Shown here: piece by piece, positions 1 through 64,000 of the stretch
How positions within the stretch are numbered: position 1 is the first letter of the stretch
How the letters are laid out: each line of letters starts with the position of its first letter
DNA from: an uncultured bacterium
GTDB lineage: Bacteria; Fidelibacterota; UBA2242
Direction: 5' to 3'
Assembly: GCA_964589175.1 (NCBI GenBank)
Contig: CAZPRY010000014.1
Coordinates: 6,779 to 70,778 of the forward strand
DNA: 64,000 nt
The notes under the pieces: model-generated
What the model was told of the DNA's origin: nothing
The model's input: the letters and a program-made list of their open reading frames with translations, nothing else
Database searches by the model: none
Program-made: the position numbers and the translations under genes

Positions 1-21
1 GCGAACCGGGGAAAAACCGCT

Positions 22-3000
22 CTATTTGAGCAGCAGCATCTTGCGCACTTTGTCGTAATCATCCGTCTGTAGTCGATAAAAATACACCCCGTTCGACATT
101 GTTTTGCCGGACATATTCCTGCCGTCCCAATCCAGTTGATAGTTACCGGTTGACTGCCTGCCGTCCTGTAAAACCGTCACAACGGCGCCCCTGACATCGA
201 AAACAGCGATCTTCACTCTGCTCTCGTGAGGCAAAGCGTACAAAATCCGGGTCGCGGCGTTAAAAGGATTGGGGAAATTCTGATCCAGCCGGTAATCTGC
301 AGGAAGACCGGTCAAGCCTTCATCCCGAACATCTACCGTGTAGGCAATCTCAAACCAGTCCAGCGACTGCGTCTGCGGCGATTCCTGCGAAAAGCCCCAC
401 CAGGTTCCGGAAACGGAGCCGATCGCCAGCGGATCGAAAGCCAGGAAAACGACCTTGTCATCGTTGAGAGTGCGCGTGACTCCCACGGCCAACGGCGGCG
501 CGGCGGCCAGTGTATCGGTCGTCATGCAAACCCTTGTGCGGCTTTCCGCAAGCGGCTGAAAACCGTCGAGCCAGTTGTCGCGGCCGGTGAGCGTCGCCGG
601 ATTATATTTCAGGGTATCCGCTGCGGCCGTGATCCGGTTATAGAGCGCACCCGTAACGGCATTATTATAAACCGGCGCAAGCGGACTGGCCGTACCGGCG
701 CCGCCCTGATAGTAGGCGCTGACGTCGTTCCATATGCGGCCGATGCCGAGAATATCGAACTCGAAATCGCCGTAGGCATACTCCCGGTTCTGCCAGCCGG
801 ACAGCTTGCCCAGCCACTCGTCCCCGCACAGGAAATAATTCTTCGCTCCCGTTTTCAACCAGTCGCGCACATTCGCGCGGTTATCGAAAAGCGGTCCGCC
901 GGTGGCAATTTCATACACGGTTTTATAGAGCGAAAGGAGCTCGGCGGTCAGGGCTGTATCCCAGACATCATAATGGAAATAAGCCGTATGTTCATTCTCG
1001 AAATCACCCACACCGAAAAACTTCTTCAGGATCGCATCTTTTTCCGCAGCTGTGTTCATGAAAACTAAAATATCGCTCGTCGCAACATAACGGTAGAAGA
1101 CTTTGGGCTTCCGGCCGCGCGGCGGATAGAAGGAGATATCTCCGGCAGCCCTGGCTTCGATGGTCCAGTAGATGCTATCGGCTCCCGCAATTTCAGGAAT
1201 CCCGGCCCGATATATCTGACCTTCGGCCGTCATAGCAACCGACAACCAGTTTTGACCGTTGGAACTGTAGCGCACGACGGCCGATACGTCGTCGCCATCT
1301 GCATCCCGGACACGCGCCTGTACTTCAAATGGTCCGGCGAGCACAAAAGGTCCGGGTCCCTGAACCTCGTCGATCAGCGGCGGCGTCGAAATCTCGAAAT
1401 AGCGGACGATTCCACGGATCAGTTTTCCAAATTTCGTATAACTCGTATCGCCGGCGGCGCTGATCTCGATACCGGCCTGCGGCGCAAATCCCAGGTATAA
1501 AGTGCGATACGTACTCGTCTCTTTCGTACAACCGTACACCTGGCGGTCTTCCGAGCCCTGAAATATCGCTGTCGCGTCATCGCCAATGACAAAATAATCC
1601 GACCAGTAGGCGGCCGGATTGAGCCGCGGCCGGATTGTGTAGCCGCCCAGCGCTGCTGTAAAATCTTTATCAACCGGCGTCTCGTTGAGTCCGTAAAAGA
1701 TCGTATCCACGGGCTGCGGATCGCTGCTGCCCGCGGCAATCCCGAAATAATCGTAGGCGAAATCGCCCACCCCAAATTCCGGCGTCTCACCCTGACGATG
1801 GCTGTAAAACCAGTCGGGATCGATCAAGGCCAGGTCTCCGCCGTTCCTTAAAAATTGTCCGTAGCCGGGATCGGTATCCGACTCCAGCAGCGGGACGGTC
1901 CGCGTCCCCGATCCGCAGACGATGATGTTTTTCGCACCGAATTGAATCACCGATTCATCGATGCCGTTGTGTTCTTCCACGTCCCAGAATTCGTAGACAA
2001 GTCCGGCTTCATCCAGAATCCGCCGATAAAGTCCCAGGCCGCGCTGCTGGTGCTCCGGATTATCGGCGATCAGGAGCAGATCGGCAAACGGATTCTCCGG
2101 TTCAAGTCGCCGGAATAACAACACCGTATTCTCCGCCGAAACGCTCCCCATACGGTCTACAGCTTCGAAATAATATTCGATCTCATCCCCGGGAATCCCG
2201 GGCGGGATCGCCGCCGATAAACTAAAAGTACGGTCGGGATTCTCCGTTACTTCTGCAACAACAGTATCGAAAGGAGCGCCGTTGATGCTATAGAGCAAGG
2301 AAGCCCCGGTCACTCCGCTTTGCAGCGAATCCAGCGCATAATCCGTCGCAACTGCTTCCAATAAAATGCTGCCGGTTGCATAGGTATCGTTCGTCTGTGT
2401 GGCGATTACTGCCGGCGGCGGGTCTTCATAATAGACGACTGCACAGCGAATCAGCGCTTCGAGGCCCGCGGACTTCCCCAAACGTTCCCAATCCTGCGTT
2501 TCGCCTTCGGACGGGAAATAGCCCCAGCTGTGCTGCGGATTTGCATTCCCATCGTCGGCCAGCAAAACGGGAGCGCGCCCGCGTTTGGTGAGCACTACCC
2601 AGAAAGCCTCGCGGCCGACATCGATAACCTGGTTGATGACACTCAGATCGATCCGCTCCCATTGCCCGCTGCCCGCGAATTCCTGTGTGATCACGCTGCC
2701 GATGATCGCATCACCAAACATCTCACCGTCTGCAATAGTATCGGAACCGGTCAGTTGCGGCTTGGCCGATGCCGCTACTTTTCTGACCTCAATGTCGAGC
2801 GTCCCTCCGCCCGGCGGCGCATAAAAACAGAACTCAAGCGCCGAGAGGTAACAGCCGGCAGCAGGCGACTGGAACCAGACCGCGATTTTGTCGCCGGCCT
2901 GGCCGCGGTCGATATAGTATTCCGCAATTTCATCGTCAAAATGATATAAATAAGGCCCGGCTGTGCTTGCAGATCGAACGGCAGGATAGCGCACCCGCCC

Positions 3001-3084
3001 GATCCCGTCCGCGGCCGATAATGCCGTAACGGTAAAGAGTAAAAGGAACAGCAGCCGGCCTGCGATGGAAAATCGAATTTTCAT
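22..3084 (-). CDS. Large secreted T9SS cargo protein of unknown function. N-terminal signal peptide MKIRFSIAGRLLFLLLFTVTALSAADG. Canonical type-A T9SS C-terminal sorting domain (…NFPNPFN…VKIAVFDVRGA…GVYFYRL…KMLLLK). Paralog of 11024..13132, sharing a GDFAYDY(F/L)GI core.
   Basis: 1020-aa ORF. Signal peptide and C-terminal about 85 aa match the Por-secretion CTD consensus (NPF…IYD…G…V…L…G…W…G…GVYFYRL…K). Internal block LLLIADNPEH…VIQFG…GDFAYDYFGIA is shared with the 702-aa protein. Confidence 0.75.
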   Translation of the reverse strand: MKIRFSIAGRLLFLLLFTVTALSAADGIGRVRYPAVRSASTAGPYLYHFDDEIAEYYIDRGQAGDKIAVWFQSPAAGCYLSALEFCFYAPPGGGTLDIEVRKVAASAKPQLTGSDTIADGEMFGDAIIGSVITQEFAGSGQWERIDLSVINQVIDVGREAFWVVLTKRGRAPVLLADDGNANPQHSWGYFPSEGETQDWERLGKSAGLEALIRCAVVYYEDPPPAVIATQTNDTYATGSILLEAVATDYALDSLQSGVTGASLLYSINGAPFDTVVAEVTENPDRTFSLSAAIPPGIPGDEIEYYFEAVDRMGSVSAENTVLLFRRLEPENPFADLLLIADNPEHQQRGLGLYRRILDEAGLVYEFWDVEEHNGIDESVIQFGAKNIIVCGSGTRTVPLLESDTDPGYGQFLRNGGDLALIDPDWFYSHRQGETPEFGVGDFAYDYFGIAAGSSDPQPVDTIFYGLNETPVDKDFTAALGGYTIRPRLNPAAYWSDYFVIGDDATAIFQGSEDRQVYGCTKETSTYRTLYLGFAPQAGIEISAAGDTSYTKFGKLIRGIVRYFEISTPPLIDEVQGPGPFVLAGPFEVQARVRDADGDDVSAVVRYSSNGQNWLSVAMTAEGQIYRAGIPEIAGADSIYWTIEARAAGDISFYPPRGRKPKVFYRYVATSDILVFMNTAAEKDAILKKFFGVGDFENEHTAYFHYDVWDTALTAELLSLYKTVYEIATGGPLFDNRANVRDWLKTGAKNYFLCGDEWLGKLSGWQNREYAYGDFEFDILGIGRIWNDVSAYYQGGAGTASPLAPVYNNAVTGALYNRITAAADTLKYNPATLTGRDNWLDGFQPLAESRTRVCMTTDTLAAAPPLAVGVTRTLNDDKVVFLAFDPLAIGSVSGTWWGFSQESPQTQSLDWFEIAYTVDVRDEGLTGLPADYRLDQNFPNPFNAATRILYALPHESRVKIAVFDVRGAVVTVLQDGRQSTGNYQLDWDGRNMSGKTMSNGVYFYRLQTDDYDKVRKMLLLK

Positions 3085-3507
3085 ATACCCTGTGGCAGCT
3101 TAATTATCATGATCGAAATTGAATATAATGAATCACGGGCTGTGTTCAAATGTTTTCAACTCCGGGGGATTCAATCCGGCTGCAATCCAATTCCTTGTAC
3201 CTATCTCAAATCGAGACTGGGCGCAAAAAAGCAGGTCGAGTATGATACGGGAAGAATCGCGATCAGAATAATCAGAAATCCTAAAAATGCGTTTTGGCCG
3301 AGTTATATTCCGCTTAGCATAGCGATACCGATAAAGAGTCCGAACATGGAAACATAAGCCCAGAAGAAAGGATCTTTGAGAATGAACATAACTTAGCTCC
3401 TGACCTGCAAATATTTTCCGCCCAACGAACTGCATGACCGTCGTTTCTGACCGGGACGCGAAGCGGCGCGGTTTGAAACGTACGAGTCGATGCTATTGTT
3501 GACCAAT

Positions 3508-4797
3508 CTAAAGATATGTTTTCACCTCTTCGTGCTTGCTGGGGTGCATGGAAACGGCTCCAGATCTGCTCGACTTTTCCACGAGTCCAAGTCTCTCCAG
3601 TTCGGCGATAGCCGCGTCAAAATCGCGGACGTTCTTGCAGTAGTGATTGCGGAGCGTTGCGTAGCTGACCGTGTTTCTACCCCAGAACTTCTTCCTATAC
3701 AGTGTGTGCAGCACTCTGCGAGCTTCGGTTGGGAGAGCTTTCCGTGTGGAGAAACCTGCTATCGATTCCTCAAGACTCTCGAGTATAGAATCGTACCCGT
3801 CGATTCCGAAGTAGTGGCTGTGCGTTCGTCGTATCATCGAGACATCAGAAGATCCGACGAGAACGACCTCGAAACCGGAAGGTTCGGCGTACTGATTCTC
3901 AATCCTAGTGTAGGCATCGTATGCCTCCACGGGGTTTTTGGAGATCGGCTCCCAGTTGACGAATTGACCCGAATTCCAGTCGAAGATGAGAATCCAGTTG
4001 TTGAAAGACGATCGGCGACTACGCTCCACTTCGGCAAGGGTGTGGAGAATGTCTTCGTTCACGCGACTGTATAGGAGTTCGCCCCGTCGAGCACGCGCGA
4101 TGACCTCTTCGGCCGCCTCCCGTTTATCATCCAACTCCATCTTCTCCTGGGGCGTCGGTTCCCTGGAACATTCAAGCTCATGGAACACGTGCGAGAGTGT
4201 CTTGAAATAGCCATGAACGATTGGGTCGCCCTCGTTTTCTTTTAGGTGTTGACCATAGATTACTGAGGTCCGCTCTATTGCTTCCGCCCAGTGATGTTGC
4301 GCGCGACTTCGGACCTGTAACTCAATCTTCAAACCAGCACGTTCAAGGATGAGGTGGAGTGCACGGTAGCCGGTGTCATCCCGTCCCAATACGCGGTAGT
4401 CAGTCTCGCGTGAAAGAGTGAGTGTCTTTTCGCCCCGCACCTTCTCTAGAAAGTATTTGCGGAGCCCCTCGACATCAGCATTCGTATCGACAATGACCCT
4501 ATTCCCGCCGATATCCTGAAGTTGAGTCAAACGAACGCTAAAACGTCGCATCTTGCGGAGAATCTGAGGTCGACGCTTCAGCCTCTGCGCGATGTAGAAC
4601 TTCTTGTCCAACTGGGCGAGCCACCCCTGTACGAGGTAAGTGACTTCAGTCAGAGGCTCCAGATGCGCTCTGCGGTAGTCGTCGAAGACGATCTCCGCTT
4701 CGAGCTCCTGGTCTTCAGACTTGAAGACCCCTTTTGCAAGCGCTTGTCCGGAAGAGTCGATCTTTGTCTTTGAGTACATGTGTCCTATGGTCAACAT
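3508..4797 (-). CDS. RelA/SpoT-domain protein: N-terminal (p)ppGpp-synthetase/toxSAS-like nucleotidyltransferase fold fused to a roughly 230-aa C-terminal domain ending in a winged-helix-like segment.
   Basis: Motifs in RelA/SpoT synthetase order: RLKRRPQILRKM (RvKs.eSi..K-like helix), DIGGNRVIV (D-x-x-G-x-R beta strand), GYRALHLIL (GY+S(L/H)H), ELQVRSRAQHHWAEAIE (E-x-Q-x-R…W). The C-terminal LERLGLVEK segment looks wHTH-like. GC is visibly lower than the flanking genes. Confidence 0.7.
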   Translation of the reverse strand: MLTIGHMYSKTKIDSSGQALAKGVFKSEDQELEAEIVFDDYRRAHLEPLTEVTYLVQGWLAQLDKKFYIAQRLKRRPQILRKMRRFSVRLTQLQDIGGNRVIVDTNADVEGLRKYFLEKVRGEKTLTLSRETDYRVLGRDDTGYRALHLILERAGLKIELQVRSRAQHHWAEAIERTSVIYGQHLKENEGDPIVHGYFKTLSHVFHELECSREPTPQEKMELDDKREAAEEVIARARRGELLYSRVNEDILHTLAEVERSRRSSFNNWILIFDWNSGQFVNWEPISKNPVEAYDAYTRIENQYAEPSGFEVVLVGSSDVSMIRRTHSHYFGIDGYDSILESLEESIAGFSTRKALPTEARRVLHTLYRKKFWGRNTVSYATLRNHYCKNVRDFDAAIAELERLGLVEKSSRSGAVSMHPSKHEEVKTYL

Positions 4798-4849
4798 CTG
4801 CTTAAGCAGCCCGGATAACTGCTTTTATACAGATTAATTACTTTGATAA

Positions 4850-5110
4850 CATTCCGGATCACTATGCCGTATCCCTTTGTTTTTCCAATGCTAAGCATAA
4901 ATATTCTACTTGTCAAATGGAATCTTATCATAGTCGGATAAGATCCCGCTTTTGCGTAATATTCCCGGAGCTCGCTACCATACGCAACATAGTTTGCTAA
5001 TATGCGGTAGATAATTTTCTAATGTGCGCATGATAATTTCGTAACCTACGCTAGATAATTTTCTAACGTGCGCATGATAATTTGCTAAGATAGCGTAACT
5101 CTTGAAATTA
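4850..5110. repeat. Island repeat copy A. Roughly 250-bp upstream/leader region of the RelA/SpoT gene, imperfectly repeated at 6722..6900.
   Basis: Shared blocks with copy B: ccggGatcactaYgccRtatcc, ccaatgctaa, tcaaatggaatctt, ccgctt.tgc, and a gcgtaactcttga terminus. Confidence 0.6.
5004..5094. promoter_or_regulatory. Tandem duplication of a roughly 44-46-bp unit (tagataattttctaaYgtgcgcatgataattt…) inside repeat copy A. Each unit carries two direct GATAATTT motifs 24 bp apart. Candidate operator array.
   Basis: Direct reading: gcggtagataattttctaatgtgcgcatgataatttcgtaacctac / gctagataattttctaacgtgcgcatgataatttgctaagatagc. Copy B has a single degenerate version (gcaagataatctgcaaagatacgcatgta). 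Confidence 0.5.
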
Positions 5111-5156
5111 ACGCAGTCGGCACCGATTGTTTGGCCTTTTCTTCCATCCCTGGGAT

Positions 5157-5284
5157 TGTCCCAAAAGTCTGAAAGCGAGTCATCCTGATTCCGTCTGGCG
5201 GGAGAAGGATCTCGTCGAAGACAACCAGATACTTCGACTACGCTCAGTATGACTGATCGGGACCAAAATGTGACTTTTGGGACA
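5157..5284. repeat. 128-bp element bounded by perfect 13-bp terminal inverted repeats (tgtcccaaaagtc … gacttttgggaca) with nested internal inverted repeats. MITE-like element or structured small RNA.
   Basis: The inverted repeats (IRs) are read directly at 5157-5169 and 5272-5284. Internal tcaggatgactc/tcagtatgactg-type pairing and a ccaaaatgtgacttttgg hairpin. Confidence 0.45.
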
Positions 5285-5401
5285 GCCCCAGAATGTTCAG
5301 TCATTTGGGCTTGAGTAACTATCTCAAGATTTCCGCTCCCAAATCAGAGTTTGGGGGCGAGGAGTGAAATTTTAAGACTGACAAATCCTTCGACGATGGT
5401 T

Positions 5402-6556
5402 CTACAGTTGGAGTTGAAAGCTTGTCAGGATCAGGGTATCATCTTTTACGGGCAAACGGTACATCCCTTTATGATAATTACGCGACAATCCCAGAATAAA
5501 TCTTGCGTACATTCTCAATATCGGCACATTCTCGAAGGATAAGCTTGCGGAGTAGCCATAGAGACCTTCATGATAAATTTCTTTTGAATACGATACGCCG
5601 GAACATAATTGAATGTGGAAATCTCTCCCCGAAACTGATTCTGCACCCTTTTTACGGATGTCATCTTTCAGAAAATACAGGGAGCCATAAAAAAGTGCAT
5701 AGGCCAGATCCATTTTATCGATATCGAAATAGCTTTCTAAACCTGCTGAAATAAAATTGAATGGGGTGAATTCATAGTACTTACCTCCGATTTGCCGGGT
5801 ATCCAGAAATTTATAATAATTGAAACCGGGGCTCAGGAATCCCAGATTCTTGCTTAAACGAAAAATCTTTTGAGATTCAAAAAGATCGAACTTGAGTTCT
5901 GAGAAGCTATAAATCGTAAGAATATCAAAACCTTTTTTTCGCACCTGAAGGAACAAATTCTCGTTCTTCTGCTCTGCCCTGCCTATTTTGCCGTCTTCCT
6001 CATCGTAACCATAGTCGAACACTTTCTTCCCTTCGGAATCCGTAGTTATCAGTGGAGACAATTTTTGCATTACTCCGACAATCATTTTGGAATCTTCCAC
6101 ATTGCTTTTTATGATTAAAGTAGACAGTCGGTATTCATTGCTCCAAACTTCCGATGTAGTCGCCCGATAGAGATTTTCACCTATGCCGACTCCCATCGCA
6201 ACGGTTAAAAAACCAACCGAGTAGTTTTGCGAAGATTTTGGCCGAAAATAGAGTGCTCCCGTATAATTCATCATTTCAACATTTTCTTGGCCGGTCGATG
6301 TCGGGGCTATATACGTTGTTTTCGACGTTTTAGTCAGATTGATATCAAACATAAATTTAAGATTTTGTGTTTCAAAGTGACTTTCATATTCCCTATAGGC
6401 CTTGGTTAAATTAAGAGAAGTCCTGGATATCCATTCAAAATATTCCGGGTTGACAAATTCATCTGCGTACAAGTAGCCGGAATAAATTAAATATGCGCAA
6501 AGTAAGCAAGATCCAATCCGAATCCTGTGTGAAAGTGTCATAATGAGCCTCAGCAA
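5402..6556 (-). CDS. Hypothetical secreted, beta-strand-rich protein (possible outer-membrane protein). AT-rich island gene.
   Basis: 384-aa ORF. Hydrophobic N-terminus (…IGSCLLCAYLIYSGYLYA). Y/F/K/N-rich with alternating hydrophobic pattern. Codon usage and GC clearly differ from neighbours. Preceded by repeat copy B. Confidence 0.5.
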   Translation of the reverse strand: MLRLIMTLSHRIRIGSCLLCAYLIYSGYLYADEFVNPEYFEWISRTSLNLTKAYREYESHFETQNLKFMFDINLTKTSKTTYIAPTSTGQENVEMMNYTGALYFRPKSSQNYSVGFLTVAMGVGIGENLYRATTSEVWSNEYRLSTLIIKSNVEDSKMIVGVMQKLSPLITTDSEGKKVFDYGYDEEDGKIGRAEQKNENLFLQVRKKGFDILTIYSFSELKFDLFESQKIFRLSKNLGFLSPGFNYYKFLDTRQIGGKYYEFTPFNFISAGLESYFDIDKMDLAYALFYGSLYFLKDDIRKKGAESVSGRDFHIQLCSGVSYSKEIYHEGLYGYSASLSFENVPILRMYARFILGLSRNYHKGMYRLPVKDDTLILTSFQLQL

Positions 6557-6721
6557 AAATCCCTGTCCGATGATTTATCGAGCTGCCCGGCGTCCTGTGC
6601 CCGGGTGCTGCTTAGCCTAAGTTGAATCGCTCAAAATCGCGCCGATGTCATTCGACCATCTGCGACCCGACACGCAATTGAACAGCGCCCATAACTACTT
6701 GTACACGAAGCATTTGCTCTA

Positions 6722-6900
6722 ATCTGATCCGGGATCACTACGCCATATCCTTATCTGTGCCCAATGCTAATCAGAAAAAATCGACTTTTCAAATGGAATC
6801 TTGTCCCGGCCAAAAATAATTCCGCTTATGCACCTTCATTCACTAGTTTGCGCAAGATAATCTGCAAAGATACGCATGTAAGCCGGCGTAACTCTTTGAG
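6722..6900. repeat. Island repeat copy B, upstream of 5402..6556.
   Basis: Aligns with 4850..5110 (see above). Ends with ggcgtaactctttga. Confidence 0.6.
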
Positions 6901-6994
6901 TCAGCACGGCCGGCGCGGATATTTTAACTTGCGGTTTTGCGTCGGAAACTCACTTCTGACAGTCTTTTCCACGTGGGAACATCCGTAAAATTTC

Positions 6995-7021
6995 AACAAA
7001 AAAGGGCGGGAAAGCCCGCCC
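6995..7021 (-). terminator. Rho-independent terminator of the metzincin gene.
   Basis: Minus-strand gggcgggctttcccgccc hairpin followed by TTTTTTGTTG, 23 bp after the 7044 stop. Confidence 0.8.
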
Positions 7022-7043
7022 TTCGTGAAAGATGGATGCAATC

Positions 7044-10000
7044 TTATTTCATGAAAAGCATCTTGCGCACCGCCGTAAATTCGGGCGCCGTCAATCTATA
7101 GAAGTACACACCGTTGGCGACGCGCTGCCCGTTACGGTCCGTGCCGTCCCAGATCACGTTATAGCGGCCGGCAGCGAAATGCCGGGCGAGAATCGTTCTC
7201 ACCCGGTTACCGCGCAGGTCGTAAATCTCGAGGCTCACCTGCCCGGCCTGTGCCAGGCTGAAGCCTATCTGCGTCAGCGGGTTGAATGGATTCGGGTAGT
7301 TCTGATCGAGGCTGAAAGCAAGTGGTATCGAATTTTCATTATCTACCGCAACGGCGACGTAACTCAGGACAAAAACTTCGAAGGCATCCGAGGCGACCAT
7401 CGCACCGCTGCTGTCGCGGGCGGCAATCGACCACCGATAGGGCAAAACCCGGCCGTATTCGAGGGGATAGCCCGGAAAATCCGCCAGCGTGATTTGTGTC
7501 TGGCTCTCGATTATATTCAGTTTCCTGGTTGTGTCGACAATGGCGGGATCATCGGCAAATAAAGCGAAATCATAGTAAACGGTCTCGCCATCCGGATCGC
7601 CGCCGGACCAGCGGAACAGGTAGCTTGCAGCGCCGCTCTCAAATACCAGCGTATCGCCCCTCACCGGTGAAAGCAAGGCCGGAACTTCGGGTGCATGATT
7701 GATGCGGATTCGAATCATCAACTCTCTGACAGCACTGGTTTGTTCGAATTCACCGTCGCCTGCGATCACCCGCCAGTACAGGATTACATCGGAATCATCC
7801 CCGTAGCGCGACAATAAATTAGCACCGCTGAAAACGAATTCGGAATCGGGATAGACGGTTGCGGAGAAAACCATACCCGTGAAGGCCTGGTCTTCCGCCA
7901 CCTGGAACTCATAATAAACGGGATCGCAATTCGCATCGAACGAAGCATTCCAGCGGAAAAGCCGCATATCTCCTTCCGACTTGATGACCCAATCCGCACT
8001 GTCGACGGGTTCGAGTAACTCGAATTCCTCCGGCGCGGACGGCGGAATCTCAAATTTTATCCGGTATGGTGTAATCGCCGAGGGTGTATAATGGGCGCCG
8101 TCGGTTGCCCAGACAACCGCATAAAGCGTCGCCGTGCCATTCGGACCAACCAGTTCGCAGGGCATTTGAAACGAAAACCCGGCGCTGTCGGTATTGGACT
8201 CCTGGGAAATCAGAATTCCATCGACCAGGCTGCTGTCCGAAGAGATGCGCAAAACATAGGAGATGTCATCGCCCTGCGGATCGACAGCGGCATTCCAGTC
8301 CACCGCTAAATCCAGGTTCAGCGATGTCAATGTATAGACATCGTCCGCAACGGGCAGCGTAATTTCCGCTTTTGAAGGGCTTTGGTTTTCTTCATGAAAC
8401 CAGGCCAGCGAGCGCTGCAGCAGTTGCGTTTTACTGACCATCATCTGCGAACCATCGAAGATATCCTCGAACACAAATCCCGCCACGATCAGGTGCGCAT
8501 CCGACTCGTGCCGGATCATCCCGTAGCCGTTGCTGCCGATCACCTGAAAGACGGGCACCGTGCGCAGGTCGGCATCCGGCAAGAGTACATCTTTCTGCGA
8601 TTCCAGGGTTGTAATCATCATCAGTTGATTTTGCCCAATCGGATCGTCCGTAATTCCCTTTAAATACTGGTTCGCAGACTTCGCCCAAAACGAGCTATGG
8701 AGTTTCTGCCGCAGAAAAACAGAATCGGCCAAAAGACTCCCAACATGGTTACCGCTCAGAAAGAGGTTTCCCGAATTTGTCAGAAGAGAGTCCAGGAGAT
8801 TTTTCTCAGACTGAAAAAATGGGGTCGTTCTTTCCTGATTCAGCCAGAGTACCGTAATTGGCGCCGGAAACGTGGATACCTGTTGCCAGGTGATGAACTG
8901 TCCCTCTTTGAAATTGTCCCAGAGATGGACGGTTGCACCGGCAGACTCGAAAAGCGGCGGGACCATGGCCCAGTCGTCCTCTCCTTCATCGCTGTCGATC
9001 AGCAAAACATCCGCGGGGCTCAGGCGCAGATCATAGACCAGGCCGTCTGACGAAATCGTAATATCCTCTGCACGTTCCTGCGGATAGGGCGGTCGGGGAT
9101 AGACAGCCAGTGAATACCTGCCCTCCGGTAAAGTGGTTTTATAATTCCCGGCGCTATCGGTCAGAACGACCTGCACCGGGATATTGCCGGGATTGGAGGC
9201 GCTGAAAAATTCCAGACGCGCACTGATCGGCATGGCGTTCATCTTGTCGGCGACCAGACCGACTACTTTCACGCCGGGCCTGCTCTGCAAACGGATATCC
9301 ATCGCTATCACTTCTGTTTCTTCAATTCCCCCGGGAGAATTAAAATGTACTTCCTGTACTTCCGAATGATAGAAAAAACAGTTGAATTCCAACTGTATAT
9401 CCTGCGTTAAACTAGTAAACGAAAAACTGCCGTCTGTGCGTACGAAAAGCGAATCCGTGGCGATGTAGCCGGGCCACTCATAGACGGAGCGATCCCCCGT
9501 GCTCACCAATTCCAGGGCCTGCATGCGCACCGCCGATCCGCTCTTGATGAGAATATAACTGCTGCCGAGCGGGGCGAGGTTGGCGGAATCCGCGATGGTC
9601 CCGCTGATTTGCCAGACGGGATAAATCTCGGAAATCCCGGCAACATCCTGCGGGTGAAGGCTGCGCTTAGCCGTATCGCCCGGAGCGCCATATCCGTACA
9701 TGGTCGCTTGGGGAACCAGTTCCCCGACTCCCGGGGGACTGCCATGCTCGCCGGCGTGTCCCAGTCCCAGGTGATGTCCGAATTCATGCGTCACGACACT
9801 CTGCAGATCCATCGTATCGGACGGACAATTATCCGGATTGGAACTGGGCGGGAAATCGCGGGCATTCCAGACCAGATCGGATTCAACCGCATGATAATCT
9901 TCACCTACGCCGTTTGTCCAGGTCATTGAAAAGGCAATCACATCCGTGTTGGGTTCGAAATTCTCGCTGCTGTCATTGGTGTCAAAATAGATCAGGTTCA

Positions 10001-10298
10001 CATTATCGCGGCTTGGCTTCTGCTTTGGGCTTCGTTCTCCCTCTTCAAATACCCAATACGAAGTAGGCACGTTGCTCCAGGTATCGGCAGCGGCCTGGAT
10101 CGCCGTTGTATAATCTTCACTCGTATCGACGTTTAGCTGATACTTAAATGGAAGGTATTGACGGCCGTCCGCGTATTGCAGATATCTCCGGTACGTTCCG
10201 GCAACGTTACTGAAAATCGAAAAAGCAAAGACCATAGTGCTTAGCATCAGCACCAGGCCGATTATTATTATCCCGGTTATGGGTTGGATCTTTTTCAT
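7044..10298 (-). CDS. T9SS-secreted zinc metalloprotease, metzincin/matrixin-like (HEFGHHLGLGH, Met-turn ATMYGY), with type-A CTD.
   Basis: Signal peptide MKKIQPITGIIIIGLVLMLSTMVFA. HExxHxxGxxH motif. C-terminal NYPNPFNP…LEIYDLRGNRV…GVYFYRL…KMLFMK. Confidence 0.8.
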   Translation of the reverse strand: MKKIQPITGIIIIGLVLMLSTMVFAFSIFSNVAGTYRRYLQYADGRQYLPFKYQLNVDTSEDYTTAIQAAADTWSNVPTSYWVFEEGERSPKQKPSRDNVNLIYFDTNDSSENFEPNTDVIAFSMTWTNGVGEDYHAVESDLVWNARDFPPSSNPDNCPSDTMDLQSVVTHEFGHHLGLGHAGEHGSPPGVGELVPQATMYGYGAPGDTAKRSLHPQDVAGISEIYPVWQISGTIADSANLAPLGSSYILIKSGSAVRMQALELVSTGDRSVYEWPGYIATDSLFVRTDGSFSFTSLTQDIQLEFNCFFYHSEVQEVHFNSPGGIEETEVIAMDIRLQSRPGVKVVGLVADKMNAMPISARLEFFSASNPGNIPVQVVLTDSAGNYKTTLPEGRYSLAVYPRPPYPQERAEDITISSDGLVYDLRLSPADVLLIDSDEGEDDWAMVPPLFESAGATVHLWDNFKEGQFITWQQVSTFPAPITVLWLNQERTTPFFQSEKNLLDSLLTNSGNLFLSGNHVGSLLADSVFLRQKLHSSFWAKSANQYLKGITDDPIGQNQLMMITTLESQKDVLLPDADLRTVPVFQVIGSNGYGMIRHESDAHLIVAGFVFEDIFDGSQMMVSKTQLLQRSLAWFHEENQSPSKAEITLPVADDVYTLTSLNLDLAVDWNAAVDPQGDDISYVLRISSDSSLVDGILISQESNTDSAGFSFQMPCELVGPNGTATLYAVVWATDGAHYTPSAITPYRIKFEIPPSAPEEFELLEPVDSADWVIKSEGDMRLFRWNASFDANCDPVYYEFQVAEDQAFTGMVFSATVYPDSEFVFSGANLLSRYGDDSDVILYWRVIAGDGEFEQTSAVRELMIRIRINHAPEVPALLSPVRGDTLVFESGAASYLFRWSGGDPDGETVYYDFALFADDPAIVDTTRKLNIIESQTQITLADFPGYPLEYGRVLPYRWSIAARDSSGAMVASDAFEVFVLSYVAVAVDNENSIPLAFSLDQNYPNPFNPLTQIGFSLAQAGQVSLEIYDLRGNRVRTILARHFAAGRYNVIWDGTDRNGQRVANGVYFYRLTAPEFTAVRKMLFMK

Positions 10299-10309
10299 AT
10301 TCGAAGCAC

Positions 10310-10852
10310 CTATTCGCTAATCGTACGGATACGGTTAATGAAGTCTTTGAAGAGCACCTGAGTGAGTTCAGGAGCCCGGCTGGATTTTTTCGCCAGGTCG
10401 ATCCCGAAGATATCTTCGGCCGGCATGATCGTGCGAATTTTTTTCTCGCCGCCCGCCTTATCCGTATAAATCGTAAACTTGCCCAGCTCCATCGATTCGA
10501 TCCGGTAGCGCCCCCGGAACCGGCGCACGAACAGAATGACTTCATCACCGGGCGCCAGCAATTCCACGCCGGGTACTTCCAGACCGGTATCCCCAACATG
10601 GCCGCCCAACTGCGAAATCGTAATTCGATTCTGGGTCCAGCTGCCTTTCAACACTTCATTGATCTCGACTTCCGCCTCGGTCCAGATGAACTCATGCTTC
10701 TCGTCCCAGTCCGCCCGGGTACTCTGTACGGAGCCGTAGATAACCAGATCGGTATTGCGTTGCAGTTTCTCCAGCGTTGTCCGCCGGAGCGTCAACGAAA
10801 AGAGCAGAAAGGGCAGGGATAAAAGCATAACCACAAACAATGTTTTCTTCAT
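10310..10852 (-). CDS. Small secreted hypothetical protein, co-oriented immediately upstream of the metzincin.
   Basis: 180-aa ORF with signal peptide MKKTLFVVMLLSLPFLLFSL. Only 11 bp from the metzincin start. Confidence 0.5.
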   Translation of the reverse strand: MKKTLFVVMLLSLPFLLFSLTLRRTTLEKLQRNTDLVIYGSVQSTRADWDEKHEFIWTEAEVEINEVLKGSWTQNRITISQLGGHVGDTGLEVPGVELLAPGDEVILFVRRFRGRYRIESMELGKFTIYTDKAGGEKKIRTIMPAEDIFGIDLAKKSSRAPELTQVLFKDFINRIRTISE

Positions 10853-10971
10853 AAATAACCTTACTTTTATTTCGCAGCACGATAGACGATCGACAAAGCG
10901 CGCAAAATCACCGGTAATCTAACCAATTTGGTTTAAGAAATAATCAATTATTTGCCCGAAAGAATATTGAA

Positions 10972-10999
10972 GAAAAAAAAGGGAGTCCCGCGGACTCCC
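10972..10999 (-). terminator. Rho-independent terminator after the 702-aa cargo gene.
   Basis: gggagtcc-gcg-ggactccc hairpin flanked by an A8 tract on plus, i.e. T8 on minus (T-tract on both sides). Confidence 0.75.
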
Positions 11000-11023
11000 T
11001 TTTTCATATAAAAAGCCTGATGC

Positions 11024-13132
11024 TTATTTGATAAAAAACATCTTGCGGATCGCATTGAAGTCATTGGCTTTCATCTCGTAAAAATAGATGCCGGCCGCGA
11101 CTTCCTGACCGTACATGTCGATCCCGTTCCACTCCACCGTATGGAGGCCGGCATTCTGCCTGGCGTTCACAAGATCGAGCACCTTGTTGCCCAGCAGGTT
11201 GTAGACCGAAATCGTCACATTGGCGGTCTTCGGAACCGAATACTGGATCTGCGTTCCGGGATTGAACGGATTCGGGTAGTTCTGTTGCAGCGAATACTCC
11301 GCCGCTACTGTGGGACCCTCCTGAATGTCGGTTTTGGTAATATCCAGCCAGGTCAGCGAGTTCTGCAGCAAGGTCTTGAATTTGCTGAAATCGGAGCACA
11401 ATTCGATCGGGAAAGCGTAGGTGATCGTGCGGAAATTCGAACCGGCTTTCCGAATCGCCATACCGTTGCTGGCGTTCTTTTTCTCGGTGAAAATCTGCAC
11501 AGCATCGGCATTGGCCTGAATATAATCACCCCAATTCGACCAGCTCATCAGGTCGTAATCGATCACGCCGTAGGTATCCGGCGCCGGGAAATTCTTCGTG
11601 ATAGCATCACCACGGACACCGTACATTTCGATATCGGCGCTGCCGCCGTTGTCACCATTACCGTCGTCGTCCGGATCGTTCGAATAGGTGCCGATGCCCA
11701 GGTAATCATAGGCAAAATCACCGGCGCTGAAAGAGCCCGTAGCCGGCATGCCCCAGGCAAAGAGATAATCCATGTCCACCAGCATCAGGTTGTTGCCGGC
11801 ATCCAGGAAGGCCTTCACATTATAAAAATCTTCGCTGGCATCGCTGCTGATCGGGAGCAACTCCGTGCCCCAGCCGAAATCGATGATGGTATGGAAGCCC
11901 CAGTGAATAACGGACAGATCGACGCCGTCATGCTCGGCCATATCCCAGAGAAAATAGCGGTAGCCCAATTCGTCCAGGGCCATCGTATAGAGTGAGTCAT
12001 TGCTGCGTCCGCTGTCATTGAGCAGTAGAAGAGCAGTGCGCGGGTCCGGTTCGGGGACCCGCAGAATATCATAGTCATCGGAGGTCTTGGACAGGCCGTT
12101 CATATCCACGGCTTTGATATAATAATTGAGCGTATCGCCCACCGGCAGATCGATCGTACCCGTGTAGAGATCGCCGGCGACCAGCGCCATCGAGACCGAA
12201 TCCCTATTGTCTTCGTCGCTATTCCACCAGTACTTAATCCAGGCATTGAACTGATCGCCGTCCATGTCGATGATCGTGGCCTGAATCGTGGTCTGCTGCT
12301 CGAAGGTATCCGACGGTTCGAAAACTTCTTCGACAACCGGCGGTACGGCGGCGTATTCGACCTCGATCTGCATCATGTGGAAAACAAACTGCCGTTCACC
12401 GTCGACATCCGCTCCCCAGTTGAACCAACCGGAATGGGCGCCCTGGCTATGCAGGGTTGAGAGACTGCGCGATTCCTCGTGATAATCGTTATCCTGTAAA
12501 ATTTTGGGGTTACCGGTGCCGTCCAGCGAATAGCCGACCCAGCAGTAGCGATCGTCATCGTCCAGATAGATGCCCTGACCCAAAACCTGGGTCAGATCCA
12601 GGATATTCCAGGTCGGCGTCCATTTACCGGAAGTAAACTGCTCGGTCGGGGTCTGGGCGGCGCAGGACAGCGGAATCCCGAAAGGAACTTTCATTTCGCA
12701 GTCATAATCGCCGGGATAGGTATACCAAAGCGAATCCCAGTTGACGGCGTTCCAGATATAGCAGGTTGCCGTTCCGGCCGTCTGGTTCTGCATGAAAAAT
12801 TTATTGATCGTTCCCGGCGCCAGCAGCGTGAAGCGATGGATACAGGTATCGTTGGCCGATTGGTAACCGCCCAATCCATCGTCATAATCGGCATAATTTC
12901 TGGGCACAGTGTAATAGTAGAGCGTATCAATGATCGTGCTCTTGCTGCCGTTCGGATTGGCTTTTACCGATAGGCTGTGGTAAATATCGCCGGTTTTAAT
13001 CAGGGCCTTATCTTTGGAGATATGCAGGACTTCTTCCTTTTCCCCGATTTTTCCCTCGCGCGCCATCAGTAAAGCGGTAGCGGAGAACAAAAACACGGAA
13101 AAAACCAAAAATACAACTAACAATTTCCTCAT
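11024..13132 (-). CDS. T9SS cargo protein, paralog of 22..3084 (type-A CTD).
   Basis: Signal peptide. Shared LLLLNDSG…VIHWGFHTII…GDFAYDYLGIG core. C-terminal NYPNPFNPGTQIQYS…VYNLLGNKV…GIYFYEM…KMFFIK. Confidence 0.75.
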   Translation of the reverse strand: MRKLLVVFLVFSVFLFSATALLMAREGKIGEKEEVLHISKDKALIKTGDIYHSLSVKANPNGSKSTIIDTLYYYTVPRNYADYDDGLGGYQSANDTCIHRFTLLAPGTINKFFMQNQTAGTATCYIWNAVNWDSLWYTYPGDYDCEMKVPFGIPLSCAAQTPTEQFTSGKWTPTWNILDLTQVLGQGIYLDDDDRYCWVGYSLDGTGNPKILQDNDYHEESRSLSTLHSQGAHSGWFNWGADVDGERQFVFHMMQIEVEYAAVPPVVEEVFEPSDTFEQQTTIQATIIDMDGDQFNAWIKYWWNSDEDNRDSVSMALVAGDLYTGTIDLPVGDTLNYYIKAVDMNGLSKTSDDYDILRVPEPDPRTALLLLNDSGRSNDSLYTMALDELGYRYFLWDMAEHDGVDLSVIHWGFHTIIDFGWGTELLPISSDASEDFYNVKAFLDAGNNLMLVDMDYLFAWGMPATGSFSAGDFAYDYLGIGTYSNDPDDDGNGDNGGSADIEMYGVRGDAITKNFPAPDTYGVIDYDLMSWSNWGDYIQANADAVQIFTEKKNASNGMAIRKAGSNFRTITYAFPIELCSDFSKFKTLLQNSLTWLDITKTDIQEGPTVAAEYSLQQNYPNPFNPGTQIQYSVPKTANVTISVYNLLGNKVLDLVNARQNAGLHTVEWNGIDMYGQEVAAGIYFYEMKANDFNAIRKMFFIK

Positions 13133-13185
13133 GATTTACTCCTCTTGTAGGTTATTTTACATTCAACTATTTATAATAATTATGC

Positions 13186-14247
13186 TCAATAAGCTATCTC
13201 AATGCCGATCCGCTGGATGGGCTGCAGGTATTTGTGCGACTCCCAGGCGTACTCGATCCAAAAATCCTTGCCGGTAAATTTGCCGAAATTGATACCACCG
13301 CCGAAAGTCAATCCTTTCATATTCCCGCCGAGTTCTTCGTCATCAGTATTGGGCTTCAACAGGGCAATCAGGTTGGCATGTCCCAGCGCCAGGTAGAAGA
13401 GACCGGGATAGCGCCATTCCAGAGCGCTCAGGATGGTCTCCTTTTGATCGACGGAGTTGGCGGCTTCGAAATTATAATCCAGGAAACTCGTTTTGCCGAG
13501 CGGGAATTGCATTTTAGCGGCGATATGAAAACTCATCGGCAGCGAGTATTCCTCGGATATCAATTCATACTTCACATCCTCCTCGGCGAAGGGATTCTCC
13601 GAATCGGTCATCAGGCCCTGCAGACCTTCCCCCGCATAGCGCATATCCGGGCCGAAATTGCGGATCGCGAAGCCGATTTTCAGGTTGGCGAACAAGCCGG
13701 TCTTGTACATCGCCCCGACATCGCAGGCCCAACTGGTGGCGCTGACTTTGGCCAGGTTCTGGTTCACCAGTTTGATACTCACGCCGCCGTCGAATTTGTT
13801 TGTCATCGCCCGTGCGAAGGTGACTCCGACGGCATAATCGTTGGCCGTAAAGTAAGCGCCCGTGCCCTCGTCTTCGTACTCTGTCGTCTCTTCGATATCG
13901 CCGCTCAACAGGCCGATCCCGTAAAATCCCAATGTCCCGAAACTAAGTGGAATAGCCAGGGCGATATTTTCATATTTCATGCCGGCGAAGTAGTTCGCAT
14001 GTGAAACCGCCACCGAACCGCTGGTGATGCTCCGGATACCAGCCGGATTCCAGAACATGGCCTGGGCGCTCCCATCGGAAGCCGTATAGGCGCCGGCCAG
14101 CGCGACCCCGCGTGTGCCGCCGAATATCTGGAGGAATTGCGCCCCGGCGCTGCCCTGTCCCGCGGAGGCCAGCTGCAGCCCGAAAAAACCAAGCAGAACT
14201 GTCGTTTGTAAAATCTTTTTCATATTCTCAACACTTCTATTTATCAC
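13186..14247 (-). CDS. PorV/PorQ-family outer-membrane protein (T9SS shuttle/channel family), copy 1.
   Basis: Signal peptide. N-terminal GAGAQFLQIFGGTRGVALAGAYTA…AMFWNPAGI signature typical of PorV/LptO-like FadL-fold proteins. 353 aa. C-terminal aromatic residue. Confidence 0.7.
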   Translation of the reverse strand: MINRSVENMKKILQTTVLLGFFGLQLASAGQGSAGAQFLQIFGGTRGVALAGAYTASDGSAQAMFWNPAGIRSITSGSVAVSHANYFAGMKYENIALAIPLSFGTLGFYGIGLLSGDIEETTEYEDEGTGAYFTANDYAVGVTFARAMTNKFDGGVSIKLVNQNLAKVSATSWACDVGAMYKTGLFANLKIGFAIRNFGPDMRYAGEGLQGLMTDSENPFAEEDVKYELISEEYSLPMSFHIAAKMQFPLGKTSFLDYNFEAANSVDQKETILSALEWRYPGLFYLALGHANLIALLKPNTDDEELGGNMKGLTFGGGINFGKFTGKDFWIEYAWESHKYLQPIQRIGIEIAY

Positions 14248-14283
14248 TTCAATTATCCGACATTCTATCCCCGTTTGCCAACC

Positions 14284-17200
14284 TCACGGTCCCAAAATCA
14301 CGGCGATTTTTCCAGTGTGCGTCAGGGTTTCGCCGTTGATTTTCGCCTCGACATAGTAGAGATACAGACCGCTGGCGACCTTCAGTCCTTCGTAATTGCG
14401 CAAATCCCAGGAGAGCGTGCCGTACTGATCGAGCACCTCGTTGGCCTCCACAATCCCGTTTTTGCGGAGATGCGCCACCATATTTCCGGCTACATTGAAA
14501 ATACGCACATGCACGGGATTGTCGATGGTTCCCAACGGCATATGCCGGAAATCGATATGCTGCGTGTAGCGGTCGGTATCCCAGATCGCCCGGACATAAT
14601 AGGGATTCGGGACAACCTTGATCTGATTCATGTCGACCTTTTCCACCGGGGTGTTCATATTGCTGGTGCCGAACCGAAAAATATCTTCGGTCGTAATCGG
14701 CCGGGAGGTGAAGATGTACAGGGTATCATCTTCCGACGGAATGTCCAGGTAATCCGCAGTCGCCAGGTTGGTATCAATCGGTACGAATACGACTTCAAAG
14801 GCAAAGGGATTGATGGCCTTCGCTTCACGCGTGGCCTCCGTCAGAATACGGGCGGTATTGATATTCAAACTGTCATAAGGCGCGCTCTGTTCGATGCGCC
14901 AATCGATTAGTCCGTCGATAATGAAGGCGCCGTTGGGATTGAACATGCGGCTTGTGACACCCAGGGTCCGGTTCCAGGCTTTCCACGGTACGCGCTGATT
15001 AGGTTTCGCGAAACTGGCGTAATCGACCATCGCCGTGGCGGCACCCGTATCCGGAAAAGTGATAAAATAATCGTACGGTTCGACCTGTCCCGGATTGATT
15101 TCGGTACGGAAGAGCGCCCCCTGATCGGAGGTCACGCCCCAGGCGACGGAATCGACCGAGAGCTGCGGCGAATCGACGCGGAACAGGAATCCGTGATCGA
15201 TCAGGGTCGAATCAGCGGCCAGTTCTTTAGCGGCATAGATACGCGGATTGTACTTGACCGTTCCGGTCAGCGTGTCCGGTCCCCAATCCATCACGCGCAA
15301 CTTCGAATACTGGTAATCGGCCAGAATCTTATTGGTCGATAAAAAAGTATTCTGATCCCGCTCCAGATTGATGACGCCTTTGCCGTAATGGATAACGCCC
15401 CGGACGGCGCCACCGTTGATCTGGCCCTGCAGATTGCCTAGGCTGTCATCCGTGACCGTCCCGGTTTCACCCTCAATCTGCAGGATTAGAGTACCCGGAT
15501 AGACATCCATCTCAGCAACCCGCAGCCGGATTGCGGAAGCATCGTTGCCGTTACCGAGTTCTTCGCCATAGATAGCCACAGGTTCCAGATCGCGATCCCA
15601 GAGGATACCATAATCCGCGCCCAGTTTGCTGCTGTTGGGATCTTCCTTGTAGAAGCGGATTTCGTAGGCATGCCCCTTAAGATTGCGATGATCCAGAATA
15701 CCGCGCGCAATTCTGCCGGTAGATTCACCTACATGCTCGACCCCGGTGAGTTCCGGTTCGCCGATCACTTCGAGCGGCTGATGCTGCGGTATCACGCTCT
15801 GAATATTCTGATAATAACTGCTCTCCAATGACGGGATGTTCAGATCGGGATAACCCTTGTCGTAAGAAGTCACCGCATAGTAATAAGTCATGCCGTCCGT
15901 CAATTCAGCGTCAACGTAGGTGTAGGCCAGATCCGTCTGGTTGCCGATGTCTTTCGTCAGATAGGTCTTTACCGTAAAGATATCACCGACGGCCGGTTTG
16001 AGCTTCTGCAGGGCTTTTTCCTCGTCTTCCACATCTACAAAGGGTTCGCCGCTATCCCAAATCCCGTTACCGTTCGAATCCGTAAACGGTTCGCCGCGGT
16101 CGCGGACACCGTTGCCTTCCCCGTCCTGATCCTTGTCCTCATACTGTCCGTTGGAAATCTGGATCAGCACGCCGTTGAAGTAGATATAGTATCCCGAACG
16201 ATAGATATCGTCCTGAGCCTTATTGGTACTGCGGTTTCCGTTGAAAGTTTTATACAACGTAAAGCCGTAGCCGTAGGTTATCGCAAAAAAGTTAAACGGC
16301 ACCAACTGCCGGTTGGTAACATCATAGATCACGACCCGCGTTGTGTCATAGTAATTGATGTTATCCGGTGTATAAGAAGTCTTAACCAGCTCAATAGTAT
16401 ATTCTGCCTCTTTGAATCTTTCGTAAAAGAGTTCCAGGAGTTTCTCATCCGTCTGGGTTCCAGACTCGATCGCCTGCAGGTCGCCCTCCGGCAGCAGGCC
16501 GGCCAGGCGGACGGTAGCATTGGAACTGCCGCGCGTATATTCAACCGTGGCGCTATTGTTCGTGCTGTCGCCCAGGACATCGTAATCGGCCAGGAGTTCC
16601 CAGCTGTCCTGCAGGCCGGACGTACTTTTATAGACCCGGAAGCCTTCGAAATCCTGTTGCCCGGTGTAAGGATCGATATCATCGAGCGGATCGCTCGTCC
16701 AGGAAAGATAGGCCCGGTGGTGTCCGGGGATCACGGTTAGTCCCGGCGACGAGGGCGGTTCGGGACCGATAAAACCGGAATTGTACTTCTGGACGGCCGC
16801 GCGCGTATTGCTCTTCAATTCAGCCAGGGAAGCGCCGCCGACAATGGCCAAGGTCACACTGATCTCTTCACCCGGATTCAAGCGTTTCACCGGTCCGGAG
16901 CTGGTCAACTGGCGCACATCCTGCGGATTTTCGTAAACCTCGAAACTGTCCACCAGGGCCAGTTCGGCGTATTTCAGGTGATCGGTGGCATCGTCGTCGA
17001 CATCACCGGGAAAGCCTTCGCTGACACCCAGATCGGAGCGAATCCAGGTCTGAAAACCGGTCAGCCCGATCTGCTTCAGTTCGCCGTCGATCGTGTCTTT
17101 GGGGGTTTCCACAAAGATCGATCCTATATAACCGGCCGAGGTCTGCCAGCCGGTTTCCATAAGATCGAAATCGTAGGAGTAGCCCAGGTTCAACTGCTTG

Positions 17201-18264
17201 TCGAATCCAATCAGATCATCGTCCGCAAAGCCGATATCGTTATCCATGAAATAACCGATAAAGACCGAATCCAGCGGGAAGCTGTTCATGTTTTTAATCT
17301 TATAATTGATGTAAAGATAGTCGTCAATGCTCCATGAGTAGGTGCGTTGTTCGACGCGCACGCCCAGCGGCCGGACATCATATCCCGTAGTCCATAGAAA
17401 ATCGGCGTAGCGATCGTTAATATAATCGCCGAAAACCGTATAAGTATCTTCATCAGAAACGATATCGCCGACCACATTGCCGGCCTGGTCTTTCCGGAAC
17501 GGATTCAGCAGAATCAACCCGGGATCCAGGCTGCTGTTTTCAGCCAACACCTGCCGGCGCTTGGCATTGATTTCCTCATAATCCAGGCGATAGATCGTAT
17601 CCTGTTCGGTATAACCGTAGACATCGCCAACCCGTGGTGCAAAAAACGCCCAGACATCCTGATATTCCTCGATATTTTTGTTTTTTTGCCCAAAGAGAAA
17701 CTGCCCTTCGTTGGTCGGACTTTTACCGTCTGTCTGTCCGTTGATCGTTTGGTTGGACTGCCACAGGCGGGCCACTGTGCTCTGGTCGGAATAGTAGGCC
17801 GCGGCTGCTACCCTGACATTCGAGAATGTACGGGTACCGCCTTTATACTCAATGATGACCGGTTTATCATCCGGCGTATTAAAATTGGGCGACTTGGCGC
17901 CGATCCACAATCCGGCGCCCCAAACGTAAAATTGGTTCGTGCCGCGTGGAAATTCCGCCGTGCGCCCGTTGTAGAGACCATAGCCGGTCGGCCACATGCC
18001 GTCGTAGCCGGTCCAGCCGGGAGGCGCCTCGAACAGGCCATTCTGGCCGGTATTGCTGATCGTATATTTCGTAAGGTACCCGGCGCCAACCCAGGAGATC
18101 ATGGTCGACGGCGGCGTCTCCGCCGTGATCTTGGCCAGCGGGGCCCGGTTCACGTCATGCAGCAGCGCGCCCGGTTTCAGACGCCCGAATCCGTATCCCG
18201 TCAGAACTGCCGAGACCAGCAGCAGGCCGGCGCTCCGTTTTATCCATACATTTCGTAATAACAT
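14284..18264 (-). CDS. Very large secreted protein (1326 aa) with variant T9SS CTD (VVPNPYY…GKIAVILGP) and thrombospondin-type-3-like Asp/Gly-rich repeats.
   Basis: C-terminal roughly 100 aa are shared with 21763..25035 and 26289..29450. Internal NGNGVRDRGEPFTDSNGNGIWDSGEPF calcium-binding-like repeat. Confidence 0.7.
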   Translation of the reverse strand: MLLRNVWIKRSAGLLLVSAVLTGYGFGRLKPGALLHDVNRAPLAKITAETPPSTMISWVGAGYLTKYTISNTGQNGLFEAPPGWTGYDGMWPTGYGLYNGRTAEFPRGTNQFYVWGAGLWIGAKSPNFNTPDDKPVIIEYKGGTRTFSNVRVAAAAYYSDQSTVARLWQSNQTINGQTDGKSPTNEGQFLFGQKNKNIEEYQDVWAFFAPRVGDVYGYTEQDTIYRLDYEEINAKRRQVLAENSSLDPGLILLNPFRKDQAGNVVGDIVSDEDTYTVFGDYINDRYADFLWTTGYDVRPLGVRVEQRTYSWSIDDYLYINYKIKNMNSFPLDSVFIGYFMDNDIGFADDDLIGFDKQLNLGYSYDFDLMETGWQTSAGYIGSIFVETPKDTIDGELKQIGLTGFQTWIRSDLGVSEGFPGDVDDDATDHLKYAELALVDSFEVYENPQDVRQLTSSGPVKRLNPGEEISVTLAIVGGASLAELKSNTRAAVQKYNSGFIGPEPPSSPGLTVIPGHHRAYLSWTSDPLDDIDPYTGQQDFEGFRVYKSTSGLQDSWELLADYDVLGDSTNNSATVEYTRGSSNATVRLAGLLPEGDLQAIESGTQTDEKLLELFYERFKEAEYTIELVKTSYTPDNINYYDTTRVVIYDVTNRQLVPFNFFAITYGYGFTLYKTFNGNRSTNKAQDDIYRSGYYIYFNGVLIQISNGQYEDKDQDGEGNGVRDRGEPFTDSNGNGIWDSGEPFVDVEDEEKALQKLKPAVGDIFTVKTYLTKDIGNQTDLAYTYVDAELTDGMTYYYAVTSYDKGYPDLNIPSLESSYYQNIQSVIPQHQPLEVIGEPELTGVEHVGESTGRIARGILDHRNLKGHAYEIRFYKEDPNSSKLGADYGILWDRDLEPVAIYGEELGNGNDASAIRLRVAEMDVYPGTLILQIEGETGTVTDDSLGNLQGQINGGAVRGVIHYGKGVINLERDQNTFLSTNKILADYQYSKLRVMDWGPDTLTGTVKYNPRIYAAKELAADSTLIDHGFLFRVDSPQLSVDSVAWGVTSDQGALFRTEINPGQVEPYDYFITFPDTGAATAMVDYASFAKPNQRVPWKAWNRTLGVTSRMFNPNGAFIIDGLIDWRIEQSAPYDSLNINTARILTEATREAKAINPFAFEVVFVPIDTNLATADYLDIPSEDDTLYIFTSRPITTEDIFRFGTSNMNTPVEKVDMNQIKVVPNPYYVRAIWDTDRYTQHIDFRHMPLGTIDNPVHVRIFNVAGNMVAHLRKNGIVEANEVLDQYGTLSWDLRNYEGLKVASGLYLYYVEAKINGETLTHTGKIAVILGP

Positions 18265-18286
18265 CCGTAATATTCCTGTTCTTTAA

Positions 18287-21200
18287 TTAAAACCTCAGGG
18301 ACACACCCAGCCTGATGATTCTGGGAATGCTGTAATTATAAGGATTGGTATAATAGGCCTTCCGCAGATTCATGTGCACTGCATAAGCATCCTCGGCCGA
18401 AGTGATCCGCCGGCCCGTCATGGGGTCGGTCTGACCGATATAACGTGCATAGCGCGAACTTTCGAACACGGGATTGCGCCCGGGATCATCGGCCAAGCCG
18501 GTATATTGATACACCTGCGCAATATTGAGCTTGGCAAACAGGTTGCGCACATCGGCATAGAAACTTAACACGGTCCTGCCGAAGAGCGGTAAATATTTCT
18601 CCACACGCAGGTCGAAACGCGTTCCCGACGGCATACGTTTGGAGCCCAGTTCAAGCGGCTTGTCGTAGATATCGACCGGCGTATAAGGCGCCCCCGAATT
18701 GATGATCGCCTGCAGGTTGGCATTGAAATTGGACAGCGGGTGCAGCCCGAAAATCTTCGGCCCTTTCTGCGCAGGAATGAAATAATTGATATTGGCCTTC
18801 AGCGAATGGGTAATATCGAATTCCAGCGGGTATTCCTTGGCCGGCAACGGACGGTCGGCCTCGTAGATATACATATAATAGTATTCGCGGCTCGACGAAC
18901 CGGTGCCCTTGGCATTCAGGTAGGAATAATTGACTTCACCCGTAAAGCCGTAAAAATTGCGGAAGGTGAATTTGAAATCCATGCCCTTGATCTTGGCGAA
19001 ATCCTCCACCTCCTGGAAGGTCACCGTAGCGACATTGCCTTCGAAAATCGTGTTGTAGGTCCGGGTCGCCAGCAGGTTTTCAACGTCCTTATAAAAGGCC
19101 GAAACCTCGATGGCCAGGTCCGGGGTGACGGAGTGTTTTAAACCGACTTCATAGGCCGTGGTTTTCTGCGGCTCGATATCGGGATTGCCGACCAGAGGAT
19201 AGCCGCTGGTCAGGTCCGTATAGAGGTTCTGGTAAATTTCGCCCAATTCCGGCATCATGAAGAAATGGCCGTAGTTCGCAAACATGGCCGTTTGATCGGA
19301 CACGGCAAAACTGATTCCGAAACGCGGGCTGATCTGATATTTGGGCTTCGCGTTTTTGTAATCGACATTACCGTCCCCTTCGGTCCCGCCGGGATTGGCG
19401 GTCACACTATAATTGTCGCCGTGCGGATCGGGATTCAGAATAGCATCGTAACCGGATTCTTTTTCATCGGTGAGGCCGTCGGAACCGGGATCGAATTCAT
19501 CCGGGTCCCACAAAGCCTTGGCATGCGGATGGAAATAGTCCGTTCGCGCCCCGATATGGAAGATCAGGTCCTCGTATTCGAAGCGATCCTCCAGCCAGAC
19601 GGCGGCTGTAGTCGGATGATACTTGTACGAATCGAAATAGGGATTGCGGTTCAGAAATTGCATATCCAGATATCTCAAATCGCTGAATTTCAGCAGCCCG
19701 CCGAATTTGATCTCGTTGTACATATTCACCTGTGAATTCAGGTGAAACTCGCTCGCATAATGTTTGGTGTCCTGTTTATGAAACCAGGGGGAACCGGGGC
19801 CATAGGTAAAAACGTTGAACAAATCCCTATCCCAGGAAAAACCGCTGTGCAGGTCGCCGTTGTAGCCCCACAGATCGTTAACCGTCTGCGAATCCGGGTG
19901 CGCGAAAAGATAATCCGAGTAGAGGTCGATGTCGAAATCGCGCATATAAACGCCGTTGTCACTGGGGTTGTACCAGGCGGATGTCGGTTCCAGATCGCTG
20001 GGAATATACCAGTAGGCCGCATCGTGGTAGCGCTGATTCAGAGCCTCCGCCTCGCTCTGCGGACTGTTCCAGCTGCCCGCCGCGAGATCGTAATAACCGC
20101 GGTTGGCATAGTAGTAATAAAAAGCCTGATCTTCGTAACTCGCGGAACTCAGCGCCGAGCCGTCCGGCAACCGGTAAAAATCTTTGATCAGCGGAATATT
20201 GCGTGCATCCACAATCGCGTTCCACTCGCGCGTCTCGGGATCGTACCAGCCATTGCCGATGGCTCCGTCGTTTTTATTCATCCAATCCAGGCGCGAAGAC
20301 AGGTAATGAAAGTCCCTATAGTTCTGCCCTTCGCCGGAGCTGAAATTGCTGTAGGTATTGAAATAATAGGCTAAAAACTCCCAGGCCGTATTTTTGGATA
20401 TGCTGTTTTGCACTTTCAGGCTTAGGCGGCTGTGGCCGTTTTCACGACCGTAATAGGACCGCAGCCAGTCGCCGTAACTGATATTGTGTTTATAGAGCAG
20501 TTCATCTTCACGGCTGAAACTGCCCTGCACCGTGACTTTGAAAGCCGAATTATCGGGGGAATAAACCAGCTTCGCCGTTCCGTTCGGCGCGAGGACGCTG
20601 TTATGCTGCTGCGGAAACGGTTTGGGATTGCGATCGGCCGTGTTCTCGTAGGTGCCCGAGATAAAATAGGTCAGGTTGCGCTTCGTAAGAGGAACCGGAC
20701 CGCTGAGATTGGCACGTGTTTTATGATAGCCGAAATCGGCGTCCGGGTCCAGTTTGCTGCCCCAGGAGTCCGACTCATATTCGATGTTTCCGGCGTGACG
20801 GGAGCTGCGTCCTTCCTTGGTAATGATGTTTACCGCCCCGGACATGGCCTCGCCGTATTCCGCCGAAAATCCTCCGGTCGAAATCACGATCTGTTCGATG
20901 GCGTTGTTATCGATCTCAATCCCGACGCCCTGCGAAACGGGATCGTTGGTATTGATGCCGTCCACAAAGAAAGCCACCTCGCCCGCGCGCCCGCCGCGCA
21001 GGTGCAGGCCCCGCGAATTCCCGGCTTCGGTTTCGATGGCTCCGGCGCTGTTGGCCAACACCTCGGTAAAATCGGAAACCGGCATGCGTTTGATCTCCTC
21101 GCCCTTGACCTCGCGCTGGGCTACCGGTGAACGCACGGCAATGATGGCCCGCTTGGCTTCGGCGACCACCTCCACTGCCTGTCCTTCAATAGCCTCCACT

Positions 21201-21535
21201 TTCAGTTCCGCATTCATGACCGTTGTCTGCCCCGGAAAAACCGATAGCCCGGTTGTCAGTTTGCTACCGTAGCCGATGTAGGTGACGCGCACGTCATAGG
21301 TGCCGGCCAGTACGTTCGGGATGAGGTAATCCCCATCTTCGTTGGTCGCCGCACCTTTGGACAACTCTGCAGGAAGAATTATAACGTTGGCACCATACAG
21401 CGGATTGCCGTTATCGGCATCCACGACACGACCGCGAAGTTTGCCGGCGACACGATCGGATTGGGCATAGGCATCTGAGCCCAGCAGGAATATCAATAAA
21501 ACAAAAAGTTGAGGAAGGTAACTCTTAAGTCTCAA
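18287..21535 (-). CDS. TonB-dependent receptor, SusC-sized, with N-terminal carboxypeptidase-regulatory-like domain. Paralog of 29480..32572.
   Basis: Signal peptide. TonB-box-like VEVVA. Plug-domain end TGGFSAEYGEAMSGAVNIITKEG. C-terminal …GVSLRF. Confidence 0.8.
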   Translation of the reverse strand: MRLKSYLPQLFVLLIFLLGSDAYAQSDRVAGKLRGRVVDADNGNPLYGANVIILPAELSKGAATNEDGDYLIPNVLAGTYDVRVTYIGYGSKLTTGLSVFPGQTTVMNAELKVEAIEGQAVEVVAEAKRAIIAVRSPVAQREVKGEEIKRMPVSDFTEVLANSAGAIETEAGNSRGLHLRGGRAGEVAFFVDGINTNDPVSQGVGIEIDNNAIEQIVISTGGFSAEYGEAMSGAVNIITKEGRSSRHAGNIEYESDSWGSKLDPDADFGYHKTRANLSGPVPLTKRNLTYFISGTYENTADRNPKPFPQQHNSVLAPNGTAKLVYSPDNSAFKVTVQGSFSREDELLYKHNISYGDWLRSYYGRENGHSRLSLKVQNSISKNTAWEFLAYYFNTYSNFSSGEGQNYRDFHYLSSRLDWMNKNDGAIGNGWYDPETREWNAIVDARNIPLIKDFYRLPDGSALSSASYEDQAFYYYYANRGYYDLAAGSWNSPQSEAEALNQRYHDAAYWYIPSDLEPTSAWYNPSDNGVYMRDFDIDLYSDYLFAHPDSQTVNDLWGYNGDLHSGFSWDRDLFNVFTYGPGSPWFHKQDTKHYASEFHLNSQVNMYNEIKFGGLLKFSDLRYLDMQFLNRNPYFDSYKYHPTTAAVWLEDRFEYEDLIFHIGARTDYFHPHAKALWDPDEFDPGSDGLTDEKESGYDAILNPDPHGDNYSVTANPGGTEGDGNVDYKNAKPKYQISPRFGISFAVSDQTAMFANYGHFFMMPELGEIYQNLYTDLTSGYPLVGNPDIEPQKTTAYEVGLKHSVTPDLAIEVSAFYKDVENLLATRTYNTIFEGNVATVTFQEVEDFAKIKGMDFKFTFRNFYGFTGEVNYSYLNAKGTGSSSREYYYMYIYEADRPLPAKEYPLEFDITHSLKANINYFIPAQKGPKIFGLHPLSNFNANLQAIINSGAPYTPVDIYDKPLELGSKRMPSGTRFDLRVEKYLPLFGRTVLSFYADVRNLFAKLNIAQVYQYTGLADDPGRNPVFESSRYARYIGQTDPMTGRRITSAEDAYAVHMNLRKAYYTNPYNYSIPRIIRLGVSLRF

Positions 21536-21762
21536 CTTATACCTCCTGACATATATATCTAATCTATTTTTTACGAATTGTGAACTGATACTATGATCGG
21601 CACAGTACCGAATTCACCCCTTGCTACGCAATTAACAAAAAAGCAGAATTTAAATCAAGAATAATATTAGTTTAGAACCGCAAATTGTGACATTACACAA
21701 CCGTACACAGGCGCTGATCCGGGAAATCCGCCCGAAGAATGTAAAATTGTATTTAGGGCCGT

Positions 21763-24700
21763 CTATCGCGCTATAAAAACCGCCAGTTTCCCTGTTTTAA
21801 TTCCGTAACTGCCCATATCGACATGGTAGATGTAAATTCCGCTGGCGACCGGCTTGCCGTATTCATTCTGCAAATCCCAGCGCAGAAAAGGTGTCGACGG
21901 ATCGTCCTTCTCATAGCGGCGGATCAGGTTTCCGGCCAGATCGAAGATGCGAAGTGTGCATTTCCCCGGCAAATATGTAAACTGCACCCATTGCTCGTCG
22001 CCCTTTTCCTGATTATGCGCAACATAATAAGGATTGGGCACCACCCGAATTTTATCCAGATCCGCCGCTAAACGGGACGCATCGACGGTCCTGCCCGCAG
22101 GCGCCGTGAAGCAAAAGACATCATTTTCCGTCGGCGGTTTGGCGGTGACAATCCGAATCCATTCCCCGGCATGCGGTGGCCCCAGGAAAAACCCGTTGCT
22201 ATCCAGATCCCCGGGTTGGGCATAGTGATCAATATCTGTGTACATGTTAATCATAAAATGATTAATGGCCGGATTGGTTCCATCCGACGCACTGAAACCG
22301 GGACTAAGTTTTCCGTTATCAGCGGCAATGTAAGCGGCCGCTTGCGCCGGTTTGTACTCGACATCATCATAAATATAGAGAAGTTCGAAAGCTGGCCCGT
22401 ATTGCCCCTCCAGGCTCCTGCTCCATCGCCCGTCACCATTAGTATCGAGAATACAAACCGGCAGGCGTATACGCGTTCCGTCAGGATCGATACGCCAGAC
22501 GACAAATGGGACAAAGTCCGCTTTCCCGCTCAGGGGACTTTTCAATACCCGGAACGTCGGATATTCCCACACCAGCGTGCTGTCCGCATCGCTGAAGATG
22601 AGATCATAATCCTTGGGCGTCATCCGGCCATATTGATCGATACGCGCGAGGTCCGTCCCGGTATCTTCCGAAATCACAAAAACCGGCCAGTGCTGCGAGC
22701 GTCCGTAGTTGTTCAAACTACTCCATAACCTGCTATCGTAAACTTCGCCGCTGGCCGGATCCAGTTCGACCATGGCTTTGATACCGGGAGATAACGAGGC
22801 TACTTTCACCAGGAGACCGTCGACGACCGTGTAGGCTTCATCACCCCGTATATTCGTCTGAGCGGCCAGCACCGTACAATCATCGGTTTCATCGATCAGA
22901 TCCCAGGTCGGCCCTGTGCTTGATTCTAGAAAAAATACACGATATTCGTGCCCCGTCGTATGGGAAGGGTCGGCGACGATGACGATCAGTTCCACGTCAT
23001 TCGCCACTAAATCAGGATTGATCGGCTCGTAGCGTACTGCAATCGTATCGCCGTAAGTTGAACCGTAGACCACGCCGGGCTCCGCCCGCGGGATTACCCG
23101 CAGAATCGCCGGCTTACTCTGCAAAATCTCCGGGTCGCTGTATCGCAGATATGATTCCGCCACAACACCGAAGTAATATTCCTTGCCATTCACCAACGGA
23201 AAACCCTCGTCTTTAAAATCCGGGCGATGGTTTTTCGTAATCCGGATATGACGCGGCCCCGTATATTCCTGCGCCTCGCCGGGATCGCTCAGATGCCAGC
23301 GTGCAATTTCCAACGGATCGCTGCCGTCCTCGTCGGCGTATTGATAAACCGCATAGCCGTAGAAATTGTAGACGGCATCATCGATGATATACTCTTCCAG
23401 CGTATCGCCACCCACTACCGTCCGCAGGGTATCACCGAGGTAATAGCGGGCAAACACATCCGGACTTTCGTAAGGTGTTCCGTCGGCGTTCTGTTCCGGC
23501 CCAGCGTCCCAGCTGAGTACACATTCATTAGCGTATTCAGTCATTGTAACTTGCGGAATGGCCGGTGGCCGGGCAACCTGGAAATCGGCATCGTAGAGGA
23601 GTTCCAGTTTTTGCGCCATTTTCTTGAGATGGGTGACGCTATTAAGATTGTTGCTTCCACGCGCCACCAGAACCGCCGCAATGATTTCCTGGACGCCCGG
23701 CTCGCCCAAATCGGGCCGCGCGTTGCCGTTCGCGTCCTCCCAGCGCGGCAGGTCGAAGGGACCGGTTCCGATCAGCATTCGTCTATCATCCGGATGACTA
23801 TCCAACCAGCCGGTATGGGTCTCCGGATCGCCCGGGAACATATACCGCGTGGGCGGAGCATCTTCATTAGCCCCATGTTCCCCATCATTCGTCATATTTG
23901 TTCCATCTCTCCAGCGGCCGGTCAAATAGCGATAGGCATCGGAGGCAGTTTGCGGATTCCCATGAATATTATCGCTGCCGATATAATACGAGAAGGACGT
24001 CATTCCCATATCGTGATCGCCGGAATTCTCACCGGCGTCTGTCGTCGTGACACCTTCTAAAATCATAAAGCCAACGGCAGGCGGATCTTCCCCATAATTC
24101 TGATCGTAATTACTGGCATTATAGCAAAATCCCAGATTCAGCAGCGTATCGCAGCCTAGAAGATCATCCGATGCATCTCCTACGTCCGGATCAGCCCAAA
24201 TGGCAAAATAAACAGCACTCCAATCCGAATCGCTTTTATTCACCAATTGCCACTTCACAAAGATTACATCTTGAAGTATATCCTTGCGATCATAAGCCCA
24301 CACTGTTTGCCGAATTTCCACGCCCAGCGCCTCGCTGCCAAATTCTTTATGGTCTGTCAAGTCGTTGTATACACTGAAGATGGTCCGGTTGCCCAATAAA
24401 AACGGCTCGCCTCCTTCAGCCAGCGGTGCACCCTGATCGACCGGCCATTCATTCCAGTCGCCGCTCCTGTCGGAATATATTTCGTACCAACGATATTTCG
24501 GATCGTTTGAATCCGAGGCCTCGCCGGGTGAGATAATTTCTCCCGGTTTAAATTCCGTCGCTGAATGTTGAACTCCGGCGACTTTGATTTCATCTCCCTT
24601 CTTAAAGGCAATCCATTGTCCGGCGCCAAAGACCGGACTGAGTCCCGATCCCTTGGGCCATTCCAGACCCCAATCCCCCAGAGTCTTATCGTAAAACCAG

Positions 24701-24849
24701 ATACCGTTGTTGTAAAATACGCCCTTCAGGCGGTTGATATCCATCCAGACTTCAGAGGCAGCGTCGGTCGCAGTGGCCCGGGATACCGAGTCGTTATGAC
24801 CGAATACAGGAAAGCAGGGAAAAAGGAAAAGCAGGAAGATTATTTTCAT
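21763..24849 (-). CDS. Large T9SS cargo protein with variant CTD, paralog of 26289..29450. Start placed at the internal Met, MKIIFLLFLFPCFPVFG.
   Basis: Shared GLEWPKGSGLSPVFGAGQWIA…HSATEF…DPKYRWYE blocks. CTD VVPNPYYVAH…RIFDLAGNLI…GIYIYHV…GKLAVFIAR. Confidence 0.7.
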   Translation of the reverse strand: MKIIFLLFLFPCFPVFGHNDSVSRATATDAASEVWMDINRLKGVFYNNGIWFYDKTLGDWGLEWPKGSGLSPVFGAGQWIAFKKGDEIKVAGVQHSATEFKPGEIISPGEASDSNDPKYRWYEIYSDRSGDWNEWPVDQGAPLAEGGEPFLLGNRTIFSVYNDLTDHKEFGSEALGVEIRQTVWAYDRKDILQDVIFVKWQLVNKSDSDWSAVYFAIWADPDVGDASDDLLGCDTLLNLGFCYNASNYDQNYGEDPPAVGFMILEGVTTTDAGENSGDHDMGMTSFSYYIGSDNIHGNPQTASDAYRYLTGRWRDGTNMTNDGEHGANEDAPPTRYMFPGDPETHTGWLDSHPDDRRMLIGTGPFDLPRWEDANGNARPDLGEPGVQEIIAAVLVARGSNNLNSVTHLKKMAQKLELLYDADFQVARPPAIPQVTMTEYANECVLSWDAGPEQNADGTPYESPDVFARYYLGDTLRTVVGGDTLEEYIIDDAVYNFYGYAVYQYADEDGSDPLEIARWHLSDPGEAQEYTGPRHIRITKNHRPDFKDEGFPLVNGKEYYFGVVAESYLRYSDPEILQSKPAILRVIPRAEPGVVYGSTYGDTIAVRYEPINPDLVANDVELIVIVADPSHTTGHEYRVFFLESSTGPTWDLIDETDDCTVLAAQTNIRGDEAYTVVDGLLVKVASLSPGIKAMVELDPASGEVYDSRLWSSLNNYGRSQHWPVFVISEDTGTDLARIDQYGRMTPKDYDLIFSDADSTLVWEYPTFRVLKSPLSGKADFVPFVVWRIDPDGTRIRLPVCILDTNGDGRWSRSLEGQYGPAFELLYIYDDVEYKPAQAAAYIAADNGKLSPGFSASDGTNPAINHFMINMYTDIDHYAQPGDLDSNGFFLGPPHAGEWIRIVTAKPPTENDVFCFTAPAGRTVDASRLAADLDKIRVVPNPYYVAHNQEKGDEQWVQFTYLPGKCTLRIFDLAGNLIRRYEKDDPSTPFLRWDLQNEYGKPVASGIYIYHVDMGSYGIKTGKLAVFIAR

Positions 24850-25144
24850 CCGGGATTTTAAGCGCAGATCAACCAGATCGATCTTAAGAATCACCGGACA
24901 CAGCATTGACGTTAAGAATAACAGGGTGGTCGTGACGATGGATACGTAATTGCGAGGATTTGACCTATTCCAGAGGATCGCGCAGAAGAGCGTCCCCGTG
25001 ATAAAAAGGCAGCAGATGTATGCTAATCTCTTCATTCCCCCTCCATCGATTTAGCATACGGCCAGAGAACCGGCCACGGAAATTATCTTTAAGGCAATCT
25101 ATAAACAATAATTCGAATTTTCAACTGCAATGATCCAGGGGCAT

Positions 25145-25174
25145 AAAAAAAAGCGGCAGTGAAACCACTGCCGC
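25145..25174 (-). terminator. Rho-independent terminator after PorV-like copy 2.
   Basis: gcggcagtg-gtttc-actgccgc hairpin followed by T8 on the minus strand. Confidence 0.75.
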
Positions 25175-25206
25175 TTTCAGGATGCTTTATGCTATCCAGT
25201 CAAGAA

Positions 25207-26244
25207 CTAGAAGGCGAAGCTAACCGAGAAATACTGGTTGGCATCAAAAATGTCCATCGGCCGATTGGCATAATCGAACATGATTTTGTTGCCGCCCATA
25301 TTCAGATTCAAACCGAACCCGAAAGTGAGACCATACTGTGCTTTTTCGTAGCCACTCTCGTAGTCCTCAGGATAGAGCGTCATCATGTAGCCGCCTCTGA
25401 GGAAGAGCATATCGTTCAACGAATACTCCGCACCGGTCGAGATAGCATCGAGCATGAACGTATTGTTGGAATAGGCGCCGGCCAGACTGAGTTTGTGCAT
25501 AGTGCCAAAATTCATCGTGTAACCGAGACCCATGTTCATGCTGGCCGGCAGTTCTTCTTCGGCCAGATCCAGTTTGGTCTTACGGGATGTCGCAGTCGGA
25601 CCGGCCCATGGTACCGAACTATCAAATTCGATACCGGTTCCGTCCCACTGCAGTTTGCTGCCGATATTTCTCATCGTTACGCCGAAAGCAATACCGAACG
25701 GCGAAACATACTGCAGACCGAAATCAAAGGCAACGGCGGAAGCGCTCATATTGCCAACCTTCTCGGATATCATCTTGGCATTCGTGCCAAAACTGATACG
25801 ATCCGTGAAACGATTGGAATAGGTTGCCGTGACCGTCAGATAATCCGGGCTCAGCATCTCGCCGGTTCCTTCCGGCATATCAATCGTGGTGACTTCGATC
25901 TCGCCGATATCCATAACCTGGAAAGCGATACCGACTGCACCCGACCGGCCGACGCGTGCGCCGGCAGCCAGGTACGATACTTTCATATCCGCAAAATACT
26001 GCATGTAGTTGAAGGTTGCGGAAGCGACATTCATCTTGGCCAGACCCGCTGGATTCCAATAAATACCTTCTGCACCTCCCACATTGGCGATATTTGCTCC
26101 TCCCAAGGCCACATTACGCGCCCCCATAGGGATAAACAATTCGGGAGCAGCGCTTGTGCCGACCTTAGGAGCGCTCGCAAAAACGCTCTGCGAACCAATG
26201 AGGAGCAGTATTAAAAGCCCAATCAAAATATATCTTCTACTCAT
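25207..26244 (-). CDS. PorV/PorQ-family outer-membrane protein, copy 2.
   Basis: Signal peptide (MSRRYILIGLLILLLIGSQSVFA). GARNVALGGANIANVGGAEGIYWNPAGL signature. Ends SVSFAF. Confidence 0.7.
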   Translation of the reverse strand: MSRRYILIGLLILLLIGSQSVFASAPKVGTSAAPELFIPMGARNVALGGANIANVGGAEGIYWNPAGLAKMNVASATFNYMQYFADMKVSYLAAGARVGRSGAVGIAFQVMDIGEIEVTTIDMPEGTGEMLSPDYLTVTATYSNRFTDRISFGTNAKMISEKVGNMSASAVAFDFGLQYVSPFGIAFGVTMRNIGSKLQWDGTGIEFDSSVPWAGPTATSRKTKLDLAEEELPASMNMGLGYTMNFGTMHKLSLAGAYSNNTFMLDAISTGAEYSLNDMLFLRGGYMMTLYPEDYESGYEKAQYGLTFGFGLNLNMGGNKIMFDYANRPMDIFDANQYFSVSFAF

Positions 26245-26288
26245 ATTACATCTCCCATTTTTAAGTCCGTAATTCATTTTCATACCCA

Positions 26289-29200
26289 TTAATAGGTATC
26301 CAATCGTTCGTTCGGGGCAAAGACGGCAATCTTACCAACCTTCTCACCGACATCCGGAACTTCAATATGGAAAATGTAGATGCCGCTAGCAACCGGAATC
26401 TCATACTCGTTTTCCAGGTCCCATTTCAGTAGGGTGTAGGTATCGTCTTTTTCCAACTTACGGATTGGGTTACCAGCCAGGTCGAAGATTCTGATTGTAC
26501 ATTTCGGCGGTACGTTCGTGAATTGGACCCACCGCTCGAAGATGTTGGCTTCACCGCTATGATATCCGTAGTACGGGTTCGGAACGACACGGATATTTTC
26601 CATATCGGCTTTCAGGTCCTCATTCGTACTTGTGACCGCCGCTGGAGCCGTAAACGTGAAGACATCATTCGTGGTATTCGGCTTATAGGTGTTGAGTCTC
26701 ATCCATTCACCGGCATGCGGAGGTCCGTAAAAATAGCCGTCGGCATCCAGATCACCGGCCGCAGCGTACCCGTCAAGGTCGATATACATGTTGATCATGA
26801 AACGGTTGATTGCCGGATATACGACACCATAAGGGCCGTATCCAGGAGCAACGGTGCCGTCATTGGTGGAGATGTAGGTAGCGACATCGGCCGGTTTATA
26901 CTCCGCATTGTCATAGATATAGAACATATCGAAAGCCGGGCCATATATACCGTCCGGGTTTCTATTCCAGATTCCATCTCCGGCGGCATCCAGCACGCAG
27001 ACCGTAATCCGCATCCGGGTACCGTCCGGATCGATACGCCAGAAGGTAGCCGGTACGAAAGCGGGTTTGCCATTCGAATCAACCAGTACGAGATCGGTGT
27101 AGTAGTCCCAAACCAGTGTACTATCCGTATCAGTAAAGATGATCTCGTAGTCTTTGGGAGTCATCAAACCGAAGCGGTCCATACGGGCATAGTCGGTTCC
27201 GGCGCTTTCCGAAATAACGAATACCGGCCAATGCTGCGAACGTCCGTAGTTGTTCAGACTGCCCATCAGGCGGGTATCATATACCGCACCGGTGGCCGGA
27301 TCGATTTCAACGATCGATTTGATGCCGGGCAGCGGACCTGCTACCTTGACCAACAGACCATCGACAACGGTGTAGGCATCATCGTTTTCCTGGTTGACCT
27401 GATCGGCAAGTACGACCGTATTGGTCGTCATATCCCACAGATCCCAGATGATATTGCCTTCGCCGTCATCCTTGAACTTGACGCCGTAGTCGTGTCCGGT
27501 AACTTCGGCAGGATCCACCACAATGGCGGTGACACCACCGTCACCGGCGGGAATACCGGCGTTCACCGGGACATAACCGACTTCCAGAGTATCGCCCTCG
27601 GAAGAGTTGTAACGTACACCCGGATGCTGCTGGGGCGTCACTTTTACTTTCGTGATCGGGCTGGGCAGGGTCTGCGGTCTGGCAAACTTACAATAGGAGT
27701 AAGCCTGAACGCCAAAGTAGTATTCTTTGCCGTTCGCCAGCGGATCGCCGACATTGCCGACCTTGGAGTTTTTATTGGTGCGCAATATAGCAAAACGCGG
27801 ACCGGTGTAAGCCACCGCATCGGCCGGATCGGCAACCCCGTAACGGGCGTATTCAACCGGATCACTACCGGATCCATCCGTAAACTGCCATACGACGTAC
27901 TCGGAGAAGTTGAAGGTACCGTCGGTAACGTCTACATAGTCATAACCGACGACGATCTTCTGACCGACGAGACCGTTGGCTACCAGGTCTTCAACGTCAT
28001 AGAGGCTGATGCCGTCCGGCATATACTCTGAACGCTGGTCCCAGGTCAGGATGACATGTCCGTCGAGCTCGCTGGACTTTACGACCGGTTGAGCCGGCGC
28101 CGGCGGAAGCACGAAGTTAATGTCATACGCCAGCTGGGCGATTTCATCAACAGCCTTCAAAACAGTCACACTGTTGAGGTTGTTGGAACCTTTGGCCAGA
28201 ATGATACCGCAGACGATTTCCTGCACACCGGTTTCACCGAAATCCGGCAGATTATTGCCGTTTTCGTCGTCCCACATCGGCATGGTGAAAGGTCCGGTCG
28301 TCATCAGGAAACGACGGTCATCCGGGTTCTGATCCAGCCAGCCCGTATCGCTCTCCGGATCGCCGGGGAACATAAACGTGGTCGCCGGGTAGGATTGATC
28401 GATGCCGTTACCTCCATCATTGGTGATGAAGGTACCATCGCGCCAGATACCGCGGAAGAAGTTCCAGACGTCGCCGCCGCTCTGCGGGTTACCCTGCGGG
28501 GAATCATTGTTATTATAGTACACAAAAGAGGTCATTTTGAGCATCGTGAAATCATCCAGAACCGTGCCGTCCGGCAGCGAAACCGTCGAGCCGGCTTCGG
28601 GGACGATCGGTCCCTGGAAAAAGTCGATACCCAAGGCCGGCGGCGCCGAACCGTAGTTCTGATCGGCATCCGTCGAGTTGTAGCACATACCCAGGCCGAG
28701 AAGACTATCGCAACCAACGAAGTCATCATTGGCGTCTCCCAGATCCGGATCGGACCAGATCGAGAAGTAGGTATCCGCCCAATCTTTATCGCTCTTGTTG
28801 GCAATCTGCCACTTGATAAAGATCATATCGCCGATAGCATCGGCGCGGTTGAAGGCCCAGGCCATCTGGCGAACTTCGGCGCCGAGTTTCGCGGTGGCGT
28901 ACTCGGTATGATCGGCCAGATCGTTATAGACACACCAGGCCGTCTGGTCGCCGATCATCATCGGATTGCCGTCGGCATCCACCGGGGCGCCCTGATCGGT
29001 CGGCCAATTGCTCCAGTCGCCTGTTCCATCGGAACGCAGCTCGTACCAGCGATATTTCGGATCGTTGCGGTTGTCAGCCACGCCCGGGCTCAGGATCATA
29101 CCCGGCATGAATTCCGTGGCGGAGTGCTGAATACCGGCAACGCGCGGTACACCGTCCACCATGGCCCCGATCCACTGACCGGCGCCAAAGATAGGGCTCA

Positions 29201-29423
29201 GGCCCGATCCCTGCGGCCATTCGAGACCCCAGTCACCCAGGATATTGTCGTAGAACCAGGTCCCGTTATTGCGCATAACCCCGTTCATTCGGTTGGCATT
29301 GATCCAGATATCACTGGTAACGCCGGTTTTCCCGAGATAGCGGGGTTGATCAATAGCTTCGGCACCGAATACCAGCGTCGAAACCATCAATAAAAGCATA
29401 GAGATTATTAGAATCTTCTTCAT
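26289..29423 (-). CDS. Large T9SS cargo protein with variant CTD, paralog of 21763..24849. Start placed at the internal Met, MKKILIISMLLL.
   Basis: Same conserved blocks as above. CTD VVPNPYYGYH…RIFDLAGNPI…GIYIFHI…GKIAVFAPNERLDTY. Confidence 0.7.
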   Translation of the reverse strand: MKKILIISMLLLMVSTLVFGAEAIDQPRYLGKTGVTSDIWINANRMNGVMRNNGTWFYDNILGDWGLEWPQGSGLSPIFGAGQWIGAMVDGVPRVAGIQHSATEFMPGMILSPGVADNRNDPKYRWYELRSDGTGDWSNWPTDQGAPVDADGNPMMIGDQTAWCVYNDLADHTEYATAKLGAEVRQMAWAFNRADAIGDMIFIKWQIANKSDKDWADTYFSIWSDPDLGDANDDFVGCDSLLGLGMCYNSTDADQNYGSAPPALGIDFFQGPIVPEAGSTVSLPDGTVLDDFTMLKMTSFVYYNNNDSPQGNPQSGGDVWNFFRGIWRDGTFITNDGGNGIDQSYPATTFMFPGDPESDTGWLDQNPDDRRFLMTTGPFTMPMWDDENGNNLPDFGETGVQEIVCGIILAKGSNNLNSVTVLKAVDEIAQLAYDINFVLPPAPAQPVVKSSELDGHVILTWDQRSEYMPDGISLYDVEDLVANGLVGQKIVVGYDYVDVTDGTFNFSEYVVWQFTDGSGSDPVEYARYGVADPADAVAYTGPRFAILRTNKNSKVGNVGDPLANGKEYYFGVQAYSYCKFARPQTLPSPITKVKVTPQQHPGVRYNSSEGDTLEVGYVPVNAGIPAGDGGVTAIVVDPAEVTGHDYGVKFKDDGEGNIIWDLWDMTTNTVVLADQVNQENDDAYTVVDGLLVKVAGPLPGIKSIVEIDPATGAVYDTRLMGSLNNYGRSQHWPVFVISESAGTDYARMDRFGLMTPKDYEIIFTDTDSTLVWDYYTDLVLVDSNGKPAFVPATFWRIDPDGTRMRITVCVLDAAGDGIWNRNPDGIYGPAFDMFYIYDNAEYKPADVATYISTNDGTVAPGYGPYGVVYPAINRFMINMYIDLDGYAAAGDLDADGYFYGPPHAGEWMRLNTYKPNTTNDVFTFTAPAAVTSTNEDLKADMENIRVVPNPYYGYHSGEANIFERWVQFTNVPPKCTIRIFDLAGNPIRKLEKDDTYTLLKWDLENEYEIPVASGIYIFHIEVPDVGEKVGKIAVFAPNERLDTY

Positions 29424-29479
29424 AAATCTTCCTCCAATATTACACAACATTAAATCCCCTGATTATATCCCACACTCTA

Positions 29480-32400
29480 TTAGATTTCGAGCATCAGACC
29501 CAAACGGATCTGACGGGGAACACCGTAGTTGTTGTAATCCCATTCCCGCATCTTATAGAGGGATTTGCCGGTATCATCCAGGCTGTTCCAGTAAGTTTTT
29601 CCCGGCGCAGTTCCGAGATAACCGGTATCATTGGGTAATCCTGTTGTGATATAGACATCCTTAACATTGGCGGTATTCAGGAGATTGATCACCCACGCAT
29701 AGGCCGTGAGTTTTGCCTTGCCAATATAGAAGCCTTTATCGATTTTCAGATCGATTCTGAAGACCCAAGGACTAACTTCCGAATTAACGGCTGATAGCGG
29801 TTGTTCGGAAAGGGCATCGTTATCATAACGACCGTTGAACGGGAAGTTATTCACGATCTTGGCTCGGGTAAACGGGTTGCCGGAATTGAAGGCAAACTGC
29901 ATGTTAGCCCCGAAGTTTTTCAGAGCAGCCGGAACGGAGGCTTCCTGGCCCAGACGGTAATCCAGGTTCAATGTGCCGGTATGTCTCTGCTCGAAGGCCA
30001 GCGGCTGGGCATATTTCGGGAAATGTCCTCTTGCACCGCCCTGCCAGGCAATATCAAAGTTACCACCCGAAGCAGAACCGGTGCCATTGGCGAACTGCAT
30101 TTCGTAGTTCATCGTCGCGGACAGATTCTTCCAACGTCTGAGCGTAAAGATCACATCCAGACCTTTGATCGTACCGTAATCACCGTTCTGATAGAAAGCG
30201 ATGTTGGTGACATCGGTCGTTTCATTGATCAACTGGACCAGGTCTTCGGTCTCTTTGTAGAAGGCTGTCAACTGCAATGCGGCCATTTCGCCCAATCTCT
30301 GCTTGAAACCAATTTCATAGGAAATGGTTTTCGGCGGTCTGAGATTCGGGTTGTCCAGGGATGTAAAATAGCCGCCGGATTTTACGTATCTATCCAGGTA
30401 GAACGGGCTTGAGTAAAGGTCCGTAAGCCGCGGAGCCTGGTAGAAGATACCGTACTGGGCGTGAAAAACGGTCATATCGGTGACCGGGAAACTCATGCCC
30501 AGGCGGGGGCTGATGTAGTAATACGTTTCGGAATCAACGACATCTTCTCGCGTAAAAGCTTCGTCGCCGCCGAACATACCGGTCCCGGCCACATAGGTGC
30601 CGTTGCCATTGTAATTGACCTTACCATCCGCATCAATATACTGGGCCGCGATCTCCTTGAACATCCAACCATTCGGATTGATATGGTCATAACGCAGACC
30701 GAGATTCAGGATCAGGTCTCTGAACTCGACTTTATCCTGCAGGTAACCGCTCATGATAATCGGGTTGTAGGGAGCCTGTTTTTTCCAGGCGTCGTTGGTC
30801 GGACTCAGGTTGGCATCGAACTCAGTGTCGAAATAATCACCGTCATCGACTTCGTTACCGTCGACATCATACCCGTAGAAACGGATATCCGCGGCGCGGT
30901 ACTTTTCGATCTCGGTCGAATAATCGGGATCGGCCAATTTGGTCGGAGTATAAATTCGGATGGACCGGAGCGTATGATATTTATACTCAAAACCGGCCTT
31001 GAATGTGTGATATTTACCCTGCTGATGGGTAAGGTCAAAATCGATTCCCCAATACGTGGTGCGTTGCTTATAGTAAGAATCGTACTGGCTGTAGGGCTGG
31101 AAGAAATCCGGTCCCAAACGCCCCGTATAAGCTTCGCCGTAGTACTGAGCTTCATCCGGCCACGGATTGTAGGTCGGATCGCCGTATTTCTCAAGATCAT
31201 CCTTGAAGGTCGGATCGTAGCACTTTACTTCCGTATCGAAGTGCATAAACTTCAGATCGTAGAAAGTGTGCCCCGACAGGGTGTGGGTCAAGGTCGTATT
31301 GATCGACTGGGTGTCGGTGAAATACAGCGGCCGATGCTCCGTATCAAAGAAGCGAATCGGCTGAATTGCCGCAGCCGTACCCAAAAAGTCCGCACTGAAC
31401 TGCCGGTTGGTCTGCGAGATACTGCTCTTCAGTTCCATCTTCTTGCCCAGCTGCAATTTGATCTTTCCGGTGTAGGACCAATCCGAGCTGGCGTTTTTCG
31501 GCAGGCGGGCATTGAACTTGTAGTTCTTGATCGAGGTCGTATCGGAAGTAACATCCTCCACCGTTGTGCCGTCTGCGGCAAAGGTGGTGTCATAAGCTAC
31601 CTGATACTCATCGAACAGACTCGGATCATAAGAGTTGTGCGTGTACGTATAATCATCGAGACGCCACGGATTATAAGCCCAGCCGTAGGACGGGGTAATA
31701 TCCGCACGGTACGTACGAACACCACTGAAGAAGAAAGTGTGCTTCTTCTTCGGGATAATCGGACCGCTCAGTGTCATCGTATACTCGTTAAAGCCGTACG
31801 AATACGCGCCTAACGCTTCTTTGTCGGCACTGAGAAATTCATCGGTCACCGCTTCCACGGAAGCAGAATAGCGATCAGTACCGGCGTTGGTTGTAATGGC
31901 GATAATACCGGACATTGCCTCACCGTATTCCGCATTAAAACCACCCGTCTGAACACTCATTTCTTCGATCGCGCTGGCCGGCAGATGAATCCTGACCGCG
32001 TAATTGTAGGGGTCATTTACAAAGACACCATCAATATACACGGCGGTTTCGGACGAACGACCGCCACGGACATTCATCGCGCCGCTGTTTTCTTCTTTTA
32101 CAACACCGGCGACCGTACCGACGATATCCTGAATCGACCGGATCGGAAGGTGTTGAATTTCCTCGGCGGACTTGATGATGTTCGTATTGGTTTCATCCTT
32201 ACGAATCATCGGCCTTTGCGCAGTAACCATAACTTCTTCGAATTCCAGAGCCGTTACTTCCAGCTCGAAATTCATCTCAGTTGTCAGGTCCAGCGATACT
32301 CTAACGCCTTGAACTACTACATCCTTGTAACCGATGTAGGATGCACGAACCGTGTATCCGCCAACGGGCACATTGAGGATTGAATAGTAGCCTTCCGCGT

Positions 32401-32572
32401 CAGAAGCAGCTCCCAAAAACAGGGATTCATCATCGATGATGATATTTACACCTGTTAATGGCTCGCCAGTAGCCTTGTCAACAACTGTTCCTGCGATCTT
32501 ACCGACCGTTGCTGCGAACATAGCAAATGGTAGCAAAATCACTAAAAAGCAAATCGAGACACGACGTACCAT
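29480..32572 (-). CDS. TonB-dependent receptor with CarbopepD_reg-like N-domain, paralog of 18287..21535.
   Basis: TonB-box EEVMVTA. Plug TGGFNAEYGEAMSGIIAITT. 1030 aa. Confidence 0.8.
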   Translation of the reverse strand: MVRRVSICFLVILLPFAMFAATVGKIAGTVVDKATGEPLTGVNIIIDDESLFLGAASDAEGYYSILNVPVGGYTVRASYIGYKDVVVQGVRVSLDLTTEMNFELEVTALEFEEVMVTAQRPMIRKDETNTNIIKSAEEIQHLPIRSIQDIVGTVAGVVKEENSGAMNVRGGRSSETAVYIDGVFVNDPYNYAVRIHLPASAIEEMSVQTGGFNAEYGEAMSGIIAITTNAGTDRYSASVEAVTDEFLSADKEALGAYSYGFNEYTMTLSGPIIPKKKHTFFFSGVRTYRADITPSYGWAYNPWRLDDYTYTHNSYDPSLFDEYQVAYDTTFAADGTTVEDVTSDTTSIKNYKFNARLPKNASSDWSYTGKIKLQLGKKMELKSSISQTNRQFSADFLGTAAAIQPIRFFDTEHRPLYFTDTQSINTTLTHTLSGHTFYDLKFMHFDTEVKCYDPTFKDDLEKYGDPTYNPWPDEAQYYGEAYTGRLGPDFFQPYSQYDSYYKQRTTYWGIDFDLTHQQGKYHTFKAGFEYKYHTLRSIRIYTPTKLADPDYSTEIEKYRAADIRFYGYDVDGNEVDDGDYFDTEFDANLSPTNDAWKKQAPYNPIIMSGYLQDKVEFRDLILNLGLRYDHINPNGWMFKEIAAQYIDADGKVNYNGNGTYVAGTGMFGGDEAFTREDVVDSETYYYISPRLGMSFPVTDMTVFHAQYGIFYQAPRLTDLYSSPFYLDRYVKSGGYFTSLDNPNLRPPKTISYEIGFKQRLGEMAALQLTAFYKETEDLVQLINETTDVTNIAFYQNGDYGTIKGLDVIFTLRRWKNLSATMNYEMQFANGTGSASGGNFDIAWQGGARGHFPKYAQPLAFEQRHTGTLNLDYRLGQEASVPAALKNFGANMQFAFNSGNPFTRAKIVNNFPFNGRYDNDALSEQPLSAVNSEVSPWVFRIDLKIDKGFYIGKAKLTAYAWVINLLNTANVKDVYITTGLPNDTGYLGTAPGKTYWNSLDDTGKSLYKMREWDYNNYGVPRQIRLGLMLEI

Positions 32573-32677
32573 ACCATTCCTCCTTATAATGTTAGAATAT
32601 TTATTTAAACTTCCTCACCAATGGGAATGTAAGTATTTTGATTTAGCTTTGTCAAGTTTTTTTTATAACGGGGAACT

Positions 32678-33283
32678 TTATTTTTTTAAGCGCTTTTCCA
32701 GCACCTCATCGATTAGGCCGTATTCCCTCGATGTATGGGCTGACATAAAGTAATTTCGATCGGTATCCCTGGTGACCTTTTCGAGCTCCTGGGAAGTTAA
32801 TTCCGCCAAAATCTGATTTAATTTAAGTTTCAAATTGACGATTTCTTTGGCATGAATCTCAATATCGCTGGCCTGCCCTTCAATTCCGCCCAGCGGTTGA
32901 TGGATCATGATACGCGAATTGGGAAGCGCGGAACGCTTGCCCTTGCTCCCCGCGGCCAATAAGATCGCCGCCATGCTGGCCGCCTGGCCGACACAGATGG
33001 TCGCCACATCGGGTTCAATGAAGCGCATCGTATCGAAGATGGCCAGCCCGGATGTCACAACGCCACCCGGGGAATTGATATAGAGCGAGATATCTTTCTT
33101 CGGCTCCTCCGCCGCCAGAAAAATCATCTGGGCGATCACCACACTGGCCACATGATCATCAATCGGTTCGCCGAGAAAAATGATGCGCTCTTTCAGGAGC
33201 CGCGAATAAATATCATAGGCTCTCTCGTAATTTCCGCTACGCTCGACTACCATGGGAACGTACATCTGATTTTTTGATCTCAT
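32678..33283 (-). CDS. clpP: ATP-dependent Clp protease proteolytic subunit.
   Basis: Full-length similarity, e.g. …[19 protein letters not shown]…MIHQPLGG…. Confidence 0.95.
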
Positions 33284-34563
33284 TGCTGTTCCTTCTTGCG
33301 CATTTCACTCGTTTTTTGGTTTTTTTTCTTGGTCTTGGCGAATCCCAGCAGAAGTTCATGAACCTTCTGTTCATAGATGTCGTTTTCCAGACGGTTGCGA
33401 TTCTCCCGTTTGTGATAAAATTTAACGACCTGGGCGCGCTCCTGCTCACCGTACTTCCCGGCAATCTCCTCGATCTTCTTCTCCAGGTCTTCGGCGGGGA
33501 CTTCGATCTTCTCCGTTTCAATCAGGGCCCGTTGAATCAGGTACCAGCGAATTTCACGGGTCGCCAGCGGTGTGTACATCTCTCTCAGCCGAGCCTCATC
33601 CACGTCTTTGTCCTCATTGCGTTTCCTGGTATCCTCGATGATACCATCCAGAAAGGACCGAATCCGGGAAGGCGCCACTTCAAAGCTGGTGTTATTCGTA
33701 AAATACTCCCGGATGCTGCGCTGCAATTCCGTATCCGCCCGGCGATCCCATTCGGATTGCAGGGATTTTTCCACCTGCTCTCTGAGTTCAGTATAGCTCT
33801 GCACGTCGTTGAAATTACCTTTGATGTAGTCATCGGTAAATTCCGGCTGCGTGTGGGATTCGACGCGTTTTACCTTGATTTCATAAAATACATCATCCCC
33901 TTTTTCCGGTGTGACCGAAATCCGAATCTGATCGCCCGCTTTGGCCCCGATCAGTTGAGCGGCTCCCGGTTTTCCGAAAATACCCTCGCCGATTTTGATC
34001 ATGCGGTCCTGAATCCGTTTACCGACGATCGGCACTCCGTTCGCATCACACTCCTGGATATCGCCGGCGATAAAATGGCCGTCCTGGGCGCCGTCGGTCA
34101 CCTCACCTACAATCGCATGCTGTTCCTTCAAATCCTCCAGATAGAGGTCGACATCTTCCGGATCGACGACATAGACGTTCCGGTCGACGGTAAAACCCTT
34201 CTTGTAATCGGGCAGTTCGACTTCGGGATCGACCTCAACGGTGATCGAATAGAGGAACTCGCCGCCTTCTTTGAAATCCACTTTCGAGATCTGAAAATCC
34301 ACCGTAGCCGCCAACTTGCTTTCCTTGATGGCGTCCTGGTAATTATGTTCGATGACCTCATTCGTGAATTCGTATTTAATCTGGGGATCGAGCAGGCGTC
34401 GGGCCAGCGCTTCCGGCACTTTGCCCGGCCGGAAACCGTCTAGTTTCAGGTTCTTGCGCAACTTCTGAAATACGCGCATATATTCTTCAGCCACCTCTTT
34501 CCAGGCGAGCGTTACGTCAATTGTCTTCTCGACAGGGCTATTGCTGTTTACATTAATTTTCAT
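33280..34563 (-). CDS. tig: Trigger factor.
   Basis: N-terminal ribosome-binding region (GFRPGKVP) and PPIase/C-domain architecture. The classic tig-clpP synteny. Confidence 0.9.
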
Positions 34564-34595
34564 GTTCCATTCCCTCTGATTTACACTTTCTGCTG

Positions 34596-34678
34596 TGCCG
34601 CGGGCGAGAGTCGAACTCGCACTCTAAATTAGAACTGGATCCTAAGTCCAGCGCGTCTGCCAGTTCCGCCACCGCGGC
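34596..34678 (-). tRNA. tRNA-Leu, anticodon UAG, class II long variable arm.
   Basis: Minus-strand GCCGCGG acceptor. Anticodon loop C-T-TAG-G-A. T-arm GAGTTCGACTCTC. 7-bp acceptor pairing CCGCGGC plus discriminator A. Confidence 0.85.
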
Positions 34679-34758
34679 TCAAATAACCATAAAATTTAAC
34701 CGCTGCGGGACAGTTTTCAAAGGGATTAGCTCCCGCTTGAGGATCGCAAGACGGAGGC

Positions 34759-36726
34759 CTACTGAACCAGGAGCATTTTATGAATGGATTGGAACGAAGG
34801 GGTAGTCAGGCGGTAGAAATATATCCCGGAATTCACTCTGCGACCGTCCGCCGACCGGCCGTCCCATGACACGGAATGCAGGCCTGGGTTCCGCCGGGCA
34901 TCGATCAGCGTCAGGACTTTCTCCCCCACCAGGTTGAAAATCGTGATCTCCACCGGCGCGGCAACCGGCAGCTGGAAACGGATCACCGTCGAGGCATTAA
35001 ACGGATTGGGATAATTCCGGTAGAGATAAAATCGATCGGGTAAAATATCATCGGCTTCAACGCCGGTTTGCACATCGAAACTGAGGTGAAAGCTGTCTGC
35101 GGAGGCCGCACTGAAAAGAATTTTATCGGCTTCCACAAACCAATTCACATCCAATAAACCGGGATATTCCGCGCCCATTTCCCGTAAAAGGCTCAGCAAA
35201 GTCGAATACGGGATCGTGAGAGTAGTGTCCGCCCCGTCCCGATCGGACGGAACCGGCGGCGAGATTTGCCCGGTTCCCGGAATCCCGAACCGGACGGAAT
35301 AACGTGTGTACCCCGTTTGCGATGAACCGGCCGTCTGCCACCGGAATACGAGGCCTTCGTCGCCGAGCCAATCAAAATTGAGAGCTATCTGGCGACCGTC
35401 GGAAGGTTCCAGAAGACTGAATGACCGGGGACTTTCCACCAGGGTCAAGCGTCCGCCTGCCACCGCGGCCCGCAGCTTTTCGTTATCCGAATTCCGAAAA
35501 ATATAATCAGCGACACCGATCCCATAGTCACCCTCAGCAATACCGGGTTTGGGTGTTCCGGTAATGTGAATGGTCGTTTCACTCCCGGCAGGAATCTCCT
35601 GACCGTTCGGATGAGATCCGATCAGTTGGTACTCATTCGCGGCGTTGGCGGTTAAAAACAATTGCCAGCCGGCGAGTGCGCTGCTCACGTCAGTCAGGTT
35701 CAGGACGGCACCGGAGTCGACCACGGTCAACTGGAAAAATTTGAGTGCCTCGCTGTTGGTGATATCGACGTTGATCTCAACGGGCATTTCGGTCCCGAGT
35801 GTATCATCGCGCAAATGCACAAAAACCGGCGGTTCTGTGATGCGGAACTGTCCGGCGTCTGCGACTGTCTCGAGGGTCAACGCTAGAGAATCACTGATGA
35901 TAACATTTCGCAAATCCAACGTTATATTGCCGTAGGCCGCATCCTCATCAACCGCGTAGATGACTCTGGCGATCTCCTGCGCTCCGGCAGGGATCAGCCC
36001 GTTTCCCTGGTTCACTCCCAGAACGGTGTAAGTACCGTCCGTTTGTTCGGCGCCGGAGACCAGCCAGGGATTCTGCGGGTCCGTTTGCAGATCCCTGCCA
36101 TCCAGAACAGCCACGCCGGACAGAAAATCCGGAATATCGCGGATGTCGAACTGGAAGGCTTTGATCGCCGCCGTATGCGTCAGACGCACCGAGATCGTAT
36201 CCATCGCTCCCGGACCGGCCTCGCCGTCACTCAGCGCGAGAATCGTCTGTTCCATGATGGTTATACTTCCCGACCGCGCGATCAGCGGCAATGCCTCCCC
36301 GGAGGGATCGGACAGAAAGGCATTCGCAAAATCCAGGGTAGTAATGCTTTCCTTATATATAGAAGCTGTAAGGCGCAGATGGATAAGTGGGCTGTTTGTA
36401 ACCGTAGCCCCCTGCATCCCGGAATAGTAAGCCAGAATGCGTAAGCCATCGCCCTGCACTTCCCTGCTGGCAAGCTTCCATGACGCCAGATCGTCCGGAA
36501 GTTTTACCTCAACTGCTTGAAATTTATCGGAATTGTCCAGGATATCGAACTGAAATCCGCCGATCGGTTGCTGGCAGTGATCCAGCCGGATCTCGAGATG
36601 GGCCGTGTCGCCCGGCAGGATTTCACAGGGATCAAATGTCAGAACCGTTTGCTCCTGGGCCAGTAGAATAGACAGCCCGGTAATCAACACCAGGGAGAAC
36701 ATTGTCCTGCTTACCATCTTCATCAT
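34759..36726 (-). CDS. Secreted T9SS cargo protein of unknown function (type-A CTD).
   Basis: Signal peptide. C-terminal NYPNPFNAST…ITIFNLVGEKV…GIYFYRL…KMLLVQ. Confidence 0.7.
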   Translation of the reverse strand: MMKMVSRTMFSLVLITGLSILLAQEQTVLTFDPCEILPGDTAHLEIRLDHCQQPIGGFQFDILDNSDKFQAVEVKLPDDLASWKLASREVQGDGLRILAYYSGMQGATVTNSPLIHLRLTASIYKESITTLDFANAFLSDPSGEALPLIARSGSITIMEQTILALSDGEAGPGAMDTISVRLTHTAAIKAFQFDIRDIPDFLSGVAVLDGRDLQTDPQNPWLVSGAEQTDGTYTVLGVNQGNGLIPAGAQEIARVIYAVDEDAAYGNITLDLRNVIISDSLALTLETVADAGQFRITEPPVFVHLRDDTLGTEMPVEINVDITNSEALKFFQLTVVDSGAVLNLTDVSSALAGWQLFLTANAANEYQLIGSHPNGQEIPAGSETTIHITGTPKPGIAEGDYGIGVADYIFRNSDNEKLRAAVAGGRLTLVESPRSFSLLEPSDGRQIALNFDWLGDEGLVFRWQTAGSSQTGYTRYSVRFGIPGTGQISPPVPSDRDGADTTLTIPYSTLLSLLREMGAEYPGLLDVNWFVEADKILFSAASADSFHLSFDVQTGVEADDILPDRFYLYRNYPNPFNASTVIRFQLPVAAPVEITIFNLVGEKVLTLIDARRNPGLHSVSWDGRSADGRRVNSGIYFYRLTTPSFQSIHKMLLVQ

Positions 36727-36768
36727 AAAATTTATAAAGAAATAAGTCGCCCGTCGCGTGCTGTCGCC

Positions 36769-39700
36769 TTAAGAAGCGTCAGCCCCGTGGCATTTTTTAT
36801 ACTTCTTCCCGCTACCGCAGGGACAGGGATCGTTGCGTCCGATTTTATCTGCGACTTCTATCGGTTTGATTTTCTGCGGCCGGCCGTCATAACCGCGTTC
36901 CGGCGCAGCACTTGCCGCTTCCCGGGCGGCATGCGCCAGCCCCATTCCGAGACTGTCCTTATGCTCGACTTTGAATGGTTCGGGCCTTCTGCGCGGCGCC
37001 ATCTGGGCTACCGGCGCATTGAGCTGCGCCCGGAAACAGAGTTTCAGGGTATCCTTGTTCACATCGTCCAGTATTTTGACGAAAGCATCAAAGGCTTCAC
37101 CCTTGTATTCGAGCAACGGATCTTTCTGCCCGTAAGCGCGCCAGTTGATGCCCTCTTTAAGCTGGTCCATGGCATAGAGATGATCCCGCCACTTCTCATC
37201 GATGGTCCGCAAGCTCACAAATCTTTCCAGAAATTCCATCTGTTCGCGTCCCAGATATTGCTCTCTGCGCATATAGTAGTCCGTGGCCCTCTTCACCAGG
37301 CCTGCCTTTATTCCGGCTTCGGAGGCGTCGCTCAGGCTGTTCAGGCTGATATCGATTCCCAATGTGGAAGTCAGTTCCTCACGCAGGCTGCCCCAATCCC
37401 AGTCTTCCGGCATCGATCTTGAATCGGTATAGCGGTCCACCAGGCTGTCGACCCAATCTTCCAGAATATCCATAATTTCCTGGCGCAGATTCTCGCCGTT
37501 GAGGGCGTAGTTACGGCGATCGTAGATGATGACGCGCTGTTGGTTCATCACATCGTCGTATTCCAGGAGGTGCTTGCGGATACTGAAGTTGCGGCCTTCA
37601 ACTTTCTTCTGGGCTCTCTCGATCGAACGGGTGACCATTGAGTGCTGGATTACCTGCCCCTCCTCAATGCCCATGCGGTCCATAATGGAGACAATCCGCT
37701 CGCTGTTGAACAGGCGCATAAGATCGTCTTCCAGAGAGAGGAAAAAGCGTGAGGCGCCCGGGTCGCCCTGGCGACCGCTGCGGCCGCGCAGCTGCAAGTC
37801 GATACGCCGCGACTCGTGTCGTTCGGTACCGATGATGTAAAGACCGCCCTTCTCCGTGACTCCCTGTCCCAACTTGATATCGGTTCCGCGGCCGGCCATG
37901 TTGGTCGCAATTGTCACCGCGCCGGGTTCGCCGGCCCGGGCGACGATTTCGGCTTCCCGCTGATGATGCTTGGCATTCAGAACGTTGTGAGGTATGCCGC
38001 GGCGCTTGAGCATACGGCTGATCGTCTCGGAGACCTCGACGCTTACCGTTCCAACCAGCATCGGCTGCCCTTTATGGAAAGCACTTTCAATCTCATCCAG
38101 GATGGCGTTGTATTTTTCGCGCTTGGTTTTGTAGACCTGGTCTTCATAATCTTTACGAACGCAGGGCATGTTCGTCGGAATTGCTACCACACCCAGTTTA
38201 TAAATATCTTCAAATTCCCCCGCTTCCGTCAAAGCCGTACCGGTCATACCGGCCAGTTTGGCGTACATTCGGAAATAGTTCTGAATCGTCACCGTCGCGA
38301 AGGTCTGCGTCTCGGCCTCCACTTTCACCTTTTCTTTGGCTTCGATGGCCTGGTGCAAGCCGTCGCTGTAGCGTCGGCCCGGCAGAATTCGGCCGGTGAA
38401 TTCATCGACGATCAGGACCTTGCCGTCCTGAACGACATATTCCACATCTTTTTCATAAAGCATCTGGGCCCGCAGAAGCTGGGAAATATTGTGATAGCGG
38501 TCGGAGATTTCGGCATGCTTCGTATCCAGATCCATCTTCATTTTTTCTTTTTCAGCCTCGGAAAGGTCTTTACGTTCATCAATTTTGACCATCTCTTCGG
38601 CAAGATCGGGAACGACCAATTCCTCCACCGGGATCCCCAGCATTTTGGCCAGTTTTTCTTCCCCGTTGGGCGTCAGGGTGATATTGTGCTGCTTCTCTTC
38701 AATCCAGAAATAGAGATCCTTAAAGTAGGCGTCTTGGCTAATCGAGCCGCCGCTTTTGGAACCCGTCAGCAGCAGAAAATCGCGCTCCCCTTTCTGGAGC
38801 AACTTTTGATAGCCCTGTTCTTCCAGTAGTTTGCGCAGACGCCGGTTTTTGGGCGCGCCCTGGGCTGCCACGTAAAACCTGCGCGCCGATTCTTCACTCT
38901 CGATATATTCTTCGAAATTATTCGGAAACTCATTCAAATCGGTCGTGATTTTTTCTTTCTGATAGCGAACCAGGTTCGAGATGGCCGGATTCAGCGTATC
39001 GTACTTTTCATGACGCGAACTGGAGACCGGCCCGGAGATGATCAACGGCGTGCGGGCCTCATCAATCAGGATGTTATCGACTTCGTCCACGATACAGAAA
39101 TAATGCCCGCGCTGTACCTGGTCGTCCGCGGAAACGGCCATGTTGTCCCGCAGGTAATCGAAGCCGAATTCGTTATTGGTACCGTAGGTGATATCGCAAT
39201 TGTAGATGGCGCGGCGTTGTTCGGAATCCATCTGGTTCAGGATACACCCGATCGTCAGTCCCAGCTCCTGGAAAATCCGTCCCATCCACTCGCTGTCGCG
39301 TAAAGCCAGGTAGTCATTCACGGTGATGAGATGCACGCCGCGTCCGCTGAGGGCATTCAGATAGACCGGCATCGTGGCCACCAGCGTCTTGCCCTCACCG
39401 GTTTTCATTTCGGCAATTTTGCCTTTATGCAGGACGACCGCACCGATTAACTGCACATCGTAGGGAATCATTTCCCATTTGATTTTATTGCCGCCCGCCA
39501 TCCATTCCTGGCCTACCAAACGCCGGCAGACTTCCTTGACCATCGCAAAGGCTTCCGGCATGATCTCATCGAGAGCTTCCTGTTCGGCCTTAACCACAAA
39601 CTTGTACTTATCGTCACGCGTCAGGTTGGCGTCGGCGATCTCGGCTTCCGCTTCTTCGCGCACCTGCCGAATGCTTTCCTTGAATTCTTCGGTTCGCTTG

Positions 39701-39834
39701 CGCAAATCCTCGATGGGTTTGTCCGACAGAGTGGCGTAGATCCCGTTGATCTCCTCGACCAGCGGCAACAGTTTCTTGATTTCCCGGTCCGAATCGGTCC
39801 CAAATATGGCTGCGAGTATTGAAGCTAATCCCAT
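36769..39834 (-). CDS. secA: Preprotein translocase ATPase SecA.
   Basis: 1021 aa. DEAD-like motor motifs. C-terminal zinc finger CPCGSGKKYKKCHG. Confidence 0.95.
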   Translation of the reverse strand: MGLASILAAIFGTDSDREIKKLLPLVEEINGIYATLSDKPIEDLRKRTEEFKESIRQVREEAEAEIADANLTRDDKYKFVVKAEQEALDEIMPEAFAMVKEVCRRLVGQEWMAGGNKIKWEMIPYDVQLIGAVVLHKGKIAEMKTGEGKTLVATMPVYLNALSGRGVHLITVNDYLALRDSEWMGRIFQELGLTIGCILNQMDSEQRRAIYNCDITYGTNNEFGFDYLRDNMAVSADDQVQRGHYFCIVDEVDNILIDEARTPLIISGPVSSSRHEKYDTLNPAISNLVRYQKEKITTDLNEFPNNFEEYIESEESARRFYVAAQGAPKNRRLRKLLEEQGYQKLLQKGERDFLLLTGSKSGGSISQDAYFKDLYFWIEEKQHNITLTPNGEEKLAKMLGIPVEELVVPDLAEEMVKIDERKDLSEAEKEKMKMDLDTKHAEISDRYHNISQLLRAQMLYEKDVEYVVQDGKVLIVDEFTGRILPGRRYSDGLHQAIEAKEKVKVEAETQTFATVTIQNYFRMYAKLAGMTGTALTEAGEFEDIYKLGVVAIPTNMPCVRKDYEDQVYKTKREKYNAILDEIESAFHKGQPMLVGTVSVEVSETISRMLKRRGIPHNVLNAKHHQREAEIVARAGEPGAVTIATNMAGRGTDIKLGQGVTEKGGLYIIGTERHESRRIDLQLRGRSGRQGDPGASRFFLSLEDDLMRLFNSERIVSIMDRMGIEEGQVIQHSMVTRSIERAQKKVEGRNFSIRKHLLEYDDVMNQQRVIIYDRRNYALNGENLRQEIMDILEDWVDSLVDRYTDSRSMPEDWDWGSLREELTSTLGIDISLNSLSDASEAGIKAGLVKRATDYYMRREQYLGREQMEFLERFVSLRTIDEKWRDHLYAMDQLKEGINWRAYGQKDPLLEYKGEAFDAFVKILDDVNKDTLKLCFRAQLNAPVAQMAPRRRPEPFKVEHKDSLGMGLAHAAREAASAAPERGYDGRPQKIKPIEVADKIGRNDPCPCGSGKKYKKCHGADAS

Positions 39835-39978
39835 TTCTCTTCTACCCTTTTTTGCGAATCCTTAGCAACGTATATAAAATAAACAGAAATCGTCTGGGTT
39901 CCGGATTCATGATCTTTCCGCTTCCTGCCCGGAAGGATAAATCTGAATAAATGAAACCAGATATTCAAGCAAATAAAT

Positions 39979-40404
39979 TTATTTCTTCTCTGGAACTTTG
40001 TCAGCGATCAGATGCAAAACGGCATCCAGAATGCCGTTCACGAAGGCGCTACTGTCGTCAGTGGAATACTTTTTAGCGATTTCGATCGCTTCCGAAATCG
40101 ATACTTTCGGCGGGATGTCTTCGAAATATAAAAACTCGCTGATCGCCATGCGGATGATGAGCCGATCGATGATTGCGATACGCTCAAAATCCCAATTCTC
40201 GGATTTCTCCTTGATATAGTTATCTAGCTCGTCTTTATGTAACGTAGAAATTTGAAATAATGTACGGGCAAACTTTTTTAACTCTTCAGGAATATCTGAA
40301 GGATCTATAACATACGCTTCGACGTGCCGAATCGGATCATCGCTGAGTTCCCTGGCGTACATTGCCTGCAGGGCAAGTTCTCTCGCAGCTCGTCTTTCTC
40401 TCAT
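39979..40404 (-). CDS. nusB: Transcription antitermination factor NusB.
   Basis: AARELALQAMYA… signature. 141 aa. Confidence 0.85.
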   Translation of the reverse strand: MRERRAARELALQAMYARELSDDPIRHVEAYVIDPSDIPEELKKFARTLFQISTLHKDELDNYIKEKSENWDFERIAIIDRLIIRMAISEFLYFEDIPPKVSISEAIEIAKKYSTDDSSAFVNGILDAVLHLIADKVPEKK

Positions 40405-40487
40405 GTTTCAACAAACCTTAATCTAACTGTCAATCTTCAATGCAATTTAATGCATTTTTTTGATCTTTGGGATAAAATATTACGCCT

Positions 40488-41786
40488 TTACCTTCTTATT
40501 GTTCCTTTCAGGTCGAGATCGTCAATTCCCAGTATCTCAACTTTGCGGAACTCGCCGGGTTTTAGGGTCCGGTCGCTTTGAATTTTCACAAGACAGTCGA
40601 TTTCAGGAGCATCCCATTCGCTGCGACCTTCGTATAAACCCTCGCTTTCACGTTCGATCAGCACCTGCAAAGACTTCCCGACCTGCTTTTCGGCGAATTC
40701 ACGGGAGATATTCCACTGCAGTTGGATCACGATCTCCCGGCGGCGTTCTTTCTCCTCTTCGGAAACGTCATCTTCGCTACGGGCCGCTTCGGTTTCCTCC
40801 TCCTGCGAATACGTAAAAACGCCCAGGCGCTCAAAGCGAATATCCTCGATAAAATCCAGCAACTCGTCAAAATCCGCTTCGCTCTCGCCGGGATAGCCGA
40901 CCATTACCGATGTTCGCAAGGCCACATTCGGGATTTCACGGCGAATCCGCTGCAGGATCCGGCGGATACCCGGCCCATCCTGAGCCCGCCGCATTTGTTT
41001 GAGAATGCGGGGCGCGGCGTGCTGCACGGGAATATCGATATAGGCGCAGAGACTGTCGTATTTCGTGAACAGGCGATTGACCCGCGGGTCCCAGAAATCC
41101 GGGTTGGAATAGAGTAGCCGCACCCACGGAAACAGCTTGGCCGCCAGCAGTTCTTCCAGCAATGCGTATAAAGTCGGTTTTCCGGGGAGGTCCGAGCCGT
41201 AGCGCGTCAGATCCTGTGAGATCAGGATCAGTTCCTGCACGCCCAACTGGTTCAGGTAGCGGGCCTCCTGGAGAAGGCTTGCGATGCTGCGGCTGCGCTG
41301 TTTGCCCCGAATCAATGGAATCGAACAGAAGGCGCAGCGATTGTCGCAACCTTCGGCAATTTTCAGATAGGCATAATGCCCGGGCGTCATAAGCGAGCGC
41401 AGCTCTTCGGGTCCACAAACGCCGGACGGGCGGCCGTGCAATTCGCGCAGCACTTCCTCGTGCGACTCGACTCCGGCGATAAAATCGACTTCGGGGAGTT
41501 CCTTGCGCAATTCAGTAGCATAACGTTGCGAAAGACAGCCAACAACGAAGACTTTCTGGATTTGACGGCGGGACTTCAGGTCGATCACCTCCAGGATGGT
41601 CTCGATTGACTCTTCCCGGGCCGGCTGGATAAATCCGCAGGTGTTGATAATCACTACCTCGGCGTCTTCCGGCTCCGGCCGGTACGCAAAATCGGAACGG
41701 ATCAGGCGCCCCTTCAAAATCTCCGAATCGACCGTGTTCTTGGGGCATCCCAGGGATATAATGGAAAAAGATTCTTTTTTAGACAT
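40488..41786 (-). CDS. rimO: Ribosomal protein S12 methylthiotransferase RimO (MTTase, radical-SAM and TRAM domains).
   Basis: LGCPKNTVDSE, HYAYLKIAEGC(x3)C…C, IDIPVQHAAPRILKQMRR. Confidence 0.85.
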   Translation of the reverse strand: MSKKESFSIISLGCPKNTVDSEILKGRLIRSDFAYRPEPEDAEVVIINTCGFIQPAREESIETILEVIDLKSRRQIQKVFVVGCLSQRYATELRKELPEVDFIAGVESHEEVLRELHGRPSGVCGPEELRSLMTPGHYAYLKIAEGCDNRCAFCSIPLIRGKQRSRSIASLLQEARYLNQLGVQELILISQDLTRYGSDLPGKPTLYALLEELLAAKLFPWVRLLYSNPDFWDPRVNRLFTKYDSLCAYIDIPVQHAAPRILKQMRRAQDGPGIRRILQRIRREIPNVALRTSVMVGYPGESEADFDELLDFIEDIRFERLGVFTYSQEEETEAARSEDDVSEEEKERRREIVIQLQWNISREFAEKQVGKSLQVLIERESEGLYEGRSEWDAPEIDCLVKIQSDRTLKPGEFRKVEILGIDDLDLKGTIRR

Positions 41787-41819
41787 TGGATAAGGTACCC
41801 TGTTTCGGACCGGCCGGGA

Positions 41820-43304
41820 TCAGTTTGCGACGCTGAGAAGCGCGTCCACATAACTGCCCGGATCAAACTCGACCAGATCGTCCAGTTTCTCACCGATACC
41901 GAGGTATTTGATGGGAATATTAAATTTCCGATGGACGGACAGAACGATGCCGCCCTTGGCGGTTCCGTCCAGCTTCGTGAGAATAACGCCGGTAATCCCG
42001 ACTGCGCTCATGAACTCCTGCGCCTGCGCCAGGCCGTTCTGCCCGGTTGTGGCATCCAGCACCAGCCAGACATCCTGCGGCGCTCCGGGAATGACCTTGC
42101 CGATCACCCGTTTGATCTTGCCGAGCTCTTCCATAAGGTTGGATTTGGTGTGCAGACGGCCGGCCGTATCGATAATTACGACATCCTTGTCCCGGGCAAC
42201 GGCGGCTTTCATGGCGTCAAAGACTACAGCGGACGGATCTTTGCCCTGCGGATTGCCCATCAGATCGACATTGGCGCGCTCGGTCCAGACCTGGAGTTGC
42301 TCAAAGGCCGCTGCCCGGAAAGTATCAGCCGCCACAACTAAAACTTTCCGACCGGCAATCGCAAATTTCGCCCCCAGTTTACCGATGGTCGTGGTCTTCC
42401 CGGTACCGTTAACGCCAACAATCAGAATCACGTGCGGTTTGGCGAGTGTGGTCTCACCATGGTTGTCCGATCCCATCAGGGCCTTAATTTCATTCTTCAG
42501 AATCTCGTCCAGGCGGCTCGCCTCCTTGCGGTCCACAGCCCGCAGGCGTTCCATCAGGATCTCCGTAAATTCGACGCCGACATCCGCACCCAGGAGCGTA
42601 TCCTCAATCTGCGCGAGGACATCGGCTTCGATGCGAAAATATTTTCCCAGCAGCGGCAGGCGCGCAGCTATGCTCTTTTCCGTCCTGGCGAGACCGAGGG
42701 TCAGCCGGGATGACGGACCCGCTGGCCGGGTTTCAACTTTCTGATAAGCCTTATGCAGGTAAGTTTGGGCATAAATAATCCAGGAAATCGTCAGGAATAC
42801 CATCGAAGTCAGCATCAATGGCCTCTGCCACGCGATAATATCGTAGAGATACGTCATGATCGTCGCCGCAGTAAGGACGATCGAGACTTTACCGAGGAAA
42901 TTGGCGCGCGGCGTATGACTGCGGTAGCGATACATACAGAAGCCGGTCACGGATATCGTCAGATCACGCAGTAAAAGGAAGGCAAAATAGTAGAGCGGCA
43001 TGTTGCCGTGCAACCATAGAAAAAGCATCACACTGAAGATCACGACCTTATCCGCTATGGGATCGAGCACTTTTCCGTAATCGGTGATGGCGTGGCGTAC
43101 TCGCGCCAGCCAGCCGTCAAGAGTGTCCGTAACAATCGCGACGGCAATATAGATAAGCGCGGTCTTCTTATCTCCGATGTACAGGTAATAGATAATGGGA
43201 ATCGCCAGGAAGGCCCGGAGGATCGAAATGAAATTCGATAATGTCCAGAAACGATTCTGATCGTTTGAGTCAATGGTCGTTGTTGCCTGCGCGATCACAT
43301 TCAC
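41820..43304 (-). CDS. ftsY: Fusion protein: N-terminal CDP-alcohol phosphatidyltransferase (PgsA-like, about 190 aa, polytopic) fused to signal-recognition-particle receptor FtsY N+G domains.
   Basis: The DG(x2)AR(x8)G(x3)D(x3)D motif is present (DGWLARVRHAITDYGKVLDPIADK). FtsY G-motifs are present (GVNGTGKTTT, DTAGR, TKLDGTAKGG). Confidence 0.8.
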   Translation of the reverse strand: MNVIAQATTTIDSNDQNRFWTLSNFISILRAFLAIPIIYYLYIGDKKTALIYIAVAIVTDTLDGWLARVRHAITDYGKVLDPIADKVVIFSVMLFLWLHGNMPLYYFAFLLLRDLTISVTGFCMYRYRSHTPRANFLGKVSIVLTAATIMTYLYDIIAWQRPLMLTSMVFLTISWIIYAQTYLHKAYQKVETRPAGPSSRLTLGLARTEKSIAARLPLLGKYFRIEADVLAQIEDTLLGADVGVEFTEILMERLRAVDRKEASRLDEILKNEIKALMGSDNHGETTLAKPHVILIVGVNGTGKTTTIGKLGAKFAIAGRKVLVVAADTFRAAAFEQLQVWTERANVDLMGNPQGKDPSAVVFDAMKAAVARDKDVVIIDTAGRLHTKSNLMEELGKIKRVIGKVIPGAPQDVWLVLDATTGQNGLAQAQEFMSAVGITGVILTKLDGTAKGGIVLSVHRKFNIPIKYLGIGEKLDDLVEFDPGSYVDALLSVAN

Positions 43305-43346
43305 TCCCGTATTATGCTCTTCCAGTCAATATTCCGGTGTCGGTTG

Positions 43347-44060
43347 CTAAAAATCGAGTAATCCGGTACGGTCCTTAATCTGTCGATTTTTATCCAATTC
43401 TCCAAAACCACCCCTAAAAATAATCTCTCCGGACTGCAAAATCCAAACATGAATGCAAATTTTTTTGAGTATTTCGTAATCATGCGAAATTACGATCAAA
43501 TCCCGCTCGCGGAGATACAGGCCGGCAATCCGGGCCAATTCCGCTCTGCCGCCCGGGCCCATGCCGATCGTCGGTTCATCCAGGATCAGCAGCCGCGGAC
43601 CGAAGGCAAAACCAAGCGCCAGGGCGAAGCGGCGCAACTCTCCGCCGCTCATCTCAAAGCCGTTCTTATCGGCAATATCCCGATAATTCAGCGAAAATTC
43701 GCTCAGAAACGCCGCCACTTTTTGCTCCAGGCCATCACACGACGGGTTGGCGGATTGAATCAGGGCGACCGTTTCGGCCGCTTTGGCCCCTAGAAAATTA
43801 CGTTCCGGGAACTGGTTGAGGTAAAGCACCCGCGACTTATCGGCCGGTCCCTCGAAAGCAAAGCGGCATTCCGGGCCGCCGTACAGAGCAGCCAGAATTT
43901 TCCCGAGCGTGGTTTTACCGGAACCCGAAAGGCCGTAAATACCCAGCGCCCCCTCGAAGCGATGCCGGATTGCCGGAATTCGCAGATGAAACGCCGACAC
44001 CCCGGAATAGTGGTAATCAATTCCCTGGATATCTAATCCGAGACGGTTAAGCATGATCAA
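43347..44060 (-). CDS. ABC transporter ATP-binding protein (short, ECF-A-like).
   Basis: Walker A GLSGSGKTT, signature LSGGELRR, Walker B LILDEP. Confidence 0.8.
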   Translation of the reverse strand: MIMLNRLGLDIQGIDYHYSGVSAFHLRIPAIRHRFEGALGIYGLSGSGKTTLGKILAALYGGPECRFAFEGPADKSRVLYLNQFPERNFLGAKAAETVALIQSANPSCDGLEQKVAAFLSEFSLNYRDIADKNGFEMSGGELRRFALALGFAFGPRLLILDEPTIGMGPGGRAELARIAGLYLRERDLIVISHDYEILKKICIHVWILQSGEIIFRGGFGELDKNRQIKDRTGLLDF

Positions 44061-44718
44061 ACCCGTTTTCCTGGAAGAAAAGTTTGCTTTCCCCGGCGAA
44101 CGTCACTTCGCCGTCGTGAAGCCGGATGATATAATCCGCCAGGCGCATCTCCCGCGGTTCCTGGGTGATCCATACGATTCCGGTGCCTTTTCGGCGCAAA
44201 GCCCCAATGGTCTCGATCAATTTTTTCTGGCCGGGAATATCGAGATAGGCCGTCGGCTCATCCAGAAATAGCATCCCAGGTTCCGCGATCAGCATACCGG
44301 CCAGGGCCAGACGCTGCTTTTCACCGCCCGAGAGTTGATTGGGTGAGTCGCTCCGGCGCTCCCAAAGCTCGATCTCTTTCAGGGCTGTTTCCACTTTACG
44401 AGCGATTTCCGCCGGCGATACTCCCCGGTTTTCAAGACTGAAGGCCAGTTCTTTCTCAATATTGAAATGCACGAACTGGTCTTCGGGATTCTGGAAAAGG
44501 TAACCGAACGGGATGTCGCGGTCGTTCCACGGAGAGATAATTTCGCCCGAAGCAGGTTGCAGCAAACCGGCCATCAACTTCGCCAGGGTCGATTTCCCAG
44601 AGCCGCAATCCCCGATAATACTGACCCAGTTACGGGCCGGGACTGAAAGGTTGATTTTTTCGAAGAGGGTTTTTGAGGAAGGATATGAAAAACTCAACTC
44701 TCTCAACTCAATCTTCAA
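44047..44718 (-). CDS. ABC transporter ATP-binding protein (second, tandem).
   Basis: GDCGSGKST, LSGGEKQR, LFLDEP. Confidence 0.8.
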   Translation of the reverse strand: MKIELRELSFSYPSSKTLFEKINLSVPARNWVSIIGDCGSGKSTLAKLMAGLLQPASGEIISPWNDRDIPFGYLFQNPEDQFVHFNIEKELAFSLENRGVSPAEIARKVETALKEIELWERRSDSPNQLSGGEKQRLALAGMLIAEPGMLFLDEPTAYLDIPGQKKLIETIGALRRKGTGIVWITQEPREMRLADYIIRLHDGEVTFAGESKLFFQENGFDHA

Positions 44719-45995
44719 TCGGACTCCAGAATCTCTTTTACGGTACGGGCGGAAGCCCCCAGATTCTTCAGAATCACCTGGCGGGAAGCTTCGGAGGCCG
44801 TCCGATAAGCGTTATCATCCGTCAGAAGAGCATGTATTTTACGATATAAACTTTTGTCATCCTCACAACAGAAAGCACCGCCTGCCGAGACCAGCAACTC
44901 GGCTTCATGCGAATTATGATAGGTCGGGCCGAAAAGTACCGGCAAACCGGCGACCGCCGGCTCCATAACATTGTGGATCGAACCCCGGAAACTACCGCCA
45001 ACAAAGGCCAGGTTGCCCTGGTGGTACAGCTCAGCCAGAATGCCTACCTTATCCACCAGGAGTACCCGGATCGTATCCAGTACGGTATTAAACTGCGATA
45101 AGCGCTGCGTTTCGAAACCGTTATTATGGAAACCGTCCTCCAGCATCTCGATGGCGTACTCGTTGGGCTCATGCGGGGCAACGACGACTTTCAGCCGTGG
45201 ATGGCGGTTCAGCGCCTTGTATGCGGCGGGCATCAGATGGCGTGTGTCCTGCGGCCAGACACTCCCGGCAATCAGGATGAACCCGTCTATGAACAGATCT
45301 GGAATTTTTTTATTGATCCGATCGTGCGCGCGTTGCAGGACCTGATCGTAGCGTGTATCGCCAAGAGCCAATACCTGAATCTTCACACTGCCGACCAGTT
45401 TCTTGACGCTCTCCCGGTCCTCCTCGGAAATCGCATAAATATAATTAAACGAACGATACATGGCGCTGAAGAAACTGCGAACCACCGGTTTCCATTTCAG
45501 GCTGCTCCTGCGGATGCGGGCCGATATCAGGTAAGTGGGAATATGGTGCCGAACCGTATTTAAAATCATATTCGGCCAGAGTTCATACATCACGAAAATG
45601 ACTTTTTTCGGACGCAAGCGTTGCAGAAAATGACGGGTGCCCAGAAACGTATCGATCGGTAAATAGAGAAAAAGATCCACCTCGGGGATACGGACGGCAT
45701 TTTCATAGCCGCTCGGAGATGTGAAACTGGCCGCGATAAGGACATCGGGCCGCAGGGCTTTCAAACCACGGATCACCGGCTTCGCCTGCTCGAACTCGCC
45801 CAGTGAAGCCGAATGGATCAGGTACAGATCGCGGTGCGGATAGCGCCTGCGGAAGCGGTTGAGTTCACTCCTGCTCTGACGCCTGCCCGTCAACCCCTTG
45901 CGCACCTTTTCGTTAAAGATGGATAGAATAAGCAGACACAACAAACCGATCGGAATCACGACGATATTGTAAAAGATAAACCAGAAAAAATCCAA
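44715..45995 (-). CDS. waaA: 3-deoxy-D-manno-octulosonic-acid (Kdo) transferase.
   Basis: N-terminal TM segment followed by IHSASLGEFEQAKPVI (the WaaA/KdtA hallmark). 426 aa. Confidence 0.8.
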   Translation of the reverse strand: MDFFWFIFYNIVVIPIGLLCLLILSIFNEKVRKGLTGRRQSRSELNRFRRRYPHRDLYLIHSASLGEFEQAKPVIRGLKALRPDVLIAASFTSPSGYENAVRIPEVDLFLYLPIDTFLGTRHFLQRLRPKKVIFVMYELWPNMILNTVRHHIPTYLISARIRRSSLKWKPVVRSFFSAMYRSFNYIYAISEEDRESVKKLVGSVKIQVLALGDTRYDQVLQRAHDRINKKIPDLFIDGFILIAGSVWPQDTRHLMPAAYKALNRHPRLKVVVAPHEPNEYAIEMLEDGFHNNGFETQRLSQFNTVLDTIRVLLVDKVGILAELYHQGNLAFVGGSFRGSIHNVMEPAVAGLPVLFGPTYHNSHEAELLVSAGGAFCCEDDKSLYRKIHALLTDDNAYRTASEASRQVILKNLGASARTVKEILESD

Positions 45996-46052
45996 TCCGT
46001 TTACTCCTCAATTCTATGAAGCACTGCCCGCTAAACCAACCGTCGGACGCGT

Positions 46053-47033
46053 TTAGTTCAAGCGCTTTTGATTAAATAACACGAAGCCGCACAGGCATTC
46101 TTTGATTTCGGAATCCGGAAACATATCCAGCTGCTCCAAAGCCTGCTTTGAAAATCGGTCCAGAACCTGCCGGGTGTAGTCGAGCCCGCCCTGTACGGCA
46201 ATCAAAGAATTGACCCGCGCAATCTCTTCCTCGTTCAAATCGCTGCGGATCAACTTCCGCAGCCTCTGCCCCTCACGAGGCGGCAATTTCTGCATGGTAT
46301 AGAGCAGCGGCAGGGTAATCAGATTGGCCTTGATGTCCCGGCCGATCGGTTTACCGATGTCCTTTTTGGAACCGGTAAAATCAAGCAGATCGTCCTTGAT
46401 CTGGAAGGCGATCCCCAGATATTTGCCGTACAGCCACAGCTTTTCCGTTTTTCCTGAATCGGCGCCAACCGTCATGCCGCCCAGTTTACACGCCGTAGCA
46501 AACAGGGAAGCCGTCTTGGCCCAGATCATCCGGTAATAAATGTCTTCATCCATGCCGTTTGTGTAACTCTTGCCCAGCTGCAGCAGCTCGCCGGAGCTGA
46601 GCAATTCGGAAGTTTCCGACAGCATCTCCAGGGCCTCGAAATTCTTTAAACGCAGCATGCTGCGCAACGATTTACTGAAAAGATAATCGCCCAGCAGGAC
46701 AGACACCTTATTTTTCCAGAGGGCCTTAACGGAGGGCTGTCCGCGCCGCTCTTCCGACTCATCCACGATGTCATCGTGAACCAGTGTCGCCGTATGCAGG
46801 ATTTCGACCAGGCTGGCCGCAATATAACTGTCGTTATTGGGCTGACCGCATAACCTGGCCGACAGCAGCAACAGGCTGGGACGTATTTTCTTCCCCTCCT
46901 GAGAAACGATATAATGACTGATGGTATTGATTAATTCGATATCCGAATGCAGGGCGTTCTCAAATTCTCTTTGAAACTGCTCCAGTTCCTTTTCAATCGG
47001 CTTTATCAGATCTTGGATGGTCGGTTCTATCAT
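46053..47033 (-). CDS. Polyprenyl diphosphate synthase (IspB-like long-chain trans-prenyltransferase).
   Basis: First DDxxD motif LVHDDIVDE. Second motif FQIKDDLLD. Confidence 0.8.
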   Translation of the reverse strand: MIEPTIQDLIKPIEKELEQFQREFENALHSDIELINTISHYIVSQEGKKIRPSLLLLSARLCGQPNNDSYIAASLVEILHTATLVHDDIVDESEERRGQPSVKALWKNKVSVLLGDYLFSKSLRSMLRLKNFEALEMLSETSELLSSGELLQLGKSYTNGMDEDIYYRMIWAKTASLFATACKLGGMTVGADSGKTEKLWLYGKYLGIAFQIKDDLLDFTGSKKDIGKPIGRDIKANLITLPLLYTMQKLPPREGQRLRKLIRSDLNEEEIARVNSLIAVQGGLDYTRQVLDRFSKQALEQLDMFPDSEIKECLCGFVLFNQKRLN

Positions 47034-47069
47034 GCTCTTAAATTTATCACCGCGCTCCCGGAATTCATA

Positions 47070-47828
47070 TCACGAAGTTTCTTCCTCAACTTTGGAGCGT
47101 AAAGCCAGACGGGAAACAAAGATGCTGAGTTCGTACAGGAACAGCAGCGGTATGCCCATCATGATCATGCTCACCGGATCCGGAGGCGTTAAAAAGGCCG
47201 CTACGATAAGAATAATCACAACTGCATAGCGCCAGTATTTACGCAGAAATTTGGGGGTGAGCAATCCCATTTTCGTCAGAATAAACGATAAAATCGGCAT
47301 CTGAAAAATCGCACCGGACGCGATCATCAGTTGCACTACAAATTTCGTATAATATTCAATCGAAATATTTTTCTCGATTTCGGCCGTTCCGATGCCGATC
47401 AGGAACCGGATCGCAAAGGGCACCAGAATGAAATAGGCAAAAGCAGCGCCGGCAATGAAAAAAAGTGAAACGCTGACGACCAGCCAGGGAGCCCATCTTT
47501 TCTCGTCGGGGAGCAAGCCCGGGCTCACAAAAGCCCAAAACTGGTACGCCAGCACCGGAATCGACAGAACGATTCCCATCGCAAAAGCCACCCACATCTT
47601 GAGCATCAGCACGCCCTGTACTCTCAAAACCTGGATAGTCATATCCGATGCCAGGTTTTTCGAGGGCAGGAGAATCAGATCGATCAAGCTGTCGGAAAAG
47701 ACAAACGAGCCGACGGCGCAGATGATAACGGCCGCCAGAATTTTAAAAATCCGGGTTCGCAGCTCTTCGAGGTGATCCAGGAATCCCATTTCGAGCGAAT
47801 CGCCGGTTGCTTGGGGGGGCTTACTCAC
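47070..47828 (-). CDS. tatC: Twin-arginine translocase subunit TatC.
   Basis: FLDHLEELRTRI signature. Six predicted TM segments. 252 aa. Confidence 0.9.
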   Translation of the reverse strand: MSKPPQATGDSLEMGFLDHLEELRTRIFKILAAVIICAVGSFVFSDSLIDLILLPSKNLASDMTIQVLRVQGVLMLKMWVAFAMGIVLSIPVLAYQFWAFVSPGLLPDEKRWAPWLVVSVSLFFIAGAAFAYFILVPFAIRFLIGIGTAEIEKNISIEYYTKFVVQLMIASGAIFQMPILSFILTKMGLLTPKFLRKYWRYAVVIILIVAAFLTPPDPVSMIMMGIPLLFLYELSIFVSRLALRSKVEEETS

Positions 47829-48037
47829 GATCGGTTCTATCTCTTCCTTTCGTCACTTCGAAGGCCCGGCCAGAGAGCTGAGGGGCCTCGCTGAATTGCC
47901 GTGAAATTTACGAAAATTTGGGATGAAATCACCCATAATCCGCAATTCCGCCGATAACCGAAAATCCGTCCGGCATAGCGAAGTCGGATTCGGGATGCTG
48001 ATAACCAGGGAACGATAATGGGGAAATGGGGCCAATA

Positions 48038-48715
48038 TCAACCGAATTGATTGATAAATTCCTCGTAATTAGGAATGACCAGCCTGCGGCCGCGTTTCTC
48101 GAGATAGCCTTTGTCCTGGAGCAATTTCAGCATGCGCGAGACGGTTTCGCGCGAGGTGCCGGCCATGTTGGCGATATCCTGCTGATAGGGCAGGTTCTCG
48201 ATGACCACTTTGCCCATCTGGATCACGCCCAGCTCTTCGGCCAGACGGATCAGGGTGATGGCAATCCGATTCTCGGCATCGCTGAGAGACAAGCCCTCAA
48301 TTTGCTGATCCGATTTGCGCAGGCGGGCCGCCAACTCCTGTAAGAGCACAATCGCGATCTGGGGATGCCTCTCCAGCAGATCCAGGAAATCGCCCCTTTT
48401 CAATACCAGGACCTCGGTATCCTCCAGCGCAATGACGTTCGCGGAGCGACTCTCGCCGTCGAAGATCGACATCTCGCCGAAAAAATCACCCTCTCCTAAG
48501 ATAGAGAGGATCACCTCGCGCCCGTCATCACTGAGCCGGGTGATCTTGACACTTCCCTGACTGAGAATAAACAGCGTATCGCCGAAATCTTCTTCCATCA
48601 GAATCATGTTATTTTTCTTGTACCTGCGCCGCTGCATGAGCGCATAGATCTTCTCCAGCGCATCTTCTTTGAGGTCCGCAAACATGGGTATATTCTTTAG
48701 CATTAAATGTTCCAT
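48038..48715 (-). CDS. Crp/Fnr-family transcriptional regulator.
   Basis: cNMP-binding fold (GEGDFFGEMS). C-terminal HTH (RETVSRMLKLLQDKGYL). Confidence 0.85.
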   Translation of the reverse strand: MEHLMLKNIPMFADLKEDALEKIYALMQRRRYKKNNMILMEEDFGDTLFILSQGSVKITRLSDDGREVILSILGEGDFFGEMSIFDGESRSANVIALEDTEVLVLKRGDFLDLLERHPQIAIVLLQELAARLRKSDQQIEGLSLSDAENRIAITLIRLAEELGVIQMGKVVIENLPYQQDIANMAGTSRETVSRMLKLLQDKGYLEKRGRRLVIPNYEEFINQFG

Positions 48716-48784
48716 CGCCGCTCTATCCTTTTGAAAAAAATAGGTTTCGCCGTCATTAAAAACAAGGAAAAGTTTTTAACGGTT

Positions 48785-49156
48785 TTATTTTTCTGCTTTC
48801 GGACGCTTTGAGTCGTCCCCGGATTTGCTGAATTTTTGGATCAGGTCCGGAATCATATCGACGATTTTCATATAATTCGGTCCCTTCTCCTTCAGCGAAT
48901 GGACCCGAATTTCTTTCTCGTTGACGGTGATGATGGCAATCGGTTCGATAATGGCGCCGCCGCCCGTCGCACTGTTCGGGTGCTCCCCTTTGGCCTCTTT
49001 GCCCAGTTCGCCGCTGCCGGCTCCAAAGCCCAGGGAAATTTTCGTCACCGGGATGACCGTCGTCCCGGCCGCCTCGATGGGATGCCCGATAATCATTTCC
49101 GTTGAAACGATGTCGCGCAGTTTTCCAAGCAATGTGTCCACTAAAGCTTCGATCAT
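48785..49156 (-). CDS. GerW/YtfJ-family protein.
   Basis: VIPVTKISLGFGAGSGE… core typical of the GerW family. 123 aa. Confidence 0.6.
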   Translation of the reverse strand: MIEALVDTLLGKLRDIVSTEMIIGHPIEAAGTTVIPVTKISLGFGAGSGELGKEAKGEHPNSATGGGAIIEPIAIITVNEKEIRVHSLKEKGPNYMKIVDMIPDLIQKFSKSGDDSKRPKAEK

Positions 49157-49157
49157 T

Positions 49158-49793
49158 TTATACCCCCCTTTGATGTTTTATCGTGCGTATATATTGTCGA
49201 TACCCAAAAATAAGGACAGGAACGATATGAATCAATCGGATTGAGCCGTCAAAGGCCATATTTCCCGTAAATTCTTTGTTAAGAAAAACGGGCTGAATGC
49301 TGATGTCACGCAGAATCGGAAAGGAATATCTCAGGCCGGCGATGGCTCCCATCAGAATCCCGGTATAGGCCGGGTTGCCGGTTCCGACGCGCAGATCCGC
49401 TGTGAGTTTCTCGATCCGTACGATGCCCAGCAGCCGGCGCAGAACCTCTTTGCCCAGGCTGATCCAGTCGCGCAACGCAGATAATCCGGGACGTTTCCCT
49501 GCTTTGCGCGGCTTTTTCTTCTCCGCAGCTTTCTTTTCCCCGGCACCGGTCGGCCGGTCGAATATTTTCATCCCGTAAATGTAAATCCGCAGGCGATGGC
49601 GATCTCCGGATTCGTCCCAGACTGCCCGGATGGCCAGAAGGCCGGAAAAGAGTCCCACCCGCGCACTCCATTCGGTTTTCCGCTCCGAAAGCGCCGCCTG
49701 CAAGGAAAAATAGCTGCGGGTCAGAAATGCTATGATTACGAACAGAATCGGCAAAAAGAGCAGCCAGCAGATTATTTTTAGTACAAAAATCAA
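49158..49793 (-). CDS. DUF2953-like (YtfI-like) membrane protein, partner of the GerW-like gene.
   Basis: N-terminal TM helix. Lys-rich linker. Stop/start abutting the GerW-like ORF. Confidence 0.45.
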   Translation of the reverse strand: MIFVLKIICWLLFLPILFVIIAFLTRSYFSLQAALSERKTEWSARVGLFSGLLAIRAVWDESGDRHRLRIYIYGMKIFDRPTGAGEKKAAEKKKPRKAGKRPGLSALRDWISLGKEVLRRLLGIVRIEKLTADLRVGTGNPAYTGILMGAIAGLRYSFPILRDISIQPVFLNKEFTGNMAFDGSIRLIHIVPVLIFGYRQYIRTIKHQRGV

Positions 49794-49883
49794 TTATTTC
49801 CCTTGATTTTTCCTTTGAATTTCAGCAATTATATAGATAACTTTGCACCGCTTTTTTGCTGGATAATATTTGAAAGGAATTAA

Positions 49884-50138
49884 ATGAGCAAGAACCAATC
49901 TGTCCAAAAACGAATTAGACAGGCAGAAAAATCGAGATTACGGAACAAGCATTATAAATCCCTCATGAAAAACGTGATCAAGCAGGTAAAAAGCGCCGGT
50001 ACCAAAGCCGAAGCCGAAAGTCTGTATCCGGAAGCAGCCTCGATCATCGACTCGATTGCGGGTAAAGGGATTATCCATAAAAACAACGCTGCGAACAAGA
50101 AATCGAGACTCGCTGCTCATCTAGCCAAGTTGTCGTAA
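49884..50138 (+). CDS. rpsT: 30S ribosomal protein S20.
   Basis: MSKNQSVQKRIRQAEKSRLRNK…. Confidence 0.9.
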   Translation: MSKNQSVQKRIRQAEKSRLRNKHYKSLMKNVIKQVKSAGTKAEAESLYPEAASIIDSIAGKGIIHKNNAANKKSRLAAHLAKLS

Positions 50139-50174
50139 TCGCTTGTTCGGTTTTTTCCTACTCCAATAATCTTA

Positions 50175-51641
<1,467 letters not shown>

Positions 51642-51702
51642 TCACCTCAATTGGTTTGAGTGTTAATTTATTGATAAAGTAGTGACAATCTCTAGAAAGT
51701 TT

Positions 51703-53271
51703 TTAAGATTCCTGATCGGCTATCGCAGAAATTTCGGAAATGAAGAGCTGGTCGGAGAAGAGTTCATCCGCTTTGGCCAGGTCGGGGTACATGACCCGGT
51801 CGTGGCTCAGGAAATCCACCATCTCGCGAATTCTGTCATAGCCGCGCTGGGTGGCCCGGCCGCCTTTACGCGGTTTGCGGAAATCCATTCCCTGCGCCGC
51901 CACCAGCAATTCAATCCAGACGATCGTTTTGAGATTCCGGATAACCTGCAGCAGTTTCAGGCCGGCGTTTGGAGCCATGCTGACGTGATCCTCCTGGTTC
52001 GCCGAGGTCGGGATATTCTGCACCGATGCCGGATTGGAGAGCGTTCGGTTTTCCGCACAGAGAGCCGCCGCCGTCACATGCGCGATCATAAAACCGGAAT
52101 TCACACCGCTGGCCGTCACCAGAAAGGCCGGCAAATTGCTCATGGCGCTGTCGGTCAGGTTGGCAATGCGCCGTTCACTGATATTACCCAGTTCGGTCAA
52201 GGCGATGCAGAGTTGGTCGCCGGCAAAAGCCAGAGGCTCGGCATGGAAGTTACCGGCCGACAGAATTTCACCCTGGCCGGCGAAAACCAGCGGATTATCG
52301 GTTACGGCGTTGAGCTCATTTTCTACGATGTCCTCAGCAAAGCGTAACGCATCCCGGGACACTCCCAGGACCTGCGGTGCACAGCGAAAACTGTACGGAT
52401 CCTGTACCTTTTTACAATGCAGGTGTGATTTCACAATCTCACTGTCCCGCAGAAAACTGAGTAAATGCTTTGCGGTGGTGATTTGCCCCTTCTGACGGCG
52501 CAATTTGTGAATTTCCGGGCGGAAAGGCACATCAGTGGCCAGTTCCGCCTCGACACTCATGGCCACCGCCAGTTCCGACAGCAGGACGATTTTGGCAGCC
52601 TCCAGTACGGCAAACGCAATTAAAGTCGTTGAGTATTGCGTTCCGTTGATCAGCGACAAACCGTCTTTGGGTCCCAATCTCACCGGTTCGTAAATCCCCT
52701 CCGCCACCAGCCGCTGGGAGGCCTGTCGTTCACCATTATAGAAGACATCTCCTTCGCCAATCAGCGGCAGACTCATGTGCGAGAGAGGCGCCAGATCGCC
52801 GCTTGCTCCGACCGAGCCGCGCCGGGGCACCACCGGAATGATGCGCTTATTCAACAGTTCAAGCAGTTTCTCAACCACCTCCATTGAGCATCCGGAGTAG
52901 CCGGCGGCCAGATTATTGACCTTCAGCAGCATCATCAACACAACCAATTCCTCGTCGATGGGTTCCCCAACGCCACAGGCATGGCTGCGCAACAGGTTCA
53001 GTTGCAGCGTATCCAGATCATCGCCCGAAATCTGCACCTGGGCCAGCTTCCCGAAACCGGTATTAATGCCGTAAACCACCTGGTGTTCACGGATGTTCTT
53101 CAGCACCAGGTCGCGGGCGGCCTGTACCTGTTTGCGAACCCCGGGCGCCAGGCTGACTGGGCCTTGTTCTGCAAGAAATGTGGATATGATTGTGAGATTG
53201 AGATGCTTGCCGGTGAGTTCGACCGATTTCATAGTGCCTGAAAATTTATAAAAGATCGGCTTCTTTGTCAA
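51703..53271 (-). CDS. hutH: Histidine ammonia-lyase (MIO-dependent ammonia-lyase).
   Basis: GASGDLAPLSHM MIO-forming triad. 522 aa. Confidence 0.8.
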   Translation of the reverse strand: MTKKPIFYKFSGTMKSVELTGKHLNLTIISTFLAEQGPVSLAPGVRKQVQAARDLVLKNIREHQVVYGINTGFGKLAQVQISGDDLDTLQLNLLRSHACGVGEPIDEELVVLMMLLKVNNLAAGYSGCSMEVVEKLLELLNKRIIPVVPRRGSVGASGDLAPLSHMSLPLIGEGDVFYNGERQASQRLVAEGIYEPVRLGPKDGLSLINGTQYSTTLIAFAVLEAAKIVLLSELAVAMSVEAELATDVPFRPEIHKLRRQKGQITTAKHLLSFLRDSEIVKSHLHCKKVQDPYSFRCAPQVLGVSRDALRFAEDIVENELNAVTDNPLVFAGQGEILSAGNFHAEPLAFAGDQLCIALTELGNISERRIANLTDSAMSNLPAFLVTASGVNSGFMIAHVTAAALCAENRTLSNPASVQNIPTSANQEDHVSMAPNAGLKLLQVIRNLKTIVWIELLVAAQGMDFRKPRKGGRATQRGYDRIREMVDFLSHDRVMYPDLAKADELFSDQLFISEISAIADQES

Positions 53272-53396
53272 GCAATTGCCGGCCTCTCACTTAAATTATT
53301 TAGGCCTCATCCCCGCGCCATTGAGCCGTTCACCATTTACTTCCATTCCGATAGAATAAGTGCTGCGGCGATTTGAAATATCGGATCGATTTCAAA

Positions 53397-54281
53397 TTAC
53401 TTAAGATCTTTATCTTCGAGCAGTTTTTGTGTAACATCGGCCAGTTTACGATAGAGATCTTTGATTTCGGGAGATTTCTCCAGATAGTCCAAATGCTGGC
53501 GGACTGTCCGTCTATCGCCGCGTGCAATCGGCCCTGTCAAGGCCTCCCGGAGCGGCTTCTGCCAGCCGTTCCGGACAGCCTGCTCCGACAATCCCAGCAA
53601 CAGTTCCCGCGTCAGATCACCGTCCAAACCGGCCTCACGGCAGAGCACTTTGACCAGAGCGATCAGACTGACACTATAATTGTTCGCAAAAACCGCCGAA
53701 ATATGCACGGCTTTCTTCTGCGCAGCCGTCAGCACGACGGATTTTGCGCCGAATGAAGTGACCAGCTGCCGGAGATCATCCTGAATTTCCCCCTCGCAGG
53801 TAAACAGCGATTGAGCCATCTGAGCTATGCCCGTTTCGAGATCGGTCACACTCAGCACCGGGTGGAGAGAGCCAGTCGCAGCGCCGATTCTCTTCAGTTC
53901 GTGCAATTCGCCCGCATCCAGGAATCCCGACGTATGGAAAGCGTTGACGCCCTCGAGTCCTGTCATCCTGCCCGCAAGATCAGCGGCCACTTCAGCGATC
54001 ACATCATCCCTCACGGAAATAATGAGCCAGCGATTCTCCCGGGAAATCCGGTCCGGGTCAGTGGAATTCCCGTCAAAGGCCACGTATTTAAGCGCACGTT
54101 GAATTCCTTCCGGGCTGCGGTTCCAGACGAAACCCGGCCGGAATCCCGCCCGGGAAAGGTGATAGGCCAGCGAAATGCCTACCCTGCTTGCCCCGATCAG
54201 CGTGAATGACTCCTGCTTTCCGTGATATTTTATTTTCGGAGGATGATCCGAAAAAGGGATTGACGGCGGCACTCTATTCAT
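53397..54281 (-). CDS. Rossmann-fold NAD(P)-binding protein, DUF2520-like.
   Basis: LIGASRVGISLAYHL dinucleotide-binding N-terminus. Overlaps the Memo-like gene by 8 bp. Confidence 0.45.
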   Translation of the reverse strand: MNRVPPSIPFSDHPPKIKYHGKQESFTLIGASRVGISLAYHLSRAGFRPGFVWNRSPEGIQRALKYVAFDGNSTDPDRISRENRWLIISVRDDVIAEVAADLAGRMTGLEGVNAFHTSGFLDAGELHELKRIGAATGSLHPVLSVTDLETGIAQMAQSLFTCEGEIQDDLRQLVTSFGAKSVVLTAAQKKAVHISAVFANNYSVSLIALVKVLCREAGLDGDLTRELLLGLSEQAVRNGWQKPLREALTGPIARGDRRTVRQHLDYLEKSPEIKDLYRKLADVTQKLLEDKDLK

Positions 54282-55284
54282 ACACCGCCGCTGAGAGGTA
54301 GCCGACCACCTGGGATTTCATCCCGGATGTATCGCCGGAATTGCGGTAATCCAGTTCCGTACAGTGCGGCTTCCCGCGAGATTTTGCGTAATGCATCAGG
54401 GCCAGAACCGGCCCCAGGCCACACGCCTCCAGGCTGCGATCTTTATAGCCCTTTTCCAGAGCTTCCAGATCATAGGATTCCAGAAGCGCAATAAAATGGC
54501 GATCCAGACGAGCGGCCAGGTCGTAGCTGTGATAATGCGACAGATCGGAACTCGCCACCACCAGAAATTCATGCTCTTCGGCGACCCGGGCCAGCGCATC
54601 GGCAAATTTACGAATGGATTCCACGCTGTTATCACCCATGACCACCGGAACCAGTTGAAAAGGGCCATCAAGCGCCATCTGCAGAAAGGGGAGTTGGACT
54701 TCCAGGGCATGTTCATTGCGGTGCCCGCTGTCCGAATAGTAGGCAATTTCATCGGAACAAAGCCGGTCGCAAATGTCACGGTTGATCTCAATACTGCCCA
54801 GGGGTGTCTCATAGGCGCTCCCGCCGAAGATCGAAAAACCTTTGAAATATTCGCTGTGACAGGGTGCAATCACGACGACATTGGGGAGAGCCTGTCCCTT
54901 CAGCAATTTAAAGCCGGCCGCAGCGACGATGCCGGAATAGACATAGCCGGCATGCGGAGAAATCAAACCATACAGTTTTTTGTATTCCGGGGCAACCTTC
55001 GACGATTCGTGAAAATAGTGATTGATGGTTTCGCTGAGCTGATGCCGGGTTCCGGGATAGAACATCCCCGCCACCACAGGGCGCCGCATGTGTTGCTTGG
55101 GAGCCGGCATACTTCCTCCGATTGAAAGAATAAAGTATTCAGCTTTTTGCCCAAAGTCAAGCCTGATTCCGTAACTCCCGGCTAATTTATCAAAGAAATA
55201 CCCGCCCCGAATCACTTCCGGATCGAAGTTCAGCTGCCGGTGAACCAGGCAAGCGGTAACCAACCCTTGTATCAAGTGATTCAA
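54274..55284 (-). CDS. AmmeMemoRadiSam system protein B (Memo-like). The true start is probably internal, near MRRPVVAGMFYPG.
   Basis: VAGMFYPG…ISPHAGYVYSG…DLSH motifs of the MEMO1 family. Confidence 0.75.
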   Translation of the reverse strand: MNHLIQGLVTACLVHRQLNFDPEVIRGGYFFDKLAGSYGIRLDFGQKAEYFILSIGGSMPAPKQHMRRPVVAGMFYPGTRHQLSETINHYFHESSKVAPEYKKLYGLISPHAGYVYSGIVAAAGFKLLKGQALPNVVVIAPCHSEYFKGFSIFGGSAYETPLGSIEINRDICDRLCSDEIAYYSDSGHRNEHALEVQLPFLQMALDGPFQLVPVVMGDNSVESIRKFADALARVAEEHEFLVVASSDLSHYHSYDLAARLDRHFIALLESYDLEALEKGYKDRSLEACGLGPVLALMHYAKSRGKPHCTELDYRNSGDTSGMKSQVVGYLSAAVYE

Positions 55285-55552
55285 TCAATACTACGGACCC
55301 GGGTAGAAAATTTCCAATGAATCGTCTAATGCAAGAGCCTGAGTAAAAATAATGTTGACAAAGCCCACGAATTGCTCTAATATTTCGCTGTAACCATGGC
55401 AATATTCGAGGCGGATTTGAGCAATTCCCCTTTCTTCGTTTGTTTGCGATCCATTCAGAGGGAATTCTTTATCTTAAATCCGAGTTTCACCGCTCATTTT
55501 TATTGTCCAGCAAACAATTTGGCGAACGAACGGGGGAACGTCGTTTCTACCC

Positions 55553-55775
55553 GGTGGAAGCCCGCTTTATTATGGTGGAAGTTCATTTCCCAGTGGTGGA
55601 AATCCATTTTATTGCGGTCGGAGTCCATTTTCTTATGGTGGAAGTTCATATTATCACCGTCGAAGTCCATTTTCCGATGGGAAAAGTTAATTTCCCTACG
55701 GCGGAGGTCCACTTTTCAATGAGGGAATATCATTTTACAGTGGTCGAAATTCATTTATTCCGGGTGGAATCCAGT
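55553..55775. repeat. About 10.5 tandem copies of a degenerate 21-bp unit (GGTGGAAGTYCATTTYnnnnn).
   Basis: Units read consecutively: ggtggaagttcatttcccagt / ggtggaaatccattttattgc / ggtcggagtccattttcttat / …. Open in several frames (VVEVHF… on plus; KMDFHH… on minus). Confidence 0.8.
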
Positions 55776-55949
55776 CCAGGAGGGAAATGAGCCATTGGAA
55801 GGATGGTCTTTCTCGTTATTTTACTGGTGTCACGCGAGACCGGGGATCAAGGCCCGTCCCGCCAACGGCGGGTCCGTTAGGATTCCTCTGGAGAAACCTC
55901 CGGGAGCTTGGATTTGGAGGGCTATAGAAGTACCTAAAGCGAGGGAATA

Positions 55950-58184
55950 ATGCGAAAACAAATCGCAACGGTTTTCTTATTGTGTGTAATATGTGCCATT
56001 TCAATTTCAATAGCCCACAGCGCTGACGGGAGCGTCTTCGGGATTGTCAAAGCCGCAGGGACGCTGGAACCGCTGGCCTATGTCAATGTCTTCCTGGCGG
56101 ACACCGATCTGGGTTGTTCTTCGGATCGGAACGGCTACTTCACCCTGACAGGCATCGCACCCGGCGATTACCGGCTGTTTGCCACGCATATCGGCTTCGC
56201 GGCTTTTAAAGACTCGATCAAAATCCGGCCCGGAGCAAAATTGTTCGTGGAAATCAGCCTGAAACAGTCCGCGGTGGCAGGCGATACCGTTTCCGTGACG
56301 GGAACCCGGAGATATCAGTCGGGACTGGAAAGCGATCAGATTATGCTCGGCGAGTCCGAACTCAACATCGCTCCCAGGCTGGGCGAACCGGACCTCTTTC
56401 GGGTGATCGAAACTTTTCCAGGCGTTACGACCGTGAATGATTACAATATGGGTTTGTACATCCGCGGCGGCAACGCCGACCAGAACCTGATCCTGCTCGA
56501 CGGCATGCCGATCTACAATCCGTTCCACCTGTCGGGTCTATTCTCGACCTTCGATGAGGAGGCAATCCAGTGGAGCACGGTTTCCAAAAGCGGCATCGAT
56601 CCGGTCTACGGGAACCGCCTGAGTTCCGTCATCGATATCAATATACGGGACGGGACGGCCGGGGAGCATGCGGGCTACGCAAATGTCAGTTTTCTCAGCG
56701 CCAAACTGCGCGCCGAAGGACCGCACCCCTTTGGGACCTACCTGTTCACGATTCGCAGGACCTACGCCGATAAATTTGTGGATTTGCTGCACAAATGGAA
56801 AATACTGGCGTCCGATATGAAATTGCCCTATTATTTTGTGGACGGGATGGGAAAAATCGTAATCAAGCCGGGCGATCGGCAGCGCCTGGAAATCACGTCT
56901 TACCTCGGCCGCGATCTTTATGATATGTCCGTCCTTGACGACAACCCCGGATTGGGGCAATATATCTGGCAGAATTCGGCAACCGGTATGAATTATACGG
57001 CGGTTCTGTCGCCGCAGCTGGCGTTTCATCTCAGAGGAAGTTTCAGCCGTTTTGAAGCCCAATGGCTGCAGCCCGACACAGCCAATTCCGAGCGCATCGA
57101 TAATGTTTTTACCGGCAACACGCTGAATGCCTTTTTCAAATTCGACAATCCTCAGATCGGCCAGGTCAAACTGGGAGCAGAGTATTGTTTCCATCGTTAT
57201 CACCTGCAAACCAAAGGATTCACCTACCAACCGCTCGATTTTAATGAGGACGAGTCCCGCGAGAATTCCATCTTCGCCGATGTATACCGGCCTTTGGGTG
57301 CCCTGTTGTACGTGAGAGGCGGGATTCGGATGACCCATTTTTCGCTGCAGGATACGCTGACCTTTTCGCCGCAGTTTTCCTGCGGTGTGAAGATATCGCC
57401 AAAGCAGGAAATCCAGTTGCATTGGGGTCGCTATCACCAGGATCTGATCACGATCGGGACCGAGGAGGTCATTCTGTCGATGTTCGATGCCTGGGTGACG
57501 GTGCCGCAATATTTCCCGGTGATGGCGTGCACACAGTACGCCTTGAGTTATCAATGCGAAATCCGCCGGCATCTTGAACTGAACGCCTCCGTATTTCATA
57601 AATATTTCAGCAACCTGGTGGAGTACAACACAACCAAATTCTCGACCCTCGACCCGGATTTCGTCAACGGTACCGGGATGGCCAGCGGACTGGAACTTTC
57701 TTTGCGGGGCGTGCTTGGCCCGTTCCAGGGCTGGTTGTCTTACACCTTATCACAGGTCCGGAAGGAGGTTAATGGGGTGCGCTACCCGCCAAAATACGAT
57801 AAACCGCATGACCTTGACCTGATCGTCAATTGCCGGCTTTCGAAGAAATGGTCGATGGGCGGGCGTTTCGTGCTATCTTCGGGAACGCCGTTCACCAAGA
57901 TTATCGCCTACTCACATCAGCCGTTTCTCTCTGCTACTAATGTTATCGGATGTAATGAATTTCCGATATACAGCGAGCGTAACGCCTGGCGCTTGCCGGT
58001 CTATCATCGCCTGGATATCAATTTTATCAAACGGTTCTGCATGTTCTCTCGACCAATGGAATTCTATATCGATGTTGCCAATGTTTATGCGCGTTTGAAT
58101 GTACTTGCTTATACAAGAGATCGCCAGACATGGATTCAGATGCCGCCATTGGCGACGCTCGGGATCAGGGGGAAATTATGGTAA
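55950..58184 (+). CDS. TonB-dependent receptor with CarbopepD_reg-like N-domain (744 aa).
   Basis: Signal peptide. TonB box DTVSVTG. Plug, barrel, C-terminal …GKLW. Confidence 0.8.
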   Translation: MRKQIATVFLLCVICAISISIAHSADGSVFGIVKAAGTLEPLAYVNVFLADTDLGCSSDRNGYFTLTGIAPGDYRLFATHIGFAAFKDSIKIRPGAKLFVEISLKQSAVAGDTVSVTGTRRYQSGLESDQIMLGESELNIAPRLGEPDLFRVIETFPGVTTVNDYNMGLYIRGGNADQNLILLDGMPIYNPFHLSGLFSTFDEEAIQWSTVSKSGIDPVYGNRLSSVIDINIRDGTAGEHAGYANVSFLSAKLRAEGPHPFGTYLFTIRRTYADKFVDLLHKWKILASDMKLPYYFVDGMGKIVIKPGDRQRLEITSYLGRDLYDMSVLDDNPGLGQYIWQNSATGMNYTAVLSPQLAFHLRGSFSRFEAQWLQPDTANSERIDNVFTGNTLNAFFKFDNPQIGQVKLGAEYCFHRYHLQTKGFTYQPLDFNEDESRENSIFADVYRPLGALLYVRGGIRMTHFSLQDTLTFSPQFSCGVKISPKQEIQLHWGRYHQDLITIGTEEVILSMFDAWVTVPQYFPVMACTQYALSYQCEIRRHLELNASVFHKYFSNLVEYNTTKFSTLDPDFVNGTGMASGLELSLRGVLGPFQGWLSYTLSQVRKEVNGVRYPPKYDKPHDLDLIVNCRLSKKWSMGGRFVLSSGTPFTKIIAYSHQPFLSATNVIGCNEFPIYSERNAWRLPVYHRLDINFIKRFCMFSRPMEFYIDVANVYARLNVLAYTRDRQTWIQMPPLATLGIRGKLW

Positions 58185-59155
58185 AGCGATTTTTATTACT
58201 GGGAATTTCGGCGTTGTTCCTGCTATACGGTTGTCCGGCGGGACCGCCTACCGGTCCGGATGTCGATATCAGCTGCAAGCTGACGATGACCAGTTTGCTG
58301 TCTTCGCGTGACGACACGTTGTACGTTTATGTGTCGGAATGGAACAAGTTTAGCGAACACGATAGAGATTTTGATTATGAATCGATTGATAATCCTTACG
58401 GAGATTTCTGGAGTGTCAGCGGTGCGACGGTTAAAATTGAAGTAGATGGTAGTTCCCAACTAGCGGAAGCAGATACAGCGAAAACCCCCTGGCAATTCTA
58501 TATCCATAATTGGATATACCGATATATCGTTCGATCTCCGGAGATCCTGCCCGGGCAGCATTGGGAGATAAGCGTAACCCACCCGGATTACGACAGCGTT
58601 TTTGCGGAGACGACGATTCCCGATTCCGTCGAATTCCGGGAGTTTCCGCAAGATACGATCCGGAGTGACACAGGCATCCTGCGATTCAGCTGGAATCCCG
58701 CTGACGCAACCGAAGGGTATCTGCCCGTATTGAGTTTTACGGCTGTAAGAAATGACGGGATGCTTTATCAACGTGAAATGCTCCAGGAATGGAATCCTGA
58801 ACACCGGTCTGGTGCCGATACCCGATCGCAGGAAAACTGTGAGATTCAATATGCGCTGGCTTCGATCATGGACCAGGCGAGACTTTCCATCAAGCACAAA
58901 AATGATCTGTATCCCAATCCTGACTCCTGCGAATGTTTTTATTTTCAGATGGATGTCTTTTCAATGGATGACGGGCTGTACCATATAGAGCTCAGTCCTT
59001 ACCGTCCGGATGAACTGAGCAGCTTCAGCGTGCCGGTACAGATGTTTTCGAATGTTCATAACGGGAGCGGTGTCCTGGCAGCATACCAACGCAGTTCTAC
59101 TCCCAGAATCATCATCGATCGGGAATTTTTCATAGATTATATTAAGGAGGAATGA
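58178..59155 (+). CDS. Lipoprotein (DUF4249-like partner commonly downstream of such TonB-dependent receptors).
   Basis: Lipobox LLYGC after MVKRFLLLGISALF. Overlaps the receptor's 3' end. Confidence 0.55.
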   Translation: MVKRFLLLGISALFLLYGCPAGPPTGPDVDISCKLTMTSLLSSRDDTLYVYVSEWNKFSEHDRDFDYESIDNPYGDFWSVSGATVKIEVDGSSQLAEADTAKTPWQFYIHNWIYRYIVRSPEILPGQHWEISVTHPDYDSVFAETTIPDSVEFREFPQDTIRSDTGILRFSWNPADATEGYLPVLSFTAVRNDGMLYQREMLQEWNPEHRSGADTRSQENCEIQYALASIMDQARLSIKHKNDLYPNPDSCECFYFQMDVFSMDDGLYHIELSPYRPDELSSFSVPVQMFSNVHNGSGVLAAYQRSSTPRIIIDREFFIDYIKEE

Positions 59156-59340
59156 TCGATCGGCTCATGGTATTTATCGGGAAAAAGCCGTCGATTCATT
59201 GGCGATTATTTGCCGGCATAGCACATACGGGAATCGGAGCGAGGAGGAAAACGAGTTTCCCGAAACCCAAATGTCCGGCTGCCGACCGAACTCCACGGAA
59301 AAAACTTGTCTTTTGATTAAAAAGTAATTACAATGTATCC

Positions 59341-59598
59341 ATGAAAACGCAGATTGTGAAAATCGGAAATTCTCAGGGTATTCGAATTCCCAAGATAATG
59401 ATCGAGGAAAGTCAGTTGGGGAAAGAGGTCGAACTCATCGCCGATCACGAACAGATTATCATTCGTTCTATTAAAAAACTCCGATCCGGATGGGAAGAAT
59501 TCTTTGAGGCAATGTCCAAGCAGGGTGATGACCAGCTTATCGATCGGGATGTATTGGCCAGCCAATCTTCCTGGGATGAAAATAAGTGGATATGGTAA
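59341..59598 (+). CDS. mazE: MazE/AbrB-fold antitoxin.
   Basis: SpoVT/AbrB swapped-hairpin motif IVKIGNSQGIRIPK. The stop abuts the mazF start. Confidence 0.8.
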   Translation: MKTQIVKIGNSQGIRIPKIMIEESQLGKEVELIADHEQIIIRSIKKLRSGWEEFFEAMSKQGDDQLIDRDVLASQSSWDENKWIW

Positions 59599-59922
59599 AT
59601 GGTCGTTGAACGCTTCGATGTTTTTCTGGTGAATTTAGACCCGACGCAGGGCTCTGAGATTCAAAAGACCAGACCTTGCTGCATCATCTCACCTGATGAA
59701 ATGAATAGGCATATTTCTACGATCATTATTGCACCGATGACTTCCGGCGGCAGATCCTATCCATCGCGGGTGACATGTTCATTCGAAGGAATAGAAGGTC
59801 TGATTGTCCTGGATCAGATACGAACCGTCGACAAGTCAAGGCTTGTTAAAAAACTGGGCCGCATTTCGGAAGACGATCAGCGCCAGGTGCTATCGGTATT
59901 GCTGGAGATGTTTTCAAAATAA
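59599..59922 (+). CDS. mazF: MazF/PemK-family endoribonuclease toxin.
   Basis: FDVFLVNLDPTQGSEIQKTRPCCIIS…IIAPMTS core of the PemK/MazF family. Confidence 0.85.
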   Translation: MVVERFDVFLVNLDPTQGSEIQKTRPCCIISPDEMNRHISTIIIAPMTSGGRSYPSRVTCSFEGIEGLIVLDQIRTVDKSRLVKKLGRISEDDQRQVLSVLLEMFSK

Positions 59923-59949
59923 TCCGTGATAATTGTGACCGGCCCTTGA

Positions 59950-59998
59950 GTCGAAACCAATTTAGTTCGGCTGCGCCTCATGGAAATTGGTTTCCGAC
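59950..59998. promoter_or_regulatory. 13-bp near-perfect inverted repeat (GTCGAAACCAATT … AATTGGTTTCCGAC) with 22-bp spacer between the convergent mazF and hflX.
   Basis: Read directly. No adjacent T-tract, so not a canonical intrinsic terminator. Confidence 0.4.
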
Positions 59999-60011
59999 GC
60001 GCGGATTGTTA

Positions 60012-61280
60012 CTAATCCCCCTCCGGGCGGATCTCCATCACTGAACCTAATTGACTCTCAAGCCAGTTCCAGACGCGCCGGTAACTGGTCAAATGGATTT
60101 GAACTTTGCCGTCCTCATACGATTCCTCAAGAATGGCTGTATGGTTCCGCAAAATGGAAATCGCCCTGGCTTCTCTCAACGGCATCTGCACCCTGACATC
60201 CACCATCTCCTTTTGCAGTTCCGTCAGAATCGCTTCTTTCAATGTATTCAATCTGAGCTGGCTCTGGGCAGAGATAAAAACCGCGTCCGGGTAATCCCGG
60301 CGAGCCTGCTTCAGGTTCAGTTCGTTGATAACATCGATCTTATTGAATACAATCAGCGACGGCTTGGTGTGCAGGTTGATCTGCTGCAATTGTTCGTCTA
60401 CGGCTCGCAACTGGTAAAAACACTGCTCCGAGCTCAAATCGACGATCTTGATCAGCAAATCCGCCTCTTCCAATTCCATCAGGGTGCCGCGAAAAGAGGC
60501 GACCAGTTTGGCGGGCAGTTTGCGGATGAATCCAACGGTATCGCTCAGTAAAACCTGGTGATCGTTGTCGATACGACAGCGCCGCACCGTGGTGTCCAGC
60601 GTCGCGAACAGTTTATCTTCCGCGAGCACATCGGAACCGGTCAGGGCGTTCAGCAGGGTGGATTTTCCGGCATTCGTGTATCCGACGAGTGAGACGTTGA
60701 AGTCGTGCCCGCGGCCCTTGCTGCGGACCTTACGCTCCCCATCGATTTTCTCGAGTTCGCGTTTCAGTTTGGAAATCCGGGTGCGGATCAGGCGGCGGTC
60801 GACCTCAATCTGCGATTCTCCGGCGCCGCCACGGACCCCGATGCCACCCACCTGTCGTTCCAGGTGCGTCCAGCGGCCCGCCAATCGCGGCAGGAGGTAT
60901 TGCAGCATCGCCAGATCGATCTGGGTTCTGGCCTCCTTCGTGCGCGCGTGTTTGGCGAAAATCTCGATAATGATCCCACTGCGATCGACGACTTCCCGGT
61001 CGATAATGCGGGCGATATTGCGCGCTTGCGTCGGAGAGATGTCGTCATCAAAAATCACATCCTGAATATCGTGCAACGTGACCAGAGACTTGATCTCTTC
61101 GATTTTTCCCTTACCGATGTAAGTGGCCGGATCGAAGATTTTGCGGTTGACGATAAATTGGTCGGCGACTTCATAATCGAGCGTTTTAACGAGAAGTTGC
61201 AGCTCGGCGAGATGCTCTTCAATCACCTTGCGGGAACTGACCGGGGTTACAACCCCAACTAAGAGAACACGATCAGCCAA
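60012..61280 (-). CDS. hflX: GTPase HflX.
   Basis: HflX N-domain plus G-domain (GYTNAGKSTL, DTVGF). Confidence 0.9.
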   Translation of the reverse strand: MADRVLLVGVVTPVSSRKVIEEHLAELQLLVKTLDYEVADQFIVNRKIFDPATYIGKGKIEEIKSLVTLHDIQDVIFDDDISPTQARNIARIIDREVVDRSGIIIEIFAKHARTKEARTQIDLAMLQYLLPRLAGRWTHLERQVGGIGVRGGAGESQIEVDRRLIRTRISKLKRELEKIDGERKVRSKGRGHDFNVSLVGYTNAGKSTLLNALTGSDVLAEDKLFATLDTTVRRCRIDNDHQVLLSDTVGFIRKLPAKLVASFRGTLMELEEADLLIKIVDLSSEQCFYQLRAVDEQLQQINLHTKPSLIVFNKIDVINELNLKQARRDYPDAVFISAQSQLRLNTLKEAILTELQKEMVDVRVQMPLREARAISILRNHTAILEESYEDGKVQIHLTSYRRVWNWLESQLGSVMEIRPEGD

Positions 61281-63363
61281 TCGATTTTCTCCCTATGCTT
61301 TTACGATTAATTCTTCCAATATACATCTCCAGGCAGGCCATCAGGATAACCAGCAACAGGAGATAGCCGCTCCATTCCGAGCGTCCCAGCAATTCGCCGC
61401 CCGTCTCGTTCCCCGGGGAATAGATGGCCAGATTCACCGGGCGGTCTCCGGGAATTTTCCGTAATTGCTCCGCATTGTAAAATCCCGGCAGGGCTTCCGC
61501 CGGGTCAATATTGACCGCATAACGGCCACGTTTCTGCCCGGCCGCAAAAAACTCGTAAATCCCCGGTTCATCCGTCCGGGTAAAGATGAAGGTCTTGCGC
61601 TGCTCGTCCGGAGTCGGGATATAGCGACGGGCCGAGGGCGAAAGCACCAGCGGCTCTTTGAGCGGAGCGCCGTTTCCGGCCGGGATTTGCAGTGTATCGC
61701 CGGTTTGGTAATCCGAAGTCTGCAAGGAGAAGCCCGCCAGATAAAGCATCATCCGATGTAAGAGCACCGGGAAAAGACCGGTGATTTGCAAATCGGACCA
61801 GGCGCCGCTGCCGGACGTGGCGACGGTCAGGGCGCGGCCCTGCGCCAGCTGCGTTTCCATGATCAACGGCAGCCCGTTGCTGAAATTCATGAGCGCACGA
61901 TTTTCGCCGCCCAGATCGAATTCAGGAATGGTGAAAAAAAGCGGTGAATTGGCCGGATTGCCGGCGGCCCGCCACACCCCTTGAAAAAGCGGGTGCAGTT
62001 CGTCCAGCGAGCCGATTTTGAGGTATGCCTCCGACGCGGCTGAGCGACTGTTTGTCCAGCGCGGCAGCTGCAAATTCTCACTCCAGAGCGAATTATAACG
62101 ATTGATTTCGCAATCTTCCCCCGGAAAGACCAGAACGCCCTTGCCCTCATCCATATGATCCTCGACCTTGTGCAAAGCGCCGGCGCTCAATTCATCCACA
62201 TTCGAGAAAATCAGAACGCTGTAATCGCGGCAATCTTCCAGGGCAAACGAAGCCGGTGAAACAAAGGCAACGTCGATCAGTGAAGAATTTTCGAGGCGCA
62301 GGGCTTTGACCAGGAAGCGCCCGTCTTTCACCTGCGGACCGACAACCAGTACGCGCACAAGCTCGGGAATATTAATTTCGAAAAATCGCCGGTTATCATA
62401 AGGCAGATCGTCATCGGGTATCATTGCATAACCGCTAAGCATTCCGCCGCTGTTCGGGATAAACTGAAACGAAACGGCTTTGGATTCGAGCGGCTCCAGC
62501 CCGACGATCGTCTGGCCGATCCTTTCCCCCTCCAGAAACAGGGAAACGGGCACATCTTTGGCCCGATTCTCCCAGTTCCCGAGGACAACCTGCAGCTCCG
62601 AAATCTTGCCCTTCTCGTGCAATTGCCGCGGAATATCCAGACGTACGACAGCGGCGTTGCGTCCCTCCGGGAGCGCCGGGAACAGCACGGTCCGGGTTCC
62701 TTCCGTTTGCAATAAGCGCCGCATCGGATGCTCGCTTTGCTCCAAATCGCCCCAGGTTGATTTCTGAAAATCGCTGACGATCCAGACGCAATGCGAAGTT
62801 TCTTCTGAAACGGCCAGGTCGTCAAGAATGGAATTAAGAGCGGTCTTCAGCGAGCCGCCCCGCGCCTGCACTGTGATGCGCGCCAATTCCTGCTCCAGCT
62901 GTCCCGCATCACGCAGCAGACCCCGATCCTGGACAAATTTTGCCTGAGTCGATTCGACCAGCTTCAGTAAAACCGGGTACTCGACATCGATCGGAGCGCG
63001 CAAAATCCGGTGCAGTTCCCGTTGCAGAAGATCTTCGCCTTCAACCTGCATTGCCATCGAGGCGGAATTATCGACGACAAGATAGAGCGTCTCACCCTGG
63101 TTGAGCAACAGGCCGGGCACTCGATTCGTGCGATAGGGCCGGGCAAAACTCAATACCAGAAACAATAACAGCAATGTCCGGATAATCAGCAGAATAATCT
63201 GCCGTAGTTTCAATTTTTGGATCAGGTCCTGCTGCAACTCTTCCAGAAAGCGCAGCGAACTGAATTTTACCTGACGGTAACGGTTCCGGCCGAACAGGTG
63301 AATGATCGTTGGTAATGTCAGGACCGGTAAAAACCAGAGAAATTGGGGATATAGAAACGACAT
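61273..63363 (-). CDS. Hypothetical membrane protein with BatA-like N-terminal double-TM module and vWA-like region.
   Basis: MSFLYPQFLWFLPVLTLPTIIHLF…VKFSSLRFL N-terminus typical of the BatA/aerotolerance family. 696 aa. Confidence 0.4.
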   Translation of the reverse strand: MSFLYPQFLWFLPVLTLPTIIHLFGRNRYRQVKFSSLRFLEELQQDLIQKLKLRQIILLIIRTLLLLFLVLSFARPYRTNRVPGLLLNQGETLYLVVDNSASMAMQVEGEDLLQRELHRILRAPIDVEYPVLLKLVESTQAKFVQDRGLLRDAGQLEQELARITVQARGGSLKTALNSILDDLAVSEETSHCVWIVSDFQKSTWGDLEQSEHPMRRLLQTEGTRTVLFPALPEGRNAAVVRLDIPRQLHEKGKISELQVVLGNWENRAKDVPVSLFLEGERIGQTIVGLEPLESKAVSFQFIPNSGGMLSGYAMIPDDDLPYDNRRFFEINIPELVRVLVVGPQVKDGRFLVKALRLENSSLIDVAFVSPASFALEDCRDYSVLIFSNVDELSAGALHKVEDHMDEGKGVLVFPGEDCEINRYNSLWSENLQLPRWTNSRSAASEAYLKIGSLDELHPLFQGVWRAAGNPANSPLFFTIPEFDLGGENRALMNFSNGLPLIMETQLAQGRALTVATSGSGAWSDLQITGLFPVLLHRMMLYLAGFSLQTSDYQTGDTLQIPAGNGAPLKEPLVLSPSARRYIPTPDEQRKTFIFTRTDEPGIYEFFAAGQKRGRYAVNIDPAEALPGFYNAEQLRKIPGDRPVNLAIYSPGNETGGELLGRSEWSGYLLLLVILMACLEMYIGRINRKSIGRKSIG

Positions 63364-63481
63364 ATGGCTAGGGTTTAAAAACTCCTGAATTCAATTTTAT
63401 TCGATTCCCGGAAAAACAGGCGCGGAACAAGGCCTATCGTAACGCAGGATTGGGCGTGTGCCGGGGCGTGTGATTCGAATC

Positions 63482-64000
63482 TCATTGCGTCAATTTCGCG
63501 GATAACTGCCGGAAAGACTCAGCCGGTCGTCCACCGCTGAAAACGGCGGAACCGGCGACAATCAAATCCACCCCTTTTTCAACAGCCAGACCGACAGTTG
63601 CAAGATTTACGCCGCCGTCGATCTCGATCGGGAAGTGGTATTTCTGCTGATACGGTTTAGCCAAAGTGACTTTTTCAAGGGCTGATTCAATGATCTTTTG
63701 CCCGCCGAATCCCGGGTTGACGGTCATAACCAGCAGATGCTCGATTTCTTTCAGATAAGGTTCGATCGTCCTGAAGTCGGAGGGCGGATTGATTACGATG
63801 CCCGGCAAAGCGCCCATGTTCCGAATCGTCTGGAAATCAGCCAGGAGATCTTTGCTGGATTCGATATGAATGATGACCGTGTTGCTGCCGGCGTCGATAA
63901 AACTTTTCAGAAAGCGTTCCGGATTTTCGATCATGAGGTGCGCCTCCAGGTGCAGGTCGGTCACCCTGCGGATCGCCTCCACGATAAACGGTCCCAGCGT
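63482..64000 (-). CDS. rpe: Ribulose-phosphate 3-epimerase. The gene start lies beyond the window end.
   Basis: HLMIENPERF…MTVNPGFGGQK… The frame continues open to nt 64000 (…PFIVEAI). Confidence 0.85.
   Translation of the reverse strand, partial: TLGPFIVEAIRRVTDLHLEAHLMIENPERFLKSFIDAGSNTVIIHIESSKDLLADFQTIRNMGALPGIVINPPSDFRTIEPYLKEIEHLLVMTVNPGFGGQKIIESALEKVTLAKPYQQKYHFPIEIDGGVNLATVGLAVEKGVDLIVAGSAVFSGGRPAESFRQLSAKLTQ

Follow-up and report, generated by a model that had tools for sequence, protein, structure and literature searches.

A non-coding module with a promoter-like site recurs upstream of unrelated accessory genes in a strain-variable hotspot of an uncultured bacterium

In the 64,000-nucleotide stretch of DNA analyzed here (the window), copies of one imperfect direct repeat precede two unrelated accessory genes, one copy each, and the locus thus raises the question of what this repeat is: the mark of modular gene cassettes, a re-used control region, or a repeat without function. 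When the two copies, A and B, were aligned by using MAFFT, the conserved blocks listed in an earlier note on this sequence were all common to both copies and occurred in identical order, and the copies were 66% identical overall. A blastn self-comparison of the window matched 4802-5006 with 6678-6874 (205 nt, 66% identity, E 3.6e-20) and also returned a second match between 5033-5132 and 6816-6925. The local-alignment score of A against B was 61, compared with 10.4 ± 1.4 for 500 dinucleotide shuffles (z ~36); the repeat described in the earlier note is therefore real, and far better aligned than shuffled controls. Moreover, the exact 19-mer GGATCACTAYGCCRTATCC occurred 2 times in the 64-kb window, against 0.03 expected, and an nhmmer search with the module profile found only copies A and B in the window and a further 6.5 kb of flank. 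The repeat is somewhat longer than first described (4850-5110 and 6722-6900), with copy A extending from about 4793 to 5135 and copy B from about 6669 to 6930, where A-like sequence was detectable down to ~6678. Copies A and B measure 260-340 bp; for the modules overall, 260-480 bp is quoted.

Given that the neighboring genes all lie on the minus strand, each copy is situated 5′ of a gene. Each module lies in the gap between the end (or terminator) of the preceding gene and the start of the next one. The features of the locus are as follows.

3166..3190, minus strand: right edge of the hotspot, where homology with strain L033 resumes (comparison with L033)
3508..4779, minus strand: gene for a RelA/SpoT-type nucleotidyltransferase with a C-terminal HTH_36 domain, CapRel-like; PADLOC candidate PDC-S33
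4793..5135, minus strand: module copy A (alignment, boundary and unit comparison)
4815..4824, minus strand: proximal AAGCAGTTAT motif in copy A, similar to the distal AAGAGTTAC; the 3′ junction is ~25 nt farther on
4856..4874, minus strand: conserved 19-mer GGATAYKGCNTAGTGATCC of copy A, 10 nt past the -10 box and a candidate for an operator or leader element
4888..4916, minus strand: promoter-like site of copy A, TTGACA (4911-4916), 17 nt, TAGCAT (4888-4893); 10/12 consensus positions
4979..5088, minus strand: five 22-bp units head-to-tail, TTAGnAAATTATCnnGCGnAnn on the minus strand (TRF and unit split)
5095..5103, minus strand: distal AAGAGTTAC motif of copy A (motif scan)
5133..5361, minus strand: 229-bp segment with 20-nt inverted arms (5150-5169, 5272-5291), between the ORFan and copy A
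5402..6541, minus strand: ORFan of 379 aa with an N-terminal signal peptide, ~40% G+C (ORF and domain scans)
6669..6930, minus strand: module copy B, with parts in the same order as copy A and a shorter array
6691..6700, minus strand: proximal AAGTAGTTAT motif of copy B (motif scan)
6732..6750, minus strand: conserved 19-mer GGATAYKGCNTAGTGATCC of copy B, an exact match (alignment)
6764..6792, minus strand: promoter-like site of copy B, TTGAAA, 17 nt, TAGCAT; 9/12 consensus positions, aligned in position with that of A
~6824-6845, minus strand: degenerate 22-bp unit of copy B (unit split)
6846..6868, minus strand: sole well-preserved 22-bp unit of copy B, TTTGCAGATTATCTTGCGCAAAC (unit split)
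6888..6896, minus strand: distal AAGAGTTAC motif of copy B (motif scan)
7001..7024, minus strand: intrinsic terminator of the upstream M10 peptidase gene, at the left edge of the hotspot

Copy A precedes the CapRel-like RelA/SpoT gene, which matches PDB 7ZTB. The open reading frame reaches 4797, but its start is probably the ATG at 4779, because homologues begin with MYSKTKID. Copy B precedes the signal-peptide ORFan, for which no homologues were found outside its own 90% cluster and for which single-sequence AlphaFold2 gave an unusable model (pLDDT 31). As such, two diverged copies of a non-coding module precede two unrelated accessory genes. No module follows the RelA/SpoT gene in 3166-3507, and the right edge of the hotspot lies 82 nt (script) to 96 nt (blastn) upstream of the ATG of the type IX secretion system (T9SS) cargo gene at 22-3084. 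Elsewhere in the window, the scanned open reading frames are for core functions, TonB-dependent receptors or T9SS cargo.

In minus-strand order, copy A starts with a 5′ boundary block, which is followed by a single AAGAGTTAC unit and then by the five 22-bp units; next come the promoter-like site, the 19-mer and a leader that ends at a sharp junction near 4793. The conserved blocks of the earlier note correspond, on this strand, to the -35 and -10 boxes of a σ70-type promoter-like site. The promoter prediction that the note had proposed thus yielded a σ70-like site in both copies, facing the downstream genes. When 3000-7200 was scanned with the consensus, the top-scoring match (10/12) was the one inside copy A; on the minus strand, the intergenic region before the ORFan contained no promoter candidate other than the site in copy B. 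The -35 and -10 boxes and their flanks were invariant in 4/4 aligned copies, with the 17-nt spacer and the +1 region variable. The aligned copies number four (A, B and the variants A′ and A″ described below) and come from one species-level lineage, and so shared recent ancestry, rather than selection, could account for their conservation. Sites of the form TTGAMA, N16-17, TAnAnT are present in other intergenic regions of the window, and the Bacteroidota-type TAnnTTTG motif was not found in those examined; the predicted module promoter therefore fits the promoter type of the host. The promoter-like site rests on a consensus match, and such sites exceed expectation locally (15 in the scanned region, against 6 expected).

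Downstream of the 19-mer, the leader continues for roughly 60 nt to the junction and holds a second AAGnAGTTAT motif. The predicted leader of copy B is ~215 nt long, of which 128 nt (6542-6669) before the ATG are non-module sequence. No leader peptide or antisense open reading frame in the module was common to both copies.

The earlier note had described a tandem 44-bp duplication in copy A with paired GATAATTT motifs. Tandem repetition is indeed present, but it is an array of 22-bp units: TRF reported period 22 with 4.8 copies at 4983-5088 (score 100), and a unit-by-unit split gave five units spanning 4979-5088, of which the GATAATTT motifs are part. In the variant A′, AAGAGTTAC occurs five times at a spacing of exactly 21 bp. 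When the array content of the four copies was compared, the numbers of AAGAGTTAC units and 22-mers were 1 and 5 in A, about 1 and 2 in B, 5 and 4 in A′, and 1 and 3 in A″; A′ and A″ differ in their units though their flanks are 99.55% identical. Moreover, the motif AAG(N)AGTTAY was found at both ends of every module, with 7 occurrences in the window against 1.7 expected, 4/7 of them inside modules. The 22-bp array lies ~60-170 bp upstream of the -35 box, and the arrays taken together ~60-330 bp upstream of it, rather distant for the site of a simple activator or repressor.

Several candidate identities were considered for these units. The suggestion of Crp/Fnr-type sites failed: the GATAATTT units are direct 22-bp repeats without a palindrome and carry one GATAAT hexamer each, which speaks against Crp/Fnr and Fur sites alike. 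A Xer/dif site was likewise rejected by comparison with the consensus; the XerC arm matched at 9/11 positions, but the XerD arm was absent and the 22-bp phasing is unlike a 28-bp site. Phased A-tract curvature was also discarded, the array lying at the 9th percentile of the window in a wedge model, itself a weak test. The tandem units matched none of the binding motifs against which they could be tested, and no regulator gene was found. As a lead only, AGAGTTACG agrees at 7/9 positions, with 21-bp spacing, with the AgrA (LytTR) site; no LytTR gene was found among the open reading frames scanned in the window.

Comparison with related strains showed that the locus is a small strain-variable hotspot with a type IX secretion cargo gene on either side. 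In strain L016, whose flank is 98% identical, a third module copy (A′) is joined, at a shared sharp 3′ boundary, to a different gene, which encodes a 132-aa membrane protein. The promoter cores of A′ and A agree at 93% of positions, and homology between the two ends at position 4793 of the window, which leaves 14 nt to the RelA start. Because nearly the same core thus stands before different genes, module and gene are separable and not one traveling cassette. A sharp common 3′ boundary and motifs at both ends would also suit a recombination site. The upstream region of a 78% identical RelA/SpoT homologue (L001-L006) is unrelated to the module; this ruled out a module tied to the RelA/SpoT gene and indicates that the module belongs to the locus. 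Neither the L016 nor the L053 strain has the 229-bp segment found here at 5133..5361. L053 breaks off within the fourth copy, A″, and L033, from the same sample (ERZ27248954), begins 25 codons into PDC-S31. In L033, the hotspot holds PDC-S31 and a YafQ-type toxin-antitoxin pair, and no module precedes that pair at the hotspot. Judged by such matches (PDC-S33, the 7ZTB match, PDC-S31 and the YafQ-type pair), the contents of the hotspot are defence-like.

These comparisons qualify two statements of the earlier note. That each island gene has its own copy is true of the two unrelated window genes and of the L016 gene, but not of the L033 toxin-antitoxin pair. That the repeats mark modular cassettes bringing their own leader and promoter agrees with the promoter-like site and with a third copy before a new gene, but the separability of module and gene speaks against a cassette as the unit.

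Searches beyond the locus yielded little. A scan for the 19-mer across GTDB representative genomes, which do not include the source genome, gave 6 matches, all attributable to chance and with dissimilar flanks. When part of the JGI metagenome collection was scanned with the -35/-10 pattern, 4 loci were found, 1 of them genuine; this was the L016 contig, which comes from a sample where this organism occurs. The related strains that were found come from ENA assemblies in the ERZ272488xx-ERZ272489xx range and from JGI samples 3300028162, 3300028168, 3300028169, 3300028193, 3300028276 and 3300028299. In viral sequences, the 19-mer, the promoter pattern and two 8-mer arrays matched only by chance or in unrelated tandem repeats, and blastn of the module against 72,556 plasmids and 50,697 phages gave no match. 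The module family thus appears, so far, confined to one uncultured lineage.

Taken together, and with a little better than even confidence, we interpret the repeat as a non-coding module of promoter and leader, with a probable regulator-binding array, that is re-used in a strain-variable accessory (phage-defence) hotspot of a bacterium with type IX secretion. The module would run, in order, from the 5′ block through 1-5 AAGAGTTAC units at 21-bp spacing, 1-5 22-bp ATTATC units, a spacer, the promoter, the 19-mer and the leader, and whichever gene follows the junction (PDC-S33, the secreted ORFan protein or the 132-aa membrane protein) would be transcribed from the predicted module promoter. From the sequence we infer promoter activity, regulator binding and the route of recombination as follows. 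The tandem units and the 19-mer may be binding sites of one trans-acting regulator, probably a repressor, and sites on both sides of the promoter could permit cooperative binding or looping and so bring the hotspot genes under common control; a shared regulator of the module genes, also raised in the earlier note, is plausible. Unit number would shift by slippage or unequal recombination. The copies would have arisen by duplication, and the downstream genes would have been swapped by recombination, with no dedicated recombinase evident. If this interpretation is correct, the locus offers a clean natural case of promoter re-use, with one module before interchangeable accessory or defence genes in a hotspot without an integrase, and a testable system for the ready-made, co-regulated expression of new and potentially toxic defence genes such as the CapRel-like one; the relation of tandem-unit number to expression would also become addressable. 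Nothing known is overturned by the module, and the promoter re-use here is real yet fairly ordinary.

Other explanations were weighed against this one. BOX elements of Streptococcus pneumoniae (boxA-boxB(n)-boxC) vary in internal unit number, can affect the expression of neighboring genes, form stem-loops and occur in more than 100 dispersed copies. The modules resemble them as modular intergenic repeats with a variable internal unit number, and could be decaying duplicates or a small non-autonomous repeat (BOX- or Correia-like) without function, in which the promoter boxes are incidental or inherited. That there are two copies at the locus with 66% identity, that homologues are limited to one lineage and that promoter-like matches are common in this AT-rich stretch would all suit such an origin. 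We consider it unlikely, given that the divergence is patterned (the -35, the -10, the 19-mer and the end motifs are invariant and the spacers have drifted), that all variants keep a consistent orientation and spacing relative to their downstream genes, and that neither terminal inverted repeats nor target duplications were found at the module. Unlike BOX, moreover, the two copies share one locus in the 64 kb plus 6.5 kb covered and have no notable secondary structure, and the scan of part of the JGI collection gave a single genuine contig, from a sample where this organism occurs. A more active role for the 3′ boundary was also considered, namely that the modules are recombination platforms (attI/attC-like), in which a distant site-specific recombinase binds AAGAGTTAC-type motifs and inserts or swaps promoterless genes at that boundary. 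Integron attC sites are imperfect palindromes of 57-141 bp that lie 3′ of promoterless genes and need IntI. The modules share with integron arrays (attC, Vibrio VCRs) direct repeats between co-oriented unrelated genes, sharp junctions and defence cargo; three module variants lose homology at one point and then continue into three unrelated genes, the RelA/SpoT gene retains just 14 nt of its own leader, related motifs stand at both module ends with a 21-nt AAGCAG unit apparently cut by the junction, and the locus is strain-variable. Unlike integron repeats, however, the modules are 260-480 bp long, contain a promoter-like site and lie 5′ of genes with no IntI nearby, and the last gene of the hotspot, like the L033 toxin-antitoxin pair, breaks the pattern by having no module after (or, for the pair, before) it. 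The internal repeats are direct, not inverted, and no attC-like hairpin was found on either strand (ssDNA fold z -2.0 and -1.4 for A, 0.0 for B). No integrase or recombinase was found by Pfam in 39 window open reading frames, a scan that covered all but seven at 44.7-49.2 kb, and the only mobile-element gene seen was an ISL3 transposase fragment in L016. We regard recombination platforms as quite unlikely, and a cassette mechanism of the integron type, with neither recombinase nor attC-like structure found, is not supported.

A known analogue, recombinase-associated and with repetitive intergenic sequences, is rAID-1 of the Bacteroidales, in which a conserved recombinase of the XerD family heads arrays of as many as 31 orphan immunity genes (Ross et al., bioRxiv 10.1101/471110). 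Compared by description, the present locus shares co-oriented accessory or defence-type genes, a low-G+C cluster, an integron-like look and repetitive intergenic sequence between the genes, but it differs in having no recombinase among the scanned open reading frames, only two genes, and an M10 peptidase and a T9SS cargo protein as flanks; its cargo is not immunity genes but PDC-S33 and the ORFan, and elsewhere PDC-S31 and the YafQ-type pair. An extended version, in which the module is the promoter-bearing landing pad of an IntI-independent cassette system, with a distant recombinase using AAGAGTTAC-type 21-bp units at both ends to insert promoterless defence genes at the 3′ boundary and with unit number tuning or phase-varying expression, would be a long shot. 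Iteron replicons and some par loci classically have four to five contiguous 22-bp direct repeats with a promoter after them, and the arrays might accordingly be imagined as iterons or centromere-like sites of an integrated plasmid-like replicon. As in theta plasmids (pPS10, R6K, P1, F), 4-5 contiguous direct repeats with 21-22-bp spacing lie near a promoter, and TRF and the L016 AAGAGTTAC units gave at least 3 direct repeats of 17-22 bp at this spacing; the downstream RelA/SpoT protein also has an HTH_36 winged-helix domain. This origin is nonetheless very improbable: there is no Rep family match and no Par or mobilization gene, the plasmids and phages searched had no similarity, several chromosomal copies precede three unrelated genes with the RelA/SpoT homologue elsewhere having none, and two or three "origins" in 2 kb of chromosome are implausible. 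Finally, the module might act not as DNA but through an RNA, structured or repetitive, such as an antitoxin repeat of the type III kind or a leader that regulates in cis; the tandem repeats in front of a toxin-like gene (toxSAS-type) and the conservation of the leader after the predicted start site could suggest this. We give this the least credence of all. Rfam 15 returned no family at gathering score, and at the weakest level nothing at E<1 except ATPC (22 bits against a 45-bit gathering score); the leader fold (z -1.5) and the module folds were unremarkable, and no conserved small open reading frame was present. In type III (ToxIN-like) systems, a tandem repeat array is transcribed from a position between the promoter and the gene of an endoribonuclease toxin; here the arrays come before the predicted promoter, they also precede non-toxin genes, and the downstream proteins are not ToxN-like.

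The favored interpretation, a re-used promoter and leader module, has a counterpart in the putative mobile promoters (PMPs) of Matus-Garcia, Nijveen and van Passel (2012; summarized in PMC3575422), which are defined at -150 to -50 from the start codon, where sequences before non-homologous genes of the same genome share 80% identity or more along 50 nt or more. Both are similar non-coding sequences with a promoter before non-homologous genes, and in both the route of mobilization is obscure. The best 50-nt window between A and B coincides with the promoter-like site, where 40/50 positions are identical, just at the 80% level, and the downstream genes are unrelated. This window lies ~100-160 nt upstream of ATG 4779 in A and ~210-270 nt upstream of ATG 6541 in B. 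Unlike PMPs, copy B is farther upstream, at about -225 to -250, and the copies are adjacent in one hotspot and have variable tandem arrays and defined boundaries.

Pairwise alignment of the two non-coding modules, copies A and B, placed every block named in the earlier note in identical order. The local alignment score was 61, compared with 10.4 ± 1.4 for 500 dinucleotide shuffles, and a window-wide blastn search matched 4802-5006 to 6678-6874 (205 nt, 66% identity, E 3.6e-20) and, as a second match, 5033-5132 to 6816-6925. The 19-mer block GGATAYKGCNTAGTGATCC occurred twice in the window, against 0.03 occurrences expected. The repeat upstream of two unrelated genes is thus real, and its bounds are slightly wider than first proposed. 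Searching the window and all fetched loci with an nhmmer profile of three copies gave no further copy. All credible genes around the modules lie on the minus strand (sequence 3500-9000 and ORF list).

Features of the locus, in window coordinates
22-3084, minus: T9SS cargo protein (Pfam)
3508-4797, minus: RelA/SpoT-domain protein with a C-terminal HTH_36 domain (Pfam)
about 4793-5135, read on the minus (gene) strand: module copy A (alignment, blastn)
4916-4888, minus: promoter-like site of copy A, TTGACA-17-TAGCAT (consensus scan, 10/12)
5402-6556, minus: ORFan, 384-codon ORF (ORF list)
about 6669-6930, read on the minus (gene) strand: module copy B (alignment, blastn)
6792-6764, minus: promoter-like site of copy B at the aligned place, TTGAAA-17-TAGCAT (consensus scan)
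7024-7001, minus: clean intrinsic terminator ending the upstream M10 gene
7044-10298, minus: M10 peptidase with a T9SS sorting tail (Pfam)

Read in reverse complement, the blocks tcaaatggaatctt and ccaatgctaa give the -35 box and the -10 box. The promoter-like site of copy A was the top match of the consensus scan over 3000-7200, and the most similar 50-nt window between A and B (40 of 50 identical) coincides exactly with the predicted promoter. When A, B and their counterparts in the sister-strain contig L016 were aligned, the hexamers and their immediate flanks were invariant across the four copies, and the 17-nt spacer and the next 10 nt were variable. The 19-mer, whose right half is invariant, lies 10 nt past the -10 box. 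Upstream of the -35 box stand 22-bp ATTATC units and, farther upstream, the AAGAGTTAC motif and the boundary block AAATATCYGCGCCGRCCGTGCT; each module also has a motif related to AAGAGTTAC, AAGnAGTTAT, some 25 nt short of its 3′ end. This motif class occurs seven times in the window (1.7 expected), four of them at module ends, which is a post hoc pattern. The tandem repetition once described in copy A as a 44-bp duplication is present, with a unit of 22 bp (TRF, 4.8 copies, score 100; five units when split by eye), and what had been offered as an operator pair of possible Crp/Fnr type is in fact this variable array rather than a site of that type; copy B keeps one good unit of it. TTGAMA-N16-17-TAnAnT sites are present in other intergenic regions of the window, and the Bacteroidota-type TAnnTTTG motif was absent from those examined; the module promoter thus fits the apparent promoter type of the host. 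Some ten 21-bp units (GGTGGAAnTYCATTT...) in head-to-tail order make up a second array with two-helical-turn periodicity at 55540-55780 (plus strand), where they fill the intergenic region before a TonB-dependent receptor gene (55950-58184); part of the run, 55566-55680, is listed by TRF. Except for a TCCATTT-like core, this array is unrelated to the module.

The RelA/SpoT protein matched the PADLOC candidate PDC-S33 (E 2e-56) and, over residues 2-326, PDB 7ZTB and 9ERV ("RelA/SpoT family protein", E 1e-12). 7ZTB is CapRel-SJ46, a fused toxSAS defence protein, and both entries mark the RelA/SpoT-HTH_36 protein as CapRel-like. Since its homologues, found in many phyla, begin MYSKTKID, the true start is probably the ATG at 4779 (gene 3508-4779, minus). 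Desulfosarcina, Hydrogenimonas, Marinobacterium and Agrobacterium have close homologues (50-78% identity), a spread suggesting that this gene is a single-gene defence candidate that moves horizontally. The ORFan protein (5402-6541, minus; 379 aa) carries a signal peptide, and its G+C content is about 40%, compared with about 54% in the flanks. It had no match in Pfam or PADLOC, and 5.8 billion clustered proteins included no homologue beyond its own 90% cluster; its single-sequence AlphaFold2 model was unusable (pLDDT 31).

Exact-protein look-ups returned many contigs of the window strain (99.6% identity or more) and several of sister strains. Because the upstream region of a 78%-identical RelA/SpoT homologue (L001-L006) is wholly different, the module, as judged by this comparison, belongs to the locus and not to the RelA/SpoT gene. 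L016 is 98% identical to window 7746-5361 and then carries a third module variant, A'; L019 is identical to L016, and L055 also matches it. The promoter core of A' is 93% identical to that of A, and its array holds five AAGAGTTAY units at exact 21-bp spacing plus four 22-mers. Homology between A and A' ends abruptly 14 nt short of the RelA start, at window position 4793, and the similarity of B to A fades near the same aligned position. Past this junction, L016 continues with a membrane ORF of 132 aa and then the end of an ISL3 transposase (positions 2974-3503 of L016). Contigs L053 and L054 have one AAGAGTTAC unit each despite 99.55% identity to the L016 flank (L053 has three 22-mers), so the arrays expand and contract between near-identical strains. 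L033, which shares a sample with L053, places the right edge of the variable region at about 3166-3190 of the window; upstream of that edge (positions 1-1298 of L033) lie a PDC-S31/DUF2971 gene and an 80-aa/93-aa toxin-antitoxin pair of YafQ type, with no module between them. The locus is therefore a small hotspot of defence type, flanked by two conserved T9SS cargo genes, in which modules stand before some genes and not all. A 229-bp segment between the ORFan and module A (5133-5361), with 20-nt inverted arms at 5150-5169 and 5272-5291 and an RNA fold z of -2.65, is found only in the window strain, whereas the strains of L016 and L053 lack it at that place; the segment is perhaps a small MITE-like insertion or a 3′-UTR structure.

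Three lines of evidence argue for a re-used promoter and leader module: conservation is patterned, with hexamers kept while spacers drift; the module keeps its orientation and placement before three different downstream genes; and its promoter agrees in type with that of the host. The 21-22-bp periodicity, equal to two helical turns, together with related motifs on both sides of the promoter and a 19-mer just past the predicted start site, suggests that a common regulator binds the module; in the simplest form, this would be a repressor silencing potentially toxic hotspot genes. A purely structural role of the array found no support in a curvature model. Decaying duplicates without function would be compatible with just four variants, all from one lineage, but fit poorly with the block-wise conservation. 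Reading the module as a type III antitoxin-like or leader RNA is countered by wrongly positioned arrays and by the lack of structure and family signals, including any Rfam match. The array layout does match that of plasmid iterons; however, a Rep gene and plasmid similarity are both lacking, and unrelated genes follow the arrays.

A recombination platform should be kept in view, given the sharp 3′ boundary common to the modules and the motifs at their ends. Against it, no recombinase was found among the window ORFs scanned, attC-like folding is absent, no module lies 3′ of the last hotspot gene, and the same hotspot holds module-less genes. The interpretation in the earlier note is partly right: the promoter-bearing module stands and its shared regulation is plausible, but the "cassette" idea has no recombination machinery behind it. 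There is a small chance that the module serves an undescribed cassette system as its landing pad. None of three integron membership features tested held for the module. Bacteroidales rAID-1 clusters resemble the locus in that repetitive sequences occupy the spaces between co-oriented genes of defence type, but two other features define them, a XerD-family recombinase and immunity-gene cargo (bioRxiv 10.1101/471110); the former was absent from the window ORFs scanned and the latter is absent here. Among described categories, the nearest is the "putative mobile promoter", in which similar upstream regions precede non-homologous genes (PMC3575422); the identity between A and B just reaches its threshold, and of the two only copy A lies roughly at the required distance from the start codon. 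The re-used promoter or intergenic repeat is of a known kind, here in a variable defence hotspot.

A 19-mer scan of GTDB representative genomes gave chance matches only, the source genome not being among them, and viral scans and plasmid and phage blastn searches returned no relatives. A promoter-pattern scan of JGI metagenomes returned one genuine contig (L016) and three chance matches from a clearly incomplete collection, since JGI contigs of the window strain that a protein look-up recovered (e.g. L025) were not returned. The minus strand carries all 32 genes predicted in 22-55284 of the window, a stretch of about 55 kb; among them are tig, clpP, secA, nusB and a PorV-like gene, and several encode large products (at least 1000 aa), namely T9SS cargo, TonB-dependent receptors and proteins with no Pfam match. 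In a single 494-aa ORF (41820-43304, minus), a CDP-alcohol phosphatidyltransferase domain at the N terminus (residues 20-171) is joined to FtsY-like SRP54_N and SRP54 GTPase domains; the ORF represents either an uncommon fusion or a pair of genes run together by a missing stop codon.

Follow-up and report, generated by a model that had tools for sequence, protein, structure and literature searches.

A recurrent triplet of TonB-dependent receptor, large secreted protein and PorV/PorQ-family barrel as a candidate SusD-free capture-and-import unit

Two gene triplets, each consisting of a TonB-dependent receptor, a protein of ~1,050-1,330 aa and a PorV/PorQ-family barrel, are encoded in this order on the minus strand of the window (the whole 64-kb stretch of DNA analysed here), and cargoB, a third such protein paralogous to the other two, lies between them. 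The receptor, large protein and barrel constitute a tightly packed unit, which is conserved across phyla and whose components co-diverge. As proposed in a preliminary description of this DNA, a SusD-independent unit of receptor, surface protein and barrel appears to be the best reading of the sequences, given the PorV/PorQ identity of the barrels and the retained synteny of the triplet. We rate at slightly better than even the chance that each module is a SusD-free outer-membrane capture-and-import unit with a barrel-anchored, T9SS-exported surface protein, and the module looks like a route by which many Bacteroides relatives capture and import food without SusD. The genes and terminators of the array are:

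TBDR1 (module 1), 29480..32572, minus strand: TonB-dependent transporter, 1,030 aa, with Pfam matches
cargoA (module 1), 26289..29423, minus strand: secreted all-beta protein, 1,044 aa, without a Pfam family
PorVQ1 (barrel 1, module 1), 25207..26244, minus strand: PorV/PorQ-family outer-membrane barrel, 345 aa
Terminator closing module 1, 25149..25178, minus strand: strong, 13-bp stem (7 GC pairs) and downstream T-run
cargoB (trailing paralog of module 1), 21763..24849, minus strand: cargoA paralog, 1,028 aa
TBDR2 (module 2), 18287..21535, minus strand: TonB-dependent transporter, 1,082 aa, with Pfam matches
cargoC (module 2), 14284..18264, minus strand: distant cargoA/B paralog, 1,326 aa
PorVQ2 (barrel 2, module 2), 13186..14247, minus strand: NF033709 match
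p702 (module 2, fourth gene), 11024..13132, minus strand: 702 aa, PF18962 and TIGR04183 matches
Terminator after p702, 10972..10999, minus strand: GGGAGTCC-GCG-GGACTCCC then T9, read straight from the sequence
p180 (module 2, fifth gene), 10310..10852, minus strand: secreted protein of no family, 180 aa, with a signal peptide
M10-type metzincin protease (module 2, sixth gene), 7044..10298, minus strand: Peptidase_M10, FlgD_ig and Por_Secre_tail matches
Terminator closing the array, 7001..7024, minus strand: strong, 10-bp stem (7 GC pairs) and downstream T-run

The minus strand contains all ORFs of the doubled receptor-cargo-barrel pattern, with coordinates equal or close to those in the preliminary description, and the short gaps (22-54 bp as first described) measure 22-56 bp within the modules. 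Two of the three terminators it named were listed by the terminator scan (25149-25178 and 7001-7024); that at 10972-10999 was not listed and is plain in the sequence. The PorVQ2 ORF opens at a GTG codon (14247), and the ATG at 14223 (MKKIL...) is the likelier start.

Of 62 assessable species-representative loci, 51 keep the complete triplet, its order and strand unchanged and its gaps short (medians of 21 and 15 bp). These loci belong to at least eight phylum-level lineages, including Marinimicrobia, KSB1, Calditrichota, Ignavibacteriota, Eisenbacteria and Zixibacteria; the triplet was additionally found in KSB1, a metagenome contig (L002) and WOR-3. Reciprocal look-ups starting from the barrel recovered it in 3/3 cases, so that the synteny anticipated for related genomes is borne out, and the recurrence of this order in loci from many phyla places the pattern far above chance. 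Orthologs of TBDR1 are located upstream of cargoA orthologs in 53/65 loci, and the loci closest to module 1 (L008, L005 and L006) are largely the same for all three components. The three components co-diverge with Mantel r values of 0.79-0.84; N-domain divergence follows that of the receptor (r 0.81, partial r 0.63), while the partial r of N-domain and barrel, with the receptor controlled for, is 0.04, all of these values being confounded by species phylogeny and unequal sequence lengths.

At least two copies of the module occur in one further locus (L040), as they do in the window. Identity between modules 1 and 2 is about 30-37% for the receptor, 25% for the cargo and about 24-27% for the barrel, and for each module a separate set of syntenic orthologs is present in other phyla. 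Because of the low inter-module identity (24-30%), the two are to be read from their sequences as ancient, separately conserved paralog types, and the tandem duplication originally proposed is not retained. The additional paralogous cargo noted upstream of the second receptor is indeed present; cargoB, however, matches the cargoA subfamily and a recurrent trailing-paralog slot after the barrel, at the tail of module 1, rather than module 2. The same TBDR-cargo-barrel-cargo' layout is found in five other loci (L002, L010, L027, L028 and L037).

Both receptors contain the CarboxypepD_reg, Plug and TonB_dep_Rec barrel domains of Pfam. TBDR1 also has a signal peptide, a TonB-box-like sequence (EEVMVTA) and a 22-strand-type barrel, and the receptor has all parts of a TonB-dependent importer. 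Neither receptor matches the NCBIfam SusC/RagA model, which on sequence places them outside that family. TBDR1 gave no match among PDB barrels at E<=0.001. The TBDR2 orthologs score 1027 (L089), 599 (L090) and 650 bits (L091), and exbB-exbD-exbD-tonB genes are located directly upstream of the module in L002 and L091.

CargoA comprises a Sec signal peptide, an N-terminal beta-supersandwich of ~410 aa, FN3-like domains and a PorZ-like T9SS sorting domain (CTD), with a hypervariable middle at residues 641-940. It shares 53% identity with cargoB over the full length, and its N-terminal and C-terminal domains are common to cargoC. A Pfam search of the large proteins matched no domain family. At least 901 cargoA homologs were found; the family defined by the N-terminal domain comprises about 7,700 clusters at 50% identity, and cargoC has its own family of 110 matches, reaching Fermentibacteria and WOR-3. 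Structure prediction, suggested earlier as a means of finding ligand-binding folds, gave a confident model for the N-domain (pLDDT 94.7, pTM 0.93; full-length cargoA AF2 model, pLDDT 85.5), but Foldseek returned no informative relative (TM <=0.39, to the N-terminal sandwich domains of GH116, GH94 and GH63), so that a binding role for this domain is a guess. The N-domain bears an invariant Asp cluster (DPDxGDxxDDxxGxD) that looks like a Ca2+ loop, while its invariant Asp/Arg/Tyr set could be catalytic.

The earlier designation of the large proteins as T9SS cargo is supported by profile-profile comparison of the cargoA CTD with the canonical CTDs of the window (hhalign 97.6%, E 3e-12), by which the cargo C-termini are assigned as homologs of T9SS type A sorting domains, although they match neither PF18962 nor TIGR04183 at E<=0.01. 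The CTD part of the PorZ model is matched by 41/45 cargoA-family members, albeit with weak scores (E 1e-5 to 3e-9) far under the cut-off of the model, and the generic TIGR04183 by 14/45. The four canonical CTD proteins in the window match TIGR04183 and PorU, and never PorZ. PorU and PorZ are the sole PDB matches of the CTD profile, both weak. Conservation within the protein peaks in the CTD, where mean identity reaches 47%; in the middle it is 24%.

The two barrels score 172.6 (PorVQ1) and 141.5 bits (PorVQ2) against the NCBIfam PorV/PorQ family model NF033709 (curated cut-off 90), which is matched by 65/65 module barrels; weak PorP/SprF matches occur in just 6/65. PorQ is the best-scoring equivalog for both, and PorVQ1 reaches 104 bits with the PorQ and 68 bits with the PorV equivalog, each under its cut-off. 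The barrels are thus assigned by sequence to the PorV/PorQ family as orthologs of neither PorV nor PorQ. The homologs of PorVQ1 are labelled 'PorV/PorQ family protein' by NCBI, and its sole PDB sequence match is F. johnsoniae PorV (6h3i_F). A generic FadL-type identity, against which the PorV-like claim had been set, is ruled out by the family-wide NF033709 matches and by the higher score of PorVQ1 with Pfam PorV (37.4 bits, cut-off 27) than with Toluene_X (17.8 bits, cut-off 29.7). Of the dedicated PorV-like shuttle first envisaged the family assignment stands, while a permanent PorQ-like anchor is the more likely role.

From these features we infer import function, surface location and T9SS dependence of the modules; T9SS core genes are not found within the 64-kb window. 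The large protein, which has a Sec signal, would cross the outer membrane via the T9SS. Its sorting domain would remain uncleaved and bound to the cognate PorQ-like barrel, which would anchor the cargo at the cell surface with no lipid tail. The N-terminal beta-supersandwich would be situated on or beside the receptor, the hypervariable middle would bind the substrate, and the captured substrate would be imported by the TonB/ExbBD-energised receptor. PorZ keeps its CTD, which binds PorQ, and CTDs may be shielded from cleavage by cognate PorV-like barrels (review PMC10202324). By analogy, the module barrel probably holds the large protein on the cell.

It is rather unlikely, if well short of negligible, that the barrel only escorts the cargo from the translocon, after which the CTD is cleaved and the cargo, released or attached to LPS, aids the receptor as a free or LPS-bound binder. 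Type A substrates are handled in this manner by PorV itself, the barrels match both the PorV equivalog model and PDB PorV, and the cargo CTD has homologs in the cleavable type A CTDs. A general PorV would, however, suffice for a type A CTD, and one cognate barrel per cargo suggests a lasting, specific pairing. The conservation of the CTD is also unexpected for a discarded signal, and the cargoA-family CTD and the window barrels come closest to the retained PorZ CTD and score closest to PorQ, respectively. The large protein could instead act as a hydrolase or lyase of a new fold family, its products being imported by the receptor; this reading, which partly overlaps the capture-and-import one, is improbable. 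The invariant Asp, Asn, Arg and Tyr residues of the N-domain, its weak fold matches to domains of glycoside hydrolases and phosphorylases and the secreted proteases adjoining receptor-less family members speak for it. Those matches are nevertheless to non-catalytic N-terminal sandwich domains with low TM, the N-domain lacks invariant His, Ser, Cys or Glu, its Asp cluster resembles a Ca2+ loop, and one conserved domain amid unrelated enzyme sets (proteases versus alginate lyases) better fits a generic structural or partner role.

A role other than import, with the receptor as an Oar-like barrel for export or surface assembly or the trio building an adhesin or surface layer, is very unlikely. 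Oar is a TonB-dependent barrel serving PopC secretion in Myxococcus. The Oar-like barrel PF25183 is present on some orthologous receptors (L001, L093 and L095), and a TonB-dependent transporter required for protein secretion has a precedent (PMC6434023). The window receptors, by contrast, do not match PF25183 at E<=0.01, the cargo has its own export signal in the T9SS CTD, and catabolic enzymes and regulators lie beside the modules, a setting shared with uptake loci. Chance juxtaposition of three abundant outer-membrane gene types has next to no probability: many TonB receptors and T9SS substrates occur per genome (seven CTD proteins and three receptors in the window), but the synteny counts (51/62 and 3/3) effectively refute it, and the components co-diverge.

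Several known systems resemble the modules in part. SusC/SusD (RagA/RagB) likewise consists of a ~1,000-aa TonB-dependent transporter with an N-terminal CarboxypepD_reg domain and a surface-exposed partner from the next gene, joined to varied secreted enzymes and local regulators in many paralogous loci across genomes and metagenomes. It differs in its receptor family and in its partner, SusD being an alpha-helical lipoprotein, whereas the module partner is an all-beta protein of ~1,050-1,330 aa with a T9SS sorting domain; the PorV/PorQ-family barrel is, moreover, a third, obligatory gene of the modules. PorQ-PorZ and PorV-PorU of the T9SS attachment complex also pair such a barrel with a surface protein whose T9SS sorting domain is kept as an anchor, and the module cargo CTDs score best with the PorZ CTD and the window barrels with PorQ. 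The module barrels, however, fall under the curated cut-offs of both ortholog models, and the cargo N-terminal portions have no relation to PorZ or PorU; as multi-copy units with a linked TonB receptor, the modules do not belong to the secretion machine itself. In SprB-SprF of Flavobacterium johnsoniae, a T9SS substrate is followed directly downstream by its cognate outer-membrane barrel; that barrel is SprF/PorP-like, while the modules include a barrel of another family, a CTD of type A-like rather than type B character and a TonB receptor. BtuB-BtuG, TbpA-TbpB and HmuR-HmuY combine a receptor with an adjacently encoded surface capture protein, but this partner is lipid-anchored via lipoprotein export, whereas module anchoring would be protein-protein, through the barrel after T9SS export.

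The claim of an undescribed locus type holds insofar as the literature search found no description of the triplet as a system; the sole literature trace found is the alginate locus of Rhodothermus marinus, whose published map shows this gene order (PMC9530828, Fig. 2: tonB receptor, hypA, hypB, hypC) without comment or interpretation by the authors. There, a TonB-dependent receptor is followed by a T9SS type A sorting-domain protein and a PorV/PorQ family protein amid T9SS-secreted degradative enzymes, in this case alginate lyases (PMC9530828). The next gene, a hypothetical of ~465 aa, corresponds to the ~460-aa GWxTD-domain gene after many type 1 modules. HypA, at the position of the cargo, is shorter (726 aa).

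Beyond the triplet first described, module 2 continues downstream into a conserved array of six genes with the M10 protease last, an arrangement also found in L090. Its triplet (TBDR2, cargoC and PorVQ2) has syntenic orthologs in L089, L090 and L091. The p702 protein, whose CTD is of the canonical T9SS type A and whose N-terminal part lacks annotation, has homologs in the same slot of L089 (309 bits) and L090 (111 bits), as have p180 (E 2e-15) and the M10 protease (266 bits) in L090. The protease contains the zinc motif HEFGHHLGLGH and a canonical T9SS CTD, and the module 2 substrate is likely to be peptides because its partner is a T9SS-secreted metzincin. Elsewhere, InhA-like and S8 proteases (L091) and an M4 protease (L092) are encoded as partners; the core would be as generic as SusC/SusD, paired with differing degradative enzymes. 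Some members of the large-protein family stand alone or lie in arrays without a receptor (L004, L036, L075 and L092), suggesting that the large protein can function without an adjacent receptor.

The gene array is encoded on the minus strand and contains two modules, in each of which a TonB-dependent receptor (TBDR) is followed by a large secreted protein (cargo) and a barrel of the PorV/PorQ family (PorVQ). Within both modules the intergenic gaps measure 22-56 bp.

Genes and terminators of the array
29480-32572, minus strand: TBDR1, 1,030 aa, receptor of module 1, first in transcription order
26289-29423, minus strand: cargoA, 1,044 aa, large protein of module 1
25207-26244, minus strand: PorVQ1, 345 aa, barrel of module 1
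25149-25178, minus strand: strong terminator, after PorVQ1
21763-24849, minus strand: cargoB, 1,028 aa, paralog of cargoA
18287-21535, minus strand: TBDR2, 1,082 aa, receptor of module 2
14284-18264, minus strand: cargoC, 1,326 aa, large protein of module 2
13186-14247, minus strand: PorVQ2, barrel of module 2
11024-13132, minus strand: p702, 702-aa protein, after PorVQ2
10972-10999, minus strand: terminator, after p702
10310-10852, minus strand: p180, 180-aa protein, after the p702 terminator
7044-10298, minus strand: M10 metalloprotease, 1,084 aa, last gene of the array
7001-7024, minus strand: terminator closing the array

Upstream of the array are clpP, a trigger-factor gene, a tRNA-Leu, a further protein with a C-terminal T9SS sorting domain (CTD) and secA. 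Just upstream of the array, beyond the trigger-factor and clpP genes, a T9SS-CTD protein of 655 aa is encoded (34759-36726, minus strand), in which Cohesin and SusE-like domains are weakly matched. An Rfam scan of the whole window returned no riboswitches, the sole match being one tRNA, and riboswitch control of the receptors was thereby ruled out.

When each species was represented by a single genome, at least 583 relatives were identified. Eighty loci were taken for study, carrying the labels Neomarinimicrobiota, KSB1, Calditrichota, Ignavibacteriota/Melioribacter, Bacteroidota MAGs, Kryptonium, Eisenbacteria, Zixibacteria, GN15 and Fidelibacterota. Open reading frames were called in these loci and searched with the window proteins, with counts restricted to those loci with room to judge. 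A receptor is encoded directly upstream of the cargo in 53 of the 65 assessable loci, the cargo is immediately followed by a PorV/PorQ barrel in 60 of 69, and 51 of 62 loci have both neighbours, with median gaps of 21 and 15 bp. Several of the loci counted as misses represent frameshifts or ORF-calling artefacts. There are also exceptions, in which cargo-family members stand by themselves or in arrays that lack a receptor (L004, L036, L075 and L092). The same trio was observed in separate look-ups in KSB1 and the metagenome contig L002, as well as in three of three look-ups begun from homologs of the barrel instead of the cargo. The order of receptor, cargo and barrel, which the preliminary description had read as a coupled unit, is thus kept in related genomes. 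The three components also co-diverge (Mantel r 0.79-0.84, p 0.001), although these values are confounded by species phylogeny and sequence length. Subject to the same confounders, divergence of the ~410-aa N-terminal beta-supersandwich of the cargo (N-domain) follows that of the receptor (r 0.81; partial r 0.63 after control for the barrel), and its partial correlation with barrel divergence is 0.04 when the receptor is controlled, a value likewise confounded by phylogeny and length. These correlations are suggestive of co-divergence of the trio and of tracking between the N-domain and the receptor.

The two modules had initially been described as a local tandem duplication, an interpretation which does not hold. 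They share only 30% (receptor), 25% (cargo) and 24% (barrel) identity and each has its own orthologous loci, which rules out a recent tandem event. Close orthologs of module 1 are found in L008, L005 and L006, which rank with the nearest neighbours whichever of the three components is compared. The family of cargoC reaches the Fermentibacteria and WOR-3. The 3.8-Mb contig L090 repeats all six module 2 genes without a change of order, from receptor, cargo and barrel through the p702-like and p180-like genes to the M10 protease. The ENA metagenome contig L089, whose cargo shares 47-48% identity with cargoC, encodes clpP-clpX followed by the receptor and the cargoC-, PorVQ2- and p702-like proteins, while the WOR-3 locus L091 runs from exbB-exbD-exbD-tonB through receptor, cargo, an NHL-repeat protein and the barrel to two proteases, one InhA-like and one S8. 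CargoB is a member of the cargoA subfamily, and a trailing paralog after the barrel is also present in L002, L010, L027, L028 and L037. In the 6.3-Mb contig L093, a 724-aa protein that belongs to the N-domain family and weakly matches dockerin (8001-10175, plus strand) lies directly upstream of the trio, a position mirroring that of cargoB upstream of module 2. The unannotated N-terminal regions of p702 (11024-13132, minus strand) and of a 1,020-aa CTD protein (22-3084, minus strand) match the fourth-gene homologs of L089 and L090, and may represent a further unnamed secreted family tied to module 2.

Both receptors are SusC-sized, comprise CarboxypepD_reg, Plug and TonB-dependent barrel domains and contain TonB-box-like stretches (VMVTA and VEVVA). 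The NCBIfam model for SusC/RagA matches neither TBDR1 (E<=0.001) nor TBDR2 (E<=0.01), and a PDB sequence search with the receptor yielded no solved barrel homolog, neither SusC nor RagA. The genes directly downstream of the receptors show no match to the SusD Pfam model and their products are predicted to be all-beta.

Signal peptides for Sec export were read by eye in cargoA (MKKILIISMLLLMVSTLVFGAEA) and cargoB (MKIIFLLFLFPCFPVFG), and cargoC, read in the same manner, has a hydrophobic N-terminus. None of the three cargo proteins matches PF18962 or TIGR04183 at E<=0.01, and across the cargo family these models are matched, at the same threshold, by one and 14 of 45 members, respectively. A profile of the last ~105 residues of the family aligns with the four canonical type A CTDs encoded in the window (hhalign probability 97.6%, E 3e-12), while residues 966-1034 of cargoA are folded by AF2 into six beta-strands, in keeping with a small beta-sandwich. 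The CTD portion of the PorZ model is matched by 41 of the 45 family members and the PorU CTD by 21, the canonical CTD proteins of the window match TIGR04183 and PorU and never PorZ, and the sole PDB matches of the cargo profile are the PorU and PorZ CTDs, both marginal. Together, these profile and model comparisons indicate that the cargo sorting domain is real, divergent and nearest to that of PorZ, which alone among T9SS sorting domains is known to be retained and serves as an anchor on PorQ (PMC10202324). The presence of four canonical CTD proteins within 64 kb would imply a T9SS in this organism. A typical T9SS sorting domain ends with its last strand. In the cargoA subfamily, a conserved tail, PNERLDTY, extends beyond this strand (26289-26320 in cargoA, minus strand; consensus) and is lacking in cargoB and cargoC.

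Pfam and NCBIfam scans of the large proteins returned only weak CTD matches and no family assignment. The at least 901 homologs of cargoA are without exception labelled 'hypothetical', and the nearest named relatives of the large proteins derive from Marinimicrobia MAGs. CargoA and cargoB share 53% identity, while cargoC is a distant paralog which has the N-domain (~410 aa) and the C-terminal domain in common with them. An invariant Asp cluster, DPDxGDxxDDxxGxD, occurs in the N-domain, cargoC included. When clusters were defined at 50% identity, a three-sequence N-domain profile matched 7,728 of 1.84 billion cluster representatives at E<=1e-3 (~7,700 family clusters) and 2,132 at E<=1e-30, and the N-domain thus constitutes a very large domain family without a Pfam or NCBIfam model. 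The full-length AF2 model of cargoA is all-beta and multi-domain (pLDDT 85.5), and the N-domain modelled alone reached a pLDDT of 94.7 and a pTM of 0.93. The fold search with the full-length model retrieved PorZ and generic Ig-domain proteins, via the beta-rich and CTD parts only (TM <=0.18), while the weak neighbours of the N-domain (TM <=0.39) are non-catalytic supersandwiches at the N-termini of GH116, GH94, GH63 and GH92, together with amine oxidases. Within 54 type 1 triplets, i.e. relatives of module 1, mean identity is 47% in the CTD, 42% in the N-domain and 24% across cargo residues 641-940.

The barrels score above the curated cut-off (90 bits) of the PorV/PorQ family model NF033709, with 172.6 bits for PorVQ1 and 141.5 bits for PorVQ2, and this model is matched by all 65 of the module barrels tested. 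PorQ is the best-scoring ortholog model, with both barrels below the equivalog cut-offs for PorQ (NF033711, cut-off 220; 104 and 84 bits for PorVQ1 and PorVQ2, respectively) and PorV (NF033710, cut-off 250; 68 and 39 bits), as well as below that for PorV2. PorVQ1 matches the Pfam PorV model over threshold and has Flavobacterium johnsoniae PorV as its sole PDB sequence match, with no FadL structures among the barrel's PDB matches at E<=10. The FadL/Toluene_X model PF03349 scores 17.8 bits against PorVQ1, under its gathering score of 29.7, and does not match PorVQ2. The grouping of the barrels with PorV/PorQ rather than with FadL transporters, put forward in the preliminary description, is therefore borne out, and by these model scores they appear to be members of the PorV/PorQ family which are neither PorV nor PorQ. 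PorP/SprF identity (TIGR03519; weak matches in six of 65 barrels, best E 6e-7) and a BamG-like role (weak matches in nine of 65) were rejected, as all 65 fit the PorV/PorQ family model, far better than they fit TIGR03519.

The observed unit is a set of conserved, compact and co-diverging genes coding for an importer-type TonB receptor, a large protein with Sec signal and CTD, and a PorV/PorQ-family barrel. We propose that the large protein would be exported through the T9SS and retain its PorZ-like sorting domain, docked on the cognate PorQ-like barrel, which would hold it on the cell surface with no lipid involved. The conserved N-domain would associate with the receptor, the variable middle region would contact the substrate, and the captured material would be imported by the receptor using TonB. 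Taken as a whole, this model is, on balance, considered probable. In its main rival the barrel would act as a shuttle, as first put forward for this locus, and the sorting domain would be cleaved; this appears doubtful. An enzymatic role for the cargo, which is partly compatible with the docking model, is more doubtful still. The predicted fold matches of full-length cargoA and of its N-domain are uninformative on function. An Oar-like role of the receptor, other than import, is unlikely. The Oar-type barrel PF25183 is recorded in orthologous receptors of L001, L093 and L095 and was not found in TBDR1 and TBDR2 at E<=0.01. Chance adjacency of the three genes, set beside their conserved order, can be excluded for practical purposes.

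Extending the docking model, the trio may tentatively be seen as a third general architecture for TonB-dependent capture, beside those with SusD-type and TbpB/Slam-type lipoprotein partners. In this 'T9SS-anchored utilisome', a surface protein delivered by the T9SS would be permanently docked on its own PorQ-like barrel by an uncleaved CTD, with the conserved N-domain capping the receptor. The utilisome would form the standard uptake core of those FCB-superphylum lineages that have the module, which are the Marinimicrobia, Ignavibacteriota, Calditrichota, KSB1, Zixibacteria, Eisenbacteria, WOR-3 and possibly Rhodothermus, and PorV/PorQ paralogs would, if this is true, have a role outside secretion. 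The trio would work like SusC/SusD, but differs from it in every test of membership, with the receptor family, the SusD gene and the lipoprotein partner all missing. The anchoring logic resembles that of PorQ-PorZ, except that the barrels fall outside the PorQ orthologs and nothing but the CTD relates the cargo to PorZ, while SprF-SprB shares the principle of a cognate barrel but differs in barrel family and sorting-domain type.

Full-text searches of literature open without subscription returned no account of the trio as a system, and a match to 'PorV2' proved to be a superscript artefact. The sole trace found is the uninterpreted gene map of a Rhodothermus locus, where the genes adjoin T9SS-tagged alginate lyases, without comment by the authors (PMC9530828). 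The trio is a widespread, unannotated TonB transporter with a surface partner, for which experimental hosts are accessible; work can start directly in cultured organisms such as Rhodothermus marinus, with its alginate locus, and Melioribacter. The prediction of utilisation loci, and much of the thinking on 'selfish' polymer uptake, is built on SusC/SusD pairs. Loci with the trio lack such pairs, leaving a blind spot in this prediction. Oceans, sediments and bioreactors harbour abundant Marinimicrobia, Ignavibacteriota, Calditrichota, KSB1 and relatives of these, and to our knowledge substrate uptake in these taxa is largely unannotated. Recognition of the N-domain family would allow thousands of 'hypothetical' outer-membrane proteins to be annotated and their loci to be flagged as uptake systems. 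It would also become testable, as a question of T9SS biology, what the many PorV/PorQ paralogs do and whether cognate barrels shield CTDs from cleavage.

The M10 protein of module 2 combines an intact zinc site (HEFGHHLGLGH) with a canonical sorting domain and therefore links this module to proteolysis by a secreted enzyme, with peptides as the putative substrate. The gene after a type 1 module often encodes either a GWxTD-domain protein of ~460 aa or a CTD protein of ~750 aa. LytS/LytTR-type two-component genes often flank these modules, as glutamate dehydrogenase sometimes does, while tonB-exbBD is located directly upstream of the module in L002 and L091. By analogy with SusC/SusD, the trio seems to behave like a generic uptake core joined to varied enzyme sets. 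In the Marinimicrobia MAG locus L094, the gene just upstream of the type 1 module (1-800, plus strand) shows a faint SusD_RagB Pfam match, with a GH97, another receptor and an M28 peptidase in its neighbourhood, and SusD-like genes may thus not be wholly absent from this lineage.

Elsewhere in the window, a 494-aa ORF (41820-43304, minus strand) begins with a CDP-alcohol phosphatidyltransferase domain (residues 20-171) and continues with the N-domain and GTPase domain of an FtsY-type SRP54, and is either a true fusion or two genes joined by the ORF caller. In an unusual fusion, a 429-aa protein (3508-4797, minus strand) joins a small alarmone synthetase domain of the RelA/SpoT type (residues 71-177) to a C-terminal HTH_36 DNA-binding domain. 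Spore_YtfJ and DUF2953, which we take to be 'sporulation' families, are encoded by adjoining genes (48785-49156 and 49158-49793, both minus strand); sporulation is not expected in the Marinimicrobia, the nearest relatives of the window proteins. A third receptor-like protein of 744 aa (55950-58184, plus strand), with CarboxypepD_reg and Plug domains, is shorter than TBDR1 and TBDR2. The end of its gene overlaps the start of that for a DUF4249 protein (58130-59155, plus strand), and the two constitute a receptor-plus-accessory pair of another kind.

Follow-up and report, generated by a model that had tools for sequence, protein, structure and literature searches.

A variant C-terminal domain resembling that of PorZ recurs beside PorV/PorQ-family barrels and TonB-dependent receptors

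The three largest paralogous proteins encoded in the 64-kb stretch of DNA analyzed here (the window) end differently from the type A cargo proteins around them, and the locus raises the question of what their tails are and what they might be paired with in the outer membrane. The original prediction was that a C-terminal domain (CTD) shared by these three proteins represents a third CTD class with its own cognate outer-membrane partner. The genes and tails concerned are as follows.

26289 to 29450, minus strand: large secreted protein, 1053-aa ORF with a probable start at M10 (1044 aa); Sec signal peptide, all-beta multidomain body and variant CTD
21763 to 25035, minus strand: large secreted protein, 1090-aa ORF with a probable start at M63 (~24849); an extra paralogue downstream of a barrel gene, with no barrel or TonB-dependent receptor of its own
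14284 to 18264, minus strand: large secreted protein, 1326 aa; a divergent paralogue, 25–26% identical to the other two
26289 to 26630, minus strand: variant, putatively PorZ-type, CTD of the 1053-aa protein (HMM scores, alignment and AF2 CTD model)
21763 to 22086, minus strand: variant CTD of the 1090-aa protein (HMM scores and alignment)
14284 to 14658, minus strand: variant CTD of the 1326-aa protein (HMM scores), extended from the interval first noted so as to take in VVPNPYY

The tail is indeed common to the three largest paralogues. All three minus-strand ORFs end in a domain of ~100–115 aa that contains the predicted motifs VVPNPYY, W, RIF(D/N)(L/V)AGN, ASG(I/L)Y(I/L)(Y/F) and GK(I/L)AV, and their alignment has 33 invariant columns with a mean column identity of 62%. 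The domain that had been placed at 14284–14600 is real, but that interval starts a few codons past VVPNPYY and the domain reaches ~14658. A profile of the three tails matches 3,203 cluster representatives with E<1e-10, always at the extreme C-terminus; carriers were judged by an exhaustive search of cluster representatives, a word-indexed database having given short fragments only. Within the large protein, the CTD is the best-conserved part, with a p-distance of 0.50 versus 0.64 for the body. Proteins with 8–14 internal tandem copies of the domain core also exist (P0241 and P0242).

We compared the tails with the models for known CTD classes, using curated cut-offs of 23 bits for TIGR04183, 27 bits for PF18962 and 27 bits for CHU_C (PF13585). 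The three tails score 18.9, 16.6 and no hit with TIGR04183 and 12.2, 14.4 and no hit with PF18962, all below the type A thresholds. Scores with the type B model CHU_C are 13.9–18.5 bits, again below cut-off, and TIGR04131 gives no hit at E≤10. Hits to FlgD_ig are weak. Canonical type A CTDs were found in four neighboring cargo proteins (ends at 22, 7044, 11024 and 34759), which score 28–41 bits with TIGR04183/PF18962; the prediction had counted five.

In the wider set, 74 of 81 variant tails match TIGR04183 weakly and none of the 81 matches the type C model (NF033708, ChiA type) at E≤0.01. A number of variant tails do attain the type A threshold and bear type A names (P0062, named by NCBI), so the boundary between the two is fuzzy. 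Profile–profile alignment of variant tail and type A gives an HHalign probability of 96.9% (E 1.9e-10), with an insertion of ~9 residues after PNPYY. Both share a β-sandwich fold and the motif order PNP(F/Y), GxY and terminal K, whereas the variant tail is ~10–25 residues longer, carries the insertion and groups separately from 44 canonical tails encoded at the same loci. HMM scores are bimodal, with one group at 70–185 on the variant and 0–32 on the canonical model and the other at 0–25 and 55–155, respectively, and because of this bimodality we regard the variant tail as a separable CTD subclass. What was proposed as a third class therefore survives as a subclass but not as an unrelated class, since the tail is homologous to type A by HHalign and NCBIfam already has a type C. 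The proteins are currently labeled 'hypothetical' or, inconsistently, 'type A sorting domain'.

In both sequence and predicted structure, the variant tail is closest to the CTDs of PorZ and PorU. Of 81 variant tails, 80 match the C-terminal part of the PorZ model NF052228 (positions ~660–757), with a best E of 9e-15; of 44 canonical tails, 11 do. In a PDB search, the variant profile finds only PorZ (5m11, E 3.6e-4) and PorU among CTDs, whereas with the canonical profile the hits are substrate CTDs (8glj_D, 8glk_D and RgpB), and PorZ follows only at E 0.81. The AF2 model of the 1053-aa protein's CTD (pLDDT 92.2) has the PorZ CTD as its best PDB neighbor in Foldseek (5m11, TM 0.67, rmsd 2.7 Å), followed by PorU; two substrate CTDs, 8glk_D and 8gl8_D, are matched at a TMt of ~0.7. 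The CTDs of PorU and PorZ are uncleaved and bound to PorV and PorQ, respectively (PMC10947112, PMC10202324), and PorQ–PorZ forms without a need for PorU or PorV (PMC10947112). Cognate PorV-like barrels have been hypothesized to shield CTDs from cleavage (PMC10202324).

Upstream of the tail, the large proteins do not resemble PorZ. With the PorZ equivalog (NF052228, two β-propellers plus CTD, ≥260 bits) they score 23–26 bits, in the CTD region only, and the body matches no Pfam family and no PDB sequence. A whole-protein Foldseek search with the AF2 model of the 1053-aa protein (pLDDT 88.7) returns only low-TM multidomain matches (PorZ via the CTD, C3/α-2-macroglobulin MG arrays and a GH94 N-domain), and the body consists of successive all-beta domains similar to MG, FN3 and adhesin repeats. 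P0123 is 100% identical to the 1053-aa protein from M10 on, and P0245 and P0251 are close relatives of the 1326-aa protein. By BLAST and HMM comparison, nearly all full-length carriers of the variant tail belong to this one protein family or contain its C-terminal module, and a role of the tail as a general tag for diverse cargo was accordingly rejected. The tail is always preceded by a conserved module of ~250 aa, and it could be this module, rather than the CTD, that couples to a barrel or receptor.

Two of the three large genes are embedded in a three-gene unit. The original prediction had a PorV/PorQ-like gene directly after two of the three, which is correct for the 1326-aa and 1053-aa genes; it did not mention the TonB-dependent receptor genes that lie directly upstream of two of the three. 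The additional features are these.

29480 to 32572, minus strand: TonB-dependent receptor 1, 1030 aa, first gene of cassette 1 (CarboxypepD_reg N-terminus PF13620, Plug PF07715, barrel PF00593)
25207 to 26289, minus strand: PorV/PorQ-family barrel gene, 360-aa ORF with a probable start at 26244 (345 aa), last gene of cassette 1 (NF033709, PF19572)
25149 to 25178, minus strand: intrinsic-terminator-like hairpin, 13-bp stem followed by a T run, directly after the 360-aa barrel gene
18287 to 21535, minus strand: TonB-dependent receptor 2, 1082 aa, first gene of cassette 2 (PF13620, PF07715 and PF00593)
13186 to 14247, minus strand: another barrel gene of the PorV/PorQ family, 353 aa, closing cassette 2; identity to the 360-aa barrel 27%

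The barrels pass the PorV/PorQ-family model NF033709 (cut-off 90 bits) with 172.6 bits for the 360-aa and 141.5 bits for the 353-aa protein. Their scores with the PorQ equivalog NF033711 (104.1 and 83.8 bits; cut-off 220) and the PorV equivalog NF033710 (67.7 and 38.7 bits; cut-off 250) are all below threshold, and they form a subfamily separate from both equivalogs. The 360-aa barrel matches PorV in the PDB (6h3i, E 1.7e-4), and its homologues are 344–346 aa long and named PorV/PorQ family by NCBI. The two are not one housekeeping PorV, because the window holds two paralogous copies, one per cassette. PF07715 and PF00593 score above cut-off in both upstream proteins, identifying these as TonB-dependent receptors; they are 30–37% identical to one another, and no SusC/RagA model is listed for either at E≤0.01. 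The gaps between receptor and large-protein genes in the window are 22–29 nt (29 nt in cassette 1), the operon is tight and a strong terminator stands at its end, the hairpin that closes the three-gene operon of cassette 1. The rest of the window (40–55 kb) consists of housekeeping genes.

The order of TonB-dependent receptor, large protein and PorV/PorQ-family barrel recurs in Marinimicrobia, Ignavibacteria/Melioribacter, Calditrichia, Eisenbacteria, KSB1 and GN15. A genome scan, made with a 10-sequence family alignment (A4; a 25-sequence alignment, A3, was too diverse), confirmed at least 595 loci in at least six lineages, among them the cultivable Melioribacter with locus L014, and look-ups from barrel homologues retrieve the same cassette. 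Among 88 variant-tail genes assessable on both sides, 64 (plus 3 with split genes) have the receptor upstream and the barrel downstream, and the remainder are extra tandem paralogues. The predicted adjacency to PorV-like genes in other genomes proved both strong and specific: a barrel lies immediately downstream of 76 of 107 genes with the variant tail versus 0 of 35 genes of the same protein family with a canonical tail, a set that takes in a full-length family member, L056:6456-9668 (Fisher p = 3e-15). A receptor lies upstream of 67 of 101 versus 0 of 29 such genes. About a quarter of the variant-tail genes lack a private barrel gene; they occur in tandem arrays (L029, L040 and L109, the last with up to six paralogues) and as a lone gene in L117. 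The arrangement of receptor, large protein, PorV-like barrel and second large protein is also present in L002, L001 and L035.

L054 has the large protein–barrel pair without a receptor, and in L086 a protein whose first 416 aa are different (P0287) ends in the variant tail and is followed by a PorV gene. In L104, the gene for a choice-of-anchor-Z cargo, unrelated to the family but with a tail like that of PorZ, precedes a PorV/PorQ-family gene, and the cassette in L087 lies in a PUL-like context, flanked by glycoside hydrolases and a sensor/regulator. In a mirror-tree comparison all four parts co-vary (r 0.75–0.87), the receptor with the other parts at r 0.86–0.87; once the receptor is controlled for, the CTD–barrel pair shows a partial r of 0.06, no more than shared history would give. 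Searches of the available literature, whose coverage is incomplete, returned no account of this cassette.

Taken with the likeness to PorZ, the conserved position of the barrel in the cassette suggests that it may anchor the large protein on the cell surface. In our preferred interpretation, to which we would give about an even chance, the tails are diverged PorZ/PorU-like T9SS CTDs by which the protein, its tail uncleaved, is docked on the adjacent dedicated barrel and acts as a co-receptor for the TonB-dependent receptor. In ordinary type A cargo, PorU removes the CTD and the protein becomes attached to lipopolysaccharide. For the large proteins, Sec export across the inner membrane can be read directly from the signal peptide, while the steps after it are those we infer from gene neighborhood and similarity. 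The CTD would direct T9SS export, as its retained motifs and the type A cargo in the window suggest. No T9SS core genes were found in the 64-kb window; the four type A cargo proteins imply that the system is present. The CTD would then stay on and hold the protein, without a covalent bond, on the product of the adjacent barrel gene, a dedicated PorV/PorQ-family member presumably of the 14-strand type, much as PorZ is held on PorQ or PorU on PorV. Last, and as the weakest step, the anchored protein would sit beside the co-encoded receptor and capture its substrate, as a functional analogue of SusD or another surface lipoprotein. The setting of L087 hints at glycans as the inducing substrate, the neighboring genes in the window at peptides.

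Some of the same observations would fit an ordinary, diverged type A CTD that is cleaved by PorU, with the PorV paralogue serving as a transient shuttle dedicated to pulling so large a cargo out of the translocon. In its favor, the tail shares homology and motifs with type A, the weak TIGR04183 matches and occasional type A names point the same way, and PorV is a known T9SS shuttle (PMC5562754). We nevertheless consider this explanation unlikely, given that the specific likeness is to two uncleaved CTDs rather than to substrate CTDs and that canonical-tail relatives in the same family need no private barrel. It is also conceivable that the barrel is an uptake channel helping the receptor to import what the large protein releases, in which case its position would be independent of the CTD. 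PorV is a member of the FadL superfamily, there is a weak match to Toluene_X (E 0.0012), PF03349 is recorded on some barrel homologues, and the enzymes and regulator around the L087 cassette would suit such a role. However, the barrels pass NF033709 well above its cut-off, whereas FadL is far below, adjacency follows CTD type inside one protein family and repeats in L104 with a cargo that lacks the large-protein body, and L054 keeps the pair without any receptor; a FadL-like channel thus seems very improbable.

We give similarly little credence to the view that the domain is a FlgD-type Ig-like β-sandwich serving only to dock on the barrel or receptor, with no secretion signal and another route to the surface. 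The weak FlgD_ig matches, the internal tandem copies of the domain core in P0241 and P0242 and the lack of T9SS core genes in the window would be in keeping with it, but the domain always occupies the family's extreme C-terminus, T9SS CTDs are its closest relatives in both sequence and structure, and the type A cargo in the window imply a T9SS. An array of all-beta domains, together with paralogue arrays reminiscent of variable surface proteins, might be expected of adhesins or an S-layer-like coat whose link to the receptor is co-regulation only, with no functional complex. That the receptor lies immediately upstream in 67 of 101 cases, separated in the window by 22–29 nt, and that it co-varies with the remaining parts make this most doubtful.

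The closest precedent for a large protein docked by a retained CTD is PorZ–PorQ of the Porphyromonas gingivalis T9SS attachment complex, in which a barrel paralogous to PorV keeps a cargo with an atypical retained CTD on the surface (PMC10947112, PMC10202324). The PorZ CTD is the best sequence and structural match of the variant tail, and for the window barrels the PorQ model gives higher scores than the PorV model. The systems differ in that the large-protein body is unrelated to PorZ (no match outside the CTD; whole-protein TM 0.10), the window barrels fall below the PorQ equivalog cut-off, and the genes here lie side by side, occur in several copies and come with a TonB-dependent receptor gene. 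The role of the cassette is likely to be nutrient capture and not, as for PorZ, A-LPS delivery. In PorU–PorV, the sortase likewise retains its CTD and is bound to a PorV-family barrel (PMC10202324). Its CTD is the tail's second-best sequence and structural match, but the large proteins have no peptidase domain and canonical tails match PorU at least as well, so that this likeness is not variant-specific. The idea of a CTD class with its own outer-membrane partner gains an adjacency link here, but the concept is not new given these two pairs.

Other systems share parts of this arrangement. Type B cargo is paired with PorP/SprF-like barrels, as in SprB–SprF, through a CTD subtype and an outer-membrane partner encoded immediately downstream, for surface anchorage (PMC9143113). 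The present tail, however, has no TIGR04131 match and matches PF13585 weakly, and its partner is of the PorV/PorQ family, with TIGR03519 absent or far below cut-off. As in SusC–SusD and BtuB–BtuG, the gene for a large receptor that starts with a CarboxypepD_reg domain precedes that for a surface-exposed partner, in L087 in a PUL-like setting. Here, though, the partner has neither a lipobox cysteine in its Sec signal peptide nor a SusD fold or family assignment, and its exposure would depend on a putative T9SS and barrel anchor. BamG–BamH of the Bacteroidota BAM is a different system that is alike in principle only, a 14-stranded FadL-like barrel holding a surface protein by its extracellular loops (PMC12578637).

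A bolder version of our interpretation, which we regard as possible but somewhat doubtful, is that the three products form a stable outer-membrane machine for nutrient uptake. The large protein would retain its PorZ-type CTD on a private PorQ-like barrel and act as the lid or substrate catcher of the receptor, giving a T9SS-built analogue of the SusCD 'utilisome' in FCB phyla in which surface lipoproteins play a small part, and PorZ-like CTDs might generally mark cargo for cognate PorV/PorQ paralogues (compare L104). The hypothesis of a 2023 review, that cognate PorV-like barrels handle and protect particular CTDs, rests on few cases: PorZ–PorQ, PorU–PorV and type B cargo with PorP/SprF. The cassette adds hundreds of natural instances in which CTD subtype predicts a private barrel, and makes this hypothesis directly testable. 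Dedicated HMMs for the tail and the barrel subfamily would improve annotation. The cassette also points to T9SS-dependent building of receptor/co-receptor complexes outside the classical Bacteroidia.

The three large proteins of the window (1326, 1090 and 1053 aa) all end in a C-terminal domain (CTD) of ∼100–115 aa that contains the motifs VVPNPYY, W, RIF(D/N)(L/V)AGN, ASG(I/L)Y(I/L)(Y/F) and GK(I/L)AV, and an alignment of the three tails has 33 invariant columns, bearing out the distinct shared tail of the original prediction. This tail is also the most conserved portion of the large protein. On the three tails, TIGR04183 (type A) gives 18.9, 16.6 and no hit against a cut-off of 23, PF18962 gives 12–14 against 27, CHU_C (type B) gives 14–18 against 27, and a search with TIGR04131 gives no hit; nor does the variant tail match NF033708, the type C (ChiA type) model already defined in NCBIfam. 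Four other proteins of the window, not five as originally counted, pass TIGR04183 as canonical type A cargo, with 28–41 bits and ends at 22, 7044, 11024 and 34759. The 1084-aa cargo at 7044–10298 (minus strand) has a metalloprotease-like N-terminal region, with weak matches to MXAN_2677/2678 and NF038122.

The genes of interest are all on the minus strand and run in the order receptor, 1053-aa gene, barrel, terminator, 1090-aa gene, receptor, 1326-aa gene, barrel:

Features of the two cassettes
29480–32572, minus strand, TonB-dependent receptor (1030 aa) heading the 1053-aa unit, with CarboxypepD_reg, Plug and barrel domains
26289–29450, minus strand, ORF for the 1053-aa large protein
25207–26289, minus strand, barrel after the 1053-aa gene (NF033709, 172.6 bits)
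25178–25149, minus strand, strong terminator after the first barrel gene
21763–25035, minus strand, ORF for the 1090-aa large protein, a paralogue placed between the two cassettes
18287–21535, minus strand, TonB-dependent receptor (1082 aa) heading the 1326-aa unit, with CarboxypepD_reg, Plug and barrel domains
14284–18264, minus strand, ORF for the 1326-aa large protein
13186–14247, minus strand, barrel after the 1326-aa gene (NF033709, 141.5 bits)

Both barrels exceed the 90-bit cut-off of NF033709, the PorV/PorQ family model, so that two of the three large genes are followed by a PorV/PorQ-like gene, as originally noted; the TonB-dependent receptor at the head of each unit had been overlooked. 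Gaps within the units are 22–44 nt. The large proteins, which have a Sec signal peptide and no lipobox, are paralogues on sequence comparison, with ∼53% identity between the 1090- and 1053-aa proteins and 25–26% between the 1326-aa protein and either of these. The barrels have a signal peptide and an aromatic final residue, and score higher with the PorQ than with the PorV model, each below its equivalog cut-off. They are paralogous but merely 27% identical, one per cassette, which argues against a single housekeeping PorV. Judged by homologues, some ORF starts probably lie too far upstream: the 1090-aa protein would begin at M63 (about 24849), the 1053-aa protein at M10 and the barrel at 25207–26289 at M16 (26244), and with the revised starts the apparent 1-nt overlap at 26289 disappears. 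No T9SS core genes were found within the window. Elsewhere in it, a 494-aa ORF (41820–43304, minus strand) combines a PgsA-like CDP-alcohol phosphatidyltransferase (aa 22–184) with a complete FtsY (aa 227–490), either as an in-frame fusion or as two adjoining genes with no stop codon between them, and a 429-aa protein (3508–4797, minus strand) has a weak RelA/SpoT-type synthetase domain.

A genome scan with one genome per species yielded at least 595 loci in Ignavibacteria/Melioribacter, Calditrichia, Marinimicrobia/Fidelibacterota, Eisenbacteria, GN15, KSB1 and Cloacimonadota. At an HHalign probability of 96.9% (E = 1.9e-10, 25% identity), a profile built from 100 variant tails matches one built from 44 canonical tails that share their loci, and an unrelated fold was rejected on this basis. 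The motif order is identical in the two, the variant having a ∼9-residue insertion after PNPYY. HMM scores are bimodal (variant tails 70–185 with the variant and 0–32 with the canonical model; canonical tails 0–25 and 55–155), and the variant is a discrete subtype, some members of which do reach the type A cut-off. The proposed third CTD class is supported in part, as a discrete subtype homologous to type A. In many variant tails the last strand is followed by a conserved stretch of ∼9 residues (PNERLDTY; consensus in alignments A4 and A5), present in the 1053-aa protein (26289–26320) and absent from the 1090- and 1326-aa proteins and from canonical type A tails.

The nearest relatives of the variant are PorZ and PorU, the two T9SS proteins with uncleaved CTDs; PorQ holds PorZ, and PorV holds PorU (PMC10947112, PMC10202324). 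In the PorZ model NF052228, the last ∼95 positions are matched by 80/81 variant tails (best E = 9e-15) versus 11/44 canonical tails. In a search of all PDB sequences, the variant profile picks up PorZ (5m11, E = 3.6e-4) and PorU (6za2, E = 0.018) and no substrate CTDs. With the canonical profile the hits are substrate CTDs (8glj_D, 8glk_D, 5uyt and RgpB), PorZ appearing only at E = 0.81. Modelled on its own with AF2 (pLDDT 92.2), the tail is closest to PorZ among PDB structures (E = 1.3e-6, TM 0.67, rmsd 2.7 Å), followed by PorU and then by substrate type A CTDs.

At E < 1e-3 a profile from the three tails matched 10,968 cluster representatives (3,203 at E < 1e-10), always at the extreme C-terminus. 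Among the best 150 matches, essentially all full-length proteins (signal peptide, 950–1300 aa) belong to one large family, and the shorter matches are pieces of that family's C-terminal ∼350-aa module. The remaining exceptions (P0241, P0242, P0243, P0250 and P0252; 1400–2400 aa) carry 8–14 internal tandem copies of the domain core (profile positions ∼37–94), so the fold also serves as a repeat unit. Family members are annotated 'hypothetical', and we found no Pfam domains or PDB sequence relatives for them. The AF2 model of the large protein is an all-beta multidomain array (pLDDT 88.7) with only weak multidomain matches in Foldseek. Asp and Gly make up most of the invariant residues (e.g. DPDxGDxxDDxxG), a pattern more suggestive of metal-dependent binding than of a recognisable catalytic site.

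The predicted adjacency to PorV-like genes extends to other genomes. When receptor, family body, tail type and barrel were mapped by HMMs built from the window, 64/88 variant-tail genes assessable on both sides, plus three frameshift-split genes, had a receptor directly upstream and a barrel directly downstream, and the remainder are extra tandem paralogues, after the barrel or in arrays. Look-ups seeded with barrel homologues recovered the same cassette. Four loci (L109:2-17921, L001, L029 and L040) hold arrays of three to six large-protein paralogues, all variant-tailed, with one barrel gene in common or none within reach, reminiscent of variable surface-protein arrays.

The question arises whether the barrel goes with the tail or with the body. 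A second scan collected same-family relatives with canonical type A tails, including a full-length family member (L056:6456-9668), and all loci were pooled. Within the family, a barrel lies directly downstream of 76/107 variant-tail genes versus 0/35 canonical-tail genes, and a receptor directly upstream of 67/101 versus 0/29 (Fisher p = 3e-15 and 1e-11, the genes counted not being phylogenetically independent); these counts support the genomic link to a PorV/PorQ-like gene in the original claim. No barrel follows any of 41 canonical-tail ORFs of any family within 10 kb of the cassettes. In P0287 the N-terminal 416 aa differ, the variant tail is kept and a PorV gene is next. The unrelated choice-of-anchor-Z repeat protein (NF058597) of L104:1-4085, whose tail best matches the PorZ C-terminus (28 bits) and is just at the TIGR04183 cut-off (23.7), is directly followed by a PorV/PorQ-family gene (NF033709, 107 bits), which suggests that the pairing reaches beyond one protein family. 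The tail is always accompanied by a conserved preceding module, which could be the true coupling element instead; a quarter of variant-tail genes have no barrel of their own, and in a mirror-tree test tail, barrel, receptor and body all co-vary (r = 0.75–0.87), with no CTD–barrel signal beyond shared history (partial r = 0.06 given the receptor). Four tandem family genes with canonical type A tails on a contig of a rotifer (Rotaria sp.) assembly (L084) look like bacterial contamination.

Cognate PorV-like barrels for particular CTDs are an explicit hypothesis in PMC10202324 as a general principle, and the pairs PorZ–PorQ, PorU–PorV and type B cargo with PorP/SprF are already known. We found no description of the cassette in the literature, our coverage of which is incomplete. 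Three features appear to be new: outside the attachment complex, a PorZ-like CTD forms a discrete subtype with a wide distribution; its genes are near-obligately paired with one for a private barrel of a PorV/PorQ subfamily; and in several FCB lineages a single cassette unites the two with a large TonB-dependent receptor.

The best reading, to which we give about an even chance, is that an operon for nutrient uptake contains a cognate pair of the PorZ–PorQ kind. The large protein would be exported via Sec, as its signal peptide indicates, and its tail would direct T9SS export, to judge from the kept CTD motifs and the type A cargo in the window. The tail would then be retained and dock on its private barrel, consistent with its likeness to PorZ and PorU and with gene adjacency. 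In the weakest step, suggested by operon structure, the large protein may serve the TonB-dependent receptor encoded with it as a co-receptor at the cell surface. One cassette (L087:1-12082) has a PUL-like setting, with a Y_Y_Y/HisKA_3 sensor and a GerE response regulator upstream and an alpha-L-fucosidase (GH29) and GH1 downstream, and these neighbours hint that at least some cassettes may serve glycan uptake.
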